Below the pieces are notes generated by a model that had not been told where the DNA came from, did no database searches, and worked only from the letters and a program-made list of their open reading frames with translations. A DNA stretch of 64,000 nucleotides, from the NCBI GenBank assembly GCA_002269645.1, contig NIVC01000818.1, positions 1 through 64,000 of the forward strand. The letters run 5' to 3'. Each line of letters starts with the position of its first letter. Within the stretch, counting starts at the first letter, position 1. The position numbers were made by a program, and so were the translations under genes. The stretch comes from Macrostomum lignano. Its lineage: Eukaryota. Of this stretch, positions 1 to 64,000 are shown piece by piece.

Positions 1-299
1 TGCACTAAACTAGGAAAATTAAACCAGAGGCGGTCACAGCCAGTGTGTGCAAAAGAAATTTAGAGTATCAAAGCAGGAGGCGGCGGTCATCGACTATTGT
101 TACAGGATAATACAGGACAGAATAGGGAAAGTGTAAAGTACAAAAAATCTTAGAAAATTTAAAATTAGCGCAGAAAAGAAATTCTCTCGGACTGAAAGGC
201 TGACGAGCGAGTTTTTTGTTTCTTAGAAATTGCACAGCTCCGCCGGAGGTGCGCCGGCTGCAATTCAACAGGGGATCATGATGCAGTTGTGAGATAAAG

Positions 300-900
300 G
301 AATAAGAAGGCTGTGAGATGAAGGGAATGGAAGGTGTGAGATGAAGGGAAGGGAAGGGTGAGAGATGAAGGGAATGGAAAGGGTGGGAAATGAAGGGAAT
401 GGAAGGGTGTGAGATGAATTGAATGGGAAGGGTGTAAGATAAAGGGAATGAAGGGTGTGAGATGGAAAGAAGGAAGGGTGTGAGATGAAGGAAATAAAGG
501 GTGTGAGATGAAGGGAATGGAAAGGGTGTGATATGAAGGGAATGGAAGGGTGTGAGATGAAGGGTGGGAGATTTGGGAGTGGGAAGTGTGTGAGATGGAA
601 AGAATGAAGGATGTGAGATGAAGGGAATGGGAAGGGTGTGATGAAGGGAATGGAAGGGTGAGAGATGAAGGGAATGGAAAGGGTGGGAAATGAAGGGAAT
701 GGAAGGGTGTGAGATGAATTGAATGGAAAGGGTGTGAGATGAAGGAAATGGGAAGGGTGTGAGATGAAGGGAATTGGAAGGGTGGGAGTTGAAGGGAATT
801 GGAAGTGTGTGAGATGAAAAGAAGGAAGGGTGAGAGATGAAGGGAATGAAGGATGTGAGATGAAGGGAATGGGAAGGGTGGGAGATGAAAGGAAGGGCAG
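300..900. repeat. Degenerate purine-rich minisatellite (about 24-nt GTGTGAGATGAAGGGAATGGAAGG units)
   Basis: Recurring GAGATGAAGGGAATGGAA units. The ORFs 68..1081 and 265..906 are translations of this repeat. Confidence 0.9.
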
Positions 901-906
901 ACTCAC

Positions 907-1008
907 CCCGAACAGCGGCGGCGGGCTCTCGCTGATGCAGAACCCGGATGCTGGGATGCGAAAGGCTCAGTGACTGCGCGCTGCGTGGGCTGGCCGAGGG
1001 TGACAGGC
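907..1008 (-). CDS. Putative internal coding exon (102 nt) of the unidentified minus-strand gene
   Basis: GC-rich island bounded on the minus strand by a polypyrimidine tract plus CTGCAG acceptor (exon starts 1008) and a GTGAGT donor (906-901). Length is divisible by 3. Reading phase is not resolved. Confidence 0.45.
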
Positions 1009-1329
1009 CTGCAGGGAAGGAGGAATGACTGATGAAATCCCAAATTTTACAGTTAGCTTCCGATTGCACAAATTGGATCATTACGAATGAATCAATAATT
1101 TAGAAATATTATTACTGTATATTTTAAGTGACTATAGATATTACGCGAATTATAGTAAGTATTTTTTTCAACAAGTACATAGTTTTGACTAAAAGCACTA
1201 AAGAATAGCAAATGTAGAATTATAATTTTTAAGACAGAAAAAGTTCGGATTAACGATTAGAACACGTCACAATATTCCCATGTTTCTTTTTTGAATTAGT
1301 GTTAATCCACTGAAGAATCTGGCTTTCGA

Positions 1330-1720
1330 TTGGGATATTATCCCACTGGGTGTGGATTTTTGGGATATTATCCCACTGGCTGTGGATTTTTGGGATATTA
1401 TCCCACTGGGTGTGGATTTTTGGGATATTATCCCACTGGCTGTGGATTTTTGGGATATTATCCCACTGGATGTGGATTTTTGGGATATTATCCCACTGGG
1501 TGTGGATTATTGGGATATTATCCCACTGGATGTGGATTTTTGGGATATTATCCCACTGGGTGTGGATTTTTGGGATATTATCCCACTGGGTGTGGATTTT
1601 TGGGATATTATCCCACTGGGTGTGGGTTGGGATATGATCCCATTGGGTGTAGATTGGGATATTATCCCACTGAGTGTGGATTGGGATGGATTGTGATAAT
1701 ATGGATTGGGATATTATCCC
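1330..1720. repeat. 30-nt minisatellite containing the palindrome TGGGATA-T-TATCCCA
   Basis: About 10 near-perfect copies of TTTTTGGGATATTATCCCACTGGGTGTGGA plus degenerate flanking copies. Confidence 0.95.
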
Positions 1721-2049
1721 ACCGACAATAAAATGAAGATTAAACATTGAAGAAATCGCATAAGCAGACAGTTTACACGGCCGGCTAGGAGACTAAAGAC
1801 TGAATTAGTCTAACTTTGCAGGCACACAAAGCAGTTATTGATTTTTTCAGCAAGCCTTCCAAGACTTGGCATTTTACCGCTGGAGTCGCCGGCATCACTT
1901 GGACTGAAATTCGATACCCTGAGAAATTCCTTCTGCGGCTGTGGGGCTGCGAGTTCGGTGAACAATCCGAGTTGGGATTCGAGTTTGAGTTTATGCTGGC
2001 TGAACAGAAACAAAGTTTGAGCATTTGATGGGAGAGTGGGCTGGGACTG

Positions 2050-2930
2050 AGCTACAGTTCTGGGCTTTGAGCTACGGGTTCAGGGCTTTGAGATAAGGGT
2101 TCAGGGCTTTGAGCTATGGGTTCAGGGCTTTGAGCTATGGGTTCAGGGCTTTGAGCTATGGGTTCAGGGCTTTGAGCTATGGGTTCAGGGCTTTGAGCTA
2201 TGGGCTCAGGGCTTTGAGCTATGGGTTCAGGGCTTTGAGCTATGGGCTCAGGGCTTTGAGCTATGGGTTCAGGGCTTTGAGCTATGGGTTCAGGGCTTTG
2301 AGCTATGGGTTCAGGGCTTTGAGCTATGGGTTCAGGGCTTTGAGATAAGGGTTCAGGGCTTTGAGCTACGGGTTCAGGGCTTTGAGCTATGGGTTCAGGG
2401 CTGTGAGCTACGGGTTCAGGGCTTTGAGATAAGGGTTCAGGGCTTTGAGCTATGGGTTCAGGGCTTTGAGCTACGGGTTCAGGGCTTTGAGCTATGGGTT
2501 CAGGGCTTTGAGATAAGGGTTCAGGGCTTTGAGATAAGGGTTCAGGGCTTTGAGATAAGGGTTCAGGGCTTTGAGCTATGGGTTCAGGGCTTTGAGCTAC
2601 GGGTTCAGGGCTTTGAGATAAGGGTTCAGGGCTTTGAGCTATGGGTTCAGGGCTTTGAGCTACGGGTTCAGGGCTGTGAGCTACGGGTTCAGGGCTTTGA
2701 GATAAGAGTTCAGGGCTTTGAGATAAGGGTTCAGGGCTTTGAGCTACGGGTTCAGGGCTTTGAGATAAGGGTTCAGGGCTTTGAGATAAGGGTTCAGGGC
2801 TTTGAGCTACGGGTTCAGGGCTTTGAGCTATGGGTTCAGGGCTTTGAGCTATGGGCTCAGGGCTTTGAGCTATGGGTTCAGGGCTTTGAGCTATGGGTTC
2901 AGGGCTGTGAGCTACGGGTTCAGGGCGGTG
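2050..2930. repeat. 21-nt minisatellite (GGGTTCAGGGCTTTGAGCTAT), probably intronic
   Basis: About 40 tandem copies with ATAA/CTAC/CTAT variants. It lies just beyond a candidate minus-strand donor at 2991. Confidence 0.95.
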
Positions 2931-2947
2931 AGGTACGGTTTCAAGAT

Positions 2948-5010
2948 TTAAAACAACAGCAATGGATAGAGGAACCATGGTGAGCACCCACCAGGAAACA
3001 CGATGGAGCCGGCAGACCCGGCCACAGTGGAGTCCTCCAGCTTCCTCGCGATAGCCGCAGTCGCTTGCCTTCGCTGCTGATGCGAGCTGACGGAGTGGAA
3101 GTGCTGCTGCTGCTGCTGCTGCCGGAGCCCCGCAGGCCGGTGCCCGAAGTGATGGTGCACCACCCGCACGGCTGGCTGCGGCTCACCTGGACCCGAACTC
3201 GGCGGACTCGGCGACGCCGCCCGGCCGACGGTCAGGAAGCGGCGCCGCTCGGCCAGCAGGATGGCGGAGGCGGCCGGCCGCTGCTCGGTGAGCATCGGGA
3301 TGTTCGCTTCCAGCAGTCGGCGCCGCATCAGGAGGCTGCGAGACGGTTGCGATGCTGACTGCCGCTGTTGCTGGCTCTGAGGCCGCTGCAGCGGAGGCGG
3401 CGGCGGTGGGATCAACGGAGAACTCGTGGGCGCAGCATCCCACTGCTCGACATCACCATCAGCTTCATCATCACCATCGCGAGCATCGGCACCAACCGGC
3501 TGGTGGCTGGTGGAGACGAGCGCCGAGTCGGCGAACCGGACGCTCTTGCGCTGCTGCCGGCCGGGGGTCCTCAGAATGCTGCGCCTGCGCTCCGGCGGAG
3601 CAGCAGGTTCCGCTTCCCTGGTTGCTATGCCAACGGGCTGCTGCTTAACCAGTCCAATTTCAGCCGGTTGCGGATCGAATGCAGCAACAGCCTTAGCAAC
3701 CGACAGCGGGACAGTTGTGTACACTGGAGACGGCTTCGAGTTCGAGCCTGTTGGCAGCTTAGCAAGCGCAGCAGCCGCGGTTTCTATGGAGCTGCTGAGG
3801 TCCCGGGCTGCATCGTCAGGCGCCTCATCGGGCGCATCAGCTGAGGCCTCGTCAGCAACGGTCGATACCGCAGGTACCGAACTGAGCGGCTGGACGGTCA
3901 CCGGCGCAGACTCATCGGCATCTTGAGCCTCAGCCTGAGAGCTCGGTGACAGCGGCTTGTACTCAATCACCATGGAAACGGGGGGCTCAAAGTCCGTTTT
4001 ATTTTCAGGCTCAGCGTTCTCAGTTGCAAAGGTGACCTGTTTGGCTCTGAAACGTTTATCAGCTGCCACTGCAAGAGGCTTAGTTTGCACTGGTTTAACT
4101 TTAGTTTCCATGGTAACCGGCTTTATCAATGCTGCGCTGCTATTGACTGCCGTTTCCATAGCAACGCGAGCCAGCGCTGTCTGCTGAGTTTCCCAGTCGC
4201 GCAGACCGACCCAATCATTGCCACTGTCAACAGGTGTACTGTTGCCAAGCAAGCCGCGTCCCTGGCAACAGCGGGTTTTGTGCATTTTTTTCGGTCGATA
4301 TTTCTCGGCAAAACTGACCGCTTCGACTCGAGTAGGCGCGGAGGAGTGCACCCTCCGCTGCTGCTGCTGTTTAGGTGAATGACCGCGACTGCGCTGCCGC
4401 TGTCGCCTTGGAGACGCCTTAGCGACCGCGGGCGCTACTTTAAGTAGGCGCCACGTGTCTTCCAGGCGACCGGCATTTAACAGGCCAACCGAATTTAAGT
4501 TGTTGGGTTGCCCTGCGAAATTGTGGGGATTGGGGAAACTGAAAAACTATGGGAATTAAACAGACAGACAGACAGACAGACAGAAACTAGGACAGCCAGA
4601 CACACAGTATGACAGGCAGACACACACTAGGACAGGCAGACACACACTAGGACAGGCAGACACACACTAGGACAGGCAGACACACACTAGGACAGGCAGA
4701 CACACACTAGGACAGGCAGACACACACTAGGACAGGCAGACACACACTAGGACAGGCAGACACACACTAGGACAGGCAGACACTAAAACAGCAGACAGGC
4801 ACTGAGACAGACTCACAAAGCTCCCAGTGCTCAGCATTGTCGCTCCTGGCGCTGGCAACATCCGACAGGCTGCGCACCCGCTGCTGCTGCCTTTGCAAGC
4901 CCTCAGTGGCTTCCAGCAGCCGTTGACGGCGCAGAGCGAGGGCGGCCTCGCGCCGTTTCAGCTCGTCCTCTTCGGCGTCCGCCGCTTGTCGCAGGCGCTG
5001 CAGTTGCCGT
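2948..5010 (-). CDS. Unidentified protein: coiled-coil exon (5010-4817) spliced to a long Ala/Pro/Gln/Ser-rich exon (4437 to 2992, or to stop at 2948). 5' exon(s) not found.
   Basis: Acceptor AG at 5012-5011 and donor GTGAGT at 4816. The exon reads RQLQRLRQAADAEEDELKRREAALALRRQRLLEATEGLQRQQQRVRSL and exits in phase 1. The phase-1 acceptor (AG 4439-4438) joins in frame to the 467-aa ORF 2948..4351. No recognisable domain. Confidence 0.6.
4561..4785. repeat. (ACAG)n plus 20-nt minisatellite GACAGGCAGACACACACTAG in an intron
   Basis: About 8-9 tandem copies between the exons at 4817 and 4437. Confidence 0.9.
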
Positions 5011-5174
5011 CTTTAAGGTGGCGAAAACAAATTAATAGTTTATAGTGCGGCTGCAACTCTGAACGACTGGGGATTTGCATGGCCTACTGCCAACCGCGCT
5101 TGACCTCCACCCGGAAGGACGGGGGTTCGAGACGTAGTCAGATGGAAATAAATTCTGACAGACCCAGATTAAAA

Positions 5175-5232
5175 TAGCCCATTGGTATCAGCAACCATTG
5201 TCTAAGTGGGTGGACAGGGGTTCGAATCCTGG
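5175..5232 (+). mobile_element. tRNA-derived SINE head remnant
   Basis: A-box-like TAGCCCATTGG and B-box GGTTCGAATCC at tRNA-like spacing. No complete cloverleaf seen. Confidence 0.4.
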
Positions 5233-7568
5233 AGAGAAGAAAAAACTTATAATATAATGAAAATGATGTAACTATGAATATACTGGTATTTACTGACCTC
5301 TTCTTCCGGTTCCCATCGCCAGTTCCTAGCCGCTGAGAGTCAGAACAGTTTGGAATTTCTCTGTCAAGCTGACTTGACAGTCCATGAGTGCCAGACATTG
5401 CGCTTTGGCACAGGCCTATAAAAGTCAGTCAGACTCAAGACTTTGGATAGTCAAGTCCAATCAAGTTCTTGCACAATCACATGATTGGAGCAGTAAGATG
5501 AAGATAATTGAATAAATTTGCTTATAATATAAAATTATTATTTATTATTTTCTAATTTATATTAAAGCAAAAAAATGTAACTTGATAGCCTATATCTATA
5601 GGCAATAAGGCCAATACCTTTTCTCACTTTACTGAATAGGAAAATAGCAAGTCATGCTAACTGGCTCTTGTTATGGCTAAGCAAAGCATATAATATAGGC
5701 ATACCAAAAAGAAGACAAAGGGGAATATAAAGAATAGACTAGGGTGCTAGGAAGGTCCAAGGACAAATTAAAAACTTTAGAGTAAATTTCAGCAAACAAA
5801 CAAAAAATATACATTTCTTGATTTCTTGATATTTATCAAGTTGCTTATCTTCTTATATACTAAATGAAAATATTATAAGTCTAAAATACAAATGAAATAA
5901 TTTTAATGTAATTAAATTAGGAATTGAAATATCTTTGAAATATTTTTTATAGTTTATATGGTCACTATAATAATAATAAATAACAACTACCAATTATCAG
6001 TCCCTACACTGACATATCATTTTATTTATTATATCATTTGTCATATCATATTTATCAATATTATATCATATCATTTATCATTATAATACTAAAATTAGGC
6101 TAAACAATGCCTAGAAAAGCCACTATAGGCCTAGTGAATACAAAATTTACAGAGTTTAGTATCTTGTACCTAGAGTCTAGAGTTGAGCAGATAATGATTA
6201 AAATTTAAATTGACTCCGTGACTTACTCAAGAATCAAAAAAAATTTTATCAAGCAGTAAAATTGGAATAGTAAGCAAGTCAAAACCTTAAATAAAAAATG
6301 ATTAAAAATGGAAATGAACTTTTAAATGTAATATATGGCCTTCAAATACTTCCTAGGGTTAAAGGCAAAGCCAAATAAATACAAAATAGTTACCTTGTGC
6401 TTGATACCTCAAATAAATAATCTTAAAAACAAAATAGCACTAGCAGCAGTGTTTTAAATTTAAAGACGACATGATTGATTTTACCACTTGTGCTTAAAAA
6501 ATGATGCATATAGTATTTGATGTACATAGTATTCGATGTACATAGTATTTGATACTATCTACGTCTTACGTCTAGTGTCGAAAAGAGAGATAAGTCAACG
6601 AGTTTGACGTTTTCGAATCAGCTCTAGCTACTAAGTACTAATAATATGCATTACTTTACTAATATCGCTTTTTATAAAAAAAGTTAAAATACAGGCTAAA
6701 CTCTATTACAATTTTTTTATAAAACTTAATAATATAAATTATATAGACTTATAAGTTTAAAATGTTTATTTTGTAGATTACTAGCTTATTTTGCGAAATA
6801 TATGCACAAATATTGTTTGTTTTTGTTTAATTTTTTGAAGTTGTAAAAGCAAAAATATGTACGATGCACACACAAAGAATAAATAAATCAACTAATGAAC
6901 TAACATTTCTTTTGTTAAAGAAAATTGTTAACTTTGGTGGCAGGAAAAGCTAAAAATTACGGTTTCCAAAATATATATTTAGTCTTTGGTTCAAGGACCA
7001 CTAGAAGTTACTGTTATATCGTCTAGTGTTACAATTACCGGTAACTTTTTTCTAGTGGTCCTTGGCTTGGTTCGGGGAGGCAGTTAGCATGGATCGACTT
7101 TTTTGCATGCTTGATGCCTTGTGTGAAAGCTCAGGCTTGGAAAAATTATCAAAACTCTTCCATGAAGCTTCGCCTGCTTCTTGTTAGTATACGCTCTCGT
7201 ATTTTTGGGCTTTCATCTACCGAACTCCGGAGTTAACCAACAATATTTGACTATGCCCTTGGTGGCCTACCTGACGATCCGCTACGTGTAAATGTACAAA
7301 AATACAGTCTGCATAATTGTATACATGCATGTTTACGACACATGTTGCGCTTTGCTGACAATACATATGAGTACGAGGTACACTGGCCGCGGGGTGCATG
7401 CAAGGGCTTCTTAAGATGTTCTTGGGAGCATGGTGCAGTGACCCTGGCATCCGAATTGGTGACCCTGATCTCACATCCAGCGCCTCGCTGTTTCCGTGGC
7501 GAAATTGGCGGCCGGCCGCTGTCTGCTGGCTGTGCAACGATGCCTCTAGGAGCCGCGGTCCTCCGGCA

Positions 7569-7735
7569 GTCACGTGACCCGGCTGCTCTACGGCGCCTTC
7601 TTCTGGCCAATCAGGTGTGGAAGCTGGCCAACTTCGAGACTCAGTTGCGGCTCAGAATCGTGCCTAACTGGACATTAGCGTCGCGATGGTGAGAGCGAGT
7701 GGCGCAGCTGCATTCAGTGCTTCTGCGTCTATAAA
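7569..7735 (+). promoter_or_regulatory. Candidate Pol II promoter: palindromic E-box GTCACGTGAC, CCAAT box, TATAAAA
   Basis: GTCACGTGAC at 7569-7578, GGCCAATCAG near 7605 and TATAAAA at 7729-7735 in a GC-rich island about 770 nt upstream of the first WSC-PAN ATG. The target gene is uncertain. Confidence 0.4.
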
Positions 7736-7817
7736 ATGGCAAAGTAATGGGGATCACTTCCGTCAAAAAACAAAAACAGCGTCAAAAAAGTTACATTTGT
7801 AACGTAATCGGTAAACT

Positions 7818-8232
7818 AGAAATGAAATGGTAAACTGCAGATGAAATGGTAAACTGCAGATGAAATGGTAAACGGGAGATGAAATGGTAAACTGCAGATG
7901 AAATGGTAAACTGCAGATGAAATGGTAAACTGCAGATGAAATGGTAAACTGCAGATGAAATGGTAAACTGCAGATGAAATGGTAAACTGCAGATGAAATG
8001 GTAAACTGCAGATGAAATAGTAAACTGCAGATGAAATGGTAAACTGCAGATGAAATGGTAAACTGCAGATGAAATGGTAAACTGCAGATGAAATGGTAAA
8101 CTGCAGATGAAATGGTAAACTGCAGATTAAATGGTAAACTGCAGATGAAATGGTAAACTGCAGATGAAATGGTAAACTGCAGATGAAATGGTAAACTGCA
8201 AATGAAATAGTAAACTGCAGATGAAATGGTAA
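7818..8232. repeat. 19-nt minisatellite GAAATGGTAAACTGCAGAT
   Basis: About 21 near-identical tandem copies. Confidence 0.95.
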
Positions 8233-8499
8233 CATGTTAAATGACGCCAACAATCGATAGTATCGAAACCTAGCTATGCTCGCATCTTTAAAGGTGCTCA
8301 GTTTTGATGAAACTGAGACGAATCTTCCAGTCCCCTCTCTAACTCTCCTCTCTCCCACTCTGCGATTGGCTGAGAGCTCAAGCAGCCCTCTGCTCAAGAA
8401 GCCTTCAGACAGAGAGATTTAGTTTAAGACGGAATGGTTAAAAATTCTCAAAGCTTGTTGAGTCATATTTTAACTCTTGAAATCTTCTAATTTGTGAGT

Positions 8500-9325
8500 A
8501 TGACCGCTCTGAGACAGCTGCTAGCCACATCGCTGCTGCTAAAGCTGGTGGCGGTGTTCACCTCGGCCGCCGCTCTCGAAGCCAGCACCGTGGCCTCCAC
8601 CAGCTACATCGGCTGCTATGTGGACAACCCGCTCGGAGTCCGCGACCTGGACGGCCTGTCTGGCATGAGCAGCATCGGAGAGTACGCGGTGAACTCTGTC
8701 CAGGCTTTTGTGAAGCGAATGTCCGACCTGACGGTGGCTCTGTGCAGCCACATCTGCTCGCTGGGCAGCTTCCGCTACTTCGCTCTGCAGAACTATCACG
8801 ACTGCAGCTGCGACAACGAGTACGGACTGTACGGCACCGCGGCGGAGTCGCAGTGCAGCTTCCCGTGCACCGGAAACTCCGCTGAGAAATGCGGCGGCGG
8901 GGCCCGGAACTCCGTCTACGAGAATGTCTATGCGACTCCGACAGCAGATCCAACTTCGGATAAGCCGTCTCCTGGTGAGCGCATGAATGCACGCGGACTG
9001 ATTGACTGACTTCCACAGATTTAGTTATATGATACGAGCGTATGGGTATCTATGCGGAAAAGATTTTGCTTCATCCAAATTCCCAGTGTCAGCCGCTGGC
9101 ATCTTCAACAAGATGATTGACCCGCCAGCCTCATCAAACGCCACCCTGGCCAGTCTGAAAACCGCCAACGCCATCGAGTGCGCGGCCGCCTGCCACCGCA
9201 GCCCGGACTGCCTCGCCTGCGCCTTCGTGCAGTCCAGCCGGATGTGCCACCTCATGAGATTCGCCGCTGTGCCCAGCGAGGTCAATAGCGAGGCGAGTTC
9301 AATCTGGACGAAAGTGCACGGCTGA
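8500..9325 (+). CDS. Secreted WSC + PAN/Apple protein, copy 1 (exons 8500-8974, 9093-9325; 235 aa)
   Basis: Hydrophobic signal peptide. WSC motif YIGCYVD..RDL..LTVALCSHIC..RYFALQ..CSC..YG..C..PC.GN..EKCGG..NSVY. Phase-1 intron GTGAGC(8975)..TGTCAG(9092). PAN motif ECAAACHRSPDCLACAFVQSSRMCHL. Confidence 0.9.
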
Positions 9326-9383
9326 GGCAGGACAAGCGATCGTTGGAACAAACCAAGCACTTGACAAATGTAATTGTGGCAAT

Positions 9384-10012
9384 GGCGGGCATCATAAACC
9401 CGAAATATCACAAGTCCAAAAAAGCACTTTCCATTATGAACGAAATATCGCAAACCCGAAATATAACAAACCCGAAATATCGCAAACCCGAAATATCGCA
9501 AACCCGAAGTATTGCAAACCCGAAATATCGCAAACCCGAAATATCACAAACCCGAAATATCACAACTCCAAAAAAGCGCTTTCCATTATGAACGAAATAT
9601 CGCAAACCCGAAATATAACAAACCCGAAATATCGCAAACCCGAAATATAACAAACCCGAAATATCGCAAACCCGAAATATCACAAACCCGAAATATAACA
9701 AACCCGAAATATCGCAAACCCGAAATATAACAAACCCGAAATATCGCAAACCCGAAATATAACAAACCCGAAATATCACAAACCCGAAATATCACAAACC
9801 CGAAATATCGCAAACCCGAAATATAACAAACCCGAAATATCGCAAACCCGAAATATCACAAAGCCGAAATATCACAACTCTAAAAAAGCACTTTCCATTA
9901 TGAACCCAAAATATTATAAATCCGAAAAAATCATAATTCCGAAAGTGCTAGCAACTCTCAATGCTATTTTAGTTTTCGGGTTTGTGATATTTCGGGTTTA
10001 TGATGGCGACCC
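9384..10012. mobile_element. MITE/foldback-like non-autonomous element with an internal 16-nt repeat array
   Basis: CATCATAAACCCGAAATATCACAA (9390-9413) is inverted at about 9982-10005. The interior is tandem (C/A)(G/A)CAAACCCGAAATAT units. Confidence 0.7.
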
Positions 10013-10319
10013 ATATTGTAATGCCACAAGTCTTACACTGCAGAACAATTCGTACTCAAGAGTCAGTGTACTCGGTACAATATAGCTTACCCTATTCTGT
10101 ACGACTCACACAGGTCAATCGCAGTAACCAAATCTAAAGTTTGCAACTAGGGAAAAACGTGAATTGTGAATGAGCAAATTGATGACTGACTTTATTCTTA
10201 TGGGTGGCGTCGGAGAGACAGCGCCGCTCACAGACTTCTTGGCTGCTCCAGTTGCAAGGCTCAAACTTGGCAGACTAGAAATAGATTTAGCGACAGGTTG
10301 AGTTGACAGGACAGATGCA

Positions 10320-11592
10320 AGCCTCGACATCTCAGCAGCTCTCCCAGTAAGCCTCGACATCTCAGCAGTTCTCCCAGTAAGCCTCGACATCTCAGCAATT
10401 CTCCCAGTAAGCCTCGACATCTCAGCAATTCTCCCAGTAAGCCTCAACATCTCAGCAATTCTCCCAGTAAGCCTCGACATCTCAGCAGTTCTCCCAGTAA
10501 GCCTCGACATCTCAGCAGCTCTCCCAGTACCAGTAAGCCTCAACATCTCAGCAATTCTCCCAGTAAGCCTCGACATCTCAGCAGTTCTCCCAGTAAGCCT
10601 CGACATCTCAGCAGCTCTCCCAGTAAGCCTCGACATCTCAGCAATTCTCCCAGTAAGCCTCGACATCTCGGCAATTCTCCCAGTAAGCCTCGACATCTCA
10701 GCAGCTCTCCCAGTACCAGTAAGCCTCAACATCTCAGCAGTTCTCCCAGTAAGCCTCGACATCTCAGCAATTCTCCCAGTAAGCCTCGACATCTCGGCAA
10801 TTCTCCCAGTAAGCCTCGACATCTCAGCAATTCTCCCAGTAAGCCTCGACATCTCAGCAATTCTCCCAGTAAGCCTCGACATCTCAGCAGTTCTCCCAGT
10901 AAGCCTCGACATCTCAGCAATTCTCCCAGTAAGCCTCGACATCTCAGCAATTCTCCTAGTAAGCCTCGACATCTCAGCAGCTCTCCCTGTACCAGTAAGC
11001 CTCAACATCTCAGCAGTTCTCCCAGTAAGCCTCGACATCTCAGCAGCTCTCCCAGTACCAGTAAGCCTCAACATCTCAGCAATTCTCCCAGTAAGCGTCG
11101 ACATCTCAGCAATTCTCCCAGTAAGCCTCGACACCTCAGCAATTCTCCCAGTAAGCCTCGAAATCTCAGCAGTTCTCCCAGTAAGCCTCGACATCTCAGC
11201 AGCTCTCCCAGTACCAGTAAGCCTCAACATCTCAGCAGTTCTCCCAGTAAGCCTCGACATCTCAGCAATTCTCCCAGTAAGCCTCGACATCTCAGCAATT
11301 CTCCCAGTAAGCCTCGACATCTCAGCAATTCTCCCAGTAAGCCTCGACACCTCAGCAATTCTCCCAGTAAGCCTTGAAATCTCAGCAGTTCTCCCAGTAA
11401 GCCTCGACATCTCAGCAGCTCTCCCAGTACCAGTAAGCCTCAACATCTCAGCAGTTCTCCCAGTAAGCCTCGACATCTCAGCAATTCTCCCAGTAAGCCT
11501 CGACATCTCAGCAATTCTCCCAGTAAGCCTCGACATCTCAGCAATTCTCCCAGTAAGCCTCGACATCTCAGCAATTCTCCCAGTAAGCCTTG
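10320..11592. repeat. 30-nt minisatellite CTCCCAGTAAGCCTCGACATCTCAGCAATT, with 36-nt variants carrying an extra CCAGTA
   Basis: About 40 copies. The unit resembles the degenerate CCTTGACATCTCAGC repeats inside the Helitron-like composites. Confidence 0.95.
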
Positions 11593-12555
11593 TATTTATA
11601 CTTCGGCAACACAAAATTGGTAGCATTTAATGCTATCTCGACGAACTTCTTTCTAGCGGCGACCCTTTTTGATACAATACACCAATAATGTTGGGTTTTA
11701 GCATATGCACCGAATTCACGAGAGGGTTGTCGAGCAGAACCCATGTGCTACTTGTCTTATATTGACAGCCTTGTGTGCCTGAGCCAAGGACTTCTAGATA
11801 ATCCTATTATCTAGAAGTCCTTGTATGAGCGCGCACCAAAATTTTCCGAAGCAAGCTGCGGAACCTTCAACAGGATGGTTCCCACTTAGAAAATTTTGCA
11901 ATTGTAAACGCATGGAAAGCTTCAGAACTGCCACTGCATTAAGCTCTCTATTATGCAGAGTTACAAACTGGGCTCGCTGCAAGATCTCAGGACAACTTAT
12001 GGATTCTTGAGTAATACTTGATGATTTAGATAAGGACTTTATTGTAGCTTTGTCTCAAGTTGGCAGTCAGACACTCCTTCTGAGACAGTCGCTACTCAAC
12101 TGAGCATTGAAACCTAGGAAGCCAAGACACGGAGGGGTGAGGGGTCTCTCGCTGGTCTCAGTCAACTTTAGCCGAGCACAGCAGCGTATTATTGAAATAC
12201 AAAAAAATGAAAGGCCGGGTGCTTCGGGCAATCTAAAAATTTTGAGAGACTCAAGCATCGCCTAATCTCTCTCCGATTCTCAAAGATGCAAATTTGATGC
12301 ACCATTATTTGCAACAATAAAAATTTTCGATTACAGACCGATTTATACTATTGATAGTAGGACGTAAACTTTACAACACAGTGTTAAATTGAATTAGAGA
12401 ATAGTCGCATCGCGCAGAATTTCAAACGCATAACAGGCTGGCAAGAAAGTTTATGAAATGTTTTTTTATGCCTAAATTTCCCGCTTCAGCATCATGGCTT
12501 TCTTGAGACATTCTTTGACAAACGAGTCTAGGCTGATGTTGATATCCAGGCCTGT

Positions 12556-15500
12556 TCAGCTATAGAGGGTGGACTTAATCAGGCCGCTCGTGAACATAGC
12601 GATGACGGTTGTCATGCTCACGACAATGCCAGTGAGGCTCACGCACAGAGCCGCTCTGCCCAGCAGTCGAGCTCGTCGGAGGCGTCGCCTCTGCTGGTGA
12701 GCTCGCCCAGCCGAGTCCTGCGAGCTGCGGCCGCGCTGCTGCTCTTGAAGGATCAGCTGCTGCTGCATCGCCAGCGCCGTGACCAGCTCCGAGTGCGAGC
12801 GGACTGAGCAGGCCAGGGCAGCCAGGCCGAACGGCAGGTTGATGAACACAGCGGTGAGCACGGACACGATCAGGTAGGTTGTGCGATTCGCATTGCCCGG
12901 CTGCGGCTGGAACTGGCGAGGGTGCCGTTCGCATGGCTCCGCCAGGCCGTGCAGCGAGTGCCGGCTGCCTTGAAGCAGGCCGCTGCCGCCGCCGCCGCTG
13001 TCAATCAGCGTCACCAGCTGGTCGTCGTCTGGTGAAATTCCGGAAGCCGTGGCTGTCACAGAGGCGGGGAGAATTCATTTAGTACTGCTCGACAGACAAT
13101 GGTGGAGCTTCTCAAATACGAGTGTAATATTGAAAGAATTCTTAGAAAATCTAGGGCTCAGGGTCGAAAAAATACCTTAGAGCATGACTGCGGGCCGGAG
13201 GAATGGAGGAGGGGAGAGGAGAAGAGAGGAGAAGAGAGGAGGAGAGAAGAGGAGAGAGGAGAAGAGAGGAGAGAAAAGGAGAGAGGAGAAGAGAGGAGAG
13301 GAGAGGAGAGGAGAGGAGAGGAGAGGAGAGGAGAGGAGGCAGGGGTGTCGGTACCGGGGGGTGGGGGTACGGGGGCTAGAGCCCCCACTTTTTAGCATGA
13401 TCCAGCAAGTGCCCTTTTTGAATTTTAAACAAGTGTCGACTGGTTTTGGGCTCTGGCTTTTCTGAGTCTTGGAAGCTAAGGGGGGTATCAGCTGATATAA
13501 TAGTTCATGTTGTTCTCAATCTCCATTCCACTACAGTTTTTATCGAATGTGCATAAGCCTAGTGCTTTCAGTGCATTGGTTAGCATTTCACCTTAAGGGC
13601 CAGATTGAGAAGCTAGCGTGGCGCAATGACTGCCCTTCTGGGTTTGCTTCGCTGGGCCCCCGTAAGCAAAACGCGCCCAGTAGTCCCTGACTGCAGGCAA
13701 GAGAAGGGAGAGAGGATAGAGCAGAGAATTATATGAGCGTAGGAGAAAGTAGAGGCGAGGAGAGGAGAAGGAAAGGAAGGACAAGATAAGAGGAGAGAGG
13801 AGAGGAGAGGAGAGGAGAGGAGAGGAGAGAGGAGAGGATAGAAGAGAGGATAGAAGAGGAGAGGAGAGGAAAGAGGAGAGGAGAGGAAAGAGGAGAGGAG
13901 AGGAAAGGAGAGAGGAGATGAGAGAGGTGAAGAGAGGAAAGGAGAGAGGAGAGGAGATGAGAGAAGAGTAGAGGAGAGAAAAGAGAAGAGATAGGAGGGA
14001 GAGGAGAGGAGAGGAGAGAAGAGAGAAGAGGAGAGGAGAGGAAAGGAGAGAGGAGATGAGAGGAGAGGAGAGGAGAGGAGAGGAAAGGAGAGAGGAGAGG
14101 AGATGAGAGAGGTGAGGAGAGGAGAGGAAAGGAGAGAGGAGAGGAGATGAGAGAAGAGAGGAGAGTAGAGGAGAGAAAAGAGAAGAGGAGAGGAGAGGAA
14201 AGGAGAGAGGAGAGGAGAGGAGAGAAGAGAGAAGAGGAGAGGAGAGGAAAGGAGAGAGGAGAGGAGAGTAGAGTAGAGAGGAGAAGAGAGGAGAAGGGAG
14301 GAGAGGAGAGGAGAGGATAGTAGAGGAGAGGATAGTAGAGGAGAGGAGAAGAGAGAAGAGAGGAGAGAAGAGAGAGGAGCACTGAGAAGAGAAATAAACA
14401 TTGAGCGGGCCGGGTTGCTATTGTGAAGTTTCAACGGACCGAGGGTCGGAATTTTCCGGCCACTGATAGGCGGATTACGAGAATTTACCCAGTACTCGTA
14501 ATTTGATTTCTATGAGAATTACATGTCAAGCTATGTATATTTCAGGTAAGATTCGAAGAAACCTGTATAAGAAGTTAACCTGACCGTGCATGGCGACCAT
14601 GAGCCGAAATTTTTGCGTCTTATAGTCTGTACTATGCACTCACTGTATGATTCATATTAAAAGTAGACGAAAAAGTTGCCAGTTGTAAGTTGACCCGCGA
14701 GTGGCCAAAAATGTCAGAATTCCGGTTACTAGGTAGAGTTTGTAGATTTAAGTGACCGAAAAAGTTTACCATCAACCGTAGACGCTTTGAGCGCACCGGC
14801 CTCATTGTTAAACTACAAACCGGACTCTTTTCGTTTACTATTCATTTGCTGTGCATTTTAGTTACTTACTGCGAAATGCTTCAATGCGAACCCCTTCAAT
14901 TTTACACCCTTCATGCGTGCAGGCGTCCATTCGCTTTAACAGTCCATGAAGCCAGCAATCGCATGTTTCATGCTTCTATTCAAGCCATTTTACAAGTGGG
15001 AATTCCAACGAATTGTGGAAATGACCACAGCACGGAATGCTGACAAATCCAATTAAAAAATCGTGCATTTGTGTGCTCAAGCTGTCGCTAAGGCCCCATG
15101 CGCTAGTGGGAATGAGAGCGGCAGAGCAGACACTCCGTCGAGTGAATCCTTTGACTGAAGCGTTAAATATGATCGGACTGGTGATTGCATTTGTATTGCC
15201 CATCGACACTCTCAAATCGTGCCAATTTTGTGCCAGGAAAATGGCACAAAATTTTGAGAGAGAAGAAAATTTTAATTTTTATTTGCCCTTAAATTCTCAA
15301 TATCTCACCTTCTGAACTTCCAAATTGCAAAGTAAAAGCATGTAGAAACCTGTGCTTAGACCGAGGTGCATGCAAGTCTACCAAACTATTTTTTATGAAA
15401 TGCTTTAACCGAGACCGGAAAGCAAGCCAAGTTCCTTCTTTTAATTTAGCATCCACAGTATGTTACTCTGTTGTGGCTATTTAATTTACATGTAGCTGTG

Positions 15501-16670
15501 TAGTTAAAGTTTCATTTTCATATTGTTTTCTTTTTATTTCACAAGCCCAAAAGTTACAAGCAAAAACTGTGCAATGTACGAGCGTATGTGGCCCGAACTT
15601 GTAATATGCATTGAAATGGAATTATACCTGCAATAATGGCTTACCAAAAATGAAACTCTAAGTTTACACAGCTAAATTTGACAAATTGTAACCTTCACTG
15701 CCCCAGATCAATCTAATAAAAAATGATTTTTTCCTATCTTAATTCGCAGTAGGATTTTCTCGGGAAGTAGTCCTCCAAAATTTACACGACCTTTGATTTT
15801 TACGACCTGTTATACTACAATGGTCCTTGATTAGTCTATTGCGAAACCTTATTCAGCGCTTTGACTCAGCTACAGGTGGCATTGTCTGGCGGATGCAGCG
15901 TGGAAGTAGATGCGTTCCAGCCCATTCCGTTAGCCCCTAGTGACCAACAAAAATCCATCGAAGTTATGACGCTCAGGGCCTCAGGGGGACTCGTCAGGTC
16001 TCAGTGTTCCTCAGCTCCTGTTGCCCTTCTCTCAAAAAACTTGTCTCATTTGGAATCCAGAAGTCCAGGTGAAGTATTTTGAATTTTGAGCTATACGAGC
16101 AAAAGCTGAAAACTTCCTTATCTCTTTCTCTTGCATGCTGCATCGAAAACCGGCCTCCAAAAACACTTGCCCAAGATTTGCGAGTGCAGCGTCCTGCTTT
16201 ACATGTTGTTTGGACGGAACCCAAGATCAAGGACCCGGCTGTTGAAAGAAGAATAACAGCTCTTTAACTTCAGATTTCTTCAGTGTTCAGTCTAATAGTT
16301 AAGCACTTAAGTAGCCACTATATTTTAGGCATTTAACGGCACTTATCATTCATGGAAGTTCCGCGGGTGGCAGGATGCTGTACACAAAGATGTAGTTAAA
16401 AATTTCAAGCATGTTTACGGACAGAAATTGCTTAAACAAGACGCATGTACCTTCATCCTGCTCAAACTGACACAGCTGACAGGAGCGGCCTTCTGGCGAG
16501 ACAACCCGAGACAGCTGAGGCACGGAGGCATACACAGCGGCGGCAGTCGAGCCTCCAATTTCAGTACGCAGTGTGCGCGAGTCGGTCGCGCCGCCGACTC
16601 GGAAGGACGCGGACCGAGGCCGCCAGCCGGACGAACAGGCCATGTTAGCATTAGCTACAGCCGGTCGCAT
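12556..16670 (-). CDS. CD225/dispanin-family membrane protein (PRRT/TMEM233/IFITM-like). Exon 13052-12556 is supported; first exon 16670(or 16643)-16451 is tentative.
   Basis: TTYLIVSVLTAVFINLPFGLAALACSVRS...ARLLGRAALCVSLTGIVVSMTTVIAMF matches the CD225 two-hydrophobic-segment pattern. Phase-1 acceptor AG at 13054-13053 matches the phase-1 donor GTACAT at 16450. Confidence 0.7.
13200..14395. repeat. Two homopurine (GAGAG/GAGGA)n tracts (13200-13340, 13700-14395)
   Basis: Near-pure G/A sequence inside the CD225 intron. These are the source of the LLSSP and EERRG ORFs. Confidence 0.95.
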
Positions 16671-17039
16671 TTCAGCAGGCCTCGGCTGTATTTGACAACA
16701 CGAGCCGTCAACGAAACGCTCCTCTCAGCAAGCAAAGCCAATTGGCCGTTGCTTGCACTCGATTGGTCAAGCGCAGGAAAGATACAGATGTACTTTTAAC
16801 ACTTGTAGACACTAAAGGAATATGTAGTAGTCGTTGTGACAAGACTAAAGTGGCGATGATCGATCAGCTGATTGAGCAAAGACAGCCGATCAGATTACAC
16901 AGACGCGCTGCGCATACTTCTCGCTTCGACTCGGACCAGATCGACAACTGCAGATGCCAGGCCAAGCTGCACCCGGGATAACAGATGATGGGCCAACAGA
17001 GGAAGCTGGATGATTATAGCAAGGCATTAATAGCTTATT

Positions 17040-17175
17040 TATAGCCCAATGGTTAGAACATCGGACTCCTGACTGAAAGGCCGTACGCAGCCTTCAGATG
17101 CGCCGCGCAATAGCTGCGGCTGAGCTGTTGGTTGCATATCTGGCCATTAGGACAGGTGTAATCAATTATTATTAT
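17040..17175 (+). mobile_element. Internally deleted tRNA-derived SINE, same family as 39215-39469 and 63099-63285
   Basis: A-box TAGCCCAATGG head joined directly to the body CGTACGCAGCCTTCAGATGCGCCGCGCAATAGCTGCGGCTGAGCT, followed by an (ATT)n tail. Confidence 0.85.
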
Positions 17176-18044
17176 AGCAACAACTCGACGCCTGATGAAC
17201 CAGATTTTTACACAGTTTCTCAGTAAATATGCAATAAAGACAACTATTTGTATCGATGTATATTTATCAAAGTAAAATTTTGTCAAAAAGGGCACTTCAC
17301 ACAATTTTGTAAAATCAGCAGTATAAAAATAGTAAAAAAATGAGTTGAAATTTTAGCACACCAGCTGTATGAACAAGCAGCAGGTCAAAAATCAGTTTCA
17401 AATCGATGCAGAGTTCGAAGTGGAGGTCTGTCGGACTGGCTCAGGCTGTAATTGGCAAAACAGACCATGGGAAGTCCATTTTGTTTCCAAAATAATAAAA
17501 TGAACTGCACCAGACTACTGATGAGTAGACTATTCTCAGCCCCGAGAAATCCATCGGTTTGATATCTAATTAAAATTTAAAAGCGGCAAACTCTACTAGA
17601 AGTAGGCAAAGCCAGCAGTAATGTCAGTTTCTGTTAAACCCAACAGCCGCACTGGTCAGTTGCCAAAGGCGCGCTTCTGTCGGGAGCTATCAGAAACAGC
17701 TGTAGAAAAGATTATATTGCACCGATAGGGACTGCAAAGTCAGCTGCATTGGCTAAACTGACCAAGCCAGTACAAGCAGTGCGGGCATTGGGATCAATGA
17801 GTCAGTAAAACTCCTCTGTCAGCTTGCGTTAAACCCGACCCTAAGAATTTTGTTTGAGCTCTTCTGTCAGTCGGGAGCTATCGAAAGCTTTACTGCTATA
17901 GCACTGGCATTGAGTAACAACCTGACAGCTGCAATTGGTTTGAAGCTGGCAAGATGGTCTACAGTGCAAATCCCGATATTGCAGTGCGTTTTTGTGCGGG
18001 CTCAAAGCGATCCCTAATTGCTTATACATCATTTGAAGGGTATC

Positions 18045-19625
18045 CTGCCCACTGAAGGCTTTAGATGGGGGATAGAATGCCCACTGAAGGATTTAGATGG
18101 GGGATAGAATGTCCACTGAAGGCTTTAGATGGGGGATAGAATGCCCACTGAAGGCTTTAGATGGGGGATAGAATGCCCACTGAAGGATTTAGATGGGGGA
18201 TAGAATGCCCACTGAAGGATTCAGATGGGGGATAGAATGCCCACTGAAGGATTCAGATGGGGGATAGAATGCCCACTGAAGGATTTAGATGGGGGATAGA
18301 ATTCCCAATGAAGGATTTGGAGGGGGGATAGAATGCCCACTGAAGGATTCAGATGGGGGATAGAATGCCCACTGAAGGATTCAGATGGGGGATAGAATGC
18401 CCACTGAAGGATTTAGATGGGGGATAGAATGCCCACTGAAGGATTTAGATGGGGGATAGAATGCCCACTGAAGGATTTAGATGGGGGATAGAATTCCCAC
18501 TGAAGGATTCAGATGGGGGATAGAATTCCCACTGAAGGATTTAGATGGGGGATAGAATTCCCAATGAAGGATTTGGAGGGGGGATAGAATGCCCACTGAA
18601 GGATTCAGATGGGGGATAGAATGCCCACTGAAGGCTTTAGATGGGGGATAGAATGCCCACTGAAGGCTTTAGATGGGGGATAGAATGCCCACTGAAGGAT
18701 TTAGATGGGGGATAGAATGCCCACTGAAGGATTCAGATGGGGGATAGAATGCCCACTGAAGGATTCAGATGGGGGATAGAATGCCCACTGAAGGATTTAG
18801 ATGGGGGATAGAATTCCCAATGAAGGATTTGGAGGGGGGATAGAATGCCCACTGAAGGATTCAGATGGGGGGTAGAATGCCCACTGAAGGATTCAGATGG
18901 GGGATAGAATGCCCACTGAAGGATTTAGATGGGGGATAGAATGCCCACTGAAGGATTTAGATGGGGGATAGAATGCCCACTGAAGGATTTAGATGGGGGA
19001 TAGAATTCCCACTGAAGGATTCAGATGGGGGATAGAATTCCCACTGAAGGATTCAGATGGGGGATAGAATTCCCAATGAAGGATTTGGAGGGGGGATAGA
19101 ATGCCCACTGAAGGATTCAGATGGGGGATAGAATGCCCACTGAAGGATTTAGATGGGGGATAGAATGCCCACTGAAGGATTTAGATGGGGGATAGAATGC
19201 CCACTGAAGGATTTAGATGGGGGATAGAATTCCCACTGAAGGATTCAGATGGGGGATAGAATTCCCACTGAAGGATTCAGATGGGGGATAGAATTCCCAA
19301 TGAAGGATTTGGAGGGGGGATAGAATTCCCACTGAAGGATTCAGATGGGGGATAGAATTCCCACTGAAGGATTCAGATGGGGGATAGAATTCCTAATGAA
19401 GGATTTAGATGGGGGATAGAATGCCCACTGAAGGCTTTAGATGGGGGATAGAATGCCCAATGAAGGATTTAGATGGGGGATAGAATGCCCAATGAAGGAT
19501 TTAGATGAGGGATAGAATTCCCACTGAAGGATCTAGATGGGGGATATAATGGCCACTGAAGGCTCTAGCAGGGGGATAGAATGTCCACTGAAGGATCTAA
19601 ACGGGAGATAGGATGGCCGCTGAAG
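18045..19625. repeat. 32-nt satellite CCCACTGAAGGATTTAGATGGGGGATAGAATG with 256-nt higher-order periodicity
   Basis: About 49 copies. The variant CCCAATG..TTGGAGGGGGG recurs at 18304, 18560, 18816, 19072 and 19296. Confidence 0.95.
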
Positions 19626-19667
19626 GACCCAAATTAGCACTGAGCCGAAGCAAGAACTCCAACCTGA

Positions 19668-22600
19668 TCAGCTGCACTCAGAGGCTGCCCCGCCATCGGG
19701 AATCTGGTGCAGATATCCGTAGCCCAGTCCGCAGCCCAGAGCGCCGTCGCCGCCCCAGTTGGGGTCGGGCCTGACGGTTAGCAGGCGGAACTGCTCAGTG
19801 CTGCTGCAGTAGACGTGCAGCTGCAGCGCGGACTGGGCAGCTGCGTGAGATTCGATCAGCTCGAACAGGTCCTCGTGCGTGTGCAGCGGAGCGGAGCCTG
19901 TTCTGCAGTCGGCGGCATCGCAGTCCACGACAGCGGCCCCGCCAACAATGAAGTCGCTGTCGGGGCGCAGGCCGGCCACACTGGCCGGGGAGCCTGGCGC
20001 CACGTCCAGCACGCGCCAGGCCAAGGCCGGTTGGCCGGCGCTGCAGCACAGACGCACGCTGACGCCAAGGAGGCCATGGCCGCCCCACTGGCCGCTGCCA
20101 GGCTCCGAGCCAGAGGCCAGGTCAATGTGAACCTGGCGGACCGTGCGCTGCTTACTGCTGTACACGGTGAGGTCAACTGAGGACAGAGCTTGAGCAGTCG
20201 GCCTCAGCAATGAGTGCAGCTGCCGTTCCGGTGTCTGCAGGTGAAGATATTTTGCTAGCTAAGAGAAGTTCAATTTTGCACGAAGGATCTATTATGGAAA
20301 ACCACTCATTTTGGTACCGAAGCCAAGCATCCATTTAGGCGCCACAGACAGGCACTTATTTTGGCGCTGAAGGCAAGCATCCATTTAGGCGCCACAGACA
20401 GGCACTTATTTTGGCGCTGAAGGCAAGCATCCATTTAGGCGCCACAGACAGGCACTCATTTTGGCGCAAAGCCAAGCATCCATTTTGGCGCGGCAGACAT
20501 AGGCACTTATTTTGGCGCTGAAGGCAAGCATCCATTTAGGCGCGGCAGACATAGGCACTTATTTTGGCGCTGAAGGCAAGCATCCATTTAGGCGCGGCAG
20601 ACATAGGCACTTATTTTGGCGCTGAAGGCAAGCATCCATTTAGGCGCGGCAGACATAGGCACTTATTTTGGCGCTGAAGGCAAGCATCCATTTAGGCGCG
20701 GCAGACATAGGCACTTATTTTGGTGCTGAAGGCAAGCATCCATTTTGGCGCCGCAGACAGGCAGTTATTTTGGCGCCGAGGGCAAGCATCAATTTTGGCG
20801 CCGCACAGGCACTTATTTTGGCACCGAAGGCAAGCATCCATTTTGGCGCCGCACAGGCACTTATTTTGGCGCCGAAGGCAAGCATCCATTTTGGCGCCGC
20901 ACAGGCACTTAATTTGGCGCTGAAGGCAAGCATCCATTTAGGCGCCACAGACAGGCAGTTATTTTGGCACCGAAGGCAAGCATCAATTTTGGCGCCGCAC
21001 AGGCACTTATTTTGGCACCGAAGGCAAGCATCCATTTTGGCGCCACAGACAGGCAGTTATTTTGGCACCGAAGGCAAGCATCAATTTTGGCGCCGCACAG
21101 GCACTTATTTTGGCACCGAAGGCAAGCATCCATTTTGGCGCCGCAGACAGGCAGTTATTTTGGCGCCGAGGGCAAGCATCAATTTTGGCGCCGCACAGGC
21201 ACTTATTTTGGCGCCGAGGGCAAGCATCAATTTTGGCGCCGCACAGGCACTTATTTTGGCACCGAAGGCAAGCATCCATTTAGGCGCCACAAACAGGCAC
21301 TCATTTTGGCGCAAAGCCAAGCATCCATTTTGGCGCCGCAGACATAGGCACTTATTTTGGCGCCGAAGGCAAGCATCCATTTTGGCGCGGCAGACATAGG
21401 CACTTATTTTGGTGCTGAAGGCAAGCATCCATTTTGGCGCCGCACAGGCACTTATTTTGGCACCGAAGGCAAGCATCCATTTTGGCGCCGCACAGGCACT
21501 TATTTTGGCGCCGAAGGCAAGCATTTATTTTGGCACCGCAGACGCCAAAGGTCTACAAATTTAAAGGTCAATAAAAGCAAGAACACAAAGCTCCTTACCA
21601 CATGCTGCCCATTAATAGCTAGTATAAAGTCAAAATATGGCTGAAGACCAGCTTGCTTTGCAGGAGAGTTGTGCTGCACCTACAGTATTAAGAATTAATA
21701 ATAAATTTAAGCTAACTATGATAAAAATAGGCAGTGTTTAATTCATTGATCGTTTCTTTTCATTATACTCATAAAAGTCCTTAGTCTAAAGCCTAAAGGT
21801 AAATCTTAAATTATAAAACAGGTCTATCAAAAAATTATACAAAATGCCAATAGGCCTTTAACTAAACTTCAAACATTCAAAATTACTTTTTTTGAAAAAT
21901 CTAACCTGATACTACTTTGAATATTTTGTGTGAATCATAATAACAGAGCATTTCATATCACAAATGCATATAAAACTGCAAGTTTTAATCAGCCATTTTA
22001 ATTTTTACTCTCCTTGATCTATTGATTGTACTTTGTCTGCTGCTACTGTAGTCAGGTTTGCAACTTAAAAACAAAATAAATTAAAGTCCTAATGATATGA
22101 TATAATGATATTAGTAGACTTGGTTACATAAAAAATAATCAATGAGCATTATTTTGATTTGTAATGGAAGAAAAGGTAATTGACACTCAAACTCCTACTA
22201 GATCAACTATACCTTCAACTTAACCAATAACAAGTGGAGCTAGAGTTGGGCCACAGACAAGCTCCTTGAATGCAAAAGCAAGGCGGCAATACTGATAAGC
22301 TTCTATTGCCTTATTCTGATAAAGGTCTGATACTAGTCTCCAAGGAGGCTGCAATTGATATAGACATTTATGCTAGCAATCATGATGGCATTGCTAGTAA
22401 TTGATTCAGGCTTGGTATAGGTGTGCGGCTCTTTTTCTGCCAATATTGTTAGCTCTGTGTTTGTTCTGTGTGATGGTTTAATAATTTTATTTATTTTCAT
22501 CTCTTAGTGTATAATTATCAACCAGACTGAACCCATTTATTTATTGCCTTATACAGTTTTCAATTTTCTTTATTTATTTAAATATACAGAATTTTGAATC

Positions 22601-25600
22601 ATGAGTGCAAGCCCTGAAAATGACTGCTTGTGTTGAAATGCATTGGCTATAACAATAATTTACTTATATTTTGATTTTGGCTTTCATTTCTCTATTATTT
22701 ATTAAACGAGCATCTCTATTAGATTTTGACCATATATTGCATATCCATAGGTTTTTTAAACTTATTTCAATAGGGAACCTTACAAATTAGTATTTAATTA
22801 ATAGAGCCATACTAGCAATCTATGCCCCCCGTTAGGGAGCCAAAGAAATGCAATACACGTTTTTTTAATAAGCTACATGTATCCTTGAAATCTTAAAAAA
22901 TCTTTTGTCAAACCTTGTAAGCCTTGACATGTCAGTAATTCCCCCCACAAGCTTTAACATATCAACTTCCCCCCCCTGACATCTCAGCAATGCCCCCAAT
23001 AAGCCTTGAAAATCTAAAAATATCTGTCAACCTTCTAACCCTAATCCTAACCTAACCCTAACCCTAACCCTAGCCTAACCCTAACCCTAACCCTAACCCT
23101 AACCTAACCCTAAAGCATTGAAATTTCAGTAATTCTCTCTAAGAGTCATTATAGCACTACTACAGCATTATAGCGATTCCCTGCAAGCCTCGACATTGTA
23201 GGGATTCCCAAATGAATCTCTTAACTTCGACATGAAGCTTCTTTTATTTTTTACATTACGCTTTTTTATCAGCGATCCCTTCCCTGAGGAGGCATCAAAT
23301 AATGTAATATAAAGTTTTCAATAAACTACATGTAGCTTCTGGCTTTAGCCTTGAAATCTCATTTATACCCCAGTGAGCCTTGACATCTCAGCTACTCCCC
23401 CCGTAAGCCTTGACATGTCAGCGATGGCCCCCATAAACCTTGAAATCTAAAAAATCCCCTGTTAACCTTGAAACCCGATAAAATATAACCCTCAACCCAC
23501 ACCTGACCTAAACCTAACTTTAACCCAACCTAAAGCCTCGAAACCTCAGCAATTCTTCTCCCCTAAGCCTTGACATTTTAGTGATTCCTTCTTTAAGAAT
23601 CACAGCACTATAACGATTTCCACCAAGCTTTGACATCCTAGCAATTCCCAAATGAATCTTTTAACTTCGACATGACTTTTCTTTTATGTATACATAGTGC
23701 TACTTTTATTTTTTACATGACTCTTCTTCTATCAGGGCCTCCCCCCGTGGCGAGCCAACAAAAAATGCAATAAAAAAATAGAGTAAAGTACATGAACTTT
23801 GAAGTAGCTTCTGACTTTTGCTTTGACATCTCAGAAACGCCCCCATAATCTCAGTTATTCTCTGTGAGCCTTGACGTCTCAGTTTTTCTCCCCAGCACAG
23901 CATTATAGCTGCATTTAATTTTTACATGACACCTTCATGTCTGACATGACGCTTCTTTTATTCTACCATGATGCTTCTTAATTTTTTAAATGACACTTTC
24001 ATTAGTCTTTAAATGAGGCTTCTATGATTTTTCATGACGCTTCTATGATTTTTACATGATGCTTCTATGATTTTTTATATGACGCTTCTATGATTGTTTA
24101 TATGACGCTTCTATGCTTTTTACATGACGCTTCTATGATTTTTTTACATGACGCTTCCATGATTGTTTACATGACGCTTCTATGATTTTTACATGACGCT
24201 TCTATGATTGTTTACATGATGCTTCTATGATTGTCTACATGACGCTTCTATGCTTTTTCCATGACGCTTCTATGATTGTTTACATGACGCTTCTATGCTT
24301 TTTAGATGACGCTTCTATGAGTATGATTGTTTATATGACGCTACTATGATTTTTACATGACGCTTCTATGATTTTTACATGACGCTTCTATGATTGTTTA
24401 CATGACGCTTCTATGATTTTTTACATGACGCTTCTATGGTTTTTTTATGACGCTTCTATGATGGTTTACATGACGCTTCTATGATTTTTTACATGACGTT
24501 TCTATGATTGTTTACATGACGCTTCTATGATTTTTTTAAATGACGCTTCTATAATTGTTTACATGACGCTTCTGTGATTTTTTCATGACACTCCTATGAT
24601 TTTTTCATGACGCTTCTATGATTGTTTACATGACGCTTCTATGATTTTTTTAAATGACCCTTTTATGATTTTTAACATGACGCTTCTATGATTGTTTACA
24701 TGACACTTCTATGATAGTTTACATGACTCTTCAATGATTTTTTACATGACGCTTCTATGGTTTTTTTATGACGCTTCTATGATTTTTTTTAAATGACGCT
24801 TCTATGAGTTTTATATGACGCTTCTATGCTTTTTACATGACGCTTCTATGATTGTTTACATGACGCTTCTATGATTTTTTTACATGACGCTTCTATGATT
24901 TTTTTAAATGACGCTTCTATGAGTTTTACATGACGCTTCTATGATTTTTTACATGACGCTTCTATGATTTTTTTAAATGACGCTTCTATGATTGTTTACA
25001 TGACGCTTCTATGCTTTTTACATGACGCTTCTATGATGGTTTACATGACGCTTCTATGATGGTTTACATGACGCTTCTATGATTGTTTACATGACGCTTC
25101 TATGATTGTTTACATGACACTTCTATGATTGTTTACATGACGCTTCTATGATTTTTTACATGACGCTTCTATGATTTTTTACATGACGCTTATATGATTT
25201 TTACATGACGCTTCTATGATTGTTTACATGACGCTTCTATGATTTTTTACATGACACTTCTATGATTTTTACATGACGCTTCTATGATTTTTTACATGAC
25301 GCTTCTATGATTTTTTTAAATGACGCTTCTATAATTGTTTACATGACGCTTCTATGATTTTTAGATGACGCTTCGATGATTGTTTACATGACGCTTCTAT
25401 GGTTTTTTCATGACGATTCTATGATTTTTTACATGACGCTTCTATGCTTTATACATGAGGCTTCTATGATTTTTACATGACGCTTCTATGATTGTTTACA
25501 TGACGCTTCTATGATTTTTTACATGACGCTTCTATGATTGTTTACATGACGCTTCTATGATTTTTAACATGACGCTTCTATGATTTTTTACATGACGCTT

Positions 25601-27209
25601 CTACGATTTTAGATGACGCTTCTATGATTTTTACCATGACGCTTCTATGATTGTTTACATGACGCTTCTATGATGGTTGACATGACGCTTCTATGATAGT
25701 TTACATGACGCTTCTATGATGGTTTACATGACGCTTCTATGATTTTTTTAAATGACGCTTCTATGATTTTTATATGACACTTCTATGATTTTTTACATGA
25801 CGCTTCAATGATTTTTTACATGACGCTTCTATGGTTTTTTACATGACGCCTTTTGTCCTTTATTTGACCTTGAATAAAAGCTTTTAATAAAAAACTTTTC
25901 ACTACTAAGATTCGAACCCAGGTCGCTGCATTTGCAGTCCAGTCTGTTCACATCTAGGCTAGCTCTTATCGAATTTTATAAATTAAATTGTAGCACTTAT
26001 ATAATTCAACACTCACTCACGAAGCAGTTATGACATAATCAATTTCCCAGGCAAGTCAGTATCAGTCTCTATTAAAGTTGACAATATGGTTACGCAATCT
26101 AAATCAAGTCTGGTGCTATGCTTCCACACTGCATTTTCAATACTGTGACGCAATTCAAGTCGGAGTTACAATTCATTTATGATGCAATCTATTTCAGAAT
26201 CAGATTCAACCAGTCAATTTTTCTCTTAGCATTCTTACAATGCATTTCAAGTCGAAAAGTTTGCTTGACCTTTGCAAAAAAGCATGTTTTTCGAATATTT
26301 AATTGCTTTAACATGGAGCAATTTCTTAGCCAAGATGCATGTACCATCACGGGAAAATTTCTGATTGAACAGTGCAAGTCTCATGAAAATCGGTCCAGCC
26401 ATTTTTTCTCTAATCGATTGCGTACAAACAAACAAGATTTTCATTTTTAGTATATTGGATGATGACCATATTATATAAAACAAAATGTTGAGATCAAAAA
26501 ACAATTTGTAGTAAAGATTAATTAAAGAATTAATATAGGCCTAAGACTTAAAGTTTAAATAAACAAAATATATAATAAAAAAGGTAGTAAAATAAAAAAA
26601 AGCAGATAGAGAAAAAATTATATAAATAAAAATACAAACAAATAAAATCAAAAATTATTTTATTGATTGAGGTATGAGCTTTGAAATTTGATACTTATGT
26701 TATTATTTATTACTAATTACTATTAGATAGGCTTAGGGCCTAGGCCTATCTTATAATTTTAGACCTAACCTAGCCTAGCCTAGCCTTACCTAGGACAGCC
26801 TAGGTAGGATTCTTATTATGGTCTAGGTCTAGACTAAGACATTTTAAGGCCTAATAGGGCTGTAGGCTTATGTAGCAATATAAAATCTCTATTAAAATGT
26901 TAAGTTTTAAAGTTTATATTATAAATATTGATTTCAAACAATCAAACTCACTGATTTTAAATCAAAGATTCATATTCATTTTTCATCATGTTGTTCAGGC
27001 CTAATAACAATATAGGGCTATTAGTATTACTAGGCCCTAGGCTAGGCCCTAAGCCTAATTAAGAGTTTAAAAACAAGTCATAGGCCTAGGCCTAACTCTT
27101 ATCAATTTAGCCTAAGCCTAAGAGGAAGGTTACTTACCCTTAAAATGTGAAAAGCATAGCTTTTATTTCTATCAAAATAATCACCTTTATTACTGAACAC
27201 CTGGCCCAT
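19668..27209 (-). CDS. GORASP2: GRASP55/65 Golgi reassembly stacking protein (exons 27209-27138, 21679-21599, 20234-19668; 239 aa)
   Basis: Exon 1 MGQVFSNKGDYFDRNKSYAFHILR|GTAAGT (Gly2 myristoylation motif). Exon 2 VQHNSPAKQAGLQPYFDFILAINGQHV|GTAAGG. Exon 3 has WGGHGLLGVSVRLC, WRVLDVAPGSPASVAGLRPDSDFIVG and [20 protein letters not shown]. Both introns are phase 0. GORASP1 versus GORASP2 cannot be distinguished in an invertebrate. Confidence 0.93.
20300..21540. repeat. Composite GGCGCC-containing minisatellite (about 45-52-nt two-part unit) filling GRASP intron 2
   Basis: Alternating TTTTGGCGCCGAAGGCAAGCATCCA and TTTTGGCGCCGCACAGGCACTTA subunits. Confidence 0.95.
23033..23112. repeat. Interstitial telomere-like (CCCTAA)n tract; a second copy lies at 40797-40858
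   Basis: Imperfect CCCTAA hexamers inside both Helitron-like copies. Confidence 0.9.
24020..25790. repeat. 22-24-nt satellite CATGACGCTTCTATGATTTTTTA inside Helitron-like copy 1
   Basis: About 75 copies with variable T-run length. Confidence 0.95.
25903..25962 (-). other. tRNA(Cys)-like Pol III promoter fragment embedded in the Helitron-like element; a second copy lies at 43359-43418
   Basis: Minus strand reads TAGCCTAGATGTGAACAGACTGGACTGCAAATGCAGCGACCTGGGTTCGAATC: A-box, CTGCAAA anticodon-like loop, B-box. The acceptor stem does not pair. Confidence 0.6.
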
Positions 27210-28500
27210 ATTAAATATTTTTCATCTCAATTCTCTATTTAGACTATTTCTATTTGGCTTTAGGTGTACCAGGCCAGGGCGATTAAGACAATTCATAGGC
27301 TAGGCCTATGCTAATGCCAAAGCTGATGTTCAACCCTTACTAGGCCTAGGCTATACAACATCAATAAATGCAAGGGGCTAAGGAAAATTTCTGGGTTTTC
27401 TAGCCAACACTAAGTAGTACGGGCCTAAGTCAATAACCAATCAATTTTATAGGGCTAGGCTAAGCCTAATTATAAAAGAAAAGCCTTTAAATCTTTTTAA
27501 GGCTTTTCATCCCGCCTTTAAATCTAATCAATTTTACTTCACTAAATACCAAAAACAATTGAGTAGCTTGACCTCAGACAGATGTAGAATAACTCGTGTG
27601 AATTGTGATCATCAATGGCTAGTCGTCGTTCTGGCACGGACTGGCAGTTTCAGCAATTTAAAAAGTTTACTTGTTGAAACAAATTTAAAGCGTTTTGTGC
27701 TTGTTTATTAAAATATTTTAGTATTATGCGCCATAATTAGGCTTTTAAGCTAGAGTAATTTTTTAAAGTTCCACTAACTGATCACAAAAATACTGAAGTA
27801 TGTTTGTATTAGAAAGCGGACCTGTTTAAAATGTGTGAAACAATTAAAAAAACAACTCATATTGCAGAAAGAACAATATTAATAGTTATTATGTTTTGAA
27901 ACTGGGTGTGTCAGTGAAGAGAAATGTATGCTTAATAAATAAATATGATTATTTTTACCATATATAGTAGCAGCCTTTTAAGTTTAATTTCTCATTGATA
28001 TTTTTCAACTAAGTATTCGCGCAAATCAAATCATGAAGTTACTACTACTAGTTCTATTCTAATATATTAACCAAGTAGTTTCTTTTTCAAAGAGCATTTT
28101 TATTAAAGTAAATTGGCCTGCTTGGTATAAAAACTAGGTATTGGCTTTAATAAGGGGCAACCAATGGGCAAAGGGGTCAGCCAACCCCCATAGCACCCCT
28201 TTTTGGGTCTTCAACACTGGAATCCCCCCTCAATGAATTTCTGATTGTGTCAGTGGCTTAAATCCAAATAAATTTAAACTTAAAGCTAAATGAAAAGACG
28301 ATAAACTGAGAAATAAATCATAAGATCAGGTTTAACTCTAATCAACTGTTTGAAATTTAAAAAATATCAAATTTTTAGAAGAGATAAATTTGACTTAATT
28401 GTAAGATGCAATGAAATGCAATACCTGGAACTGTCTACTTATTTATTTTTTCCTTTTCAGGCAGAAGATTAGAACAAGGTACACCTTGGCTCTGAAGTCC

Positions 28501-31500
28501 ATGAAAGCGCAACCAGAAAACACAACTCAGCAGACTTCTCAGCCAGACAAACAGTCAAAACAGTAAGTCTGGCCTTTGATAAAATTTTAAAGTTTTAAGC
28601 CCAATGCAAAAGCATAATTTCGAATACCCCATCAGGTGGCGAACCAGTTCAGCGCCTCTTCCAGCTGAGCAGCCCGCGGCGCCGCAGCTGCTGCTGAGCC
28701 TCGCCGCCGATGCCAGCCAGGCTGATCGGCTCCGCAGTCTGCTGCTCGAGACACCCCAGGCTGAGCTTCAGTCAACTAGCGAGCCGGACACCGGGCACTC
28801 GCCATTGATCAAAGCCGCTCTGCATGGCAACTCGACTGCCGTGCGCCTGCTGGTGAGCAGCGGCGCCAACTTGACTGCCGTGAGCGTCGGCGGTCACACT
28901 GCCCTGCACCTCAGCGCCATGCGCGGCGACTGCGACTCGGTGCGCTGCCTGCTCGACGCCGGGGCCCAGCCGACGGTCTTGAATTCGGCCGGCAAGTCGC
29001 CGCTGGACTTGGCCACTAGGGAGGAAGTCCGGCGCCTGCTTGGCGCTGCTGCGGGCTCAAACAACAGCGGCAGCAATGCTGCTACGGTATCGGCTGCAAA
29101 TCAGGTGAGATGTCGTTCCTGCCTACCTACTTGTTAGTAGGAAGTCGCAGGAATCCACCTAACACTAAAAATGAAATTGAGAAGACAGAGTAAGCATCTC
29201 TGCATGCCTGTACGAGTACGATAACAATTCCTAATGTAAGGTCGAGCCTTTGCAACTGGGTCTTCCTTATTAGAGGCAAGGGGCTGTGTGCACCCTAGCG
29301 CACTTTAAGCGACATTGTCACGCAACCGGCGAGAGGCATTACTGCCGATTCCTTTGACTCCCCTGAGCAGGCACACAAGCGCGCGGATACGTACGCAGTC
29401 ATACACACAGGCACACACTCACACAGGAGTGTACAGCGACCGTAACTTTATTTCTCGTTAGGCATGTACACTTCACTGTGCCTCGGGGGTTGGCCCTCAA
29501 GGGCGTTAATTGCACGAGCAGAGCCAAGCCGAGAATCCAATTTAGCCCCAAATTAATGTGACTGCACTTGGAATCGAGCCTGAGCCGCTGGCACATCAGA
29601 GCATTGCGCTGGACCTGGAGCTACAGCCCCGAAACTTGGCCTGTGAAATTTGCCAACTGGTATTTTTTGCCAGCAATGCCCCAATTTTCTGACGTGAAGC
29701 TAAAATCAACTGTTCCCACTTGTAATAAAATAAACCATTGTTTGCATGAAATTCAGCTGAAAGTCGTACCTAGGAATGCAGGCTATAACTTAATAGACTT
29801 AACAAAAGATATCATTGCGCTGGTTTTAAGAATGCATAAACTTTTGCTTCTGAGGAAAAATCAAGTTGGAAAATGGCACTCTGCAAACCCTAAACGACAA
29901 AAATGAATGTCCCAGCTCCAACATGTCACTTACCCTACAGTTGCCATCCGACCCGCCATGTCACTTACCCTACAGTTGCCATCCGACCCGCCATGTCACT
30001 TACCCTACAGTTGCCATCCGACCCGCCTGCTACTGCTGGAGAAATTGCGTCATCATCAAGCGAGCACCCAGCCTCCGCCTCCACCTCCGCCGCCTCCTCT
30101 GCCGCAACCTCGATGCCCGCCGCCATCTCCGGCCCCAAGAAGCTGCCTCGCTGTGGTCCCGTCGCGGGACACCCAGACACGGCAGCCACGCAGCAAGCGG
30201 CAGAACACCGAGCCGCCGTGAAAGACTTTCTGCAGAAGAGGCGCAAAAACGGAGCGACAAAATCGCCACTAAAAAAGCCGGCGGAGAAGTCAAAAATTGC
30301 GCCGAGTCCAGAGTCGAGTTCGGCTCTGCTGGGTAGCAACGCTGTGGCAACGGGAGTTGAAAGGTGAATATGCCTGAATGGTAAATATCCTCTGTAATTT
30401 AAACTGTTATGTAAAATCCTCTCTGCCTCCATTAGCGAGCAAATAGAGGCAAGCGTCCACGAAAGAATCGCCTCTATATTACTTTTATCGGTTATCCTAG
30501 CATTTTTGTCAGGCACAGATTTGTTGCGACTTTTCTGTCTCTTTCAACGTAACTCTCGAAGATTTAAACTGCTTTGGAATTATTAGAGTAGTTGATCGAC
30601 ACTCAACACGTGTGATTTCCTTAAATAGGTCGATTGCGCAGAACGCTACAAGCAACAAAGACCTCAAATCATCAAACGAAAGCAGCAATAAAGACCTCCA
30701 ATCATCAAACGAAAGCAACAACAAAGACCTCAAACCATCATACGAAAGTCACAACAAAGACCTCAAACCATCAGACGAAAGCAGCAACAAAGACCTCAAA
30801 CCATCAGACGAAAGCAGCAACAAAGACCTCAAACCATCAGGCGAAAGTCACAACAAAGACCTCAAACCATCAGACGAAAGTCACAACAAAGACCTCAAAC
30901 CATCAAGCGACAGTAGCAACAAAGACCTGGCCAGCAGCGACTCACTGCTGCAGTGGCGCCAGGGTCCCCTGCTGGGCCGCGGCAGCTACGGCAGCGTACA
31001 CCAGGGCCTCACCGACTGCGGTCGCATCATCGCTGTCAAACGAGTCTTTGTCGACTGCGCAGCCGAGCTCCGCCGAATCCGGCGAGAAGTGGACATCCTG
31101 AGCTGCATGAGCCACCCGAACATCGTACAGTTGTTCGGCACCCGAGAGTCTGACGAAGAATTTCACATCGCCATGGAGCTGGTGCCTGGCGGCAGCATCC
31201 GCAGTCTGCTGGACCGCTTCGGCGCCCTGACCGAGCGGCAGTGCCGCGGCTACCTGGGCCAGGCAGTCAGCGGGCTGGCCTTCCTGCACCAGAACGGCAT
31301 CCTGCACGGAGACATCAAGGTAAGAAGATCCGGGTCTTTCTTCGATTTACAAATGTGTCATTTAAACTAATCATAGAAAAGTGTTAAGCAGAATTTTCTA
31401 TTTATTTTATATATTATTCAATTTATTATTTACAACGGTAACTTCTAGTGGTCCTTGAAACAAAAGTTGTTATACTCGTAGTGCTTATTAAACTGTTATG

Positions 31501-32309
31501 ACATTTCAAGTTCTTACATGTCATCGCAACACTATCACCATAAACCTGGTTTCTATCCGTGACTCTGTAACTCAGGTGTCCATGGGGTGTGTCCATTAGC
31601 TTTTTACTACTGCTAACTAGTTTTAAATAGTAATTAATAAAACAGGTTTTTCCCCGGTTTTACAGTAGCATATTGTTGCATCCTTGGAAGATTTTGGCAG
31701 TCTGAGAATTGAGTAGCGCTCAGGGGGTCAGCGGAATGGGTCTGACTGATGCCTCCTCGCTGGCTGCCGGCTGACTGTCGCCCTGATTTACAGCTCCCAG
31801 CACATCCGCAGGGCCACAACATCATGGTGTCGGACGCGGGTGTTGTCAAACTGATCGACTTCGGCTGCTCCCGCCGGCTGCACCAACACCTTGGCGGCGG
31901 CAGCGGGGGCGGTGATCAACCCCCGGCTCTGGCAGCCGCCGCCTCGTTGGACGCGGCCTCGCTGAACGGCACGCCCTACTGGATGGCCCCGGAGCTCGTG
32001 CTTGCGTTCGGCGGCGGCGCTGCAACCGCGGCTGCCAGAGACGGCGACGGTCAGCAGCTGAAGTCGGACTGCTGGTCCATCGGCTGCACGCTGCTCGAGA
32101 TGGCCACCACGCTGCCGCCCTACTCGGACATGCCGCCCCTGGCCGCCGTGTTCGCCATCGGGCGCGGCTCGCCGGAGCCTCCGGCTTTGCCTCAGGGCTT
32201 CTCAGAACCGGCGGCCGAGTTCTACGCGAACTGCCTGCGGCGCGAGCCGGCGAGCCGCCCCACTGCCCAGGAGCTGCTGCGACACGAATTCCTGCTGGCG
32301 TCGCCTTGA
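28501..32309 (+). CDS. MAP3K19: Ankyrin-repeat MAP3K19/YSK4-like Ser/Thr kinase (exons 28501-28562, 28636-29104, 30011-30363, 30629-31319, 31812-32309; about 690 aa; may extend 5')
   Basis: Ankyrin motifs GHSPLIKAALHGN, GHTALHLSAMRGD and GKSPLDLA. Kinase motifs WRQGPLLGRGSYG, IAVK, HGDIK|GHN, KLIDFGC, GTPYWMAPE and KSDCWSIGCT. All four introns are GT-AG with matching phases (2,0,2,0), and the total of 2073 nt is divisible by 3. The frame stays open back to the acceptor at 28460. Orthology is assigned from motif recall. Confidence 0.85.
29270..29555 (-). mobile_element. Short Helitron-like repeat, family B; other copies at 40005-40283 and 56574-56810
   Basis: Shared body GCACTTTAAGCGACA..CAACCGGCGAGAGGCATT..TACGTACGCAGTC. 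Copies at 29270 and 56574 end in CTAA|T on the minus strand (CTRR). Confidence 0.65.
29560..29630 (-). mobile_element. Degenerate tRNA-derived SINE head, same family as 45246-45318
   Basis: GACTGCACTTGGAATCGAGCCTGAGCCGCTGGCACATCAGAGC matches the copy at 45246. Confidence 0.7.
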
Positions 32310-32497
32310 GACGTCTTCGAAGTCGAAGGACACCGTGAACTTGGCACAGAGAGCTGTTCGCTGAAGTTTCTACGAGTCATTCATTTTTTTTGAAAAAAGT
32401 TAAAATTTACTTTGGGTATCGGGTGTTTTTAATTAGCTGCTCCAATGCACTTCAGAATTATAATTACTTTGGCACCTCAAGAAAGCAAGTAGGCGGC

Positions 32498-32878
32498 GCC
32501 CCTAGCACCCACATCGGCGCCTCTAGAATCCACATCGGCGCCCCCAGCACCCACATCGGCGCCCCCAGCACCCACATCGGCGCCCCCAGCACCCACATCG
32601 GTGCCCCTAGCACCCACATCGGTGCCCCTAACACCCAAATCGGTGCCCCTAGCACCCACATCGGTGCCCCTAGCACCCACATCGGTGCCCCTAGCACTCA
32701 TATCGGCGCCCCTAGCACCCACATCGGCGCCCCCAGCACCCACATCGGCGCCCCCAGCACCCACATCGGTGCCCCCTGCACCCACATCGGCGCCCCCAGC
32801 ACCCACATCGGTGCCCCTAGCACCACATCGGTGCCCCTAGCACCCACATCGGTGCCCCCTGCACCCACATCGGCGCCT
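32498..32878. repeat. 21-nt minisatellite GGCGCCCCCAGCACCCACATC
   Basis: About 17 copies downstream of the kinase stop codon. Confidence 0.95.
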
Positions 32879-33568
32879 CTGTCAACATTTTTCGGGAGCA
32901 GGCTTGCTTGCTGAGGTTTTGTGCCTTCTTGGGCGGACGTTGTATTTTTTTTCTTGAGATAAAGCTTACTAAAGGGGTGAAAAGTTTCGAATTAATTTTA
33001 GTTGTAAAAATAAGTTTTTTATTAAGGAGTTTCTTTATTAGTTTTGAGCACTATTAATAAAAAATCACACTACTGCTGTACTGCTTTCTTAAACAGTTTC
33101 AGACTTCTTGATATGCTAGGCCATGACTTCTGACGCATCATCATTGACATCATTATTTGTTTGTTAACATTGCATTTTTGCGAAAATATACTTCTTGTCA
33201 AATTTATACCATGAGTGCTTATTTATCTATCCTAAAATCAACTCAGACATCTTTGTTAAACGTTTCGAATTTTTAAATTGTCTTTGCTGACAATAAGTAC
33301 ATCACCGTAATTTCTTCTTGAGACTCTTCGTCGACGCTTGAAAAGCAAGTCTCACTTTCGCTTTCCGAAAAATTCGGCACAGGTTCGGCCGTAGACATAA
33401 CTGAATTGAGATCATTTGCGCGCTGGGAACCGCATTAGTTCATCCTACTGCATTCACAGCTGGCTAAACTCTAATCAAATAAGGTTCTCAGTTGTTAAGC
33501 TCAAATTTATAACTTCTCACTTTATTGGAAGCACCGCCTTTGGCTGCTCAAAAGACCCCGGGCGCGGC

Positions 33569-34807
33569 ATGGCAACTTCGTCACCCAGCGGATCCGACAG
33601 CGGCCCGGCTGGCTTGGCCGAAGGCTTCGATCTGTCCGGCCTGTCCTCGGCTGTCCTCGGTCACCTGGAGCAGGCGATGTCGCCGATCCTGGAGACTGTG
33701 GTCCGCGACCAGGTGCACCGCAGTCTGCACCGCATTGAGCGCCACTTGACCAGGCGGGACCCGGCCGCCATGCAGAAGCTGTTCGACGCCTACTCAGCCG
33801 GGACCTTCGCCGACCCGCGCAACACCAACCAGAACGCTCAGGTTGGACCGACGCGCTTCCTGGCGCTGCCGCCACAGCAGTTGCAGCAACTTGAGCAGCA
33901 GAAGCAGGAAGAGCCTGTAGTGTTTAATTACAACCAGACCCGGATGGAGCAGGACCACATTGACCTGCGCGTGGTTGGTAAGCTGGCCTTACATTCAGCT
34001 CACTAGCTTACAATTGAAGAAAACCCAGGAACTGAGAATCATTTTCCTCTCCAGACTGGTTTCCCAGAAGCCCCGAAACGACCCCTCAAACCCGCAGAGC
34101 ACCTCAAGATTCCGCAGGGCATCGCTCTGCGCAGTCTGATCGTGCCCCAGCCTCCGGACGCTCTGTTCACCGAAGACTATCCGGACATGCCGATAGATGA
34201 GATTCTGCAGCAGCAGCAGGGCTTTGAATGGCTCGATACGAACGTCAGCAACGCCGAGCAGTGCTCTCGGCGAGCGATGTCCCGAGAGATAGTGAAGCAG
34301 AGCCTTGACGACTGGGTGTTCCTCTACTTCCGAGTGCAGAAGCGCAACTGGGAGAGCACGGTAGTCGAGGAGAAGAAGAACGCGCCGGACGTGAACATGT
34401 ACGCGGAGGATCAGGTGCACAAATGGACTCTGAAACTGCGCTTCAAAATGCTGCGCCTAGCGCCCATCAAGATGGCCCTGAACGCATTCCTGTCCAGAAT
34501 GGGGCTGGAGAGCAACCCCAACATCATTTTCTGCCGGGACGGCTTCTACGGCCTCATGGACGTCGGCAACATCTACGGCGAGCTCAACAAGACGCCCTGC
34601 GCTATGATCAGCTTCAACTCGACGCCGAAGTACCTCGGCTTGAAGAACGGCGACGGCATCTTTGTGAACTCGGTGACCGGCACCCAGCGCCAGATGATGG
34701 AGGACGTGCCGCGGCAGGAGGGGCCAAAGAAGAAGGCCAAGGACCAAGGCGAGGGCGAGGGCGAAGAGGGCGAGTTCGAGTTTGTGGAGGAGGGTGATGA
34801 GGAATGA
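33569..34807 (+). CDS. Protein with a divergent SUMO-like domain, a basic patch and an acidic tail (exons 33569-33977, 34068-34807; 382 aa)
   Basis: DHIDLRVV resembles SUMO beta-1 (DHINLKVAG). LRFKMLRLAPIKMALNAFLSRMGL..IIFCRDG..STPKYLGLKNGDGIFV aligns by eye with the SUMO core. Phase-1 intron GTAAGC(33978)..CCCAG(34067). No terminal Gly-Gly. Confidence 0.7.
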
Positions 34808-36293
34808 GAGGAGCTAAACATTTGATCGATTGGCTCGCCGCTGCCCGATGTTTTGCTTTATTTATTCTCCCACTTCCAAGCTTTTTTCTACATTTTTCTT
34901 TGTAATTTCTTTTGAAAAATCTCAAGGAAAAAAAGAAAAGCATTTTGTTAGAAGAGAATTTTCGTGGCCGGATGTGATTTCCATAATTTTCTTTGCCTGC
35001 CGTTGCCACCCCGCCCCCACCCGAGCTCAGAAGTCGTGCGCTGTACTTGCTAAGTAAAACAACTTCAGGCAGAGCTCCCCCCGTCTCCGTAGCTTGTACG
35101 AAAAAAATAAAACCAGCAGACAGCGGTCTCAACTTGAGGAGGAATCGTTACACTAAAATATAACTACTTTTTTGTCAGAGACGCTCGTTTGACAGAATCA
35201 GCATTTGCTAAAATGAAAAGCGTGGTCTGCTAGCCAGCCCTAGCTCTCGCTTGCATCATCAAAGATGCTATTTTTACGACAATCGTTTGTCTACAGCTCA
35301 CAGCTGTCAATCTTGACCAGTCAATCCATTCAACACAATGGCAATGCGCTGAATGAATCCAGCATCCCGAATGCGCTCACATCGAACTCTTCCTTCCTCA
35401 ACTGAGCTCCCAGTTGCGCCACACTCGCTGCCGATCAAGCCAAACCCCCCCCCTATTGTTAGCCACAACTTTGACTTCCTGGACCACCGCACCGGGCTGT
35501 CTCATTGTATCTGGCAGTTGTCTCAGTTTCCTGAGTCTCGCTATTCATCTCTCTCTTAGTGTGCCCGCCCCTCCCCATCTCCCTGCTTCAATACAAGCAT
35601 TCATCGGCTGCTTCCATTAAGTTTGCAAACAACTAACGGAGTAAAAATCACCCCCCCCCCTAAGCTTTAAGACAACATCGATAAACAGTTTTTGTTGTCA
35701 AGGCAACCGAGTAGAGATAGTGTGAAGCTGTGTATTCTGGCAAGTCGCAAGAAAATTCCTGTCCAATAGCTACACATGTCAGACTTTTTCTGAAGATTTC
35801 TAAAGAAACGCCTGCTTAGCGAGTTGAGCCACAAAGGTCAGTTGGCTGGGCCTGGATAATAGTGGTTTCTTTGTGACATTCTATTCGAAATTCGGACGTT
35901 GCTGAGAGAGAAAGCAACTTCGGTAAAGAGAACAGCATGGTTTTTTATGGCTCTGCTGCAACTCAAGGCAATGGCCAAGTCGCTCTCTGTAGGGCCCTGT
36001 TGGGACTCAACATCCGTATCTTCACTTGGTTTCGTACAGTTCAACAATGACCGTCCCAGTGTTGCTCGGAGTCACAGCAGTCATGCAGAGAACTTCGCTG
36101 TTTTTCGCGCGCGCTTCAGCTTCCTGAAGGCGATCCGCAAATTCTGGAAATTGCTAGCCACTATAGCCGTGTCAGCCGTGGAAGCTAAGCTGTTTGTGCT
36201 TTGCTGGTTCCCATGGCAACTAAGCAGTCTTAACTGCTTGCCAGCCTGCCTCGGGAGAGTTAAAGTGTCACTAAGCCCCGCAAGTCGCAGCAA

Positions 36294-36361
36294 CCAATGA
36301 AATTTCATCTGCGTCACATCAATTCATGCCATTGTTTTTTGTGACGAATTTCGCATATAAT
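36294..36361 (+). promoter_or_regulatory. CCAAT box and TATA-like element of WSC-PAN copy 2, conserved upstream of copies 5 and 6
   Basis: AACCAATGA (CCAAT at 36294) and CATATAAT (TATAAT at 36356), about 110 nt before the ATG. The same motifs occur at 54494/54545. Copy 6 has CCAAT at 61778 and TATACA near 61840. Confidence 0.6.
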
Positions 36362-36466
36362 ACACATCTGTCTGAGAGGTATCTTGGCTTGCCTGCAAAT
36401 CTAGTCAAAGGGTGTCCAGCAGCCTTCAGCCATCATCCAGCTTACTGTAACCGCCGGTGCGCCAGC

Positions 36467-37223
36467 ATGCAGCGCTCCGTGCACCTGACTGCCCTCCTAT
36501 CCGTGCCTCTGGCCCTGCTGTTCCTGGTGGCGATGAGTCAGCCAAGTGTGCTGCATCACGGATACATCGGCTGCTTTGTTGATGGTGACAACAGCAACAG
36601 AGATTTGAAAGGCCTGGCTGGGTTGAAGACCATCGGGCCTTTCACCGATAAGATAGAGTTCGCCTACTTTTTCAATGGATACACCGTCACCATCGAGAGC
36701 TGCAGCAGCCTCTGCGCCCTGGGCAGATTTCGCTACTTCGGTCTGCAGGCGCAAGGCTTCTGCTTCTGCGGCAACAGCTACGGACTGCACGGAGCCGCTT
36801 CATCAGATTCTGAGTGTAACGAAGACTGCACTGGAAACAGCAGCCAGAAGTGCGGCGGTCAAAGTAGAAACTCCATTTATGAGAACATCTATGCGCCCGG
36901 TAAGAACATTTTCGGGTCTTTTGGCTAACAATTCCTGCATCAACATTTTTCTGCATTTGTGCTGCTGCTCAGAGACCGGCCTCTTCAAGCGCGTGGCCTC
37001 AACCAAGTCGATGCTCACCACCGCGCCCGGACAGCCAGAGAACAGCACCTACTGGAGCCAGGAGGCCACGGGAGTCTTCGAGTGCGCCGCCGCCTGCCAC
37101 CGCAGCCCGGACTGCCTCGCCTGCGCCTTCGTGCAGTCCAGCCGGATGTGCCGCCTCATGAGATTCGCCGCTGTGCCCAGCGAGGTCGCCAGCGAGGCCC
37201 AGTGGGTCTGGATGAAGCCGTGA
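36467..37223 (+). CDS. Secreted WSC + PAN/Apple protein, copy 2 (exons 36467-36899, 36973-37223; 227 aa)
   Basis: Signal peptide MQRSVHLTALLSVPLALLFLVAMS, 8-Cys WSC, 73-nt phase-1 intron GTAAGA..GCTCAG, PAN core, AATAAA at 37235. Confidence 0.92.
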
Positions 37224-37769
37224 GCCTGACGGTCAATAAAGCAAGCGGAAACAGGAAGTACGAGCCAAGTGATATTCAACCTGATATTCGGAACCAAGCT
37301 TAACTTCTTGAAACAGCTGACGTACCGTAGGGGATCAGCAATCTGAGTAAAACAAATGAAAATAGTTCACCAATCCAACTCAACCTGGTTTGCACGACGC
37401 ACTTTTACGCCGCATCCTGCGCGCTAAAAGCGAGCAAATAAATTCCCCCACGCGACTGCGACCCATGCAATTACTGAATTGGGAGGCTTTTATGAAATCT
37501 TCAATGGATTTAATGGCGCCGGAAACTTCTTAAGCCTTTAATGCCGCATTGAAGGGATTAAAAGCTTCTTGGTCAAGAAAATTACTTTCGATTTACATGT
37601 AGAAGCACTTTTAAACTAAAACTAAAGAGCTTTATTCACAGTTTTTGTGAATCATTTTCAAATAAAGGTACGATATATTTCATTTAAAACATGTACATGT
37701 ATGTATCGATTTTCCAGGAATATATTGATTCTTCCTAAAAAAAGTATCTTTTACCTTGGGCTTTAGCAC

Positions 37770-38408
37770 CAGGCGCCAGCACCAGGGGCGCCAGCCCCAT
37801 TTGCGTCAGAACCAAGAGGCGCCAGCAATAGGGGTACCAGCACCAGAGGCGCCAGCACCAGAGGCGCCAGCACCAGAGGCGCCAGCACCAGAGGCGCCAG
37901 CACCAGAGGCGCCAGCACCAGAGGCGCCAGCACCAGAGGCGCCAGCACCAGAGGCGCCAGCACCAGAGGCGCCAGCACCAGAGGCGCCAGCACCAGAGGC
38001 GCCAGCACCAGAGGCGCCAGCACCAGAGGCGCCAGCACCAGAGGCGCCAGCACCAGAGGCGCCAGCACCAGAGGCGCCAGCACCAGAGGCGCCAGCACCA
38101 GAGGCGCCAGCACCAGAGGCGCCAGCACCAGAGGCGCCAGCACCAGAGGCGCCAGCACCAGAGGCGCCAGCACCAGAGGCGCCAGCACCAGAGGCGCCAG
38201 CACCAGAGGCGCCAGCACCAGAGGCGCCAGCACCAGAGGCGCCAGCACCAGAGGCGCCAGCACCAGAGGCGCCAGCACCAGAGGCGCCAGCACCAGAGGC
38301 GCCAGCACCAGAGGCGCCAGCACCAGAGGCGCCAGCACCAGAGGCGCCAGCACCAGAGGCGCAGCACCAGAGGCGCCAGCACCAGAGGCGCCAGCACCAG
38401 AGGCGTCA
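37770..38408. repeat. Near-perfect 15-nt minisatellite GAGGCGCCAGCACCA
   Basis: About 37 identical copies with a single 1-nt slip near 38362. Confidence 0.97.
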
Positions 38409-39214
38409 GTTCAATTGTTTAAATTTTTTAATGAACAAATTGAGTTGTTGAGTTGAACAAATTTTTAATGAAGCAACTCAATTAATCCATTTTGACTTTC
38501 AGCAACTAGAACGTTGAAAAAACTGATAAATGGCCATAACTTTTAGGGTTTTAAATTATAACTTCAAAAGCGCCAGAGGTCGACCTTGCGAATTCCGTGA
38601 ATCTTGTGAAACAGCCTCCAACAGAGGACGTACAATCGAGTTGAATGTTTTTTGCAACTAAAACCAAATTCTAATGAAATGGAAACGGTTTGAGTTGTTC
38701 CTGTGTTTTTACACTATTACGACATTGTTTGTCACTTTGAAATGATACTGGATGAATAGACCCCAATCGCATGATTTCAGTCCAGAATATGGTTTCTAAA
38801 CTTTATGACTTGCAGTCAACCCCCCTCACTAGGGATTTTTTAAAACACAAAAACTCCCAACCCCCACTTTTACCCGACCTAAGAGTTGGGGAGGATCGAA
38901 TGAAGAGAGTCAAAGGATGCTGCCAGAGCCACTGCTACCCAGAACGGATCAATGATGCGGTGGGCATTTTTTCACGATTTTAAACTTCCTAGCTTCAGCG
39001 GCTCAGGAATTACAAAGCAACTTCCTTGCCTCGGCTACCATTGTTCTCTCCTGAAAGCGCTGCTTTGAATAGCGACGGCTGCCTCTACGTGCTCTGAACT
39101 TTTTACCATTGTCCGAAACTCTTTCACTGAATTCACCCGAACCCCAACCGGACGGACTCGAAATGGGGGGAAGGACATGGCGCTGCATGTCAAAGCGACA
39201 TCGGACCCGCAGCC

Positions 39215-39469
39215 ACGCACCCGCAGCCGACAGCTCAGCCGCAGCTATTGCGCGGCGCATCTGAAGGCTGCGTACGGCTGTTCAGTCCAAGGACTGGCGG
39301 GTCGCCACACACACCCTCAATTACCCCAGCTAATGCTGGCACCCATTTTACAGCTGAGTGAACTGAAGCAATGCAGAGAGTTAAGTATCCGCTCAAGGAA
39401 AAATTGCCAAGAATCGAACCCCCGACCTTTAGGTCGCGAGTCCGACGCTCTAACCACTAGGCTACAACC
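39215..39469 (-). mobile_element. Full-length tRNA-derived SINE with a MIR-like CORE domain
   Basis: Minus strand reads head GTAGCCTAGTGGTTAGAGCGTCGGACTC..GGGGTTCGATTC, then CCTTGAGCGGATACTTAACTCTCTGCATTGCTTCAGTTCACTCAGCTGTAAAATGGG (39398-39342), which resembles the CORE consensus, then the shared 3' body. Confidence 0.85.
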
Positions 39470-40004
39470 TCCTCACCCTAGCAGTGAGCTCAACAAATAC
39501 GCTTTTGCCTCTTGTTCACCGAGATTAATTTCCATGTACTACCACTCAGTTAAAAGTAGTATAGTGAAAATTTGCATCTGTGACGCAGATAACGCATGGA
39601 AAGTCGACTGAATCGAAAAGTATCCAATAGTCCAGCGCATTGTTAGCGACTTTTCAACCTTTTATTGTGCGCGCAATGGCGAACCATTAAGAGACCCATT
39701 TTAGACCTCATTGAGACTTTTCAGCTCTCTGCAGTGTCTCCTGAAAGGGACCAGCTCTCATCCTACATGCCGGAATCAAAGGGACAATAGCCACTGCTCC
39801 CATTGTTGCAGCAATATCTGACTACTTCACTCTACTCTTTTCGTGCAGGTTAATGGACTTTGAGCAATGCAGCCGGCCAGGGACTTTTTAGCATAGCAAC
39901 TGGACTGGAATCTGCCAAAAATCCTCATTACTGAATGAGGCAGAATAAGGGAGAACAGCAATGAAAGGAAATGCAAAATGCAAAACGCAAGTCCAACTCT
40001 TGTC

Positions 40005-40283
40005 TAACATGCACTTTATTAAAGCCACATTGTCGCACAACCGGCGAAAGGCATTGCTGCCCATTCCCCTGACTCCCCTGAGCAGACACACAAGCGAGCG
40101 GATACGTACGCAGTCAAACACACAGGCACATACACACGAGTGTACAGCGGCCCTGTTGGGCCTCAAGGGCGTTAATTGCACGAGCAGAGCCAAGCCGAGA
40201 TTCCAATTTAGCCCCAAATTTTTGCTAAAATCGATCGCATAGATAGATAGATAGACACAGACAGACCATTTTTAGTATATGGA
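40005..40283 (-). mobile_element. Helitron-like family B copy retaining its 5' end
   Basis: The body matches 29300-29555. It ends in (ATAG)n/(ACAG)n and TTTTAGTATATGGA, which is a TCCATATACTAAAA 5' terminus on the minus strand. Confidence 0.6.
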
Positions 40284-40592
40284 AATAATTTTTTTATTGC
40301 CCCCCTTTAAGTGGAGCGGAGTGAGTTTTCTTATCAGTTGGCTCTGGCGCAATCAATTAAAATTGGCAGTGAAGTTTCTGGCTGATAAAATTTGCATTGA
40401 AAAAGGCCATTTAAAACAGTTTTTCGAATATTTAATCCCTTTAGTATTGAAGCAGATACAAGAAATTTTAACTGTCTTCTTTCCAGACAATTTTGAATCT
40501 TTTGGCGAAAACGCGATCAAAATCGGTGAAGAATTGCAATCTGTAGAGCGTTATGGACATACAAATATTAGAGATTTAGTATATTTAGAAGA

Positions 40593-43500
40593 CTAGCAAT
40601 CAGCGCCCCCCGTTGGGGAGCCAAAAAAATGCAGTACAAGTTTTTTTTAATAAACTACATGTAAGCGTCTCTTTGCATTATACCTTGTAAGCCTTGACAT
40701 GTCAGAAAATCCCCCCACAAGCCTTAGCATATCAACCCCCTTGACGTCTTAGCAATGCCCCATAAGCCTTGCAATCTTAAAAAATCTGTCAACCTTCTAA
40801 CCCTAGCCCTAGCCTAACCCTAGCCCTAACCCTAACCCTAACCCTAACCCTAACCCTAAAGCATTGACATTTCAGTAATTCTCTCTAACAGTCATTATAG
40901 CACTACTACAGCATTAAAGCGATTCCTTGCAAGCCTCGACATCGTAGGGATTCCCAAATGAATCTCTTAACTTCGACATGAAGCTTCTTTTATTTTTTAC
41001 ATTACGCTTTTTCTATCAGCGATCCCTCCCGTGAGGAGCCAACAAATAAAGAAAAAAAGTTTTCAATGGACTACATGTAGCTTCTGACTTTAGCCTTGAA
41101 ATCTCATTTATTCCCCATGAGCCTTGACATCTCAGCTATTCCCCCGTAAGCCTTGACATGTCAGCAATGCCCCCATAAACCTTGATATCTGAAAAATCCC
41201 CTGTTAACCTTGAAACCCGATAAAATATAACCCTCAACCCACACCTGACCTAAACCTAACTTTAACCCAACCTAAAGCCTTGAAATCTCAGCAATTCTTC
41301 TCCCCTAAGCCTTGAAATTTTAGTGATTCTTTCTTCAAGAAACACAGCACTATAGCGATTCCCTCCAAGCCTTGACATCGTAGCAATTCCCAAATGAATC
41401 TTTTAACTTCGACATGACTCTTCTTTTATGTATACATAGTGCTTCTTTTCTTTTTTACATGACTCTTCTTCTATCAGCGCCCCCCCCCGTGGCGAGCCAA
41501 CAAAGAATGTAATAAAAAAATTGAGTAAAGTACATGTACTTTGAAGTAGCTTCTGACTTTTGCTTTGACATCTCAGAAACCCCCCCCCCCCCGCGTAATC
41601 TCAGTTATTCTCCGTGAGCCTTGACATCTAGCACAGTAAGTCTCCCCAGCGCAGCACAATAGCTTCATTTAATTTTTACATGACACCTCTTTCATGTCTG
41701 ACATTTTTTTGTCACTTGATTTTTGATGTCAGTATGATTTTTTTACATGACGCTTCTATGATTTTTTACATGACGCTTCTATGATTTTTTACATGAAGCT
41801 TCTATGATTTTTTATATGACGCTTCTATGATTGCTTACGTGACGCTTCTATGATTTTTTACATGGCGCTTCTATGATTTTTACATGACGCTTCTATGATT
41901 GTTTACATGACGCTTCTATGATTTTTTACATGACGCTTCTATGATTTTTTACATGAAGCTTCTATGATTTTTTATATGACGCTTCTATGATTGCTTACGT
42001 GACGCTTCTATGATTTTTTACATGACGCTTCTATGATTGTTTACATGACGCTTCTATGATTTTTTACATGACGCTTCTATGATTTTTTACATGACGCTTC
42101 TATGATTTTTTACATGAAGCTTCTATGATTTTTTATATGACGCTTCTATGATTGCTTACGTGACGCTTCTATGATTTTTTACATGGCGCTTCTATGATTT
42201 TTACATGACGCTTCTATGATTGTTTACATGACGCTTCTATGATTGTTTACATGACGCTTCTATGATGTTTTACATGACGCTTCTATGATATTTTACATGA
42301 CGCTTCTATGATTTTTTCATGACGCTTTCATGATTTTTTACATTACGCTTCTATGATATTTTACATGACGCTTCTATGATTTTTTACATGACGCTTCTAT
42401 AATTTTGCATGACGCTTCTATGATTTCTTTATGACGCTTTCATGATTGTTTACATGACGCTTCTATGAATTTTTTACATGACGCTTCTATGATTTTTTAC
42501 ATGACGCTTCTATGATTTTTTACATGACGCTTCTATGATTTTTTACATGGCGCTTCTATGATTTTTTACATGACGCTTTCAAGATTGTTTACATGACGCT
42601 TCTATGATATTTTACATGACGCTTCTATGATTGTTTACATGACGCTTCTATGATTTTTTACATGACGCTTCTATGATTTTTTATATGACGCTTCTTTGAT
42701 TTTTTACATGACGCTTCTATGATTTTTTCATGACGCTTTCATGATTTTTTCATGACGCTTCTATGATTGTTTATATGACGCTTTCATGATTGTTTACATG
42801 ACGCTTCTATGATTGTTTACATGACGCTTCTATGATTTTTTACATGACGCTTCTTTGATTTTTACATGACGCTTCTATGATTTTTTACATGACGCTTCTA
42901 TGATTGTTTACATGACGCTTCTATGATTTTTTACATGACGCTTCTATGATTGTTTACATGACGCTTCTATGATTTTTTACATGACGCTTCTATGATTTTT
43001 TACATGACGCTTCTATGATTGTTTACATGACGCTTCTATGATTTTTTACATGACGCTTCTATGATTGTTTACATGACGCTTCTATGATTTTTTACATGAC
43101 GCTTCTATGATTTTTTACATGACGCTTCCATGATTTTTTACATGACGCTTCTATGATTTTTTCATGACGCTTCTATGATTTTTTCATGACGCTTCTATGA
43201 TTTTTTCATGACGCTTTCATGATTGTTTACATGACGCTTCTATGATTTTTACATGACGCTTCTATGATTTTTTACATGACGCTTCTATGCTTTTTTACCT
43301 GACGCCTTTTGTCCTTTATTTGTCCTTTAATAAAAGGTTTTAATAAAAAACTTTTCACTACTTAGATTCGAACCCAGGTCGCTGCATTTGCAGTCCAGTC
43401 TGTTCACTTCTAGGCTAGCTATTATCGAATTTATAAATTAAATTGTAGCACTTATATAATTCAACACTCACTCACGAATCAGTTATGACATAATCAATTT

Positions 43501-43912
43501 CCCAGGCAAGTCAGTATCAGTCTCAATTAAAGTTGAGAATATGGTTACGCAATCTAAATCAAGTCTGGTGCTACGCTTCCACACTGCATTTTCAATACTG
43601 TGACGCAATTCAAGTCGGAGTTACAATTCAGTTATGATGCAATCTATTTCAGAATCAGAATTCAACCAGTCAATTTTTTTCTCTAGCATTATTACAATGC
43701 ATTTCAAGTCGAAAAGTTTGCTTGACCTTTGCAAAAAAGCATGTTTTTCGAGTATTTAATGCCTTTAGCATCGAGCAATTTCTTAGCCAAGACACATGTA
43801 CCGTCACGGGAAAATTTCTGATCGAACAGTGCAAGTCTCATGAAAATCGGTTAAGCCATTTTTTCTCTAATCGATTGCAAGCAAGCAAGATTTTCATTTT
43901 TAGTATATAGGA
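40593..43912 (-). mobile_element. Non-autonomous Helitron-like composite element, copy 2
   Basis: Same order of modules as 22812-26459: CTAG plus hairpin, three subrepeats of about 450 nt, CCCTAA tract, CATGACGCTTCTATG satellite, tRNA-like head, TC terminus at 43912. Confidence 0.7.
41745..43305. repeat. 22-24-nt CATGACGCTTCTATG satellite inside Helitron-like copy 2
   Basis: Roughly 65-70 copies; the pattern of variants differs from copy 1. Confidence 0.95.
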
Positions 43913-44184
43913 CGAGGCCAACTCCTCCTTCGGAGAAGAAAGGGGAAGAACTCTCATCACCGGAATCCCATTCCATGAACTCTCCGCGAAACAGAAATCG
44001 TCTCCGTGAGACTGAACACCATCGAAATCCTCTCCGCGAAAATCCTCTCCGTGTAACTGGACTCAATCAAAATTTCTCCGTCAAACAGAACCCAGCTCTC
44101 AGAATTCATTGGTTATGGTTAGGGTTAGGGTTAGAGCTACACACAGCTGCGTGTTGAAAGGCGCCGTAAAGACATCGAACCAAT

Positions 44185-45243
44185 TAAATTGCGCAACTTA
44201 TTTCTCAGGCAGTCAGTATCAGCCTCGGTTAAAGTTAACAAAAAATTGCGCAATCTAAATCAACCCTCCAATACACAGCGACCGAACCCCTTCGAATACG
44301 CAGCGCAGCTAGAAATTGAACCCCCCCCCCACTGTTGGGGGTCTGTCAAACCCTCATTGAACCCTCGAAAATGAGTACGATCTTTGCAAAAAGTTAAAAG
44401 TATGGAAATTGCTTTTCGAATGCTGTGCTTTTAATTTTCACATTTAGAGCAAACAACTTATATCCCCTAACTCAGCGTTGCAACCTCTTTCCAGCAATAT
44501 AAGTCTCCTCCTCAAGTTTAAAACTCGAAGAACAGTTTGGCTTTGAAATTTCCCGTTTTAAGGAATTGAACTATCGAGTGTACGTTCACTGCCTGCAGCA
44601 GTGGGAGGCTCGCAAGTTTATTCCTTGAATTTTACTGTCCAACAAATACACAGTGTCCAACAAATACACAGGGCTGCCTATTGAAAATCAGAAAACATAT
44701 CGTTGCGCAATTGTCTATACAATCAGCCAGTGAGCTAGGGTCCGATTGTACACACGCAGCCACTGAGAACGCCCCCATTCCCCCATTGGAGAGAAAATAC
44801 ACTGCCGAGATAGGAGAAAGTTATGGCGTAATCACTAAAAATTGATGCCAACTGGCCCAGTTACACCCCTTCAGCTAAAAGAATACACTACACAGATAGG
44901 CCAGCTGTTGTGGCGCAATCACTAAGAGTTGCGCAAGGTGGATCATATTCCCTATTGTTATATTATTTCTGCTTTTTTAGGGATCTTAAAATGTGAAAAT
45001 GAAAGATTAAAATAGCTATAAACCCAACCCAGAAAATTTGCAGTTTACCCATATAAGTTTCAACGCTGAGTTGCAAGTAGTCTTGGAGAAAAATTGCAAC
45101 ATACAGACAGACAAACATCGCACCAACTTTAGTATTAAGAAAATTTGCAGTTTTCCCATATAAGTTTCAACGCTGACTTGCCAGTAGTCTAGGAGAAAAA
45201 TTGCAACACACAAACAAACATCGCACCACTTTTAGTATTAAGA
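44185..45243 (-). mobile_element. Further Helitron-like remnant with a tandemly duplicated 5' end
   Basis: 44200-44260 resembles 26050-26105. A segment of about 105 nt is duplicated (45033-45138, 45139-45243), and the outer copy ends TTTTAGTATTAAGA|T, which is A|TC on the minus strand. Confidence 0.5.
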
Positions 45244-45245
45244 TT

Positions 45246-45318
45246 GACTGCACTCGGAATCGAGCCTGGGCCGCTGGCACATCAGAGCTCCGCGCCAGAC
45301 CACTAAGGCTACGCCCCC
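45246..45318 (-). mobile_element. tRNA-derived SINE head
   Basis: Minus strand reads GGGGGCGTAGCCTTAGTGG (A-box) ... GGCTCGATTCC (B-box). Confidence 0.75.
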
Positions 45319-45764
45319 TGACTGACATGCATATACATGTGTCTTGAATTTTAAGACAAGAAAGCAAAAACGGCCCAGTGCTTGTGAGAGTACCGTAGGA
45401 ATCAATTGCCAGGTCATTCCGTACTCAATTTCGAGTCTTCAAAGAGCGCAGAGCAGCTAAACTTAGAAAAAAAATTCACTTCAATGAAAAAGGGAAAAAA
45501 GAGAAAAGCCATCAAGAGTAGCATCTTCCTGCCTATGCGGTGCCCTGCCAGCATTCGAATTTTCTCAAAAGCTTGTTCATATGGTGCTCTGGACTAGAGA
45601 GTCTAGTGGTTCTCAGAGCCAGTGAACTAGAAAGCAGATATCGACAGTGACTAAGGAATCTTCTCGCGATGAGAACAAGCCAGAGCAATGGCTTGATACC
45701 AGAAACCAGCAGTGCACTGTGTATGCTTTACAGCAGGAGTCGCGGCTCGCGAAGTCTCTCCATC

Positions 45765-46600
<836 letters not shown>

Positions 46601-46699
46601 TCTAAAGCATCGACCCCTGCTTTACAGAAAGAGGAACCGATGAAGCACATAAGCCCAGCTGAATGCATTGCCAGTGCAGATTGGAGATAACTGCAGGTA

Positions 46700-47325
46700 A
46701 TGACTTGATTTTGTCATTATAACATATGTTATCCAGCCTTTAACATGGTGTATCATTCCTTTATCTACAATAAATTCTACACTGAACCTGTTGGATGCGA
46801 ATTCTGCAGAACTACTAGGATATGCTACTCAGCTGAGCAGAAATTCCTCACCATTTAACTGCCTTAGTTAAATGCCCGGCCGGATTCGAGCTCAGTCGAA
46901 ATTCACAATGCTTTTTGACTCCGGACTTTGGAAATTCCTGACGCTGGCTTGTTCAGAGTCAGGTATCGTGTGTCTGTCTGGACTCCTAGCTGACGTCTGA
47001 GCTCACAGTGGATTCATTTGAGTAAACAGCAGGTTTACAGTTCCGGCGCATCCACTGGTACAGCTCTCTGGCATTTGACATTCATCGTTTCAGCGCAGCC
47101 TACAGTCAGCCAAGAGGAATTGCGAATGGAACACGAGAGTATGAAAATACAGCAAGCTCAGAAGACGTGTCACACAGTTGGTTGATCTGCGTTGAATCAG
47201 CTGAGCCCAACCAGAAATATGAGATTGTATTTGAGAAACTCGCGCTGCTCTTGCGATGGACTTTTCTCCTGAATTGGTTGGCGAAGTTGCGTAGCAACTG
47301 AGAATAATTAATGGTTTATAATATC
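46700..47325 (-). pseudogene. Possible decayed LINE apurinic endonuclease fragment
   Basis: Minus-strand fragments PLIILSCYATSPTNSGE, ARI and NGEEFL resemble the APE motifs CYAPT, GDFNAR and NG. Multiple stops are present. Confidence 0.35.
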
Positions 47326-47712
47326 CGCTACATTGTATGCCAAAATGTGCTTTTGAAAACAGCTTCAGACACTGTTAGGACCCCTGGGTCCAATTTTACC
47401 ACAATGGAGCGTCCACGTCCTGCATGACGTCCTGTAGACCTTGTATAAGACAGAATGTTTCTTCCGCCAGGATCCCTTGGTCCTTTTCGGGCAAAGCTGG
47501 CTTAGACAATGATGTGGATGAGCCTTCAGAGCGCGTACATTTTTTATGAACTTTGAGCCATCGCTTCATCTAGCATAACTGACTTACTAGACTGGGCGAT
47601 TGCCTTGATTTGACTGGCTATAGGTTTTGCTCCCCCATGAAATGTTTGGGGTGGGAGCTTCCAATTCAGATTCTCTATCAAGAAGTCCCTGAGCCGGGCA
47701 AATAAAGCAATT

Positions 47713-47743
47713 GGGGTGGGGGCGACACCGGTCGATATAAAAA
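47713..47743 (+). promoter_or_regulatory. GC-box and canonical TATA box of WSC-PAN copy 3
   Basis: GGGGTGGGGGCG followed by TATAAAAG (47736-47743), about 80 nt upstream of the ATG at 47821. Confidence 0.7.
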
Positions 47744-47820
47744 GTCTGCGGAGAACTTGAAATTACCAGACTGATTCAGACTCAGCTCTCCGTTCATCAT
47801 CGCAACCCGTCGCTGAGCCA

Positions 47821-48592
47821 ATGTTCCGCCCCGATCAGGCCCTCCTGCTGCTGCTGGTGCAGGGCTATTGTTGCTCAGGGCTTCTGCTGCCTCCGCAGCC
47901 GCTGGGCCATCAGTACCTTGGCTGCTACGTTGACGGAGGCAACGGGGACCGGGACCTGGTCGGCCTGAAAGGGGTCACTACTTTGGGGCCCTACTCATAT
48001 GACTCAGGAAACCCAGTCTTTGTCCGAGAAGAAAGTCTGACGCTGGAGATGTGCAGAGAAATCTGCTCCTACGGCCGCTTTCGCTACTTCGGTACCCAGA
48101 GCCGCGTTTTCTGCTGCTGCAGCTCGACCTACGGCTCGAAAGGCGTCGCCGCTGCCGCCGACTGCATCTACCCTTGCACAGGGAACACGTCTCAGGAGTG
48201 CGGCGGCGACTCAAGAAACTCCATCTATGAGTCTCTGTATCCACCGAGTGTGTTCTGCGCCAAGAACATTGTGATCCTCTCAATAAGTTAAACCAGTTTT
48301 TATCACAACGATTTAGACAACGTTTTAAACTCCTTCCTAATTTACAGTTGAACCGAAACTAATGAAAGTTCCCGTTGCTTCCATGCCGAGCATCGCAGCC
48401 TCCACCAGCTCCATCGTTTACCGCAGCGAGACGGCCGGAAGCGTCATCGAGTGTGCGGCCGCCTGCCACCGAAGCCCGGACTGCCTCGCCTGCGCCTTCG
48501 TGCAGTCCAGCCGGATGTGCCGCCTCATGAGATTCGCCGCTGTGCCCAGCGACATCGCCAGCGAGGCCCAGTGGGTCTGGGTGAAGCCGTGA
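47821..48592 (+). CDS. Secreted WSC + PAN/Apple protein, copy 3 (exons 47821-48247, 48348-48592; 223 aa)
   Basis: Signal peptide MFRPDQALLLLLVQGYCCSG. WSC YLGCYVD..RDL..LTLEMCREIC..CGGDSRNSIY. 100-nt phase-1 intron GTGTGT(48248)..TTACAG(48347). PAN core present. Confidence 0.88.
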
Positions 48593-49481
48593 CGAATTTG
48601 CAACTACAAAAGCAAATGAGTTCGAGAGAAGAACTTCTGGGATGGCGAAATCGAGCAAACAAGCAGAGAACAATTACTTAATGTTGCTTTTTTTAGCAAA
48701 GGCGTTTTTAATTAGTAACGTGGACTGCCCTACCGTACGTTAACAATTTTTTTACCTTATCTCCTTATCTTTTGAAAACTGTCCCCAAGTGGCTTTTTTA
48801 CACTTTTTCGCGGCACCCCAAATTGATTGTCTCCACTGTGAAGCAGAATCTGAATTGACAAAGCAAAAAAATACAAATAAATTCGGTGTTAAGCATGTTA
48901 ATACTGCAATACAATTTGATTTCACACCTGTCTTGACAAAACTTAACCTAGCAGAGCCAGTTAGCGAGTTTGCAGTTTCCTATCATGAGCATGCTCGTAA
49001 AACACCTGTCTAACTGTGCCCGAAGTCAATCAACTGTCAAACATCCATCGATCCAGTGAGTCCTAAGAAATCATCGCCTACTATTGAGTAAGTAGTAAGA
49101 TACGGTTATGAAGCTACTATTGAGCAGTGTAATCAAAGTGAAAGTGCAGACTGTCGGTGACGCACTGAAATGCGTCAGAACGATGGAAATTTGAAGCAGT
49201 ACATTTATTTGAAGAAGAGCTGCTTCCTCGTTCTGAGAAGCTGAGAACAACGTAGATTCACACAGGGGGCTTACCATAAATATTAACATCGTTTTCAATT
49301 CTTAGAAAAATCGACTTCCATTTTTTCCCCAGATGCTGCTTCAATTGGGCTTGAAAGTTTCGCGGATTTTCACCTGCCCAAGAGAGCACTCAAATTGTAT
49401 ACTCATAGCGACTCTCCGCATTAGCTGTGTAACTTCAAAGGCAGCTGGTATCCATCTGCACTCCTTGGTAGCAGCCTGAGG

Positions 49482-50010
49482 ATGTAGATGCTAATTACCT
49501 GAGGATCTGGATGCTAATTACCTGAGGATCTGGATGCTAATTACCTGAGGATCTAGATGCTAATTACCTGAGGATGTAGATGCTAATTACCTGAGGATCT
49601 GGATGCTAATTACGTGAGGATGTAGATGCTAATTACCTGAGGATCTAGATGCTAATTACCTGAGGATCTAGATGCTAATTACCTGAGGATCTAAATGCTG
49701 ATTACCTGAGTATCCAGATGCTGATTACCTGAGGATCTAGATGCTAATTACCTGGGAATCTAGATGCTAATTATCTTAGGATCTAGATGCTGAATACCTG
49801 AGGATCCAGATGCTAATTACCTGAGGATCTGGATGCTAATTACCTGAGGATCTGGATGCTTATTACCTGAGGATCTAGATGCTTATTACCTGAGGATCTA
49901 GATGCTAATTACCTGAGGATCTGGATGCTAATTACCTGAGGATCTGGATGCTAATTACCTGAGGATCTGGATGCTTATTACCTGAGGATCTAGATGCTAA
50001 TTACCTGAGA
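49482..50010. repeat. 23-nt minisatellite GATGCTAATTACCTGAGGATCTA
   Basis: About 22 tandem copies. Confidence 0.95.
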
Positions 50011-51115
50011 CAATTTTGCTTGAATTGCAAGTGAGCCGAATGTCTATCCGCCACCCCTTTCTAATAGGAAGACGGTGAACTGAGGGAAGTTCTAATCGTT
50101 TCTCGAATGTAGTTAAAAATCTAGAAAACATATATGTACGCATATGAAATATACTTTTGTGGCCGCTAACCCAGTCGATGCAGCAAATTAAGCAGAGCTC
50201 GCGCTGGTTAGTACGCAGCTGAATCGGCTGCGCAGAGAGATTTCTGAGAGAATGATGTGCTTACAATACAAAGACTGCGACACAGCTGCAGACGAAAGAA
50301 AATTACGGCATTGCGAAACTAAAAACTACCGTTTGGCTCCTATTGTTACTTCTTTTTTCATAAATCCCCAATACATGCAATCCCCACAAAGGGAATAAGC
50401 TGTGGCGAGATTCTGTTTGTAGAAAAATTTAATGGACTTCTGGATACCTGATGGACCATATTCTATAGTTAGCCACTAGCTAGCAATAACATCACCTGAG
50501 CGAGTCTCCTTTATGAGATGTGCGGCACCTGAGCAAAGCCATGCCTCTGAGCTGAGCAGTTTAAGCAGAGTTTTGAGTCGCTAATGAGAGACATTTCCAA
50601 GAATTCTGAGACACGCAAAGTTAGGAGCCAGCAGCACATTCATCTTCCATCAGAACTAACAAAGACTATAACTGCATTTCGTGCAACGCATTGCATACTG
50701 TCTTCTGCTGGCTCAGTAACATTCTCAACGAGATGGTACTTGCAGGCTAATTATTCCACAGCGGGTCAGCTAGGGGTAAGAGACGGGACTGATTTAGACA
50801 AAGAATTTTATACAATGGACAGCTATGCAAAAGAGATGCAGCTGGGGCCATTGTCGACTCAGTCACGGTAGGAAAGACAGTCGAGCTACTGCTGCTTGGC
50901 TGGTGTGGAGTTTGAAGCGTTGCTGCCCTGCTGTGCATCTCCAAGTTTATTAGAGTCTCTCCGGGTTGAGCAGCCAATTGTGTCAGCAGCAAGTAAATTA
51001 AGCATCCTCTGTTTTGTGACAACCCTCGCCTAGCAACAGAACTGAGTAGAAAACCCCCATCGCAACTCCGCAACGGCTTCGTCAGATCTGCTCTTAAGTG
51101 CATTTGAGCTGTGAA

Positions 51116-51983
51116 ATGCATGCGGCTGCTTTCTCGCTGCTGCTGTTGCTCGTCAGCGGTGGCGGCTGCACCGTCGCAGTTCCTCCACAGCCGCTGGGGT
51201 TCAGCCACGTTGGCTGCTATGCGAATGGCGGCGGCGGCAACAAAGACTTGGCCGGACTTCTCGGACTCGTCTCGCTTGGAATGTTTGCCAACCATGAGAA
51301 CGTCCCTGCATTCGTGCGCACTGACAGCTCGATGACCCTGGAGCTGTGCAGCCAGATCTGCTCCTACGGCCGGTTTCGCTACTTCTGCGTTCAGGGCAGG
51401 CACTTCTGTGGCTGCGACAACACGTTTGGCTCCCACGGTGCCGCTGCTCCGTCGGACTGCAGCGTGTCCTGCGGAGGAAATGCGAGTCAGATTTGCGGTG
51501 GCTGGGGCTACAGCTCCATCTACGAAATCTCCTATGCTCCCGGTACGACGGTTGCTTTGAATAAGAAGAAACTATTTGCTAATAGTTATTTAACTTTAAC
51601 GGATTGAATACAAGTACTATCTAACTTGCTATTGTGTTCGATGAAGATGTAACTTCTCATGCATTCAGATTAAAAGCTTAGCATTGGTCACCAGAATGCA
51701 TGACAGCAGAAAGTCACTCAGCAACTTCTTTCACTCAACTTCACCCGCAGTCGGGTCCGTGTTGGAGCGAGTGGCCGCGTCTGCCATGCCGACCATCTCA
51801 GCCTCCGCCAGCTCCGTCATCTACTGGAGCCAGGAGGCCACGGTGGCCTTCGAGTGCCTCGCCGCCTGCCACCGCAGCCCGGACTGCCTCGCCTGCGCCT
51901 TCGTGCAGTCCAGCCGGATGTGCCGCCTCATGAAATTCGCCGCAGTGCCCAGCGAGGTCGCCAGCGAGGCCCAGTGGGTCTGA
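51116..51983 (+). CDS. Secreted WSC + PAN/Apple protein, copy 4 (exons 51116-51542, 51751-51983; 219 aa; TGG>TGA four codons before the family stop)
   Basis: Signal peptide MHAAAFSLLLLLVSGGGC, WSC domain, 208-nt phase-1 intron GTACGA..CCGCAG. TGA at 51981 is followed by the ancestral GTG AAG CCG TGA (51993-51995). Confidence 0.88.
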
Positions 51984-52637
51984 GTGAAGCCGTGAGCCTG
52001 TCGGCTGATAATCTGCCGTGGAGAAACAAACAGCTCTGAACCCAAAGCTCATTTTGTCTGCTTAAGGAAATGTTTGAACAATTGGTTGAAGCAGCAGGTG
52101 GCCACAAAATATTGGCAGATTGAATTTGCAGTGCTGCCACAATACCAAGATCACAACACAACAGACGATAAGTGAATTATGGCATCGCAAAACTCGAAGC
52201 AAAACTCGGCTGCCTACTGTTAATTATTTCTTCATATATCCGTTACAGACATGGAGTTACACTAGGCAGTTAGCTGTACATATTGATCCAACTGATCTCA
52301 AATCCAAGTATCCAACAGGAAATGCACCGATCAGGGAAATGAGAGTTTTATTAGCAGAATCAGCGACTTGATCATGCAGCCTCTGGACTCAAAGCCCAAC
52401 GTTATAGAAAACGCTGCTTGTTTCACAAATTCCGTTAATTTTTTGGGGACAGTTTACTGTAAATGCTTCTTTATGAAACCCTTGTCTAAGTTAATGAGTT
52501 ATCAACCTGACATTGGCGCATTAAATCTTAAGAAATCGACTACACTACTATTTAGTAGCGAGATATGAATAGCAAATACACTGTTGAAAATGCATCGAAA
52601 ATTTAAAGCCAACTGTGCTTCTGCTCCTGCCTCCTGG

Positions 52638-52905
52638 CTCGGCTTCTGTTGCTATGGCTTCGGCTTCTGTTGCTATGGCTTCGACTTCTGTTGCTATGGT
52701 TTCGGCTTCTGTTGCTATGGCTTCGACTTCTGTTGCTATGGCTTCGGCTTCTGTTGCTATGGCTTCGGCTTCTGTTGCTATGGCTTCGGCTTCTGTTGCT
52801 ATGGCTTCGGCTTCTGTTGCTATGGCTTCGGCTTCTGTTGCTATGGCTTCGGCTTCTGTTGCTATGGCTTCGGCTTCTGTTGCTATGGCTTCGGCTTCTG
52901 TTGCT
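52638..52905. repeat. 21-nt minisatellite GGCTTCTGTTGCTATGGCTTC
   Basis: About 13 copies. A single copy sits at the paralogous site 59361-59381. Confidence 0.95.
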
Positions 52906-54696
52906 AGTTGCTAGTCTCTCGCCTCTTCTAGTCAGTAGCTATTCATCCCTGGGATTCCAGATTTTAACCAAATTGAGCTGCCCTCAGCTTCCATTGTGCT
53001 TGGGGGCTTCGGTGCAGGCATGTTCGAATGGTCTTATCATCAGGTTTATTATGCCGCACAGTAAAGTCGTTTGACGTGACCTGAAACGGGTTATTTTGGC
53101 ATTTTTGGCTGTTCTCCATGTCCACAATGCAATGCAAGCAGCACCCACAATGTAATGCAAGCAGCACCCACAATGCAATGCAAGCAGCACCTACAATGCA
53201 AGCCCGCCATCAAACCTGAGCGAGTCGCTTTTAAAAAACAAGCATCATCCATGGACTACTGAAACTAGTTTCGAGGTGATGCTACTAAAACTTGTTTTAG
53301 TAGTCCCTGGCATCACCTGAGCGAGGCAATGCCAAGGAGAGCTCTGAGCTGAACAGCTTAAACAGAGTTTTGAGCTCTGCCCTCCCTGCCCGGTCCATCT
53401 TGCTCTGACCTTGGTCCATCTGCTGGCTCCTCTGGCTGTCTCCCTGCCCTTGTGTCTCGGCTCTCATCCTGACAGTGGACTGGAGATGGGAGAGTTGCAT
53501 TACTTGTCACGCATTGCTGTCTTCTGCTTGCTCTTGTTGAAAATTTTCAACAAGCTGGTGCTTGCATGCTAATCCTCCCACAGCGATTCAGCGAGAGGTA
53601 AGAGACGAGACTGATGCAGACAAAGAATTCTATACAATAGATAGCTATGCGAAAGAGATGCCGCTGGTGCCTGAGTCGACTCAGTCACGGTGGGAAAGAC
53701 AGTCGGCCTGGAGGGGTAGGCTGGATCGATGGATCTTCAGCAGCAGTTCTGCAGCAGTCTGGTGTTACGAATCAGTGCCAGCGCTGTCAATGCTTCCGCT
53801 GCTGTGGAGTTTGAGGCTGACGTGTTGTGCATGCATCTATCAGTGTCTCCGGGTTGAGCAGCTTTGCTTAGCTGTCTCAGCTTTGCTGCAATGCTTTAAT
53901 CCTCACCTGGCAGCAGAGTGGAACAAAACTCGGTACTCTTACCACTGCTTCTTGACTCGGCTTCCGTTGCCTCGGTCATTCGGCTCGTTACCGATTGACT
54001 CCCGATTCGGGCACCTGGGGTTTGGAAATTGCATCCTTCCATTTGCAACGATAAGATAGTTTAGTGACTTGGTGCTATTCCACTTTCCATTGCTACTGCT
54101 TTGTTTTTGTTTGCATTTTCAGTTTTCTTTCCTTGAATTCGCGCCTGTCGGCATCCTACGTCAGATAGACTGACTATTTATGCTGTGCAATGGGGCGTGT
54201 TTCACGTGACCATCGGGTTGAATTGGCTGTGTTCAGGTAAGTGGATTTCCACGCTAGCACAAGTTTCTTGTGAAAGGCGCGAATTCGAATATACTCCGGC
54301 TTTCGCTTGCCGCTTTCCATGTCAATCAAGCGATACAATGCGAGCTTCCTTTCTGCCTCTCTGCCGCTTGGTCAAGATGGACAAGGGAAGCGAGGTTGGT
54401 TGTCTTGCTGGTTACCATGGCAACTTGTCTGAACTGCTTACCAGCCTGCGCAGGAGAGTTACAGAGTCACCAAGCCCCGCAAGTCGCAAGCAACCAATGA
54501 AATTTCATCAACTCATGCCATTGTTTCTTGTGAAAAAGTCCGCATATAATACACATCCGCCTGAAAGGCATTTTGGCCTGTCCGTAATCTTGTCAAAGGG
54601 TGTCCAGCAGTGAATCCTCATCCTGTAGTCAGAGTCCAGCAGCGTCAAGCAGCCTTCAGTCTCCATCCAGATTGCTGTTACCGCCAGTGCGCCAGC

Positions 54697-55447
54697 ATGC
54701 AGCGCTCCGTGCACCTGACTGCCCTCCTATCCGTGCCTCTGGCTCTGCTGTTCCTGGTGGCGATGAGTCAGCCAAGTGTGCTGCATCACGGATACATCGG
54801 CTGCTTTGTTGACAGCAACAGCAATAGAGATTTGAAAGGCCTGACTGGGTTGAAGACAATTGGGCCTTTCACCGATAAGATAAACTTGGCCTACTTTTAC
54901 AATAAATACACCGTCACCATCGAGAGCTGCAGCAGCCTCTGCGCCCTGGGCAGATTTCGCTACTTCGGTCTGCAGGCGGGAGGCTTCTGCTTCTGCGGCA
55001 ACAGCTACGGACTGCATGGAGCCGCTTCATCAGATTCTGAGTGTAACAAAAACTGCTATGGAAATAGCAGCCAGATTTGCGGCGGCTTCGGTAGAAACTC
55101 GGTGAGAACTTCTATGCGCCCGGTAAGAAAAGTTTGCTGTTCCTTTAGCTAAAAATTCCTGCATCTACATTTTTCTGCATTTGTGCTGCTGCTCGGAGAC
55201 CGGCCTCTTCAAGCGCGTGGCCTCAACCAAGTCGATGCTCACCACCGCGCCCGGACAGCCAGAGAACAGCACCTACTGGAGCCAGGAGGCCACGGTGGCC
55301 TTCGAGTGCCTCGCCGCCTGCCGCCACAGCCCGGACTGCCTCGCCTGCGCCTTCATGCAGTCCAGCCGGATGTGCCGCCTCCTGAGATTCGCCGCTGTGC
55401 CCGGCGAGATCGCCAGCGAGGCCCAGTGGGTCTGGGTGAAGCCGTGA
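54697..55447 (+). CDS. WSC + PAN/Apple copy 5: frameshifted but potentially rescued (exons 54697-55122, 55199-55447; 224 aa), otherwise a pseudogene
   Basis: Net 4-nt deletion at about 55101 (CATTTA>GG) relative to copies 2 and 6. The family acceptor CTCAG has become CTCGG, leaving the next AG (55197-55198) 2 nt downstream. The net loss of 6 nt keeps the frame. Confidence 0.7.
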
Positions 55448-56573
55448 GCCTATATGTGGACTGATAGTCTACCGTGGATAAACAAACATTGAACAGTTAC
55501 CAGCGCAGAACACGAACCTACTAAAGCTTGTTTGTTTAAATGAACGAGAATTTGAAAAAAATGATAATTGAAGCAGCAGGAAGACCGGAACATTTGCGGT
55601 CACACTTTGAAATCATAACGCAAAACAACAAAATAATATAATAAACTCGATTATTTAGCTTTTATCGCATTGCAAAAATGTCTAATATTTTTTTTCTTCA
55701 TCCACTAAAGTCTAAGTAGATATTAATCATTGATAACTTATCCTTGACCTTGATCAACCAAGTTGGTGCTGAAAATTCTGAAAAGTTCTGAGCGGTAGAA
55801 AAACACAGTGCGGGTTTTGCCAGCACAGATCTCGGATGCGCCATGGAATCGCGGAGTCTGCGAACTGACATCATCTGTTGATTGACAACCATGTGTTTTA
55901 TCGACCTTGGCTCCCCATCAATTTTCCAACCAGCATTCATTGCCATTGCCAAGGTGAGCAGGTGCTCATCATGTGATTGTATCCCTGGGTGAACCCCTCG
56001 TTATCTAAGCAGGCATCAGCCAGTTGTTGAACTCGAAATCGCGTCTGTCAGCGGAGATGCATGACCTTAAGAAGAGTTATCAAGAGTACTAAAGCAGAAA
56101 AAGCAGCATAAGGCATAGGGAAAGTCTGACAGTCTTGTAACTTTCTGTGGCCTCTGGCACAACGCTAAGTCAGTCTTAGGAGTCTTGGTGGTAGCAGTGG
56201 TCCTAAGGACATGAAATCAAGAAATAGAAACCATTTTTCATAATGGGCACCACTCCAGTGGATCCACTTTGTTCTTTTTCTAGTGCAATGAATATATTTT
56301 ACAAACTGATTGTCTACTTTCAGTAGCAAAATAAGCGGCAGATGGGTAGAAAATTTTACTATTGCAATTTTTGTACTTGCTTTATACTTATTTCACATAA
56401 GCAGAAGTCTCTTGCCCCAAATGCCAAAGTGTATAGAGGAACAGATTCTGCTGTAGTTGCACACAGCTTCTGTACAGAATGCAAACTGGCAACTTGACTC
56501 TTGTTTGAGTAAGCCGTTCACCCATTGGTATTTATATTGTGAGAGTATTCTGCTTTTGTAATCTTTGTATTAA

Positions 56574-56810
56574 TTAGAGGCAAGGGGTTGTGTGCACCCT
56601 GGCGCACTTTAAGCGACATAGGCACACAACCGGCGAGAGGCATTACTGCCCATTCCGCCAACTCCCCTGAGTAGGCACACAAGCGCGTGAATACGTACGC
56701 AGTCATACACACAGGCACTCACGCAGGAGTGTACAGCAGCCCTAACTTTATTAATAGTTAGGCATGTACACTTCACCTGTGCCTTGGGGGTTGACCGTCA
56801 CGGGCGTTAA
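56574..56810 (-). mobile_element. Helitron-like family B copy (3' part)
   Basis: ATTAGAGGCAAGGGGTTGTGTGCACCCTGGCGCACTTTAAGCGAC matches 29269 onward. Confidence 0.7.
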
Positions 56811-56839
56811 TTTCTTGATTAATTTTTTATTTGTCAATA

Positions 56840-58980
56840 ACCATGGAAAGTGCACGCGCACCAACAGCCAGACAGCTCAGAAATCAAGGCGCTCACACGG
56901 CTTTAGTGTGAGCTCAACGGGAATCAGACTGCTGCCTCCCTACTTCAAGGTGAGCTCACAGCTTTTCCTGCTGTTGTGTACGAGGCCTTTTTATCTTGCG
57001 CAGGTGTAGAGAGCGGTCAGTCGGCCAGAAAGCGCAGCCGGGCCTACCTGATCCGAGAATTTGTCAGGCCCAACGCCAACCAGTCAACCAAGAGCCTGAC
57101 CGCCTGGATGGAGAACGGAAACTTGGTGATCAAAAAGCAGCCGCCAAGCCTAAGCAAAATTTACACTCACCAATGGATCTCTGGCAATGCTCAAATCCTA
57201 CAACGCCTGAACTGACGACGGCTCGCTCATCTACTTGAGTGACGACGGATCTGTGAGCACCAGCAAGCTGAGAGGCTACCTGCTGTACTCCCAGAAGATT
57301 GGAGAACTCTTGGACGCCAACTACAGCCCAAACTGTGTGTGCGAGTTTGATGAAGACTACAGGAAGCTGATGGCCGAGTCGGACTGCAAACCCCCGCAGC
57401 TGTACCACCGCCACCTGAACGCTCCACGCAATCTGAAGGTCACTTTGAACCGACTCGGTATTTCGCAGCCGCAGGCGCCCATCTGCCTGAGCTTCAACTC
57501 ACCAGCCGGCTCTCAACGGTCCAGCTGCCGGTGCCGGCACGTCTGCAAGCTGCCTGGCTGAGGCAAGCCGCATCCCGCCCACTGCATCATCAGAGCACGA
57601 TGCGGCGGAGGGGTCAAAGAACTAGATTTACTTTATAGCCACCATGCTTTTATCTCCCAACCGCTCTCATCCCATTGTTTGCATCCCCGATCGCCCCTGC
57701 TTGTCATTCCCCCCCCCGCCCCCGCCGCACATGCTGTCTTCCGACATGAACTTGGCTTCTTGGAATCTTCTGCTTCACAACGACCCAGACGAGAGATTCC
57801 TCCGAAGAGGCCTTCATATTGGCTTCCGCCTCATCAACAAGCCTCCGCCTGTCTTCGCGCATTCTGCCAACTACCGTTCCGCTACTGACCATGCCGAGCA
57901 GGTGGACAAGCAACTCTCCGAAGAGCTCCGCCTTGGCCGCTTAAAACCCGCTAGCAGACGCGTCATGGTGAATGCTATCGGTGCGATTCCCAAGTCTGAC
58001 GGCAGCGTTCGGATCATTCACGATCTGTCCAGTCCTTCCGGCTCTTCGGTGAACGACAGCTATGAGCAGGAGCGGAGTCTGAGGTTCTCCTTCGTGTAGG
58101 ATCTGCTGCGTCACATCCGGCCAGACTCGTTTATGGGCAAGGTCGATCTGAAGCAGGCCTACCGCTCTGTCGGCATTCAACCCGGACGATCAGGCGCTGA
58201 CGGGTCTCAGCTGGCGTTTCGCGGCTGGCACCGAATCCTCGGTGTTCATCGACACCCGGCTGCCATTCGGTGCCCGGGCCTCTGGCGAGATCTTTCACCG
58301 CCATTCATCGCCACATGCATAGGCAAGGCTACTAAGCTTTTGTCAACCTGGACGACTGGGTGGTTGCCGGCGACTCGCAGGAAGAAGCTGAATGCACTTA
58401 CGACTACCTGGTGCACCTCCTGCAAGACCTGGGCTTCACCATCAACTGGAGCGAGTCCACGGCCTCAGCACAGTGGATGGTCTTCCTTGGCGTCCAAATC
58501 GACACAATTGACGACGCGCTGTCGCTGCCCATGGACAAGGCCGCCAGCACCAGAGATTTGCTGAAGGACATCGCAACTCTCCCGCAACATCGTCAAGCTC
58601 AAGCAGCTGGAGAGGCTGGCCGGGAAGCTGTGCTGGTTGGGCCAGATCAACAAGCTGCTGCGTCCTTTTTGACCTCATTAGCGACAGTCGAGATCTCCGG
58701 CTGCCTCAAGAAGGTCACAGTCTGCTGCAATGGTGGCTTCAGACAGTGGACTCTGCCACCTACACAGCTTCACCCGCGCTTCCATCAGTTGGTGGCCATC
58801 GAGTCCGACAGCACCTCTGAAGGCCTTCCTGGGCGGTCTCTCTGTGGCCGACATCTGCTGCATTGGTGACTGGCGCTGCGGCTCCGTCGTCTCCTATTTC
58901 TCGGACGATGCAGACTTTGCCCGCAGACGCTCTGCTGTCACCTCATTGAAGCCTGCACTAGTCAAATCCTTAGTCAAGCC
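56840..58980 (+). mobile_element. Decayed Ngaro/DIRS (tyrosine-recombinase class) retrotransposon: gag plus RT; no recombinase seen
   Basis: Gag-like YLLYSQKIGELL..EFDEDYRK and zinc knuckle CLSFN..CRCRHVCKLPG*GKPHPAHC. RT motifs GLHIGFRL, AIGAIPKSDGSVRIIHDLSSP, KVDLKQAYRSV, DTRLPFG, NLDDW (YLDD site) and FLGVQIDT. There is a stop at 58097-58099 and several frameshifts. Confidence 0.85.
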
Positions 58981-59577
58981 ATGACTCAAAGCTCAGCGTT
59001 ATAGAATACGTTCTTGATTTCATGATTTCCGTTTATGTTTTGGGGACAATTTACTGTAAATGCTTCGTTATGAAACACCTGTCAAAAATAATCAGCCGTT
59101 AATCTGACATTGACGCATTAAATCTCAAGCAATCGACTACTATTGAGTAGCGAGATAGGAATGACAACTACACCGTTAAAAATGCGTTGAAAATTTAAAA
59201 GCCAGCATTCTGGACCGGGTCCAATGTTTCTTTCTCGAGTTCTCGAGTTTTGAACACGTGCATTGCTGGTTGGCATTATACCAGCATAAGACCAGAAAAT
59301 GATACCGCATGTATTCAGCGTAGACTTTCTCGTTGCTCTCTAAGCGCTACTCCTCTTTCTGGCTCGGCTTCTGTTGCTATGCGGTCTTGTGCCTTTTGAA
59401 GTGAGAAGCTCTTCATCCCTGAAATTCCAGATTTCAATCGACTTGGGCTGCCCTGAGCTGCCATTGTGCTTGGGGGCTCGGGTCCAGGCTTGTTCATTGT
59501 GGTCTTATTATCATGTTTGTCACGTCGCACAGTGAAGTCGTTTGACGTGACTTAAGACCGGTTTGTTCTCTATGCCA

Positions 59578-60010
59578 ACAATGCAATGCAAGCAGCACCT
59601 GCAAGTCAATGCAAGCAGCACCCACAATGCAATGCAAGCAGCACTCACAATGCAATGCAAGCAGCACCTGCAAGTCAATGCAAGCAGCACCTGCAATGCA
59701 ATGCAAGCAGCACCTGCAATGCAATGCAAGCAGCACCCACAATGCAATGCAAGCAGCACCCACAATGCAATGCAAGCAGCACCTGCAAGTCAATGCAAGC
59801 AGCACCCACAATGCAATGCAAGCAGCACCTGCAAGTCAATGCAAGCAGCACCCACAATGCAATGCAAGCAGCACCCACAATGCAATGCAAGCAGCACCCA
59901 CAATGCAATGCAAGCAGCACCTGCAAGTCAATGCAAGCAGCACCTGCAATGCAATGCAAGCAGCACCTGCAAGTCAATGCAAGCAGCACCTGCAATGCAA
60001 TGCACACAGC
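59578..60010. repeat. About 23-nt mosaic minisatellite CAATGCAATGCAAGCAGCACC
   Basis: Roughly 19 copies here versus about 3 at the paralogous site 53125-53200. Confidence 0.95.
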
Positions 60011-60916
60011 TACAATGCAGCTCTGTGAAAAGCCCGCCATCATCACCTGAGCGAGTCTCCTTTATGAGACGCGTGGCACCTGCTCTCCAGGCAATGCCAG
60101 GAGAGCTCTGAGCTGAACAGTTTGAGCTTTGAGTCGCTGATGAGAGGCAATTTCAAGAATTCTGAGACACGCAGAGTTAGGAGCCTGTGGCAGCTTCATC
60201 TTCCATGAGAGCTATGTTCCCAAAGATGGGAAAGCCGCATGACTTGCATCTTCTGCTTGCTCATTAAAATTCTCAACAAGCTGTGCTTGCAGGCTAAGCA
60301 TCCTACAACGATTCAGCTGGGGGGGGATTAGAGACGGAACGGATGCATCGATCGATATTCGCTTTCAGTTCAACAGCAGTCTTGTGCCACGCACCAGTGC
60401 CAGCGCTTTCAATGCTTCTGCTGCTTGGCTGATGTGGAGTTTGAAGCGTTGCTTTTCTGCTGTGCATGGCAGGCTTTCCCGCCTGAGCAGCTCTGCTTAT
60501 CTGTCTCAGCTTTGTCTTAATCCTTGGCAGCAGAATGGAACAAAACTTCTTGCTCTTGCCCCGCTGTACTCCTTGACTCGGCTTTTGTGGCCTCGGTCGT
60601 TTCCGCTTGACTCCCGATTCGTACCCTGGGGTTTGGAAATTGCATCGTTATTTTGCAACGATAATACATCAAAGACCACCAGGAACACTTTGTAGTCTAG
60701 AAGTATTTGCAACATATTTTTAGTTTGGGAAGCAGGAGTACATTTAGCTAGTTTTAGTGGCTCTGTGCTATCTAACTTTCTCGGCGCTACTGCTTTGTTT
60801 TTTGCTACATTTTCACTTGTTTTCTTTTACCCGATATCGTGTCTGTCGGCATTCTGACTACATGTATGTATACTATGTACTGTGCATGTTTCATGTGACC
60901 ATCAGGTTGAATTGGA

Positions 60917-61332
60917 TGTTTCAGATAGGTTCAGGTAGGTTCAGATAGGTTCAGGTAGGTTCAGTTAGGTTCAGGTAGGTTAAGTTAGGTTCAGGTAGGT
61001 TCAGATAGGTTCACGTAGGTTCAGATAGGTTCACGTAGGTTAAGTTAGGTTCAGGTAGGTTCAGATAGGTTCAGGTAGGTTAAGTTAGGTTCAGGTAGGT
61101 TCAGATAGGTTCACGTAGGTTCAGGTAGGTAGGTTCAGGTAGGTTCAAGTAGGTTCAGGTAGGTTCAGGTAGGTAGGTTCAGGTAGGTAGGTTCAGGTAG
61201 GTAGGTTCAGGTAGGTAGGTTCAGGTAGGTAGGTTCAGGTAGGTTCAAGTAGGTTCAGGTAGGTTCAGATAGGTTCAGATAGGTTCAGATAGGTTCAGAT
61301 AGGTTCAGTTAGGTTCAGATAGGTTCAGTTAG
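60917..61332. repeat. 10-nt repeat AGGTTCAGGT / AGGTTCAGAT
   Basis: About 40 copies. A single GTTCAGGTA sits at the paralogous site 54231. Confidence 0.95.
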
Positions 61333-61945
61333 GTAGTTTTGCCGTCGAGATTTACGAGCGTTGCAATTTAGCATGCTATAGCATCTAAAGCATTGCCTGG
61401 GCCGGCTCTGAGCCACGGTGAGTAACGGACTATCGCTCGAGAAATCACAAGACAAATCGCAAAGCTGTGCAAGGCAAAGGAAGATTGTTACAGCTACATG
61501 TACTAGCTAATAACAAACAGATAGTCCAGCAATTTTTATCAATGGATATTAAGGACTTTCTGTGACGATTCAGAAACCGAAGATACCGACAGCGGCTTTC
61601 GCTTGTAGCTTGCAGTGTCAATCAAGCGAGACAATGCGAGCTTCCTTTTATAATTGTTGTCTCTCTGCCGCTCCGTCAAGATGGACAACGGCAAGTTGAG
61701 CTGGTTTTGGTTTGCTGGTGACGAAGCCAGCCTGCCTCAGAAGAATTATTTTCACCAAGTCCCGCAAGTCGCTGCAACCAATGAAATTTCATCTGCGTCG
61801 CATTCATGCACGCCATTGTTTCTTGTGGCAAATCGTGCATATACATGTAGGCCACATTTGCTTCAGAGGTATCCCAGCTTGACTGTAATCTTGTCAAAGG
61901 GTGTCCTGCAGCCTTCAGTCTGGCTGTAACCGCCGGTGCGCCAGC

Positions 61946-62699
61946 ATGCAGCACTCCGTGCACCTGATTGTCCTCCTATCCGTGCCTCTGGCTCTGCTGT
62001 TCCTGGTGGCGATGAGTCAGCCAAGTGTGCTGCATCACGGATACATCGGCTGCTTTGTTGACAGCAGCAGCAATAGAGATTTGAAAGGCCTGACTGGGTT
62101 GAAGACTATTGGACCTTTCACCGATAAGATAGAGTTCGCCTACTTTTTCAATGGATACACCGTCACCATCGAGAGCTGCAGCAGCCTCTGCGCCCTGGGC
62201 AGATTTCGCTACTTCGGTCTGCAGGCGGAAGCCTTCTGCTTCTGCGACAACAGTTACGGACTGCACGGAGCCGCTTCATCAGATTCTGAGTGTAACAAAG
62301 ACTGCGTTGGAAACAGCAGCCAGATTTGCGGCGGCTTCGATAGGAGCTCCATTTATGAGAACTTCTATGCGCCCGGTAAGAAAAGTTTCCTGGTCATTTA
62401 GCTGACGATTCCTGCATCTGCATTTTCTCAATTTGTGCTGCTGCTCAGAGACCGGCCTCTTCAAGCGCGTGGCCTCAACCAAGTCGATGCTCACCACCGC
62501 GGCCGGACAGACAGAGAACAGCACCTACTGGAGCCAGGAGGCCACGGTGACCTTCGAGTGCCTCGCCGCCTGCCACCGCAGCCCGGACTGCCTCGCCTGC
62601 GCCTTCGTGCAGTCCAGCCGGATGTGCCGGCTCCTGAGATTCGCCGCTGTGCCCAGCGAGGTCGCCAGCGAGGCCCAGTGGGTCTGGGTGAAGCCGTGA
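61946..62699 (+). CDS. Secreted WSC + PAN/Apple protein, copy 6 (exons 61946-62375, 62449-62699; 226 aa)
   Basis: Intact signal peptide, 8-Cys WSC, 73-nt phase-1 intron GTAAGA..GCTCAG, PAN core, AATAAA at 62729. Confidence 0.92.
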
Positions 62700-63098
62700 G
62701 CCTGTCTGACGACTGATAGTCTACCGTGAATAAACAAACATTAACAGTTACCAGCCCAGAACACGAACCTACAAAAGCTTATTTGTACTCGTATAAGTGA
62801 ACGAGGTTTTGAGACAGGAAAAATTGAAGCATCAAAAAGAACAGAACCTTTGCGGTCCCAGTTTACCACTGTAAGAACAAAATATTATAATAAATTCGAC
62901 TATTGAGCTATTTATCGCATTGCATAAAAGAAAATCGCATTTTATTGTTAGTTACTTTTTCATCCATTTTAGTATCTAAGTAGATATTGATCATGGAAAA
63001 TTCATTGATTTTGATCAATCAATTTAGTGTTCAATATTCCTGAATTTGCTAGTGTATAGTCGCCCCCAGCGGCAGCTCTGAGCGGTAGAAACCCACAT

Positions 63099-63285
63099 GA
63101 TGTAGCCTAGTGGTTGGAGCGGCGGACTCACAACTGAAAGATTGGGGGGGGGGGTTCAATTTCGACCTACTCTGGCGACCCCCCAGTCCTTGGACTGAAC
63201 ATCCCTACGCAGCCTTCAGATGCGCCGCGCAATAGCTGCGGCTGAGCTTTCGGTTGCACATCTGGCCATTAGGGTAGGTGCAAGA
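63099..63285 (+). mobile_element. tRNA-derived SINE with the CORE part deleted, inserted in the copy-6 duplication unit
   Basis: Head GATGTAGCCTAGTGGTTGGAGCGGCGGACTC plus the family 3' body. It is absent at the paralogous site near 55800. Degenerate flanking direct repeats AGAAACCCACAT and AGAAAAACATAT. Confidence 0.85.
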
Positions 63286-63484
63286 AAAACATATTGATAT
63301 GAGTTGCCATCTAGATCTCAAATGTCCGCAGAATCTGCTAACTGGCATCATCTATGATAGACATCACGTGTTTTAGGCTTAGCGACCTTGCTCCCCATCA
63401 ATCTTCCAACCAGCATTATTGTCATCGCCAAGGTCAGCAGGTGCTCATCATATTATTCCATTCCTGGGCAAATCAGCTGCCGCA

Positions 63485-64000
63485 TGCTGCATGCCTGGGT
63501 GAGCTCGAACTTGAGTCTGTCAGCTGACATGCATGCCTGGGTGAACTCAAACTTGAGTCTGTCAGCTGACATGCATGCCTGGGTGAGCTCGAACTTGAGT
63601 CTGTCAGCTGACATGCATGCCTGGGTGAGCTCGAACTTGAGTCTGTCAGCTGACATGCATGCCTGGGTGAGCTCGAACTTGAGTCTGTCAGCTGACATGC
63701 ATGCCTGGGTGAGCTCGAACTTGAGTCTGTCAGCTGACATGCATGCCTGGGTGAGCTCAAACTTGAGTCTGTCAGCTGACATGCTTGCCTGCGTGAGCTC
63801 GAACTTGAGTCTGTCAGCTGACATGCATGCCTGGGTGAGCTCGAACTTGAGTCTGTCAGCTGACATGCTTGCCTGCGTGAGCTCGAACTTGAGTCTGTCA
63901 GCTGACATGCATGCCTGGGTGAGCTCGAACTTGAGTCTGTCAGCTGACATGCATGCCTGGGTGAGCTCGAACTTGAGTCTGTCAGCTGACATGCATGCCT
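63485..64000. repeat. 42-nt minisatellite GCATGCCTGGGTGAGCTCGAACTTGAGTCTGTCAGCTGACAT (runs off the window)
   Basis: About 12 copies visible. One diverged copy sits at the paralogous site 56026-56063. Confidence 0.95.

Follow-up and report, generated by a model that had tools for sequence, protein, structure and literature searches.

Six clustered WSC-PAN genes of Macrostomum lignano with divergent WSC exons and a probably converted PAN core

Six genes within a 64,000-nt stretch of the Macrostomum lignano genome (contig NIVC01000818.1, in the following the window) combine very different WSC exons with an almost invariant PAN/Apple core. This raises the question whether the constancy of the core reflects the function of a shared module or a process acting on the DNA itself. 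A previous sequence-only reading favored the former, i.e., a variable glycan-sensing head on a constant effector within a diversified recognition system, and mentioned reproductive or gland secretions as an alternative. Sexual selection in hermaphrodites is studied in M. lignano as a model species, for which a defined, species-restricted WSC-PAN subfamily would offer targets at the level of single paralogs (ISH, RNAi, glycan-binding work).

Gene models and domain assignment

A tblastn search of the window identifies exactly six WSC-PAN copies, all on the + strand and spanning 8500-62699 (Table 1), and a 43-nt motif from the PAN core matches 6 times where 0 matches are expected. Each gene consists of two exons, the first coding for a putative signal peptide and WSC, the second for the linker plus a short PAN module; the introns are GT..AG in all copies and 73-208 nt long. 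The layout of six same-strand genes with WSC followed by PAN, as initially described, is thus borne out by gene models, tblastn and Pfam. Since the gap between u1 and u2 measures 27 kb and contains genes of other kinds (CD225-like, GRASP55/65, ankyrin repeats with a kinase) that are unrelated to the six, the arrangement is a loose cluster rather than a strict tandem array. Furthermore, the region around u6 (59.0-63.5 kb) is a segmental duplicate of that around u5 (52.4-56.1 kb), with 72-82% identity in the flanks.

Table 1. Gene models of the six WSC-PAN copies (window positions) and their homogenized PAN-core tracts.
Gene	Span	Exon 1	Exon 2	Strand	Product (gene model)	Intron	WSC type	Linker type	PAN-core tract
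u1	8500-9325	8500-8974	9087-9325	+	237 aa	112 nt, phase 1	1	C	9169-9294
u2	36467-37223	36467-36899	36973-37223	+	227 aa	73 nt, phase 1	2/5/6		37074-37223
u3	47821-48592	47821-48247	48348-48592	+	223 aa	100 nt, phase 1	3	A	48443-48592
u4	51116-51983	51116-51542	51751-51983	+	219 aa	208 nt, phase 1	4	A	51846-51983
u5	54697-55447	54697-55122	55199-55447	+	224 aa	phase 0	2/5/6		55298-55447
u6	61946-62699	61946-62375	62449-62699	+	226 aa	73 nt, phase 1	2/5/6		62551-62699

The encoded proteins of about 220 aa start with a signal-like hydrophobic leader and show no C-terminal hydrophobic anchor. Judged by eye, all leaders are hydrophobic with small residues ahead of the mature 'Y(I/L)GC' start. The products are small, soluble and putatively secreted proteins. 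UniProt model A0A1I8H460 (P0004) is identical to u2 across long stretches. For u1, u3 and u4, no matching public protein record was found, and these copies are only putatively transcribed. The exact gene models are of use for them, too.

With regard to the phase-1 intron that had been proposed at the domain border of all copies, we find it at the WSC/linker border of u1, u2, u3 (donor A|GTGTGT), u4 and u6 but not in u5, which is phase 0. A homologous phase-1 junction is present in an unlinked paralog (P0007/L001, NCBI gene model checked), which also shares the linker type A of u3 and u4. In u5, a 4-nt deletion is found at the WSC end just after position 55101 and the acceptor CAG is changed to CGG. 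Its reading frame is restored only by the acceptor at 55199 (2 nt downstream, phase 0) or by a cryptic donor at 55101. The conserved SIYEN.YAP strand is missing, and relative to u2 the PAN core shows 9 nonsynonymous but no synonymous differences. Given the deletion and the lost acceptor, u5 is without the phase-1 intron and probably a decaying copy; the other five appear intact. In u4, a premature stop (TGG>TGA) removes the final 4 residues.

The WSC domain (Pfam PF01822), a module of the sugar-binding type, is found in 6/6 copies with E-values from 1e-9 to 3e-15 (38-57 bits vs. a cut-off of 27.8). Its sequences form four types with 44-53% amino-acid identity between types, in agreement with the initial estimate of about half identical or less, and about 88% identity among u2, u5 and u6. 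Wsc1 and Kremen WSC domains are characterized by eight conserved cysteines (four disulfides) and a CGG motif (PMC9024836). Within the flatworm family, C36, C78, C82, C98, C100, C116, C120 and C128 do not vary among 12 members, and the 'CGG' motif is present in 6/6 window copies (CGA in one paralog). A Foldseek search with the WSC part of an AF2 model, which is of low confidence overall (mean pLDDT 58) and of moderate confidence in the WSC domain (about 70-77), retrieves Wsc1 (7pz2, E 8.8e-6, TMt 0.74) and Kremen (5fws, E 1.3e-5). The WSC assignment is therefore solid, being based on above-threshold Pfam scores, cysteines and fold. Both known proteins share cysteines, motif and fold with the flatworm domain; they are, however, membrane receptors with other domains (Kremen: Kringle, CUB), in contrast to the short, soluble proteins of the flatworm. 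Since the WSC domain itself adopts the PAN/Apple fold (PMC9024836), a WSC-PAN protein comprises two modules sharing one fold.

The PAN assignment is borderline in Pfam (PAN_1, PF00024), where scores of 21.3-25.0 bits place 5/6 copies just above and 1/6 just below the cut-off of 21.4, and is confirmed through profile and fold searches. Compared with the PDB, the family's PAN profile matches the SML-2 apple lectin (E 2.6e-6), TgMIC4 (E 2.8e-4) and the HGF N domain (E 0.016). Foldseek relates the C-terminal module to the same three proteins by local matches over 42-47 residues (rmsd 1.0-2.9) that have a probability of about 1, yet E-values of only 0.05-0.1. The four-cysteine pattern of the PAN core, in which a helical C-x3-C pairs with two cysteines on strands, is present: none of C14, C18, C24 and C36 (alignment A4) varies among 12 divergent members of the family. 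The core lacks the outer disulfide pair of apple domains and carries one extra, subfamily-specific cysteine. This unpaired residue may allow for disulfide-linked dimerization or the tethering of a partner. Among the six copies, the core consensus 'EC.AACHRSPDCLACAFVQSSRMC.L.RFAAVP' is nearly invariant; u2 starts its PAN with 'ECAAAC' as u1 and u3 do, in contrast to its sisters u5 and u6.

Probable homogenization of the PAN core

The near-invariance holds for the PAN core but not for the linker half of exon 2, where divergence equals that of the WSC exon. That is, the 'constant' stretch covers only about 100-150 nt of exon 2. PAN-core tracts show 89-96% DNA identity between genes whose WSC exons cannot be aligned by blastn. 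Between types, just 121-219 nt of exon 2 align, and no alignment was obtainable for introns, linkers and flanks; in u1, homology to the other copies is limited to its tract. This difference also manifests in synonymous sites. Within the same gene pairs (between WSC types), dS is 0.04-0.24 for the PAN core vs. 0.95-2.2 for WSC; this gap is to be read as an approximate one, as NG86 estimates are unreliable at saturation and extreme GC3. Respective Fisher tests yield p-values from 1e-3 to 3e-10.

The tracts do not follow the history of the genes they are part of. Exon 2 of u4 is mosaic, with a linker similar to u3 and a u5/u6-like part (51818-52032) behind it, the latter similarity extending 49 nt beyond the stop codon into the 3' UTR. 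The PAN-core site partitions {1,2,3} vs. {4,5,6} and {3,5} vs. the rest clash with the WSC clade {2,5,6}. The PAN core has a GC3 of 0.88-0.96, compared to 0.65-0.73 for the WSC of u2-u6 (0.84 for u1). Compared to the cluster, the unlinked P0007 shows a PAN dS of 0.55-0.79 and dN values of 0.15-0.25 for PAN vs. 0.40-0.51 for WSC. Taken together, the low PAN dS, the sharp, mosaic boundaries, the tree conflict, the GC3 values and the divergent P0007 suggest that the PAN constancy results mainly from local gene conversion, with purifying selection acting as well. What is new is that the constancy is seen at the DNA level; the PAN part is not a proven 'constant effector'.

We thus consider the following scenario, to which, as a whole and including the gland or seminal secretion role discussed below, we assign a probability of about 0.62. 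Old duplications, for which the synonymous sites of WSC are saturated, have yielded the paralogs, whose WSC exons then diverged under moderate purifying selection. The final ~100-220 nt, i.e., the PAN core and sometimes part of the 3' UTR, have probably been repeatedly homogenized among linked copies by GC-biased gene conversion, atop a stronger constraint on the PAN protein sequence. Conversion and protein constraint would jointly produce the appearance of a variable head and a constant tail. The proteins would act as glycan- or protein-binding parts of a gland secretion, with the male accessory gland (prostate) or the seminal fluid as the likeliest site. It is possible that conversion halts at the PAN core because of selection against converting WSC or because of too little homology.

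The same signature, i.e., one dS-depressed tract, mosaic boundaries, incongruent trees, raised GC3 and more divergent unlinked paralogs, is known from region-restricted concerted evolution in multigene families, where tandem paralogs undergo partial gene conversion; the latter is a general process of evolution rather than a particular molecular system. If conversion is confined to PAN by selection that keeps WSC distinct, the locus would provide, within a 750-bp gene, a compact case study of conversion and divergence.

Three other accounts of the PAN constancy were considered. Very strong purifying selection combined with extreme codon bias might suffice, given that PAN dN is 2-3 times below WSC dN even with respect to the unlinked paralog and that a GC3 near 0.96 restricts the available synonymous states. 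However, P0007 reaches its much higher PAN dS at a similarly high GC3 (0.83), and neither the homology of u4 to u5/u6 past the stop codon nor its mosaic structure and the incongruent site partitions fit this account, which we regard as improbable. Very improbable is a nucleotide-level element (RNA structure, small-RNA target or localization signal) common to the six mRNAs: the stretch has exactly the extent of the structured PAN core, its nucleotides are not kept in the unlinked paralog and its predicted RNA fold is not more stable than that of shuffled sequences (z = -0.34), although conserved synonymous sites and sharp boundaries would be in line with such an element. Finally, in a highly repetitive, polyploid-like genome, with many minisatellites in the window, mixed paralog reads could have homogenized the PAN exon artificially during assembly or polishing. 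We consider this extremely unlikely, since the same PAN core is found on different WSC types in independent models from other assemblies (P0001-P0006 from UniRef/WormBase-type records, PAA-series NCBI models) and every copy retains private core substitutions. Gene conversion as the main source of the constancy also implies a general caution: because it mimics functional constancy, synonymous sites should be checked before the 'constant domain' of a clustered family is read as an effector module.

Recognition system or gland secretion

In a diversified, lectin-type and immune-like recognition system, the WSC heads would have been driven apart by diversifying selection for the recognition of different glycans, while PAN would be kept constant as a common effector or oligomerization module. 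Four very different WSC types (five with P0006) on one PAN type are what such a system would look like, its genes would be secreted, lineage-specific and clustered as predicted or observed here, and the odd PAN cysteine could mediate oligomerization. A sign of diversifying selection on WSC is not seen: pairwise dN/dS among the six window copies (single haplotype) gives no such signal, with values of 0.2-0.55 between types and below 1 in every pair. The highest ratios, 0.54-0.75, are observed in the young triplet u2/u5/u6 and, being fairly high, speak in favor of recognition. The WSC types represent old paralogs whose dS is saturated. On the PAN side, constancy reaches synonymous sites and the 3' UTR and comes in mosaic tracts, neither of which is predicted by functional constancy, and the module varies across the wider M. 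lignano family. In addition, its closest solved relatives are galactose-binding apple lectins, which suggests that the PAN module may itself be a putative glycan binder instead of an effector or oligomerizer. Thus, neither the variable glycan-sensing head on a constant effector nor the diversified recognition system is supported by these observations, and we consider the latter unlikely. The proposed analogy to snail FREPs and amphioxus VCBPs lacks support as well: both are superficially similar, i.e., secreted multigene families with variable lectin-like and constant domains, but their domains are unrelated to WSC and PAN, and no positive selection is seen in the flatworm WSC dN/dS.

Selection might also exploit conversion, such that a uniform PAN with its free cysteine docks to or disulfide-links one partner while the WSC heads diversify in ligand specificity. 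We hold this variant to be similarly doubtful. If true, it would constitute a real variable-plus-constant secreted system for recognition or manipulation, with a role in defense or in the sexual conflict between seminal fluid and partner tissues.

By our own count, WSC proteins in tandem clusters form the largest recognizable class among the published prostate-limited seminal-fluid candidates (Weber 2018, PMC5977470; Patlar 2019, PMC6953679; Arbore 2015, PMC4490696). Among them, the WSC-type Mlig-pro46 and Mlig-pro63 (same locus prefix, Mlig021499) have RNAi phenotypes, and the prostate-related RNA815_80.4 (Mlig-pro5) has two WSC domains. This M. lignano set comprises secreted proteins, as the window genes putatively do, and is likewise multi-copy, poorly annotated and lineage-specific, and gene sets share a locus prefix, e.g., Mlig021499.g3/g4/g8/g10 or Mlig024181.g1-g10. 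In contrast to the window proteins, which carry PAN, the published descriptions of its members mention one or several WSC domains and report no PAN module. Because WSC proteins dominate the published prostate seminal-fluid candidates, a gland or reproductive secretion seems the likeliest role of the window genes by analogy. That is, the alternative already raised by the sequence-only reading appears to fit the published M. lignano data better than recognition does. A direct comparison using the 36 primers of the 18 RNAi-tested transcripts among the 76 of Mlig-pro1-76 yielded no window match with <=4 mismatches save one chance match, and the gene IDs of WSC-PAN relatives are absent from the searchable literature.

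Distribution of the WSC+PAN layout

The PAN module's best profile matches, SML-2 of Sarcocystis muris and MIC4 of Toxoplasma, share the core cysteine pattern and bind galactose. The apicomplexan proteins consist of tandem apples with additional disulfides, in contrast to the truncated flatworm core of ~45-55 residues with its one extra unpaired cysteine. Both domains occur together in secreted fungal copper-radical oxidases (PAN_1 and WSC; Colletotrichum graminicola, PDB 6ryv/6ryw/6stx), with which we group the multi-WSC glyoxal oxidases (9n3u); both were reached by the fold and profile searches. In the fungal oxidases, PAN precedes WSC at the N-terminus of a large catalytic domain, whereas the flatworm proteins comprise WSC followed by PAN alone, and there is no close sequence relationship.

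Neither profile nor literature searches returned a described family with the minimal WSC+PAN layout, in accordance with the initial statement that no such family is recognized. All close homologs (13/13) are from M. lignano. This also holds for the full-length two-domain matches of the ~220-aa layout whose source was looked up, which were obtained by an exhaustive profile search of 1.84e9 representative proteins. The layout comprises at least nine 50%-identity clusters, and gene models in which 5-7 WSC-PAN units are fused suggest further tandem arrays.

Organization of the gene cluster

The proposed set of six same-strand, two-exon WSC-PAN genes is borne out by ORFs, splice models, tblastn and Pfam. 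All copies (u1-u6) share the same layout, i.e., an ATG, a hydrophobic leader and a cysteine-rich domain, followed by a GT..AG intron (73-208 nt) and a second exon with a stop. Searching the window by tblastn with each WSC type and the PAN segment yields these six copies and no additional fragments, and a 43-nt word of the PAN core (the near-identical last part of exon 2) is found six times, allowing one mismatch, where 0 occurrences are expected. Pfam scores are 38-57 bits for WSC in 6/6 copies (cut-off 27.8) and 21.3-25 bits for PAN_1 across copies (cut-off 21.4). A single large gene with u1-u6 as its exons was rejected, since every copy comes with an ATG, a leader and a stop of its own, and other, unrelated genes lie in between. 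For instance, the 27 kb from u1 to u2 hold CD225-like, GRASP55/65, ankyrin and kinase genes.

With regard to the domain border, the sequence-only reading of a phase-1 intron holds for u1, u2, u3, u4 and u6, where it lies directly behind the conserved 'Y(A/P)P' closing the first domain, and fails for u5 (phase 0). The four divergent WSC types (u1; u3; u4; u2/u5/u6) are confirmed, with 44-53% identity between types and ~88% among u2/u5/u6, as is the PAN core, which is nearly invariant across u1-u6. Constancy of exon 2 as a whole has to be narrowed to its last ~100-150 nt; the linker half diverges as much as the WSC exon. In u4, a TGG>TGA change results in the loss of four residues. We found no upstream motif common to the WSC types and saw no poly(A) signal pattern common to the copies; the 9-mer AGCCTTCAG, the sole upstream word in common (5/6 copies, variable positions), was judged meaningless.

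Coordinates of the WSC-PAN genes and of further features of the window
Feature	Positions	Strand	Basis or remark
u1	8500-8974, 9087-9325	+	ORF list, junction sequences, explicit splice model
u2	36467-36899, 36973-37223	+	ORF list, junction sequences, explicit splice model
u3	47821-48247, 48348-48592	+	ORF list, junction sequences, explicit splice model
u4	51116-51542, 51751-51983	+	ORF list, junction sequences, explicit splice model
u5	54697-55122, 55199-55447	+	ORF list, junction sequences, explicit splice model
u6	61946-62375, 62449-62699	+	ORF list, junction sequences, explicit splice model
Segmental duplication	52386-56063 vs 58983-63535		collinear; carries u5 and u6
Genes between u1 and u2	19668-20210 (-), 28604-29137 (+), 30612-32309 (+), 12556-13059 (-)		housekeeping-type
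Long ORFs	2948-4351 (-), 33416-34807 (+)		467 aa; 196 + 221 aa
Large 23-nt arrays	23944-25849, 41733-43305	opposite orientation	ACATGACGCTTCTATGATTTTTT / reverse complement
Minisatellite examples	288-894, 1330-1682, 2057-2926, 7810-8232, 9441-9877, 10319-11590		
Minisatellite examples	13751-14379, 18046-19627, 20303-21543, 32494-32877, 37771-38409, 46094-46575		
Minisatellite examples	49475-50009, 52635-52906, 59579-60004, 60920-61334, 63488-64000		

Constancy of the PAN core

When exon 2 is aligned as nucleotides, ~135 bases are near-identical. This tract has a sharp start at 'TCGAGTG' and runs to the stop codon; the linker codons before it, the intron and the flanks are unalignable between WSC types. 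In self-blastn, the part of exon 2 that aligns between types is limited to 121-219 nt (87-96% identity). Nei-Gojobori estimates for the WSC domain between types give a saturated dS of 0.95-2.2, a dN of 0.44-0.59 and a dN/dS of 0.22-0.55; for the same gene pairs, dS of the PAN core (50 codons) is 0.04-0.24. In all pairs tested, WSC has significantly more synonymous differences than PAN (Fisher p 1e-3 to 3e-10). GC3 differs as well, with 0.88-0.96 in the PAN core vs 0.65-0.73 (u2-u6) and 0.84 (u1) in WSC.

Copy u4 is a mosaic, i.e., its linker is u3-like and its sequence from 51818 on u5/u6-like, and the tract aligned to u5/u6 extends 49 nt past the stop. Informative PAN-core sites support the splits {1,2,3}|{4,5,6} and {3,5}|rest, both against the WSC clade {2,5,6}. 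Within this young triplet (u2/u5/u6), WSC dS is 0.14-0.19 and introns are 16-22% different, while dS is 0-0.04 in leader, linker and PAN. We also compared the cluster with P0007, an unlinked paralog located beside a P450 gene on a different contig, whose intron is likewise phase 1. Here, PAN shows a dS of 0.55-0.79 and a dN of 0.15-0.25, compared to 0.7-1.7 and 0.40-0.51 for WSC.

Given the dS contrast, the mosaics, the conflicting splits, GC3 and the divergence of P0007, we read the constancy of PAN as two superimposed processes, i.e., protein constraint and gene conversion among linked copies. At the protein level, PAN is under stronger constraint than WSC, and linked copies have in addition homogenized the PAN tract via conversion, which is probably GC-biased. 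An RNA element as main explanation was rejected, since RNA folding of the PAN core is unremarkable (z = -0.34). The WSC domain of the public homolog P0001 looks like a u6/u2/u5 mosaic.

Protein modules, family distribution and possible role

In the WSC domain, all eight cysteines and the CGG motif are present. An AlphaFold model of modest quality (12-sequence alignment, mean pLDDT 58, domain cores about 70-77), which served domain-level fold matching and was left out of disulfide or interface inference, matches the WSC domains of Wsc1 and Kremen (E about 1e-5). For the C-terminal module, profile matches are found to SML-2 (E 2.6e-6), TgMIC4 (E 2.8e-4) and the HGF N domain (E 0.016), to all of which Foldseek also yields short, low-rmsd local matches. 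Together with four cysteines that are invariant across all M. lignano subfamilies, this identifies the module as a true but minimal PAN core, which is without the outer apple disulfide and carries one extra subfamily-specific cysteine ('CLAC'). SML-2, its best profile match, is a galactose-binding apple lectin. Since WSC itself has the PAN/Apple fold (PMC9024836), a WSC-PAN protein combines two modules of one fold. The mature protein has 13 cysteines, an odd count that suggests that intermolecular disulfide bonds may form.

The close homologs are all from M. lignano (13/13) and annotated solely as 'WSC domain-containing protein' or 'hypothetical protein'. P0004 (A0A1I8H460) is identical to u2 over long stretches, which assigns the window to M. 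lignano; none of the homologs found is a public record matching u1, u3 or u4. We searched 1.84 billion representatives exhaustively with a profile built without u3 (split junction codon) and obtained 8641 matches, since WSC is common. Nine representative clusters among them are two-domain matches of ~170-240 aa (P0005, P0006, P0008, P0063, P0067, P0085, P0098, P0100, P0102). The other full-length matches (P0014, P0016, P0162) are long M. lignano gene models with 5-7 WSC-PAN units strung together, the simplest explanation being read-through across other tandem arrays. All sources looked up for two-domain and multi-unit matches are M. lignano. The best non-flatworm matches are multi-WSC proteins from oysters, an annelid, fungi and a diplonemid, and a few uncharacterized environmental proteins combine WSC×3 with PAN_4. 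Across the wider M. lignano family the PAN sequence varies, i.e., its constancy is a property of the window cluster and its subfamily. P0006 (UniProt A0A1I8IH79, outside the window) has a fifth WSC type, 49% identical to that of u6, and a PAN core identical to the cluster's, such that the pattern of many heads and one tail extends outside the window; its source is probably a further cluster member or a homeologous copy of the cluster.

Literature searches on Macrostomum and WSC or PAN yielded the seminal-fluid papers cited here and no description of a WSC→PAN architecture, and no mentions of the family members' gene IDs were found. Weber et al. 2018 (PMC5977470, Table S1) list 76 putative seminal-fluid transcripts that are prostate-limited, at least 20 of which have, by our count, WSC-type descriptions (including 'fungistatic metabolite', 'WSC domain-containing' and oyster 'Plasminogen'). 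Staining with a prostate antibody requires RNA815_80.4, which has two WSC domains (PMC4490696). Mlig-pro46 and Mlig-pro63, both WSC-type with gene IDs prefixed Mlig021499, influence sperm competitiveness or the partner's 'suck' behaviour (PMC6953679; bioRxiv 10.1101/734301). Several seminal-fluid transcripts map to many gene copies sharing one locus prefix, a genomic style as in the window; none of the 18 transcripts with published RNAi primers maps here. Based on this published context, we regard secretion from a gland or into seminal fluid as the likeliest role, with a probability of about one in three, and a defence or mucus lectin role as less likely. The analogy to FREP- or VCBP-like recognition systems found no support in the tests run.

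WSC and PAN modules, lineage-specific clustered secreted families, partial gene conversion and WSC-rich seminal-fluid candidates in M. lignano are already known. What appears to be undescribed so far are the minimal two-domain WSC→PAN family, M. lignano-restricted in the libraries searched, the three unannotated copies (u1, u3, u4) and the exon-internal split between diverging WSC and converted PAN core.

Copy u5 and the surrounding sequence

In copy u5, 4 nt are missing behind 55101, where WSC ends, and the acceptor carries a CAG>CGG change; the next usable AG (55197-55198) lies 2 nt downstream of the lost one (sites 55095-55105, 55190-55199). Deletion and acceptor shift sum up to exactly 6 nt, such that a phase-0 splice restores the PAN frame, and u5 is in frame solely via this junction. 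Either u5 is decaying and the restored frame is coincidental, or it is a compensated variant. Although in frame, the invariant SIYEN.YAP strand is gone and PAN shows 9 nonsynonymous vs 0 synonymous changes, which makes decay more likely than a functional phase-0 variant. The same 'RTSMRP|TGLFKRV' junction is seen in P0005, a UniProt model from another locus.

Within the duplication carrying u5 and u6, non-coding blocks are 72-82% identical. Upstream of u6, the duplicate is broken by extra sequence (~56.1-59.0 kb), whose ORFs at 57644-58869 show RT-like motifs by eye ('IPKSDGSVRIIHDLS', 'DLKQAYRSV') and no Pfam matches.

Minisatellite density across the window is extraordinary (periods 9-48 nt, up to about 50 copies), and several arrays lie directly 3' of WSC-PAN genes (behind u1, u2, u4). 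They cause many long spurious ORFs on both strands, and the two large arrays of the same 23-nt unit account for two AT-rich troughs (GC 0.32-0.37). The genes between u1 and u2, which are of housekeeping type and unrelated to WSC-PAN, comprise a PDZ-like exon of GRASP55/65 (E 8e-38), ankyrin repeats with a split protein-kinase domain behind them (a 33-nt coding repeat precedes the kinase), and a weak CD225-like ORF. The two long ORFs listed in the table have no convincing Pfam match and may be exons of flatworm-specific genes.

Follow-up and report, generated by a model that had tools for sequence, protein, structure and literature searches.

In MHC class I genes, the 3' exons undergo homogenisation within a species or cluster, whereas old lineages persist in the peptide-binding exons. 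The neurophysin exon has been converted between the vasopressin/vasotocin and oxytocin/isotocin genes, recurring in several lineages, according to an account in which the evidence included GC3 and tree discordance (PMC4432659, citing Ruppert et al. 1984 and Levy et al. 1987). For human duplicate genes, Harpak et al. (bioRxiv 10.1101/135152) give non-allelic conversion tracts with a mean length of 250 bp and a GC bias, and a conversion rate that falls with paralogue divergence until 'escape'.

The genes analysed here, from the flatworm Macrostomum lignano, encode a WSC domain in their head and a PAN-like domain in their tail. As in MHC class I, homogenisation affects one part of the gene and the ligand-facing part retains old lineages; unlike in MHC class I, the WSC head is without evidence of balancing or diversifying selection. 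The locus resembles the neurophysin genes, as described in PMC4432659, in that linked paralogues have had only a central conserved cysteine-rich domain homogenised to the nucleotide level and have diverged in their distinct parts. The neurophysin case involves two genes and a tract that is a separate exon, whereas the present one involves six tandem copies and tracts with varied ends inside a single exon. The homology-limited, self-sustaining logic is that of the human model as given by Harpak et al., with tracts here of 110-215 bp; that model is genome-wide, whereas ours is one flatworm cluster, where all but a sub-exonic island has escaped. Comparison of the copies suggests, with a probability of roughly 80%, that at least three short interlocus (non-allelic) gene conversions with distinct end points homogenised 110-220 bp of exon 2. 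This is an ordinary example of a well-known process and reveals no new mechanism. It offers a clean, quantified case of concerted evolution below the level of the exon, from flatworms, for which hardly any interlocus conversion has been described. A literature search on Macrostomum gene conversion or WSC found nothing specific, save for an M. lignano transcript, specific to the prostate, that carries two WSC domains and is a lead only (PMC4490696).

The window, by which we mean the whole stretch of 64,000 nucleotides analysed, contains six two-exon genes, c1 to c6, all on the plus strand and in the same orientation throughout a cluster of 54 kb. Exon 1 encodes a signal peptide and the WSC domain, and exon 2 the PAN-like domain. 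In the gene models the intron is phase 1 and GT-AG in every copy except c5, whose acceptor is GG. The spliced reading frame of c1 (8500-9325; exons 8500-8974 and 9087-9325, intron of 112 nt) is intact and encodes 237 residues. Also intact are c2 (36467-37223; exons 36467-36899 and 36973-37223; 227 residues), c3 (47821-48592; exons 47821-48247 and 48348-48592; 223 residues) and c6 (61946-62699; exons 61946-62375 and 62449-62699; 226 residues). c4 (51116-51995; exons 51116-51542 and 51751-51995, intron of 208 nt) has a premature in-frame TGA at 51981-51983, by which the last three residues are lost. The remaining copy, c5 (54697-55447; exons 54697-55122 and 55197-55447), is a pseudogene, in which the loss of 4 nt near 55101 shifts the frame of exon 1 and the acceptor at 55195-55196 has changed from AG to GG. 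There are also 32 tandem-repeat rows in the 64-kb window.

The WSC domain is recognised by Pfam (PF01822) with E-values of 1.4e-9 to 7e-14 and 38-52 bits against a cut-off of 27.8 (c1, E = 3.9e-13), and the mature exon-1 product contains eight cysteines. A PDB profile search matched the WSC domain to that of KREMEN1 (E = 2.4e-13) and returned WSC only, with no PAN match. PAN_1 (PF00024) scores 25.0 bits in c1, 21.7 in c2, 22.3 in c3 and 21.3 in c4, the cut-off being 21.4; c3 has Pfam matches to both WSC and PAN_1. An AlphaFold2 model built from a seven-sequence alignment was poor overall (pLDDT 39.8) and reached about 70 in the C-terminal region, where the last 55 residues are modelled as strand-helix-strand-strand. 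The top Foldseek matches to this poor model are all PAN/apple domains, none of them at E <= 0.001. The core residues C, DC, C.F, SSRMC.L, FAAVP and EVASE are invariant even in distant paralogues. By profile and predicted fold, the domains in the window would belong with WSC and PAN modules that bind carbohydrates or proteins, such as the KREMEN1 WSC domain, the HGF N domain, plasminogen and the apicomplexan PAN/apple lectins; the signal peptide-WSC-PAN architecture, in contrast to those of KREMEN1, HGF, plasminogen and the PAN lectins, was found full-length in M. lignano only. An HMM search of 1.84 billion representatives did not find the full-length architecture of ~210 residues outside this species; its other matches are multi-WSC proteins from fungi, Diplonema, oyster and others. 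A protein search with c1 did not find a c1-like head elsewhere.

Judged by sequence divergence, the six copies fall into four lineages: c1, c3, c4 and a young trio of c2, c5 and c6, the deep ones being ancient duplicates. Self-blast shows c2 to be a recent whole-gene duplicate of c5/c6, the duplicated stretch (36180-37228) taking in ~290 bp of promoter. Among c2, c5 and c6, exon 1 shows 93-94% identity; comparison of c1, c3 or c4 with all others gives 54-58%. The earlier remark that the WSC exons barely align is thus accurate for c1, c3 and c4 but not within the trio. In the deep pairs, introns and 300-bp flanks are 37-57% identical in alignments that are forced throughout; they are saturated, and the copies must therefore be old. 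We considered whether all six copies might be young, with hyper-diverging heads, and rejected this because in deep pairs the introns and flanks can be aligned no better than the heads can. The preliminary description spoke of a head that diverges; the heads appear instead to be old and to have escaped conversion, and active diversification is unsupported. dN/dS is about 0.5-0.6 for the young copies.

The PAN core behaves differently from the rest of these genes. The cores of c1 (9176-9283) and c2 (37080-37187) are identical except at 2 of 108 nt, as had been noticed at the outset, and dinucleotide shuffles give an expectation of 0.00 matches. With the c1 core as reference, blastn finds six copies, all on the plus strand, starting at 9176, 37080 (98.1%), 48449, 51852 (94.4%), 55304 (90.7%; 55304-55411) and 62556 (94.4%; 62556-62663), which bears out the early observation that the block is nearly identical in copies 3-6. 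The six cores differ pairwise by 2-11 of 108 nt, with private variants such as 9184 G, 9249 A, 48454 T and 55322-55326 GCCAC, and c5 is the most diverged (8-11 differences). Identity does drop abruptly: between c1 and c2 it is 106/108 in the core, 45/108 in exon 2 before the core and 194/330 in the WSC domain (Fisher p = 5e-22 and 4e-18 for the core against each), and the strings quoted earlier from just downstream of the core in copies 1 and 2 lie at 9284-9301 and 37188-37205. Tests of core against linker give p values of 1e-16 to 5e-22. Exact matches between copies reach maximum lengths of 49-80 nt in exon 2 versus 10-17 nt in exon 1; for c1 and c2 the maxima are 64 nt, within the c1 tract described below, versus 13 nt. 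Deep pairs differ in the core by 2-8%, which does not exceed the neutral divergence seen among the youngest duplicates, whose introns differ by 12-18%; the conversion events are therefore recent.

Could strong purifying selection on the core, acting with extreme codon bias (GC3 about 0.94), produce this pattern without any exchange? As an out-of-cluster DNA control we used a single gene, p7 (P0007), a paralogue on another contig. In the deep pairs, dS is 0.95-2.15 in the WSC exon, whose silent sites are saturated, versus 0.04-0.19 in the PAN core, 5-50 times lower in the same gene pairs, a silent signal carried by 36 codons with about 24 silent sites in gene pairs that are not independent. Where the amino acid is identical, the same codon is used in 54-69% of cases in the WSC domain versus 90-100% in the core (Fisher p = 1e-5 to 2e-2). 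The corresponding values for p7 pairs are 53-70% and 70-77%, a difference that is not significant, and the p7 core retains the protein motif at 24-27 of 36 residues with a dS of 0.52-0.73. GC3 is 0.89-0.94 in the window cores, 0.66-0.85 in the WSC domains and 0.83 in the p7 core; codon-usage selection could also give such values, and some excess of codon identity in the core is expected from bias alone. The preliminary description had proposed comparing dS between the two blocks with correction for codon bias. Core dS remains far below WSC dS with the p7 control in place, and codon bias does not account for it. Although the core protein is highly conserved even in distant paralogues, GC3 is higher in the core than in the WSC domain and even p7 has exact runs of 15-18 nt in common with the window copies, we regard selection with codon bias, without exchange, as a very unlikely explanation: besides the p7 values, c3 and c4 carry c2/c5/c6-type residues although their linkers point to the p7/P0008 type, and in c4 the identity continues for 37 bp into the 3'UTR.

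The limits of the homogenised segments differ from copy to copy. In c1 the tract (9173-9283, plus strand) is about 110-125 nt long, with blast extending it to 9169/9174-9294, and is the only part of c1 that self-blast can align as DNA to other copies. It is flanked by a linker of 42% and a tail of 58-61% identity, the tail being homologous yet diverged. In c3 the tract (48443-48592, plus strand) is 150 nt long, begins in the last linker codons, ends with the stop codon and is 95.3% identical to 37074-37223 by self-blast; the c3 3'UTR is unrelated to other copies, and the linker upstream of the tract is p7-like, with 63% nucleotide identity to p7 versus 39-41% to c2/c5/c6. In c4 a c5/c6-like tract of ~215 nt (51818-52032, plus strand) runs from linker codons TAC-TGG through core, tail and stop codon into 37 bp of 3'UTR, matching 55270-55488 at 91.3% and 62522-62740 at 92.7% by self-blast; 5' of the tract, the linker is c3/p7-like. 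All 5' ends lie inside exon 2, and no tract ends at an intron or exon border; exon shuffling via the intron is rejected on this ground. The initial equation of the homogenised block with the 108-nt PAN core does not hold strictly: the block reaches the stop codon in c3 and extends from the linker end to 37 bp past the stop in c4. Nor is homogenisation of one domain the right description of c2, c5 and c6, which are alike along the whole gene through recent duplication.

These end points also bear on the possibility that each chimera was made once, by unequal crossing-over or exon-level reuse of a cassette, without repeated conversion. Such an origin is improbable given that the c1 tract is internal and lies between old homologous stretches, that no tract ends at an exon border, and that three tract extents imply separate patch-like events. 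In its favour, c4 is c5/c6-like from mid-linker past the stop and has an upstream element of ~450 bp in common with c5/c6, and tandem, co-oriented copies favour unequal exchange; yet no homology of c4 to c5/c6 was found beyond 37 bp past the stop, whereas c5 and c6 are colinear for more than 600 bp downstream. The upstream element allows the opposite reading of c4, in which replacement affected the head and not the tail. The reuse of one constant cassette, offered earlier as an alternative to conversion, is unsupported: tract ends vary inside exon 2, and the flanks in c1 and c3 are old, diverged and homologous.

In a run-length permutation test on polymorphic sites, our own implementation in the manner of GENECONV, all deep pairs within the window, those with c5 set aside, show a significant run located in the core, the tail or the end of the linker (p = 0.0002-0.03). 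The runs of c3-c5 and c4-c5 are significant and that of c1-c5 is not (p = 0.40); none of the p7 pairs survives Bonferroni correction. Trees of the gene parts disagree. The linker tree joins c3 to p7/P0008-10 (76%), whereas in the core and tail tree p7/P0008-10 form their own clade (97%), apart from all window copies, and c3 and c4 join c2/c5/c6/P0006. The head tree groups c3/c4 with P0008-10/p7 at a bootstrap below 60%. Recurrent gene conversion, as first proposed, is thus supported by low dS in the tracts, differing intra-exonic ends, tree discordance and run-length significance. For these small, secreted WSC-PAN proteins, which form a family specific to M. lignano, the 3' exon misleads gene trees, duplication dating and orthologue calls, and head and tail need separate analysis.

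Multi-mapping reads might have homogenised a short GC-rich repeat during assembly or polishing, and in favour of this M. lignano has repeat-rich assemblies, a partly polyploid genome and the 32 tandem-repeat rows in the window. We give it a slim chance, smaller even than that of selection acting alone: the cores differ by 2-11 nt including private substitutions, the tracts have clean ends and preserved reading frames, and public M. lignano protein models show the same head/tail mosaics. P0006 has a head of 50% identity and the same tail as the window copies, and P0004 (UniRef A0A1I8H460) has an exon-2 peptide identical to that of c2. The P0004 model implies an exon-1 indel that is absent from the window, and it therefore comes from a different sequence.

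Under the conversion reading, a double-strand break in one copy would be repaired from a neighbouring copy, and local c2/c5/c6-type sequence would overwrite the disulfide-rich centre of the PAN-like domain, silent sites included. The core would be the sole pairing site because the strongest protein constraint keeps identity there, making it the only segment with enough uninterrupted identity (49-80 nt). Each conversion would restore that identity, so that the process could sustain itself at the core; the intron, the flanks and the WSC exon would have escaped it. Repair biased towards GC may help to raise GC3, which is very high in the tracts. Physical proximity seems to matter, because p7, on another contig, is not homogenised. 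The PAN core is also marked as the most constrained part of these proteins.

It also counts against conversion that the pseudogene c5 has the most diverged core, unlike the expectation for indiscriminate ongoing conversion. Several c5 core variants recur in other M. lignano paralogues ('RH' in P0002, 'VPGEV' in P0001). That the copy with the most core changes is a pseudogene, and that conservation extends to silent sites, would suit a functional element at the nucleotide level, such as an RNA structure, a small-RNA target or an antisense feature. Of all the explanations this is the least probable, as core and tail lack excess folding (z = +1.05), no Rfam match was found in the window, silent sites are not kept in p7 and the conserved span varies between copies.

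Rather than just following passively from homology-limited repair, conversion within this cluster could be part of a wider arrangement, which we consider doubtful: clusters across the genome would each have their own 'constant' PAN flavour, kept uniform by selection or by recombination-prone 3' sequence, and the WSC heads would supply binding diversity. Three such flavours would be represented by the window copies, by P0008-11 and by P0015/P0017. Selection for a flavour might act, for example, through subunits that co-assemble via the PAN domain, exon 2 encoding an odd number of cysteines (five). Alternatively, the driver might be a 3' gene end whose sequence is prone to recombination. In p7, the last 28 nt of the coding sequence seeded a minisatellite of about 18 copies.

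A blastn search with the 108-nt block found exactly six matches in the window, all on the plus strand (starting at 9176, 37080, 48449, 51852, 55304 and 62556). The genes to which they belong (c1 to c6, in this order) consist of two exons separated by a phase-1 GT-AG intron of 73-208 nt, and the match is always in exon 2. A signal peptide and a WSC domain (Pfam E-values of 1e-9 to 7e-14) come from exon 1, and a profile of this WSC domain matches that of KREMEN1 (E = 2e-13). Exon 2 encodes a PAN-like domain of 80-83 residues, which scores right at the curated cut-off of PAN_1. An AlphaFold model is poor except for its C-terminal part, which is ordered strand-helix-strand-strand and whose top Foldseek matches are all PAN/apple domains, none of them below E = 0.001. 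The 36-codon block, or core, is the central cysteine-rich part of this domain (C-x3-C-x5-C-x2-C-AF-x6-C-x-L). The c2 product is 82-91% identical to M. lignano 'WSC domain-containing protein' entries in UniRef, and the exon-2 peptide of one entry, A0A1I8H460, is identical to that of c2; protein searches thus assign the window to this flatworm or a very close relative. The PAN-like exon of all copies (e.g. 36973-37223) encodes five cysteines beside the eight-cysteine WSC domain; because this number is odd, a free or intermolecular cysteine is possible.

The conversion invoked in the preliminary description is supported, but the picture of the copies given there needs correcting for c4, c5 and the young trio c2/c5/c6. 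Only c1, c2, c3 and c6 are intact. In c4, TGG has become an in-frame TGA at 51981-51983, three codons ahead of the stop usual in the family, which removes the terminal VKP. c5 (54697-55447) is a pseudogene, with a frameshifting 4-nt deletion in exon 1 near 55101 and GG in place of the acceptor AG at 55195-55196. Of the six cores, that of c5 has the most differences; some of the c5 variants ('RH', 'VPG') are also present in further M. lignano paralogues (P0002 and P0001).

Between c1 and c2, the cores show 2 differences in 108 nt, as first described (chance matches expected, 0.00), and over all copy pairs they show 2-11. Outside the core, the copies fall into four very old lineages: c1, c3, c4 and the trio. 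Across these lineages, identity is 54-58% in exon 1 and, when global alignment is forced, only 37-57% in introns and 300-bp flanks; a self-blast found no further shared segment for c1 besides its core patch. Within the trio, which arose by recent whole-gene duplication, exon 1 is 93-94% and introns are 82-88% identical, and about 290 bp of promoter is held in common. The reported abrupt step in identity is real: c1 and c2 match at 106 of 108 positions in the core versus 45 of 108 in the preceding linker (p = 5e-22).

Could selection on the protein and codon bias alone keep the cores alike, the refutation that the preliminary description allowed for? Nei-Gojobori dS on a protein-guided codon alignment is 0.95-2.15 in the WSC domain and 0.04-0.19 in the core for pairs across lineages. 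As a bias-robust control, we counted identical codons at residues shared by both proteins, leaving out Met and Trp: 54-69% in the WSC domain and 90-100% in the core (one-sided Fisher p, 1e-5 to 2e-2). Because GC3 also differs, at 0.89-0.94 in the core and a lower 0.66-0.85 in the WSC domain, a second control was needed. The paralogue p7 (P0007), a single gene at locus L001 on contig NIVC01000038.1, retains 24-27 of the 36 core residues, but uses the same codon in only 70-77% of those; compared with the window copies, dS in its core is 0.52-0.73, which does not differ significantly from its WSC domain. Since p7 lacks the near-identity, protein constraint and codon bias explain the similarity in part, but not the near-identity within the window. 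A functional element at the nucleotide level finds no support either: the fold of the core plus tail has z = +1.05, and an Rfam search of the window gave no match.

The shared patches differ in extent between copies, and the intron delimits none of them. The c1 patch spans about 9173-9283, and the tail downstream is still homologous but only 58-61% identical. The c3 patch (48443-48592) ends at the stop codon, and that of c4 (51818-52032) begins at the linker codons TAC-TGG and reaches 37 bp into the 3'UTR. Thus, the core is homogenised as proposed, but homogenisation is not restricted to it. Ahead of the patch, the linker in c3 and c4 is similar to that of p7 and P0008-P0011 ('SMP.I.A..SS..Y', 81-85% nucleotide identity over this stretch), a group whose tails are of another type (…CQGCAFVPSSRMCRLLRFAAVPAEVASEAEWVWMKL). 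This switch of type between linker and tail, like the identity in the c4 3'UTR, also contradicts selection with codon bias as the sole cause. Public protein models from other sequence display the same head/tail mosaics and the cores bear private differences, making an assembly or polishing artefact very improbable.

Patch ends that lie inside the exon and differ between copies disfavour the alternative offered initially, reuse of one constant cassette. They contradict one-step reuse or unequal crossing-over in general, as does the missing extended colinearity downstream: beyond 52032 the homology of c4 to c5/c6 ends, whereas c5 and c6 are colinear for >600 bp. For c4 itself such an event is possible. 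A non-coding element of about 450 bp (50490-50940) is 73-91% identical to 53343-53863 and 60041-60470, upstream of c5 and c6, respectively, but the proximal promoter, exon 1 and intron of c4 cannot be aligned with theirs. Either c4 is a c5/c6-type unit with a swapped head, or the element is a local repeat.

In the core-plus-tail tree, p7 and P0008-10 form a clade (97%) apart from all window copies and P0006, which joins a further head, only 50% identical, to a window-type tail. In the linker tree c3 groups with p7/P0008-10 (76%), and in the head tree c3 and c4 lie near P0008-10 and p7 with weak support. We then ran a GENECONV-style test with 5000 permutations of the order of 426 polymorphic sites. 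Every pair across window lineages without c5 has a significant maximal run (p = 0.0002-0.03), which always sits at the end of the linker, in the core or in the tail. The pairs c3-c5 and c4-c5 are significant too; c1-c5 (p = 0.40) is not, and no p7 pair is significant after Bonferroni correction.

The explanation with the best support, from dS, the p7 control, patch ends, trees and run test, is interlocus gene conversion between linked paralogues of the same orientation. At least three separate events are needed (c1, c3, c4). Further exchange probably touched the 5' edge of the c2 core, because it reads GCC-GCC as in c1/c3, unlike CTC-GCC in its close relatives c5/c6. Core divergence across lineages (2-8%) does not exceed the neutral intron divergence of the youngest duplicates (12-18%), and the events are therefore recent or continuing. 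Diverged copies share uninterrupted identity of 49-80 nt in the core but of only 10-17 nt in exon 1; with p7 it is 15-18 nt. Homology-dependent repair might thus begin only in the core, the sole site of long identity, and each event would restore that substrate. This pattern fits part of a published account of non-allelic conversion, with short tracts, GC bias and slowing until paralogues escape (bioRxiv 10.1101/135152). Among similar copies, exchange is probably not domain-limited: exon 1 codons 60-95 of c2 and c6 (36647-36754 and 62123-62230) are 100% identical amid windows of 78-89% (run test p = 0.02), which suggests conversion inside exon 1 as well.

The near-identity is thus confirmed and conversion supported. 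Gene conversion limited to one domain is well known from textbooks, and the case most like the present one is the neurophysin exon common to vasopressin- and oxytocin-family genes (PMC4432659). Specific to the present case are sub-exonic islands surviving in otherwise saturated copies, and the setting in a family of small secreted WSC-PAN proteins whose expansion is restricted to M. lignano: among 1.84 billion representatives, full-length relatives were found only in this species. On their function, the literature offers a single lead, a transcript with two WSC domains that is specific to the prostate (PMC4490696). A second tandem cluster outside the window, known from fused M. lignano protein models alone (P0015, P0017, P0092), carries a PAN flavour of its own (…QCAAFCARTASCSSYRFNSSSGLCRLSSFATAF…). 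In the protein alignment its PAN part looks, by eye, more conserved than the WSC heads, a hint that homogenisation of PAN within each cluster may be general in the family.

Unrelated genes separate c1 from c2-c6: a CD225-like ORF (12556-13059, minus strand), an ORF with a GRASP55/65 PDZ-like domain (19668-20210, minus strand; E = 8e-38), and an ankyrin-repeat ORF with two protein-kinase-domain ORFs after it (28604-32309, plus strand). Homology of c2 with c5/c6 stops about 5 nt past the stop codon (37224-37228), and an inverted 85-nt match (94%) links the regions downstream of c2 (39223-39307) and c6 (63257-63173). Minisatellites are very dense, with 32 TRF rows of score 200 or more in the 64-kb window (e.g. 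18046-19627, 23944-25849, 41733-43305). One 23-mer array is present twice, within a duplicated 2.8-kb segment (22811-25575 and 40592-43305, 88%). At p7, the last 28 nt of the coding region (…EWVWMKL*) are repeated head-to-tail 17.8 times directly 3' of the gene, in a minisatellite (L001, 10721-11219) seeded by the 3' end of the PAN exon.
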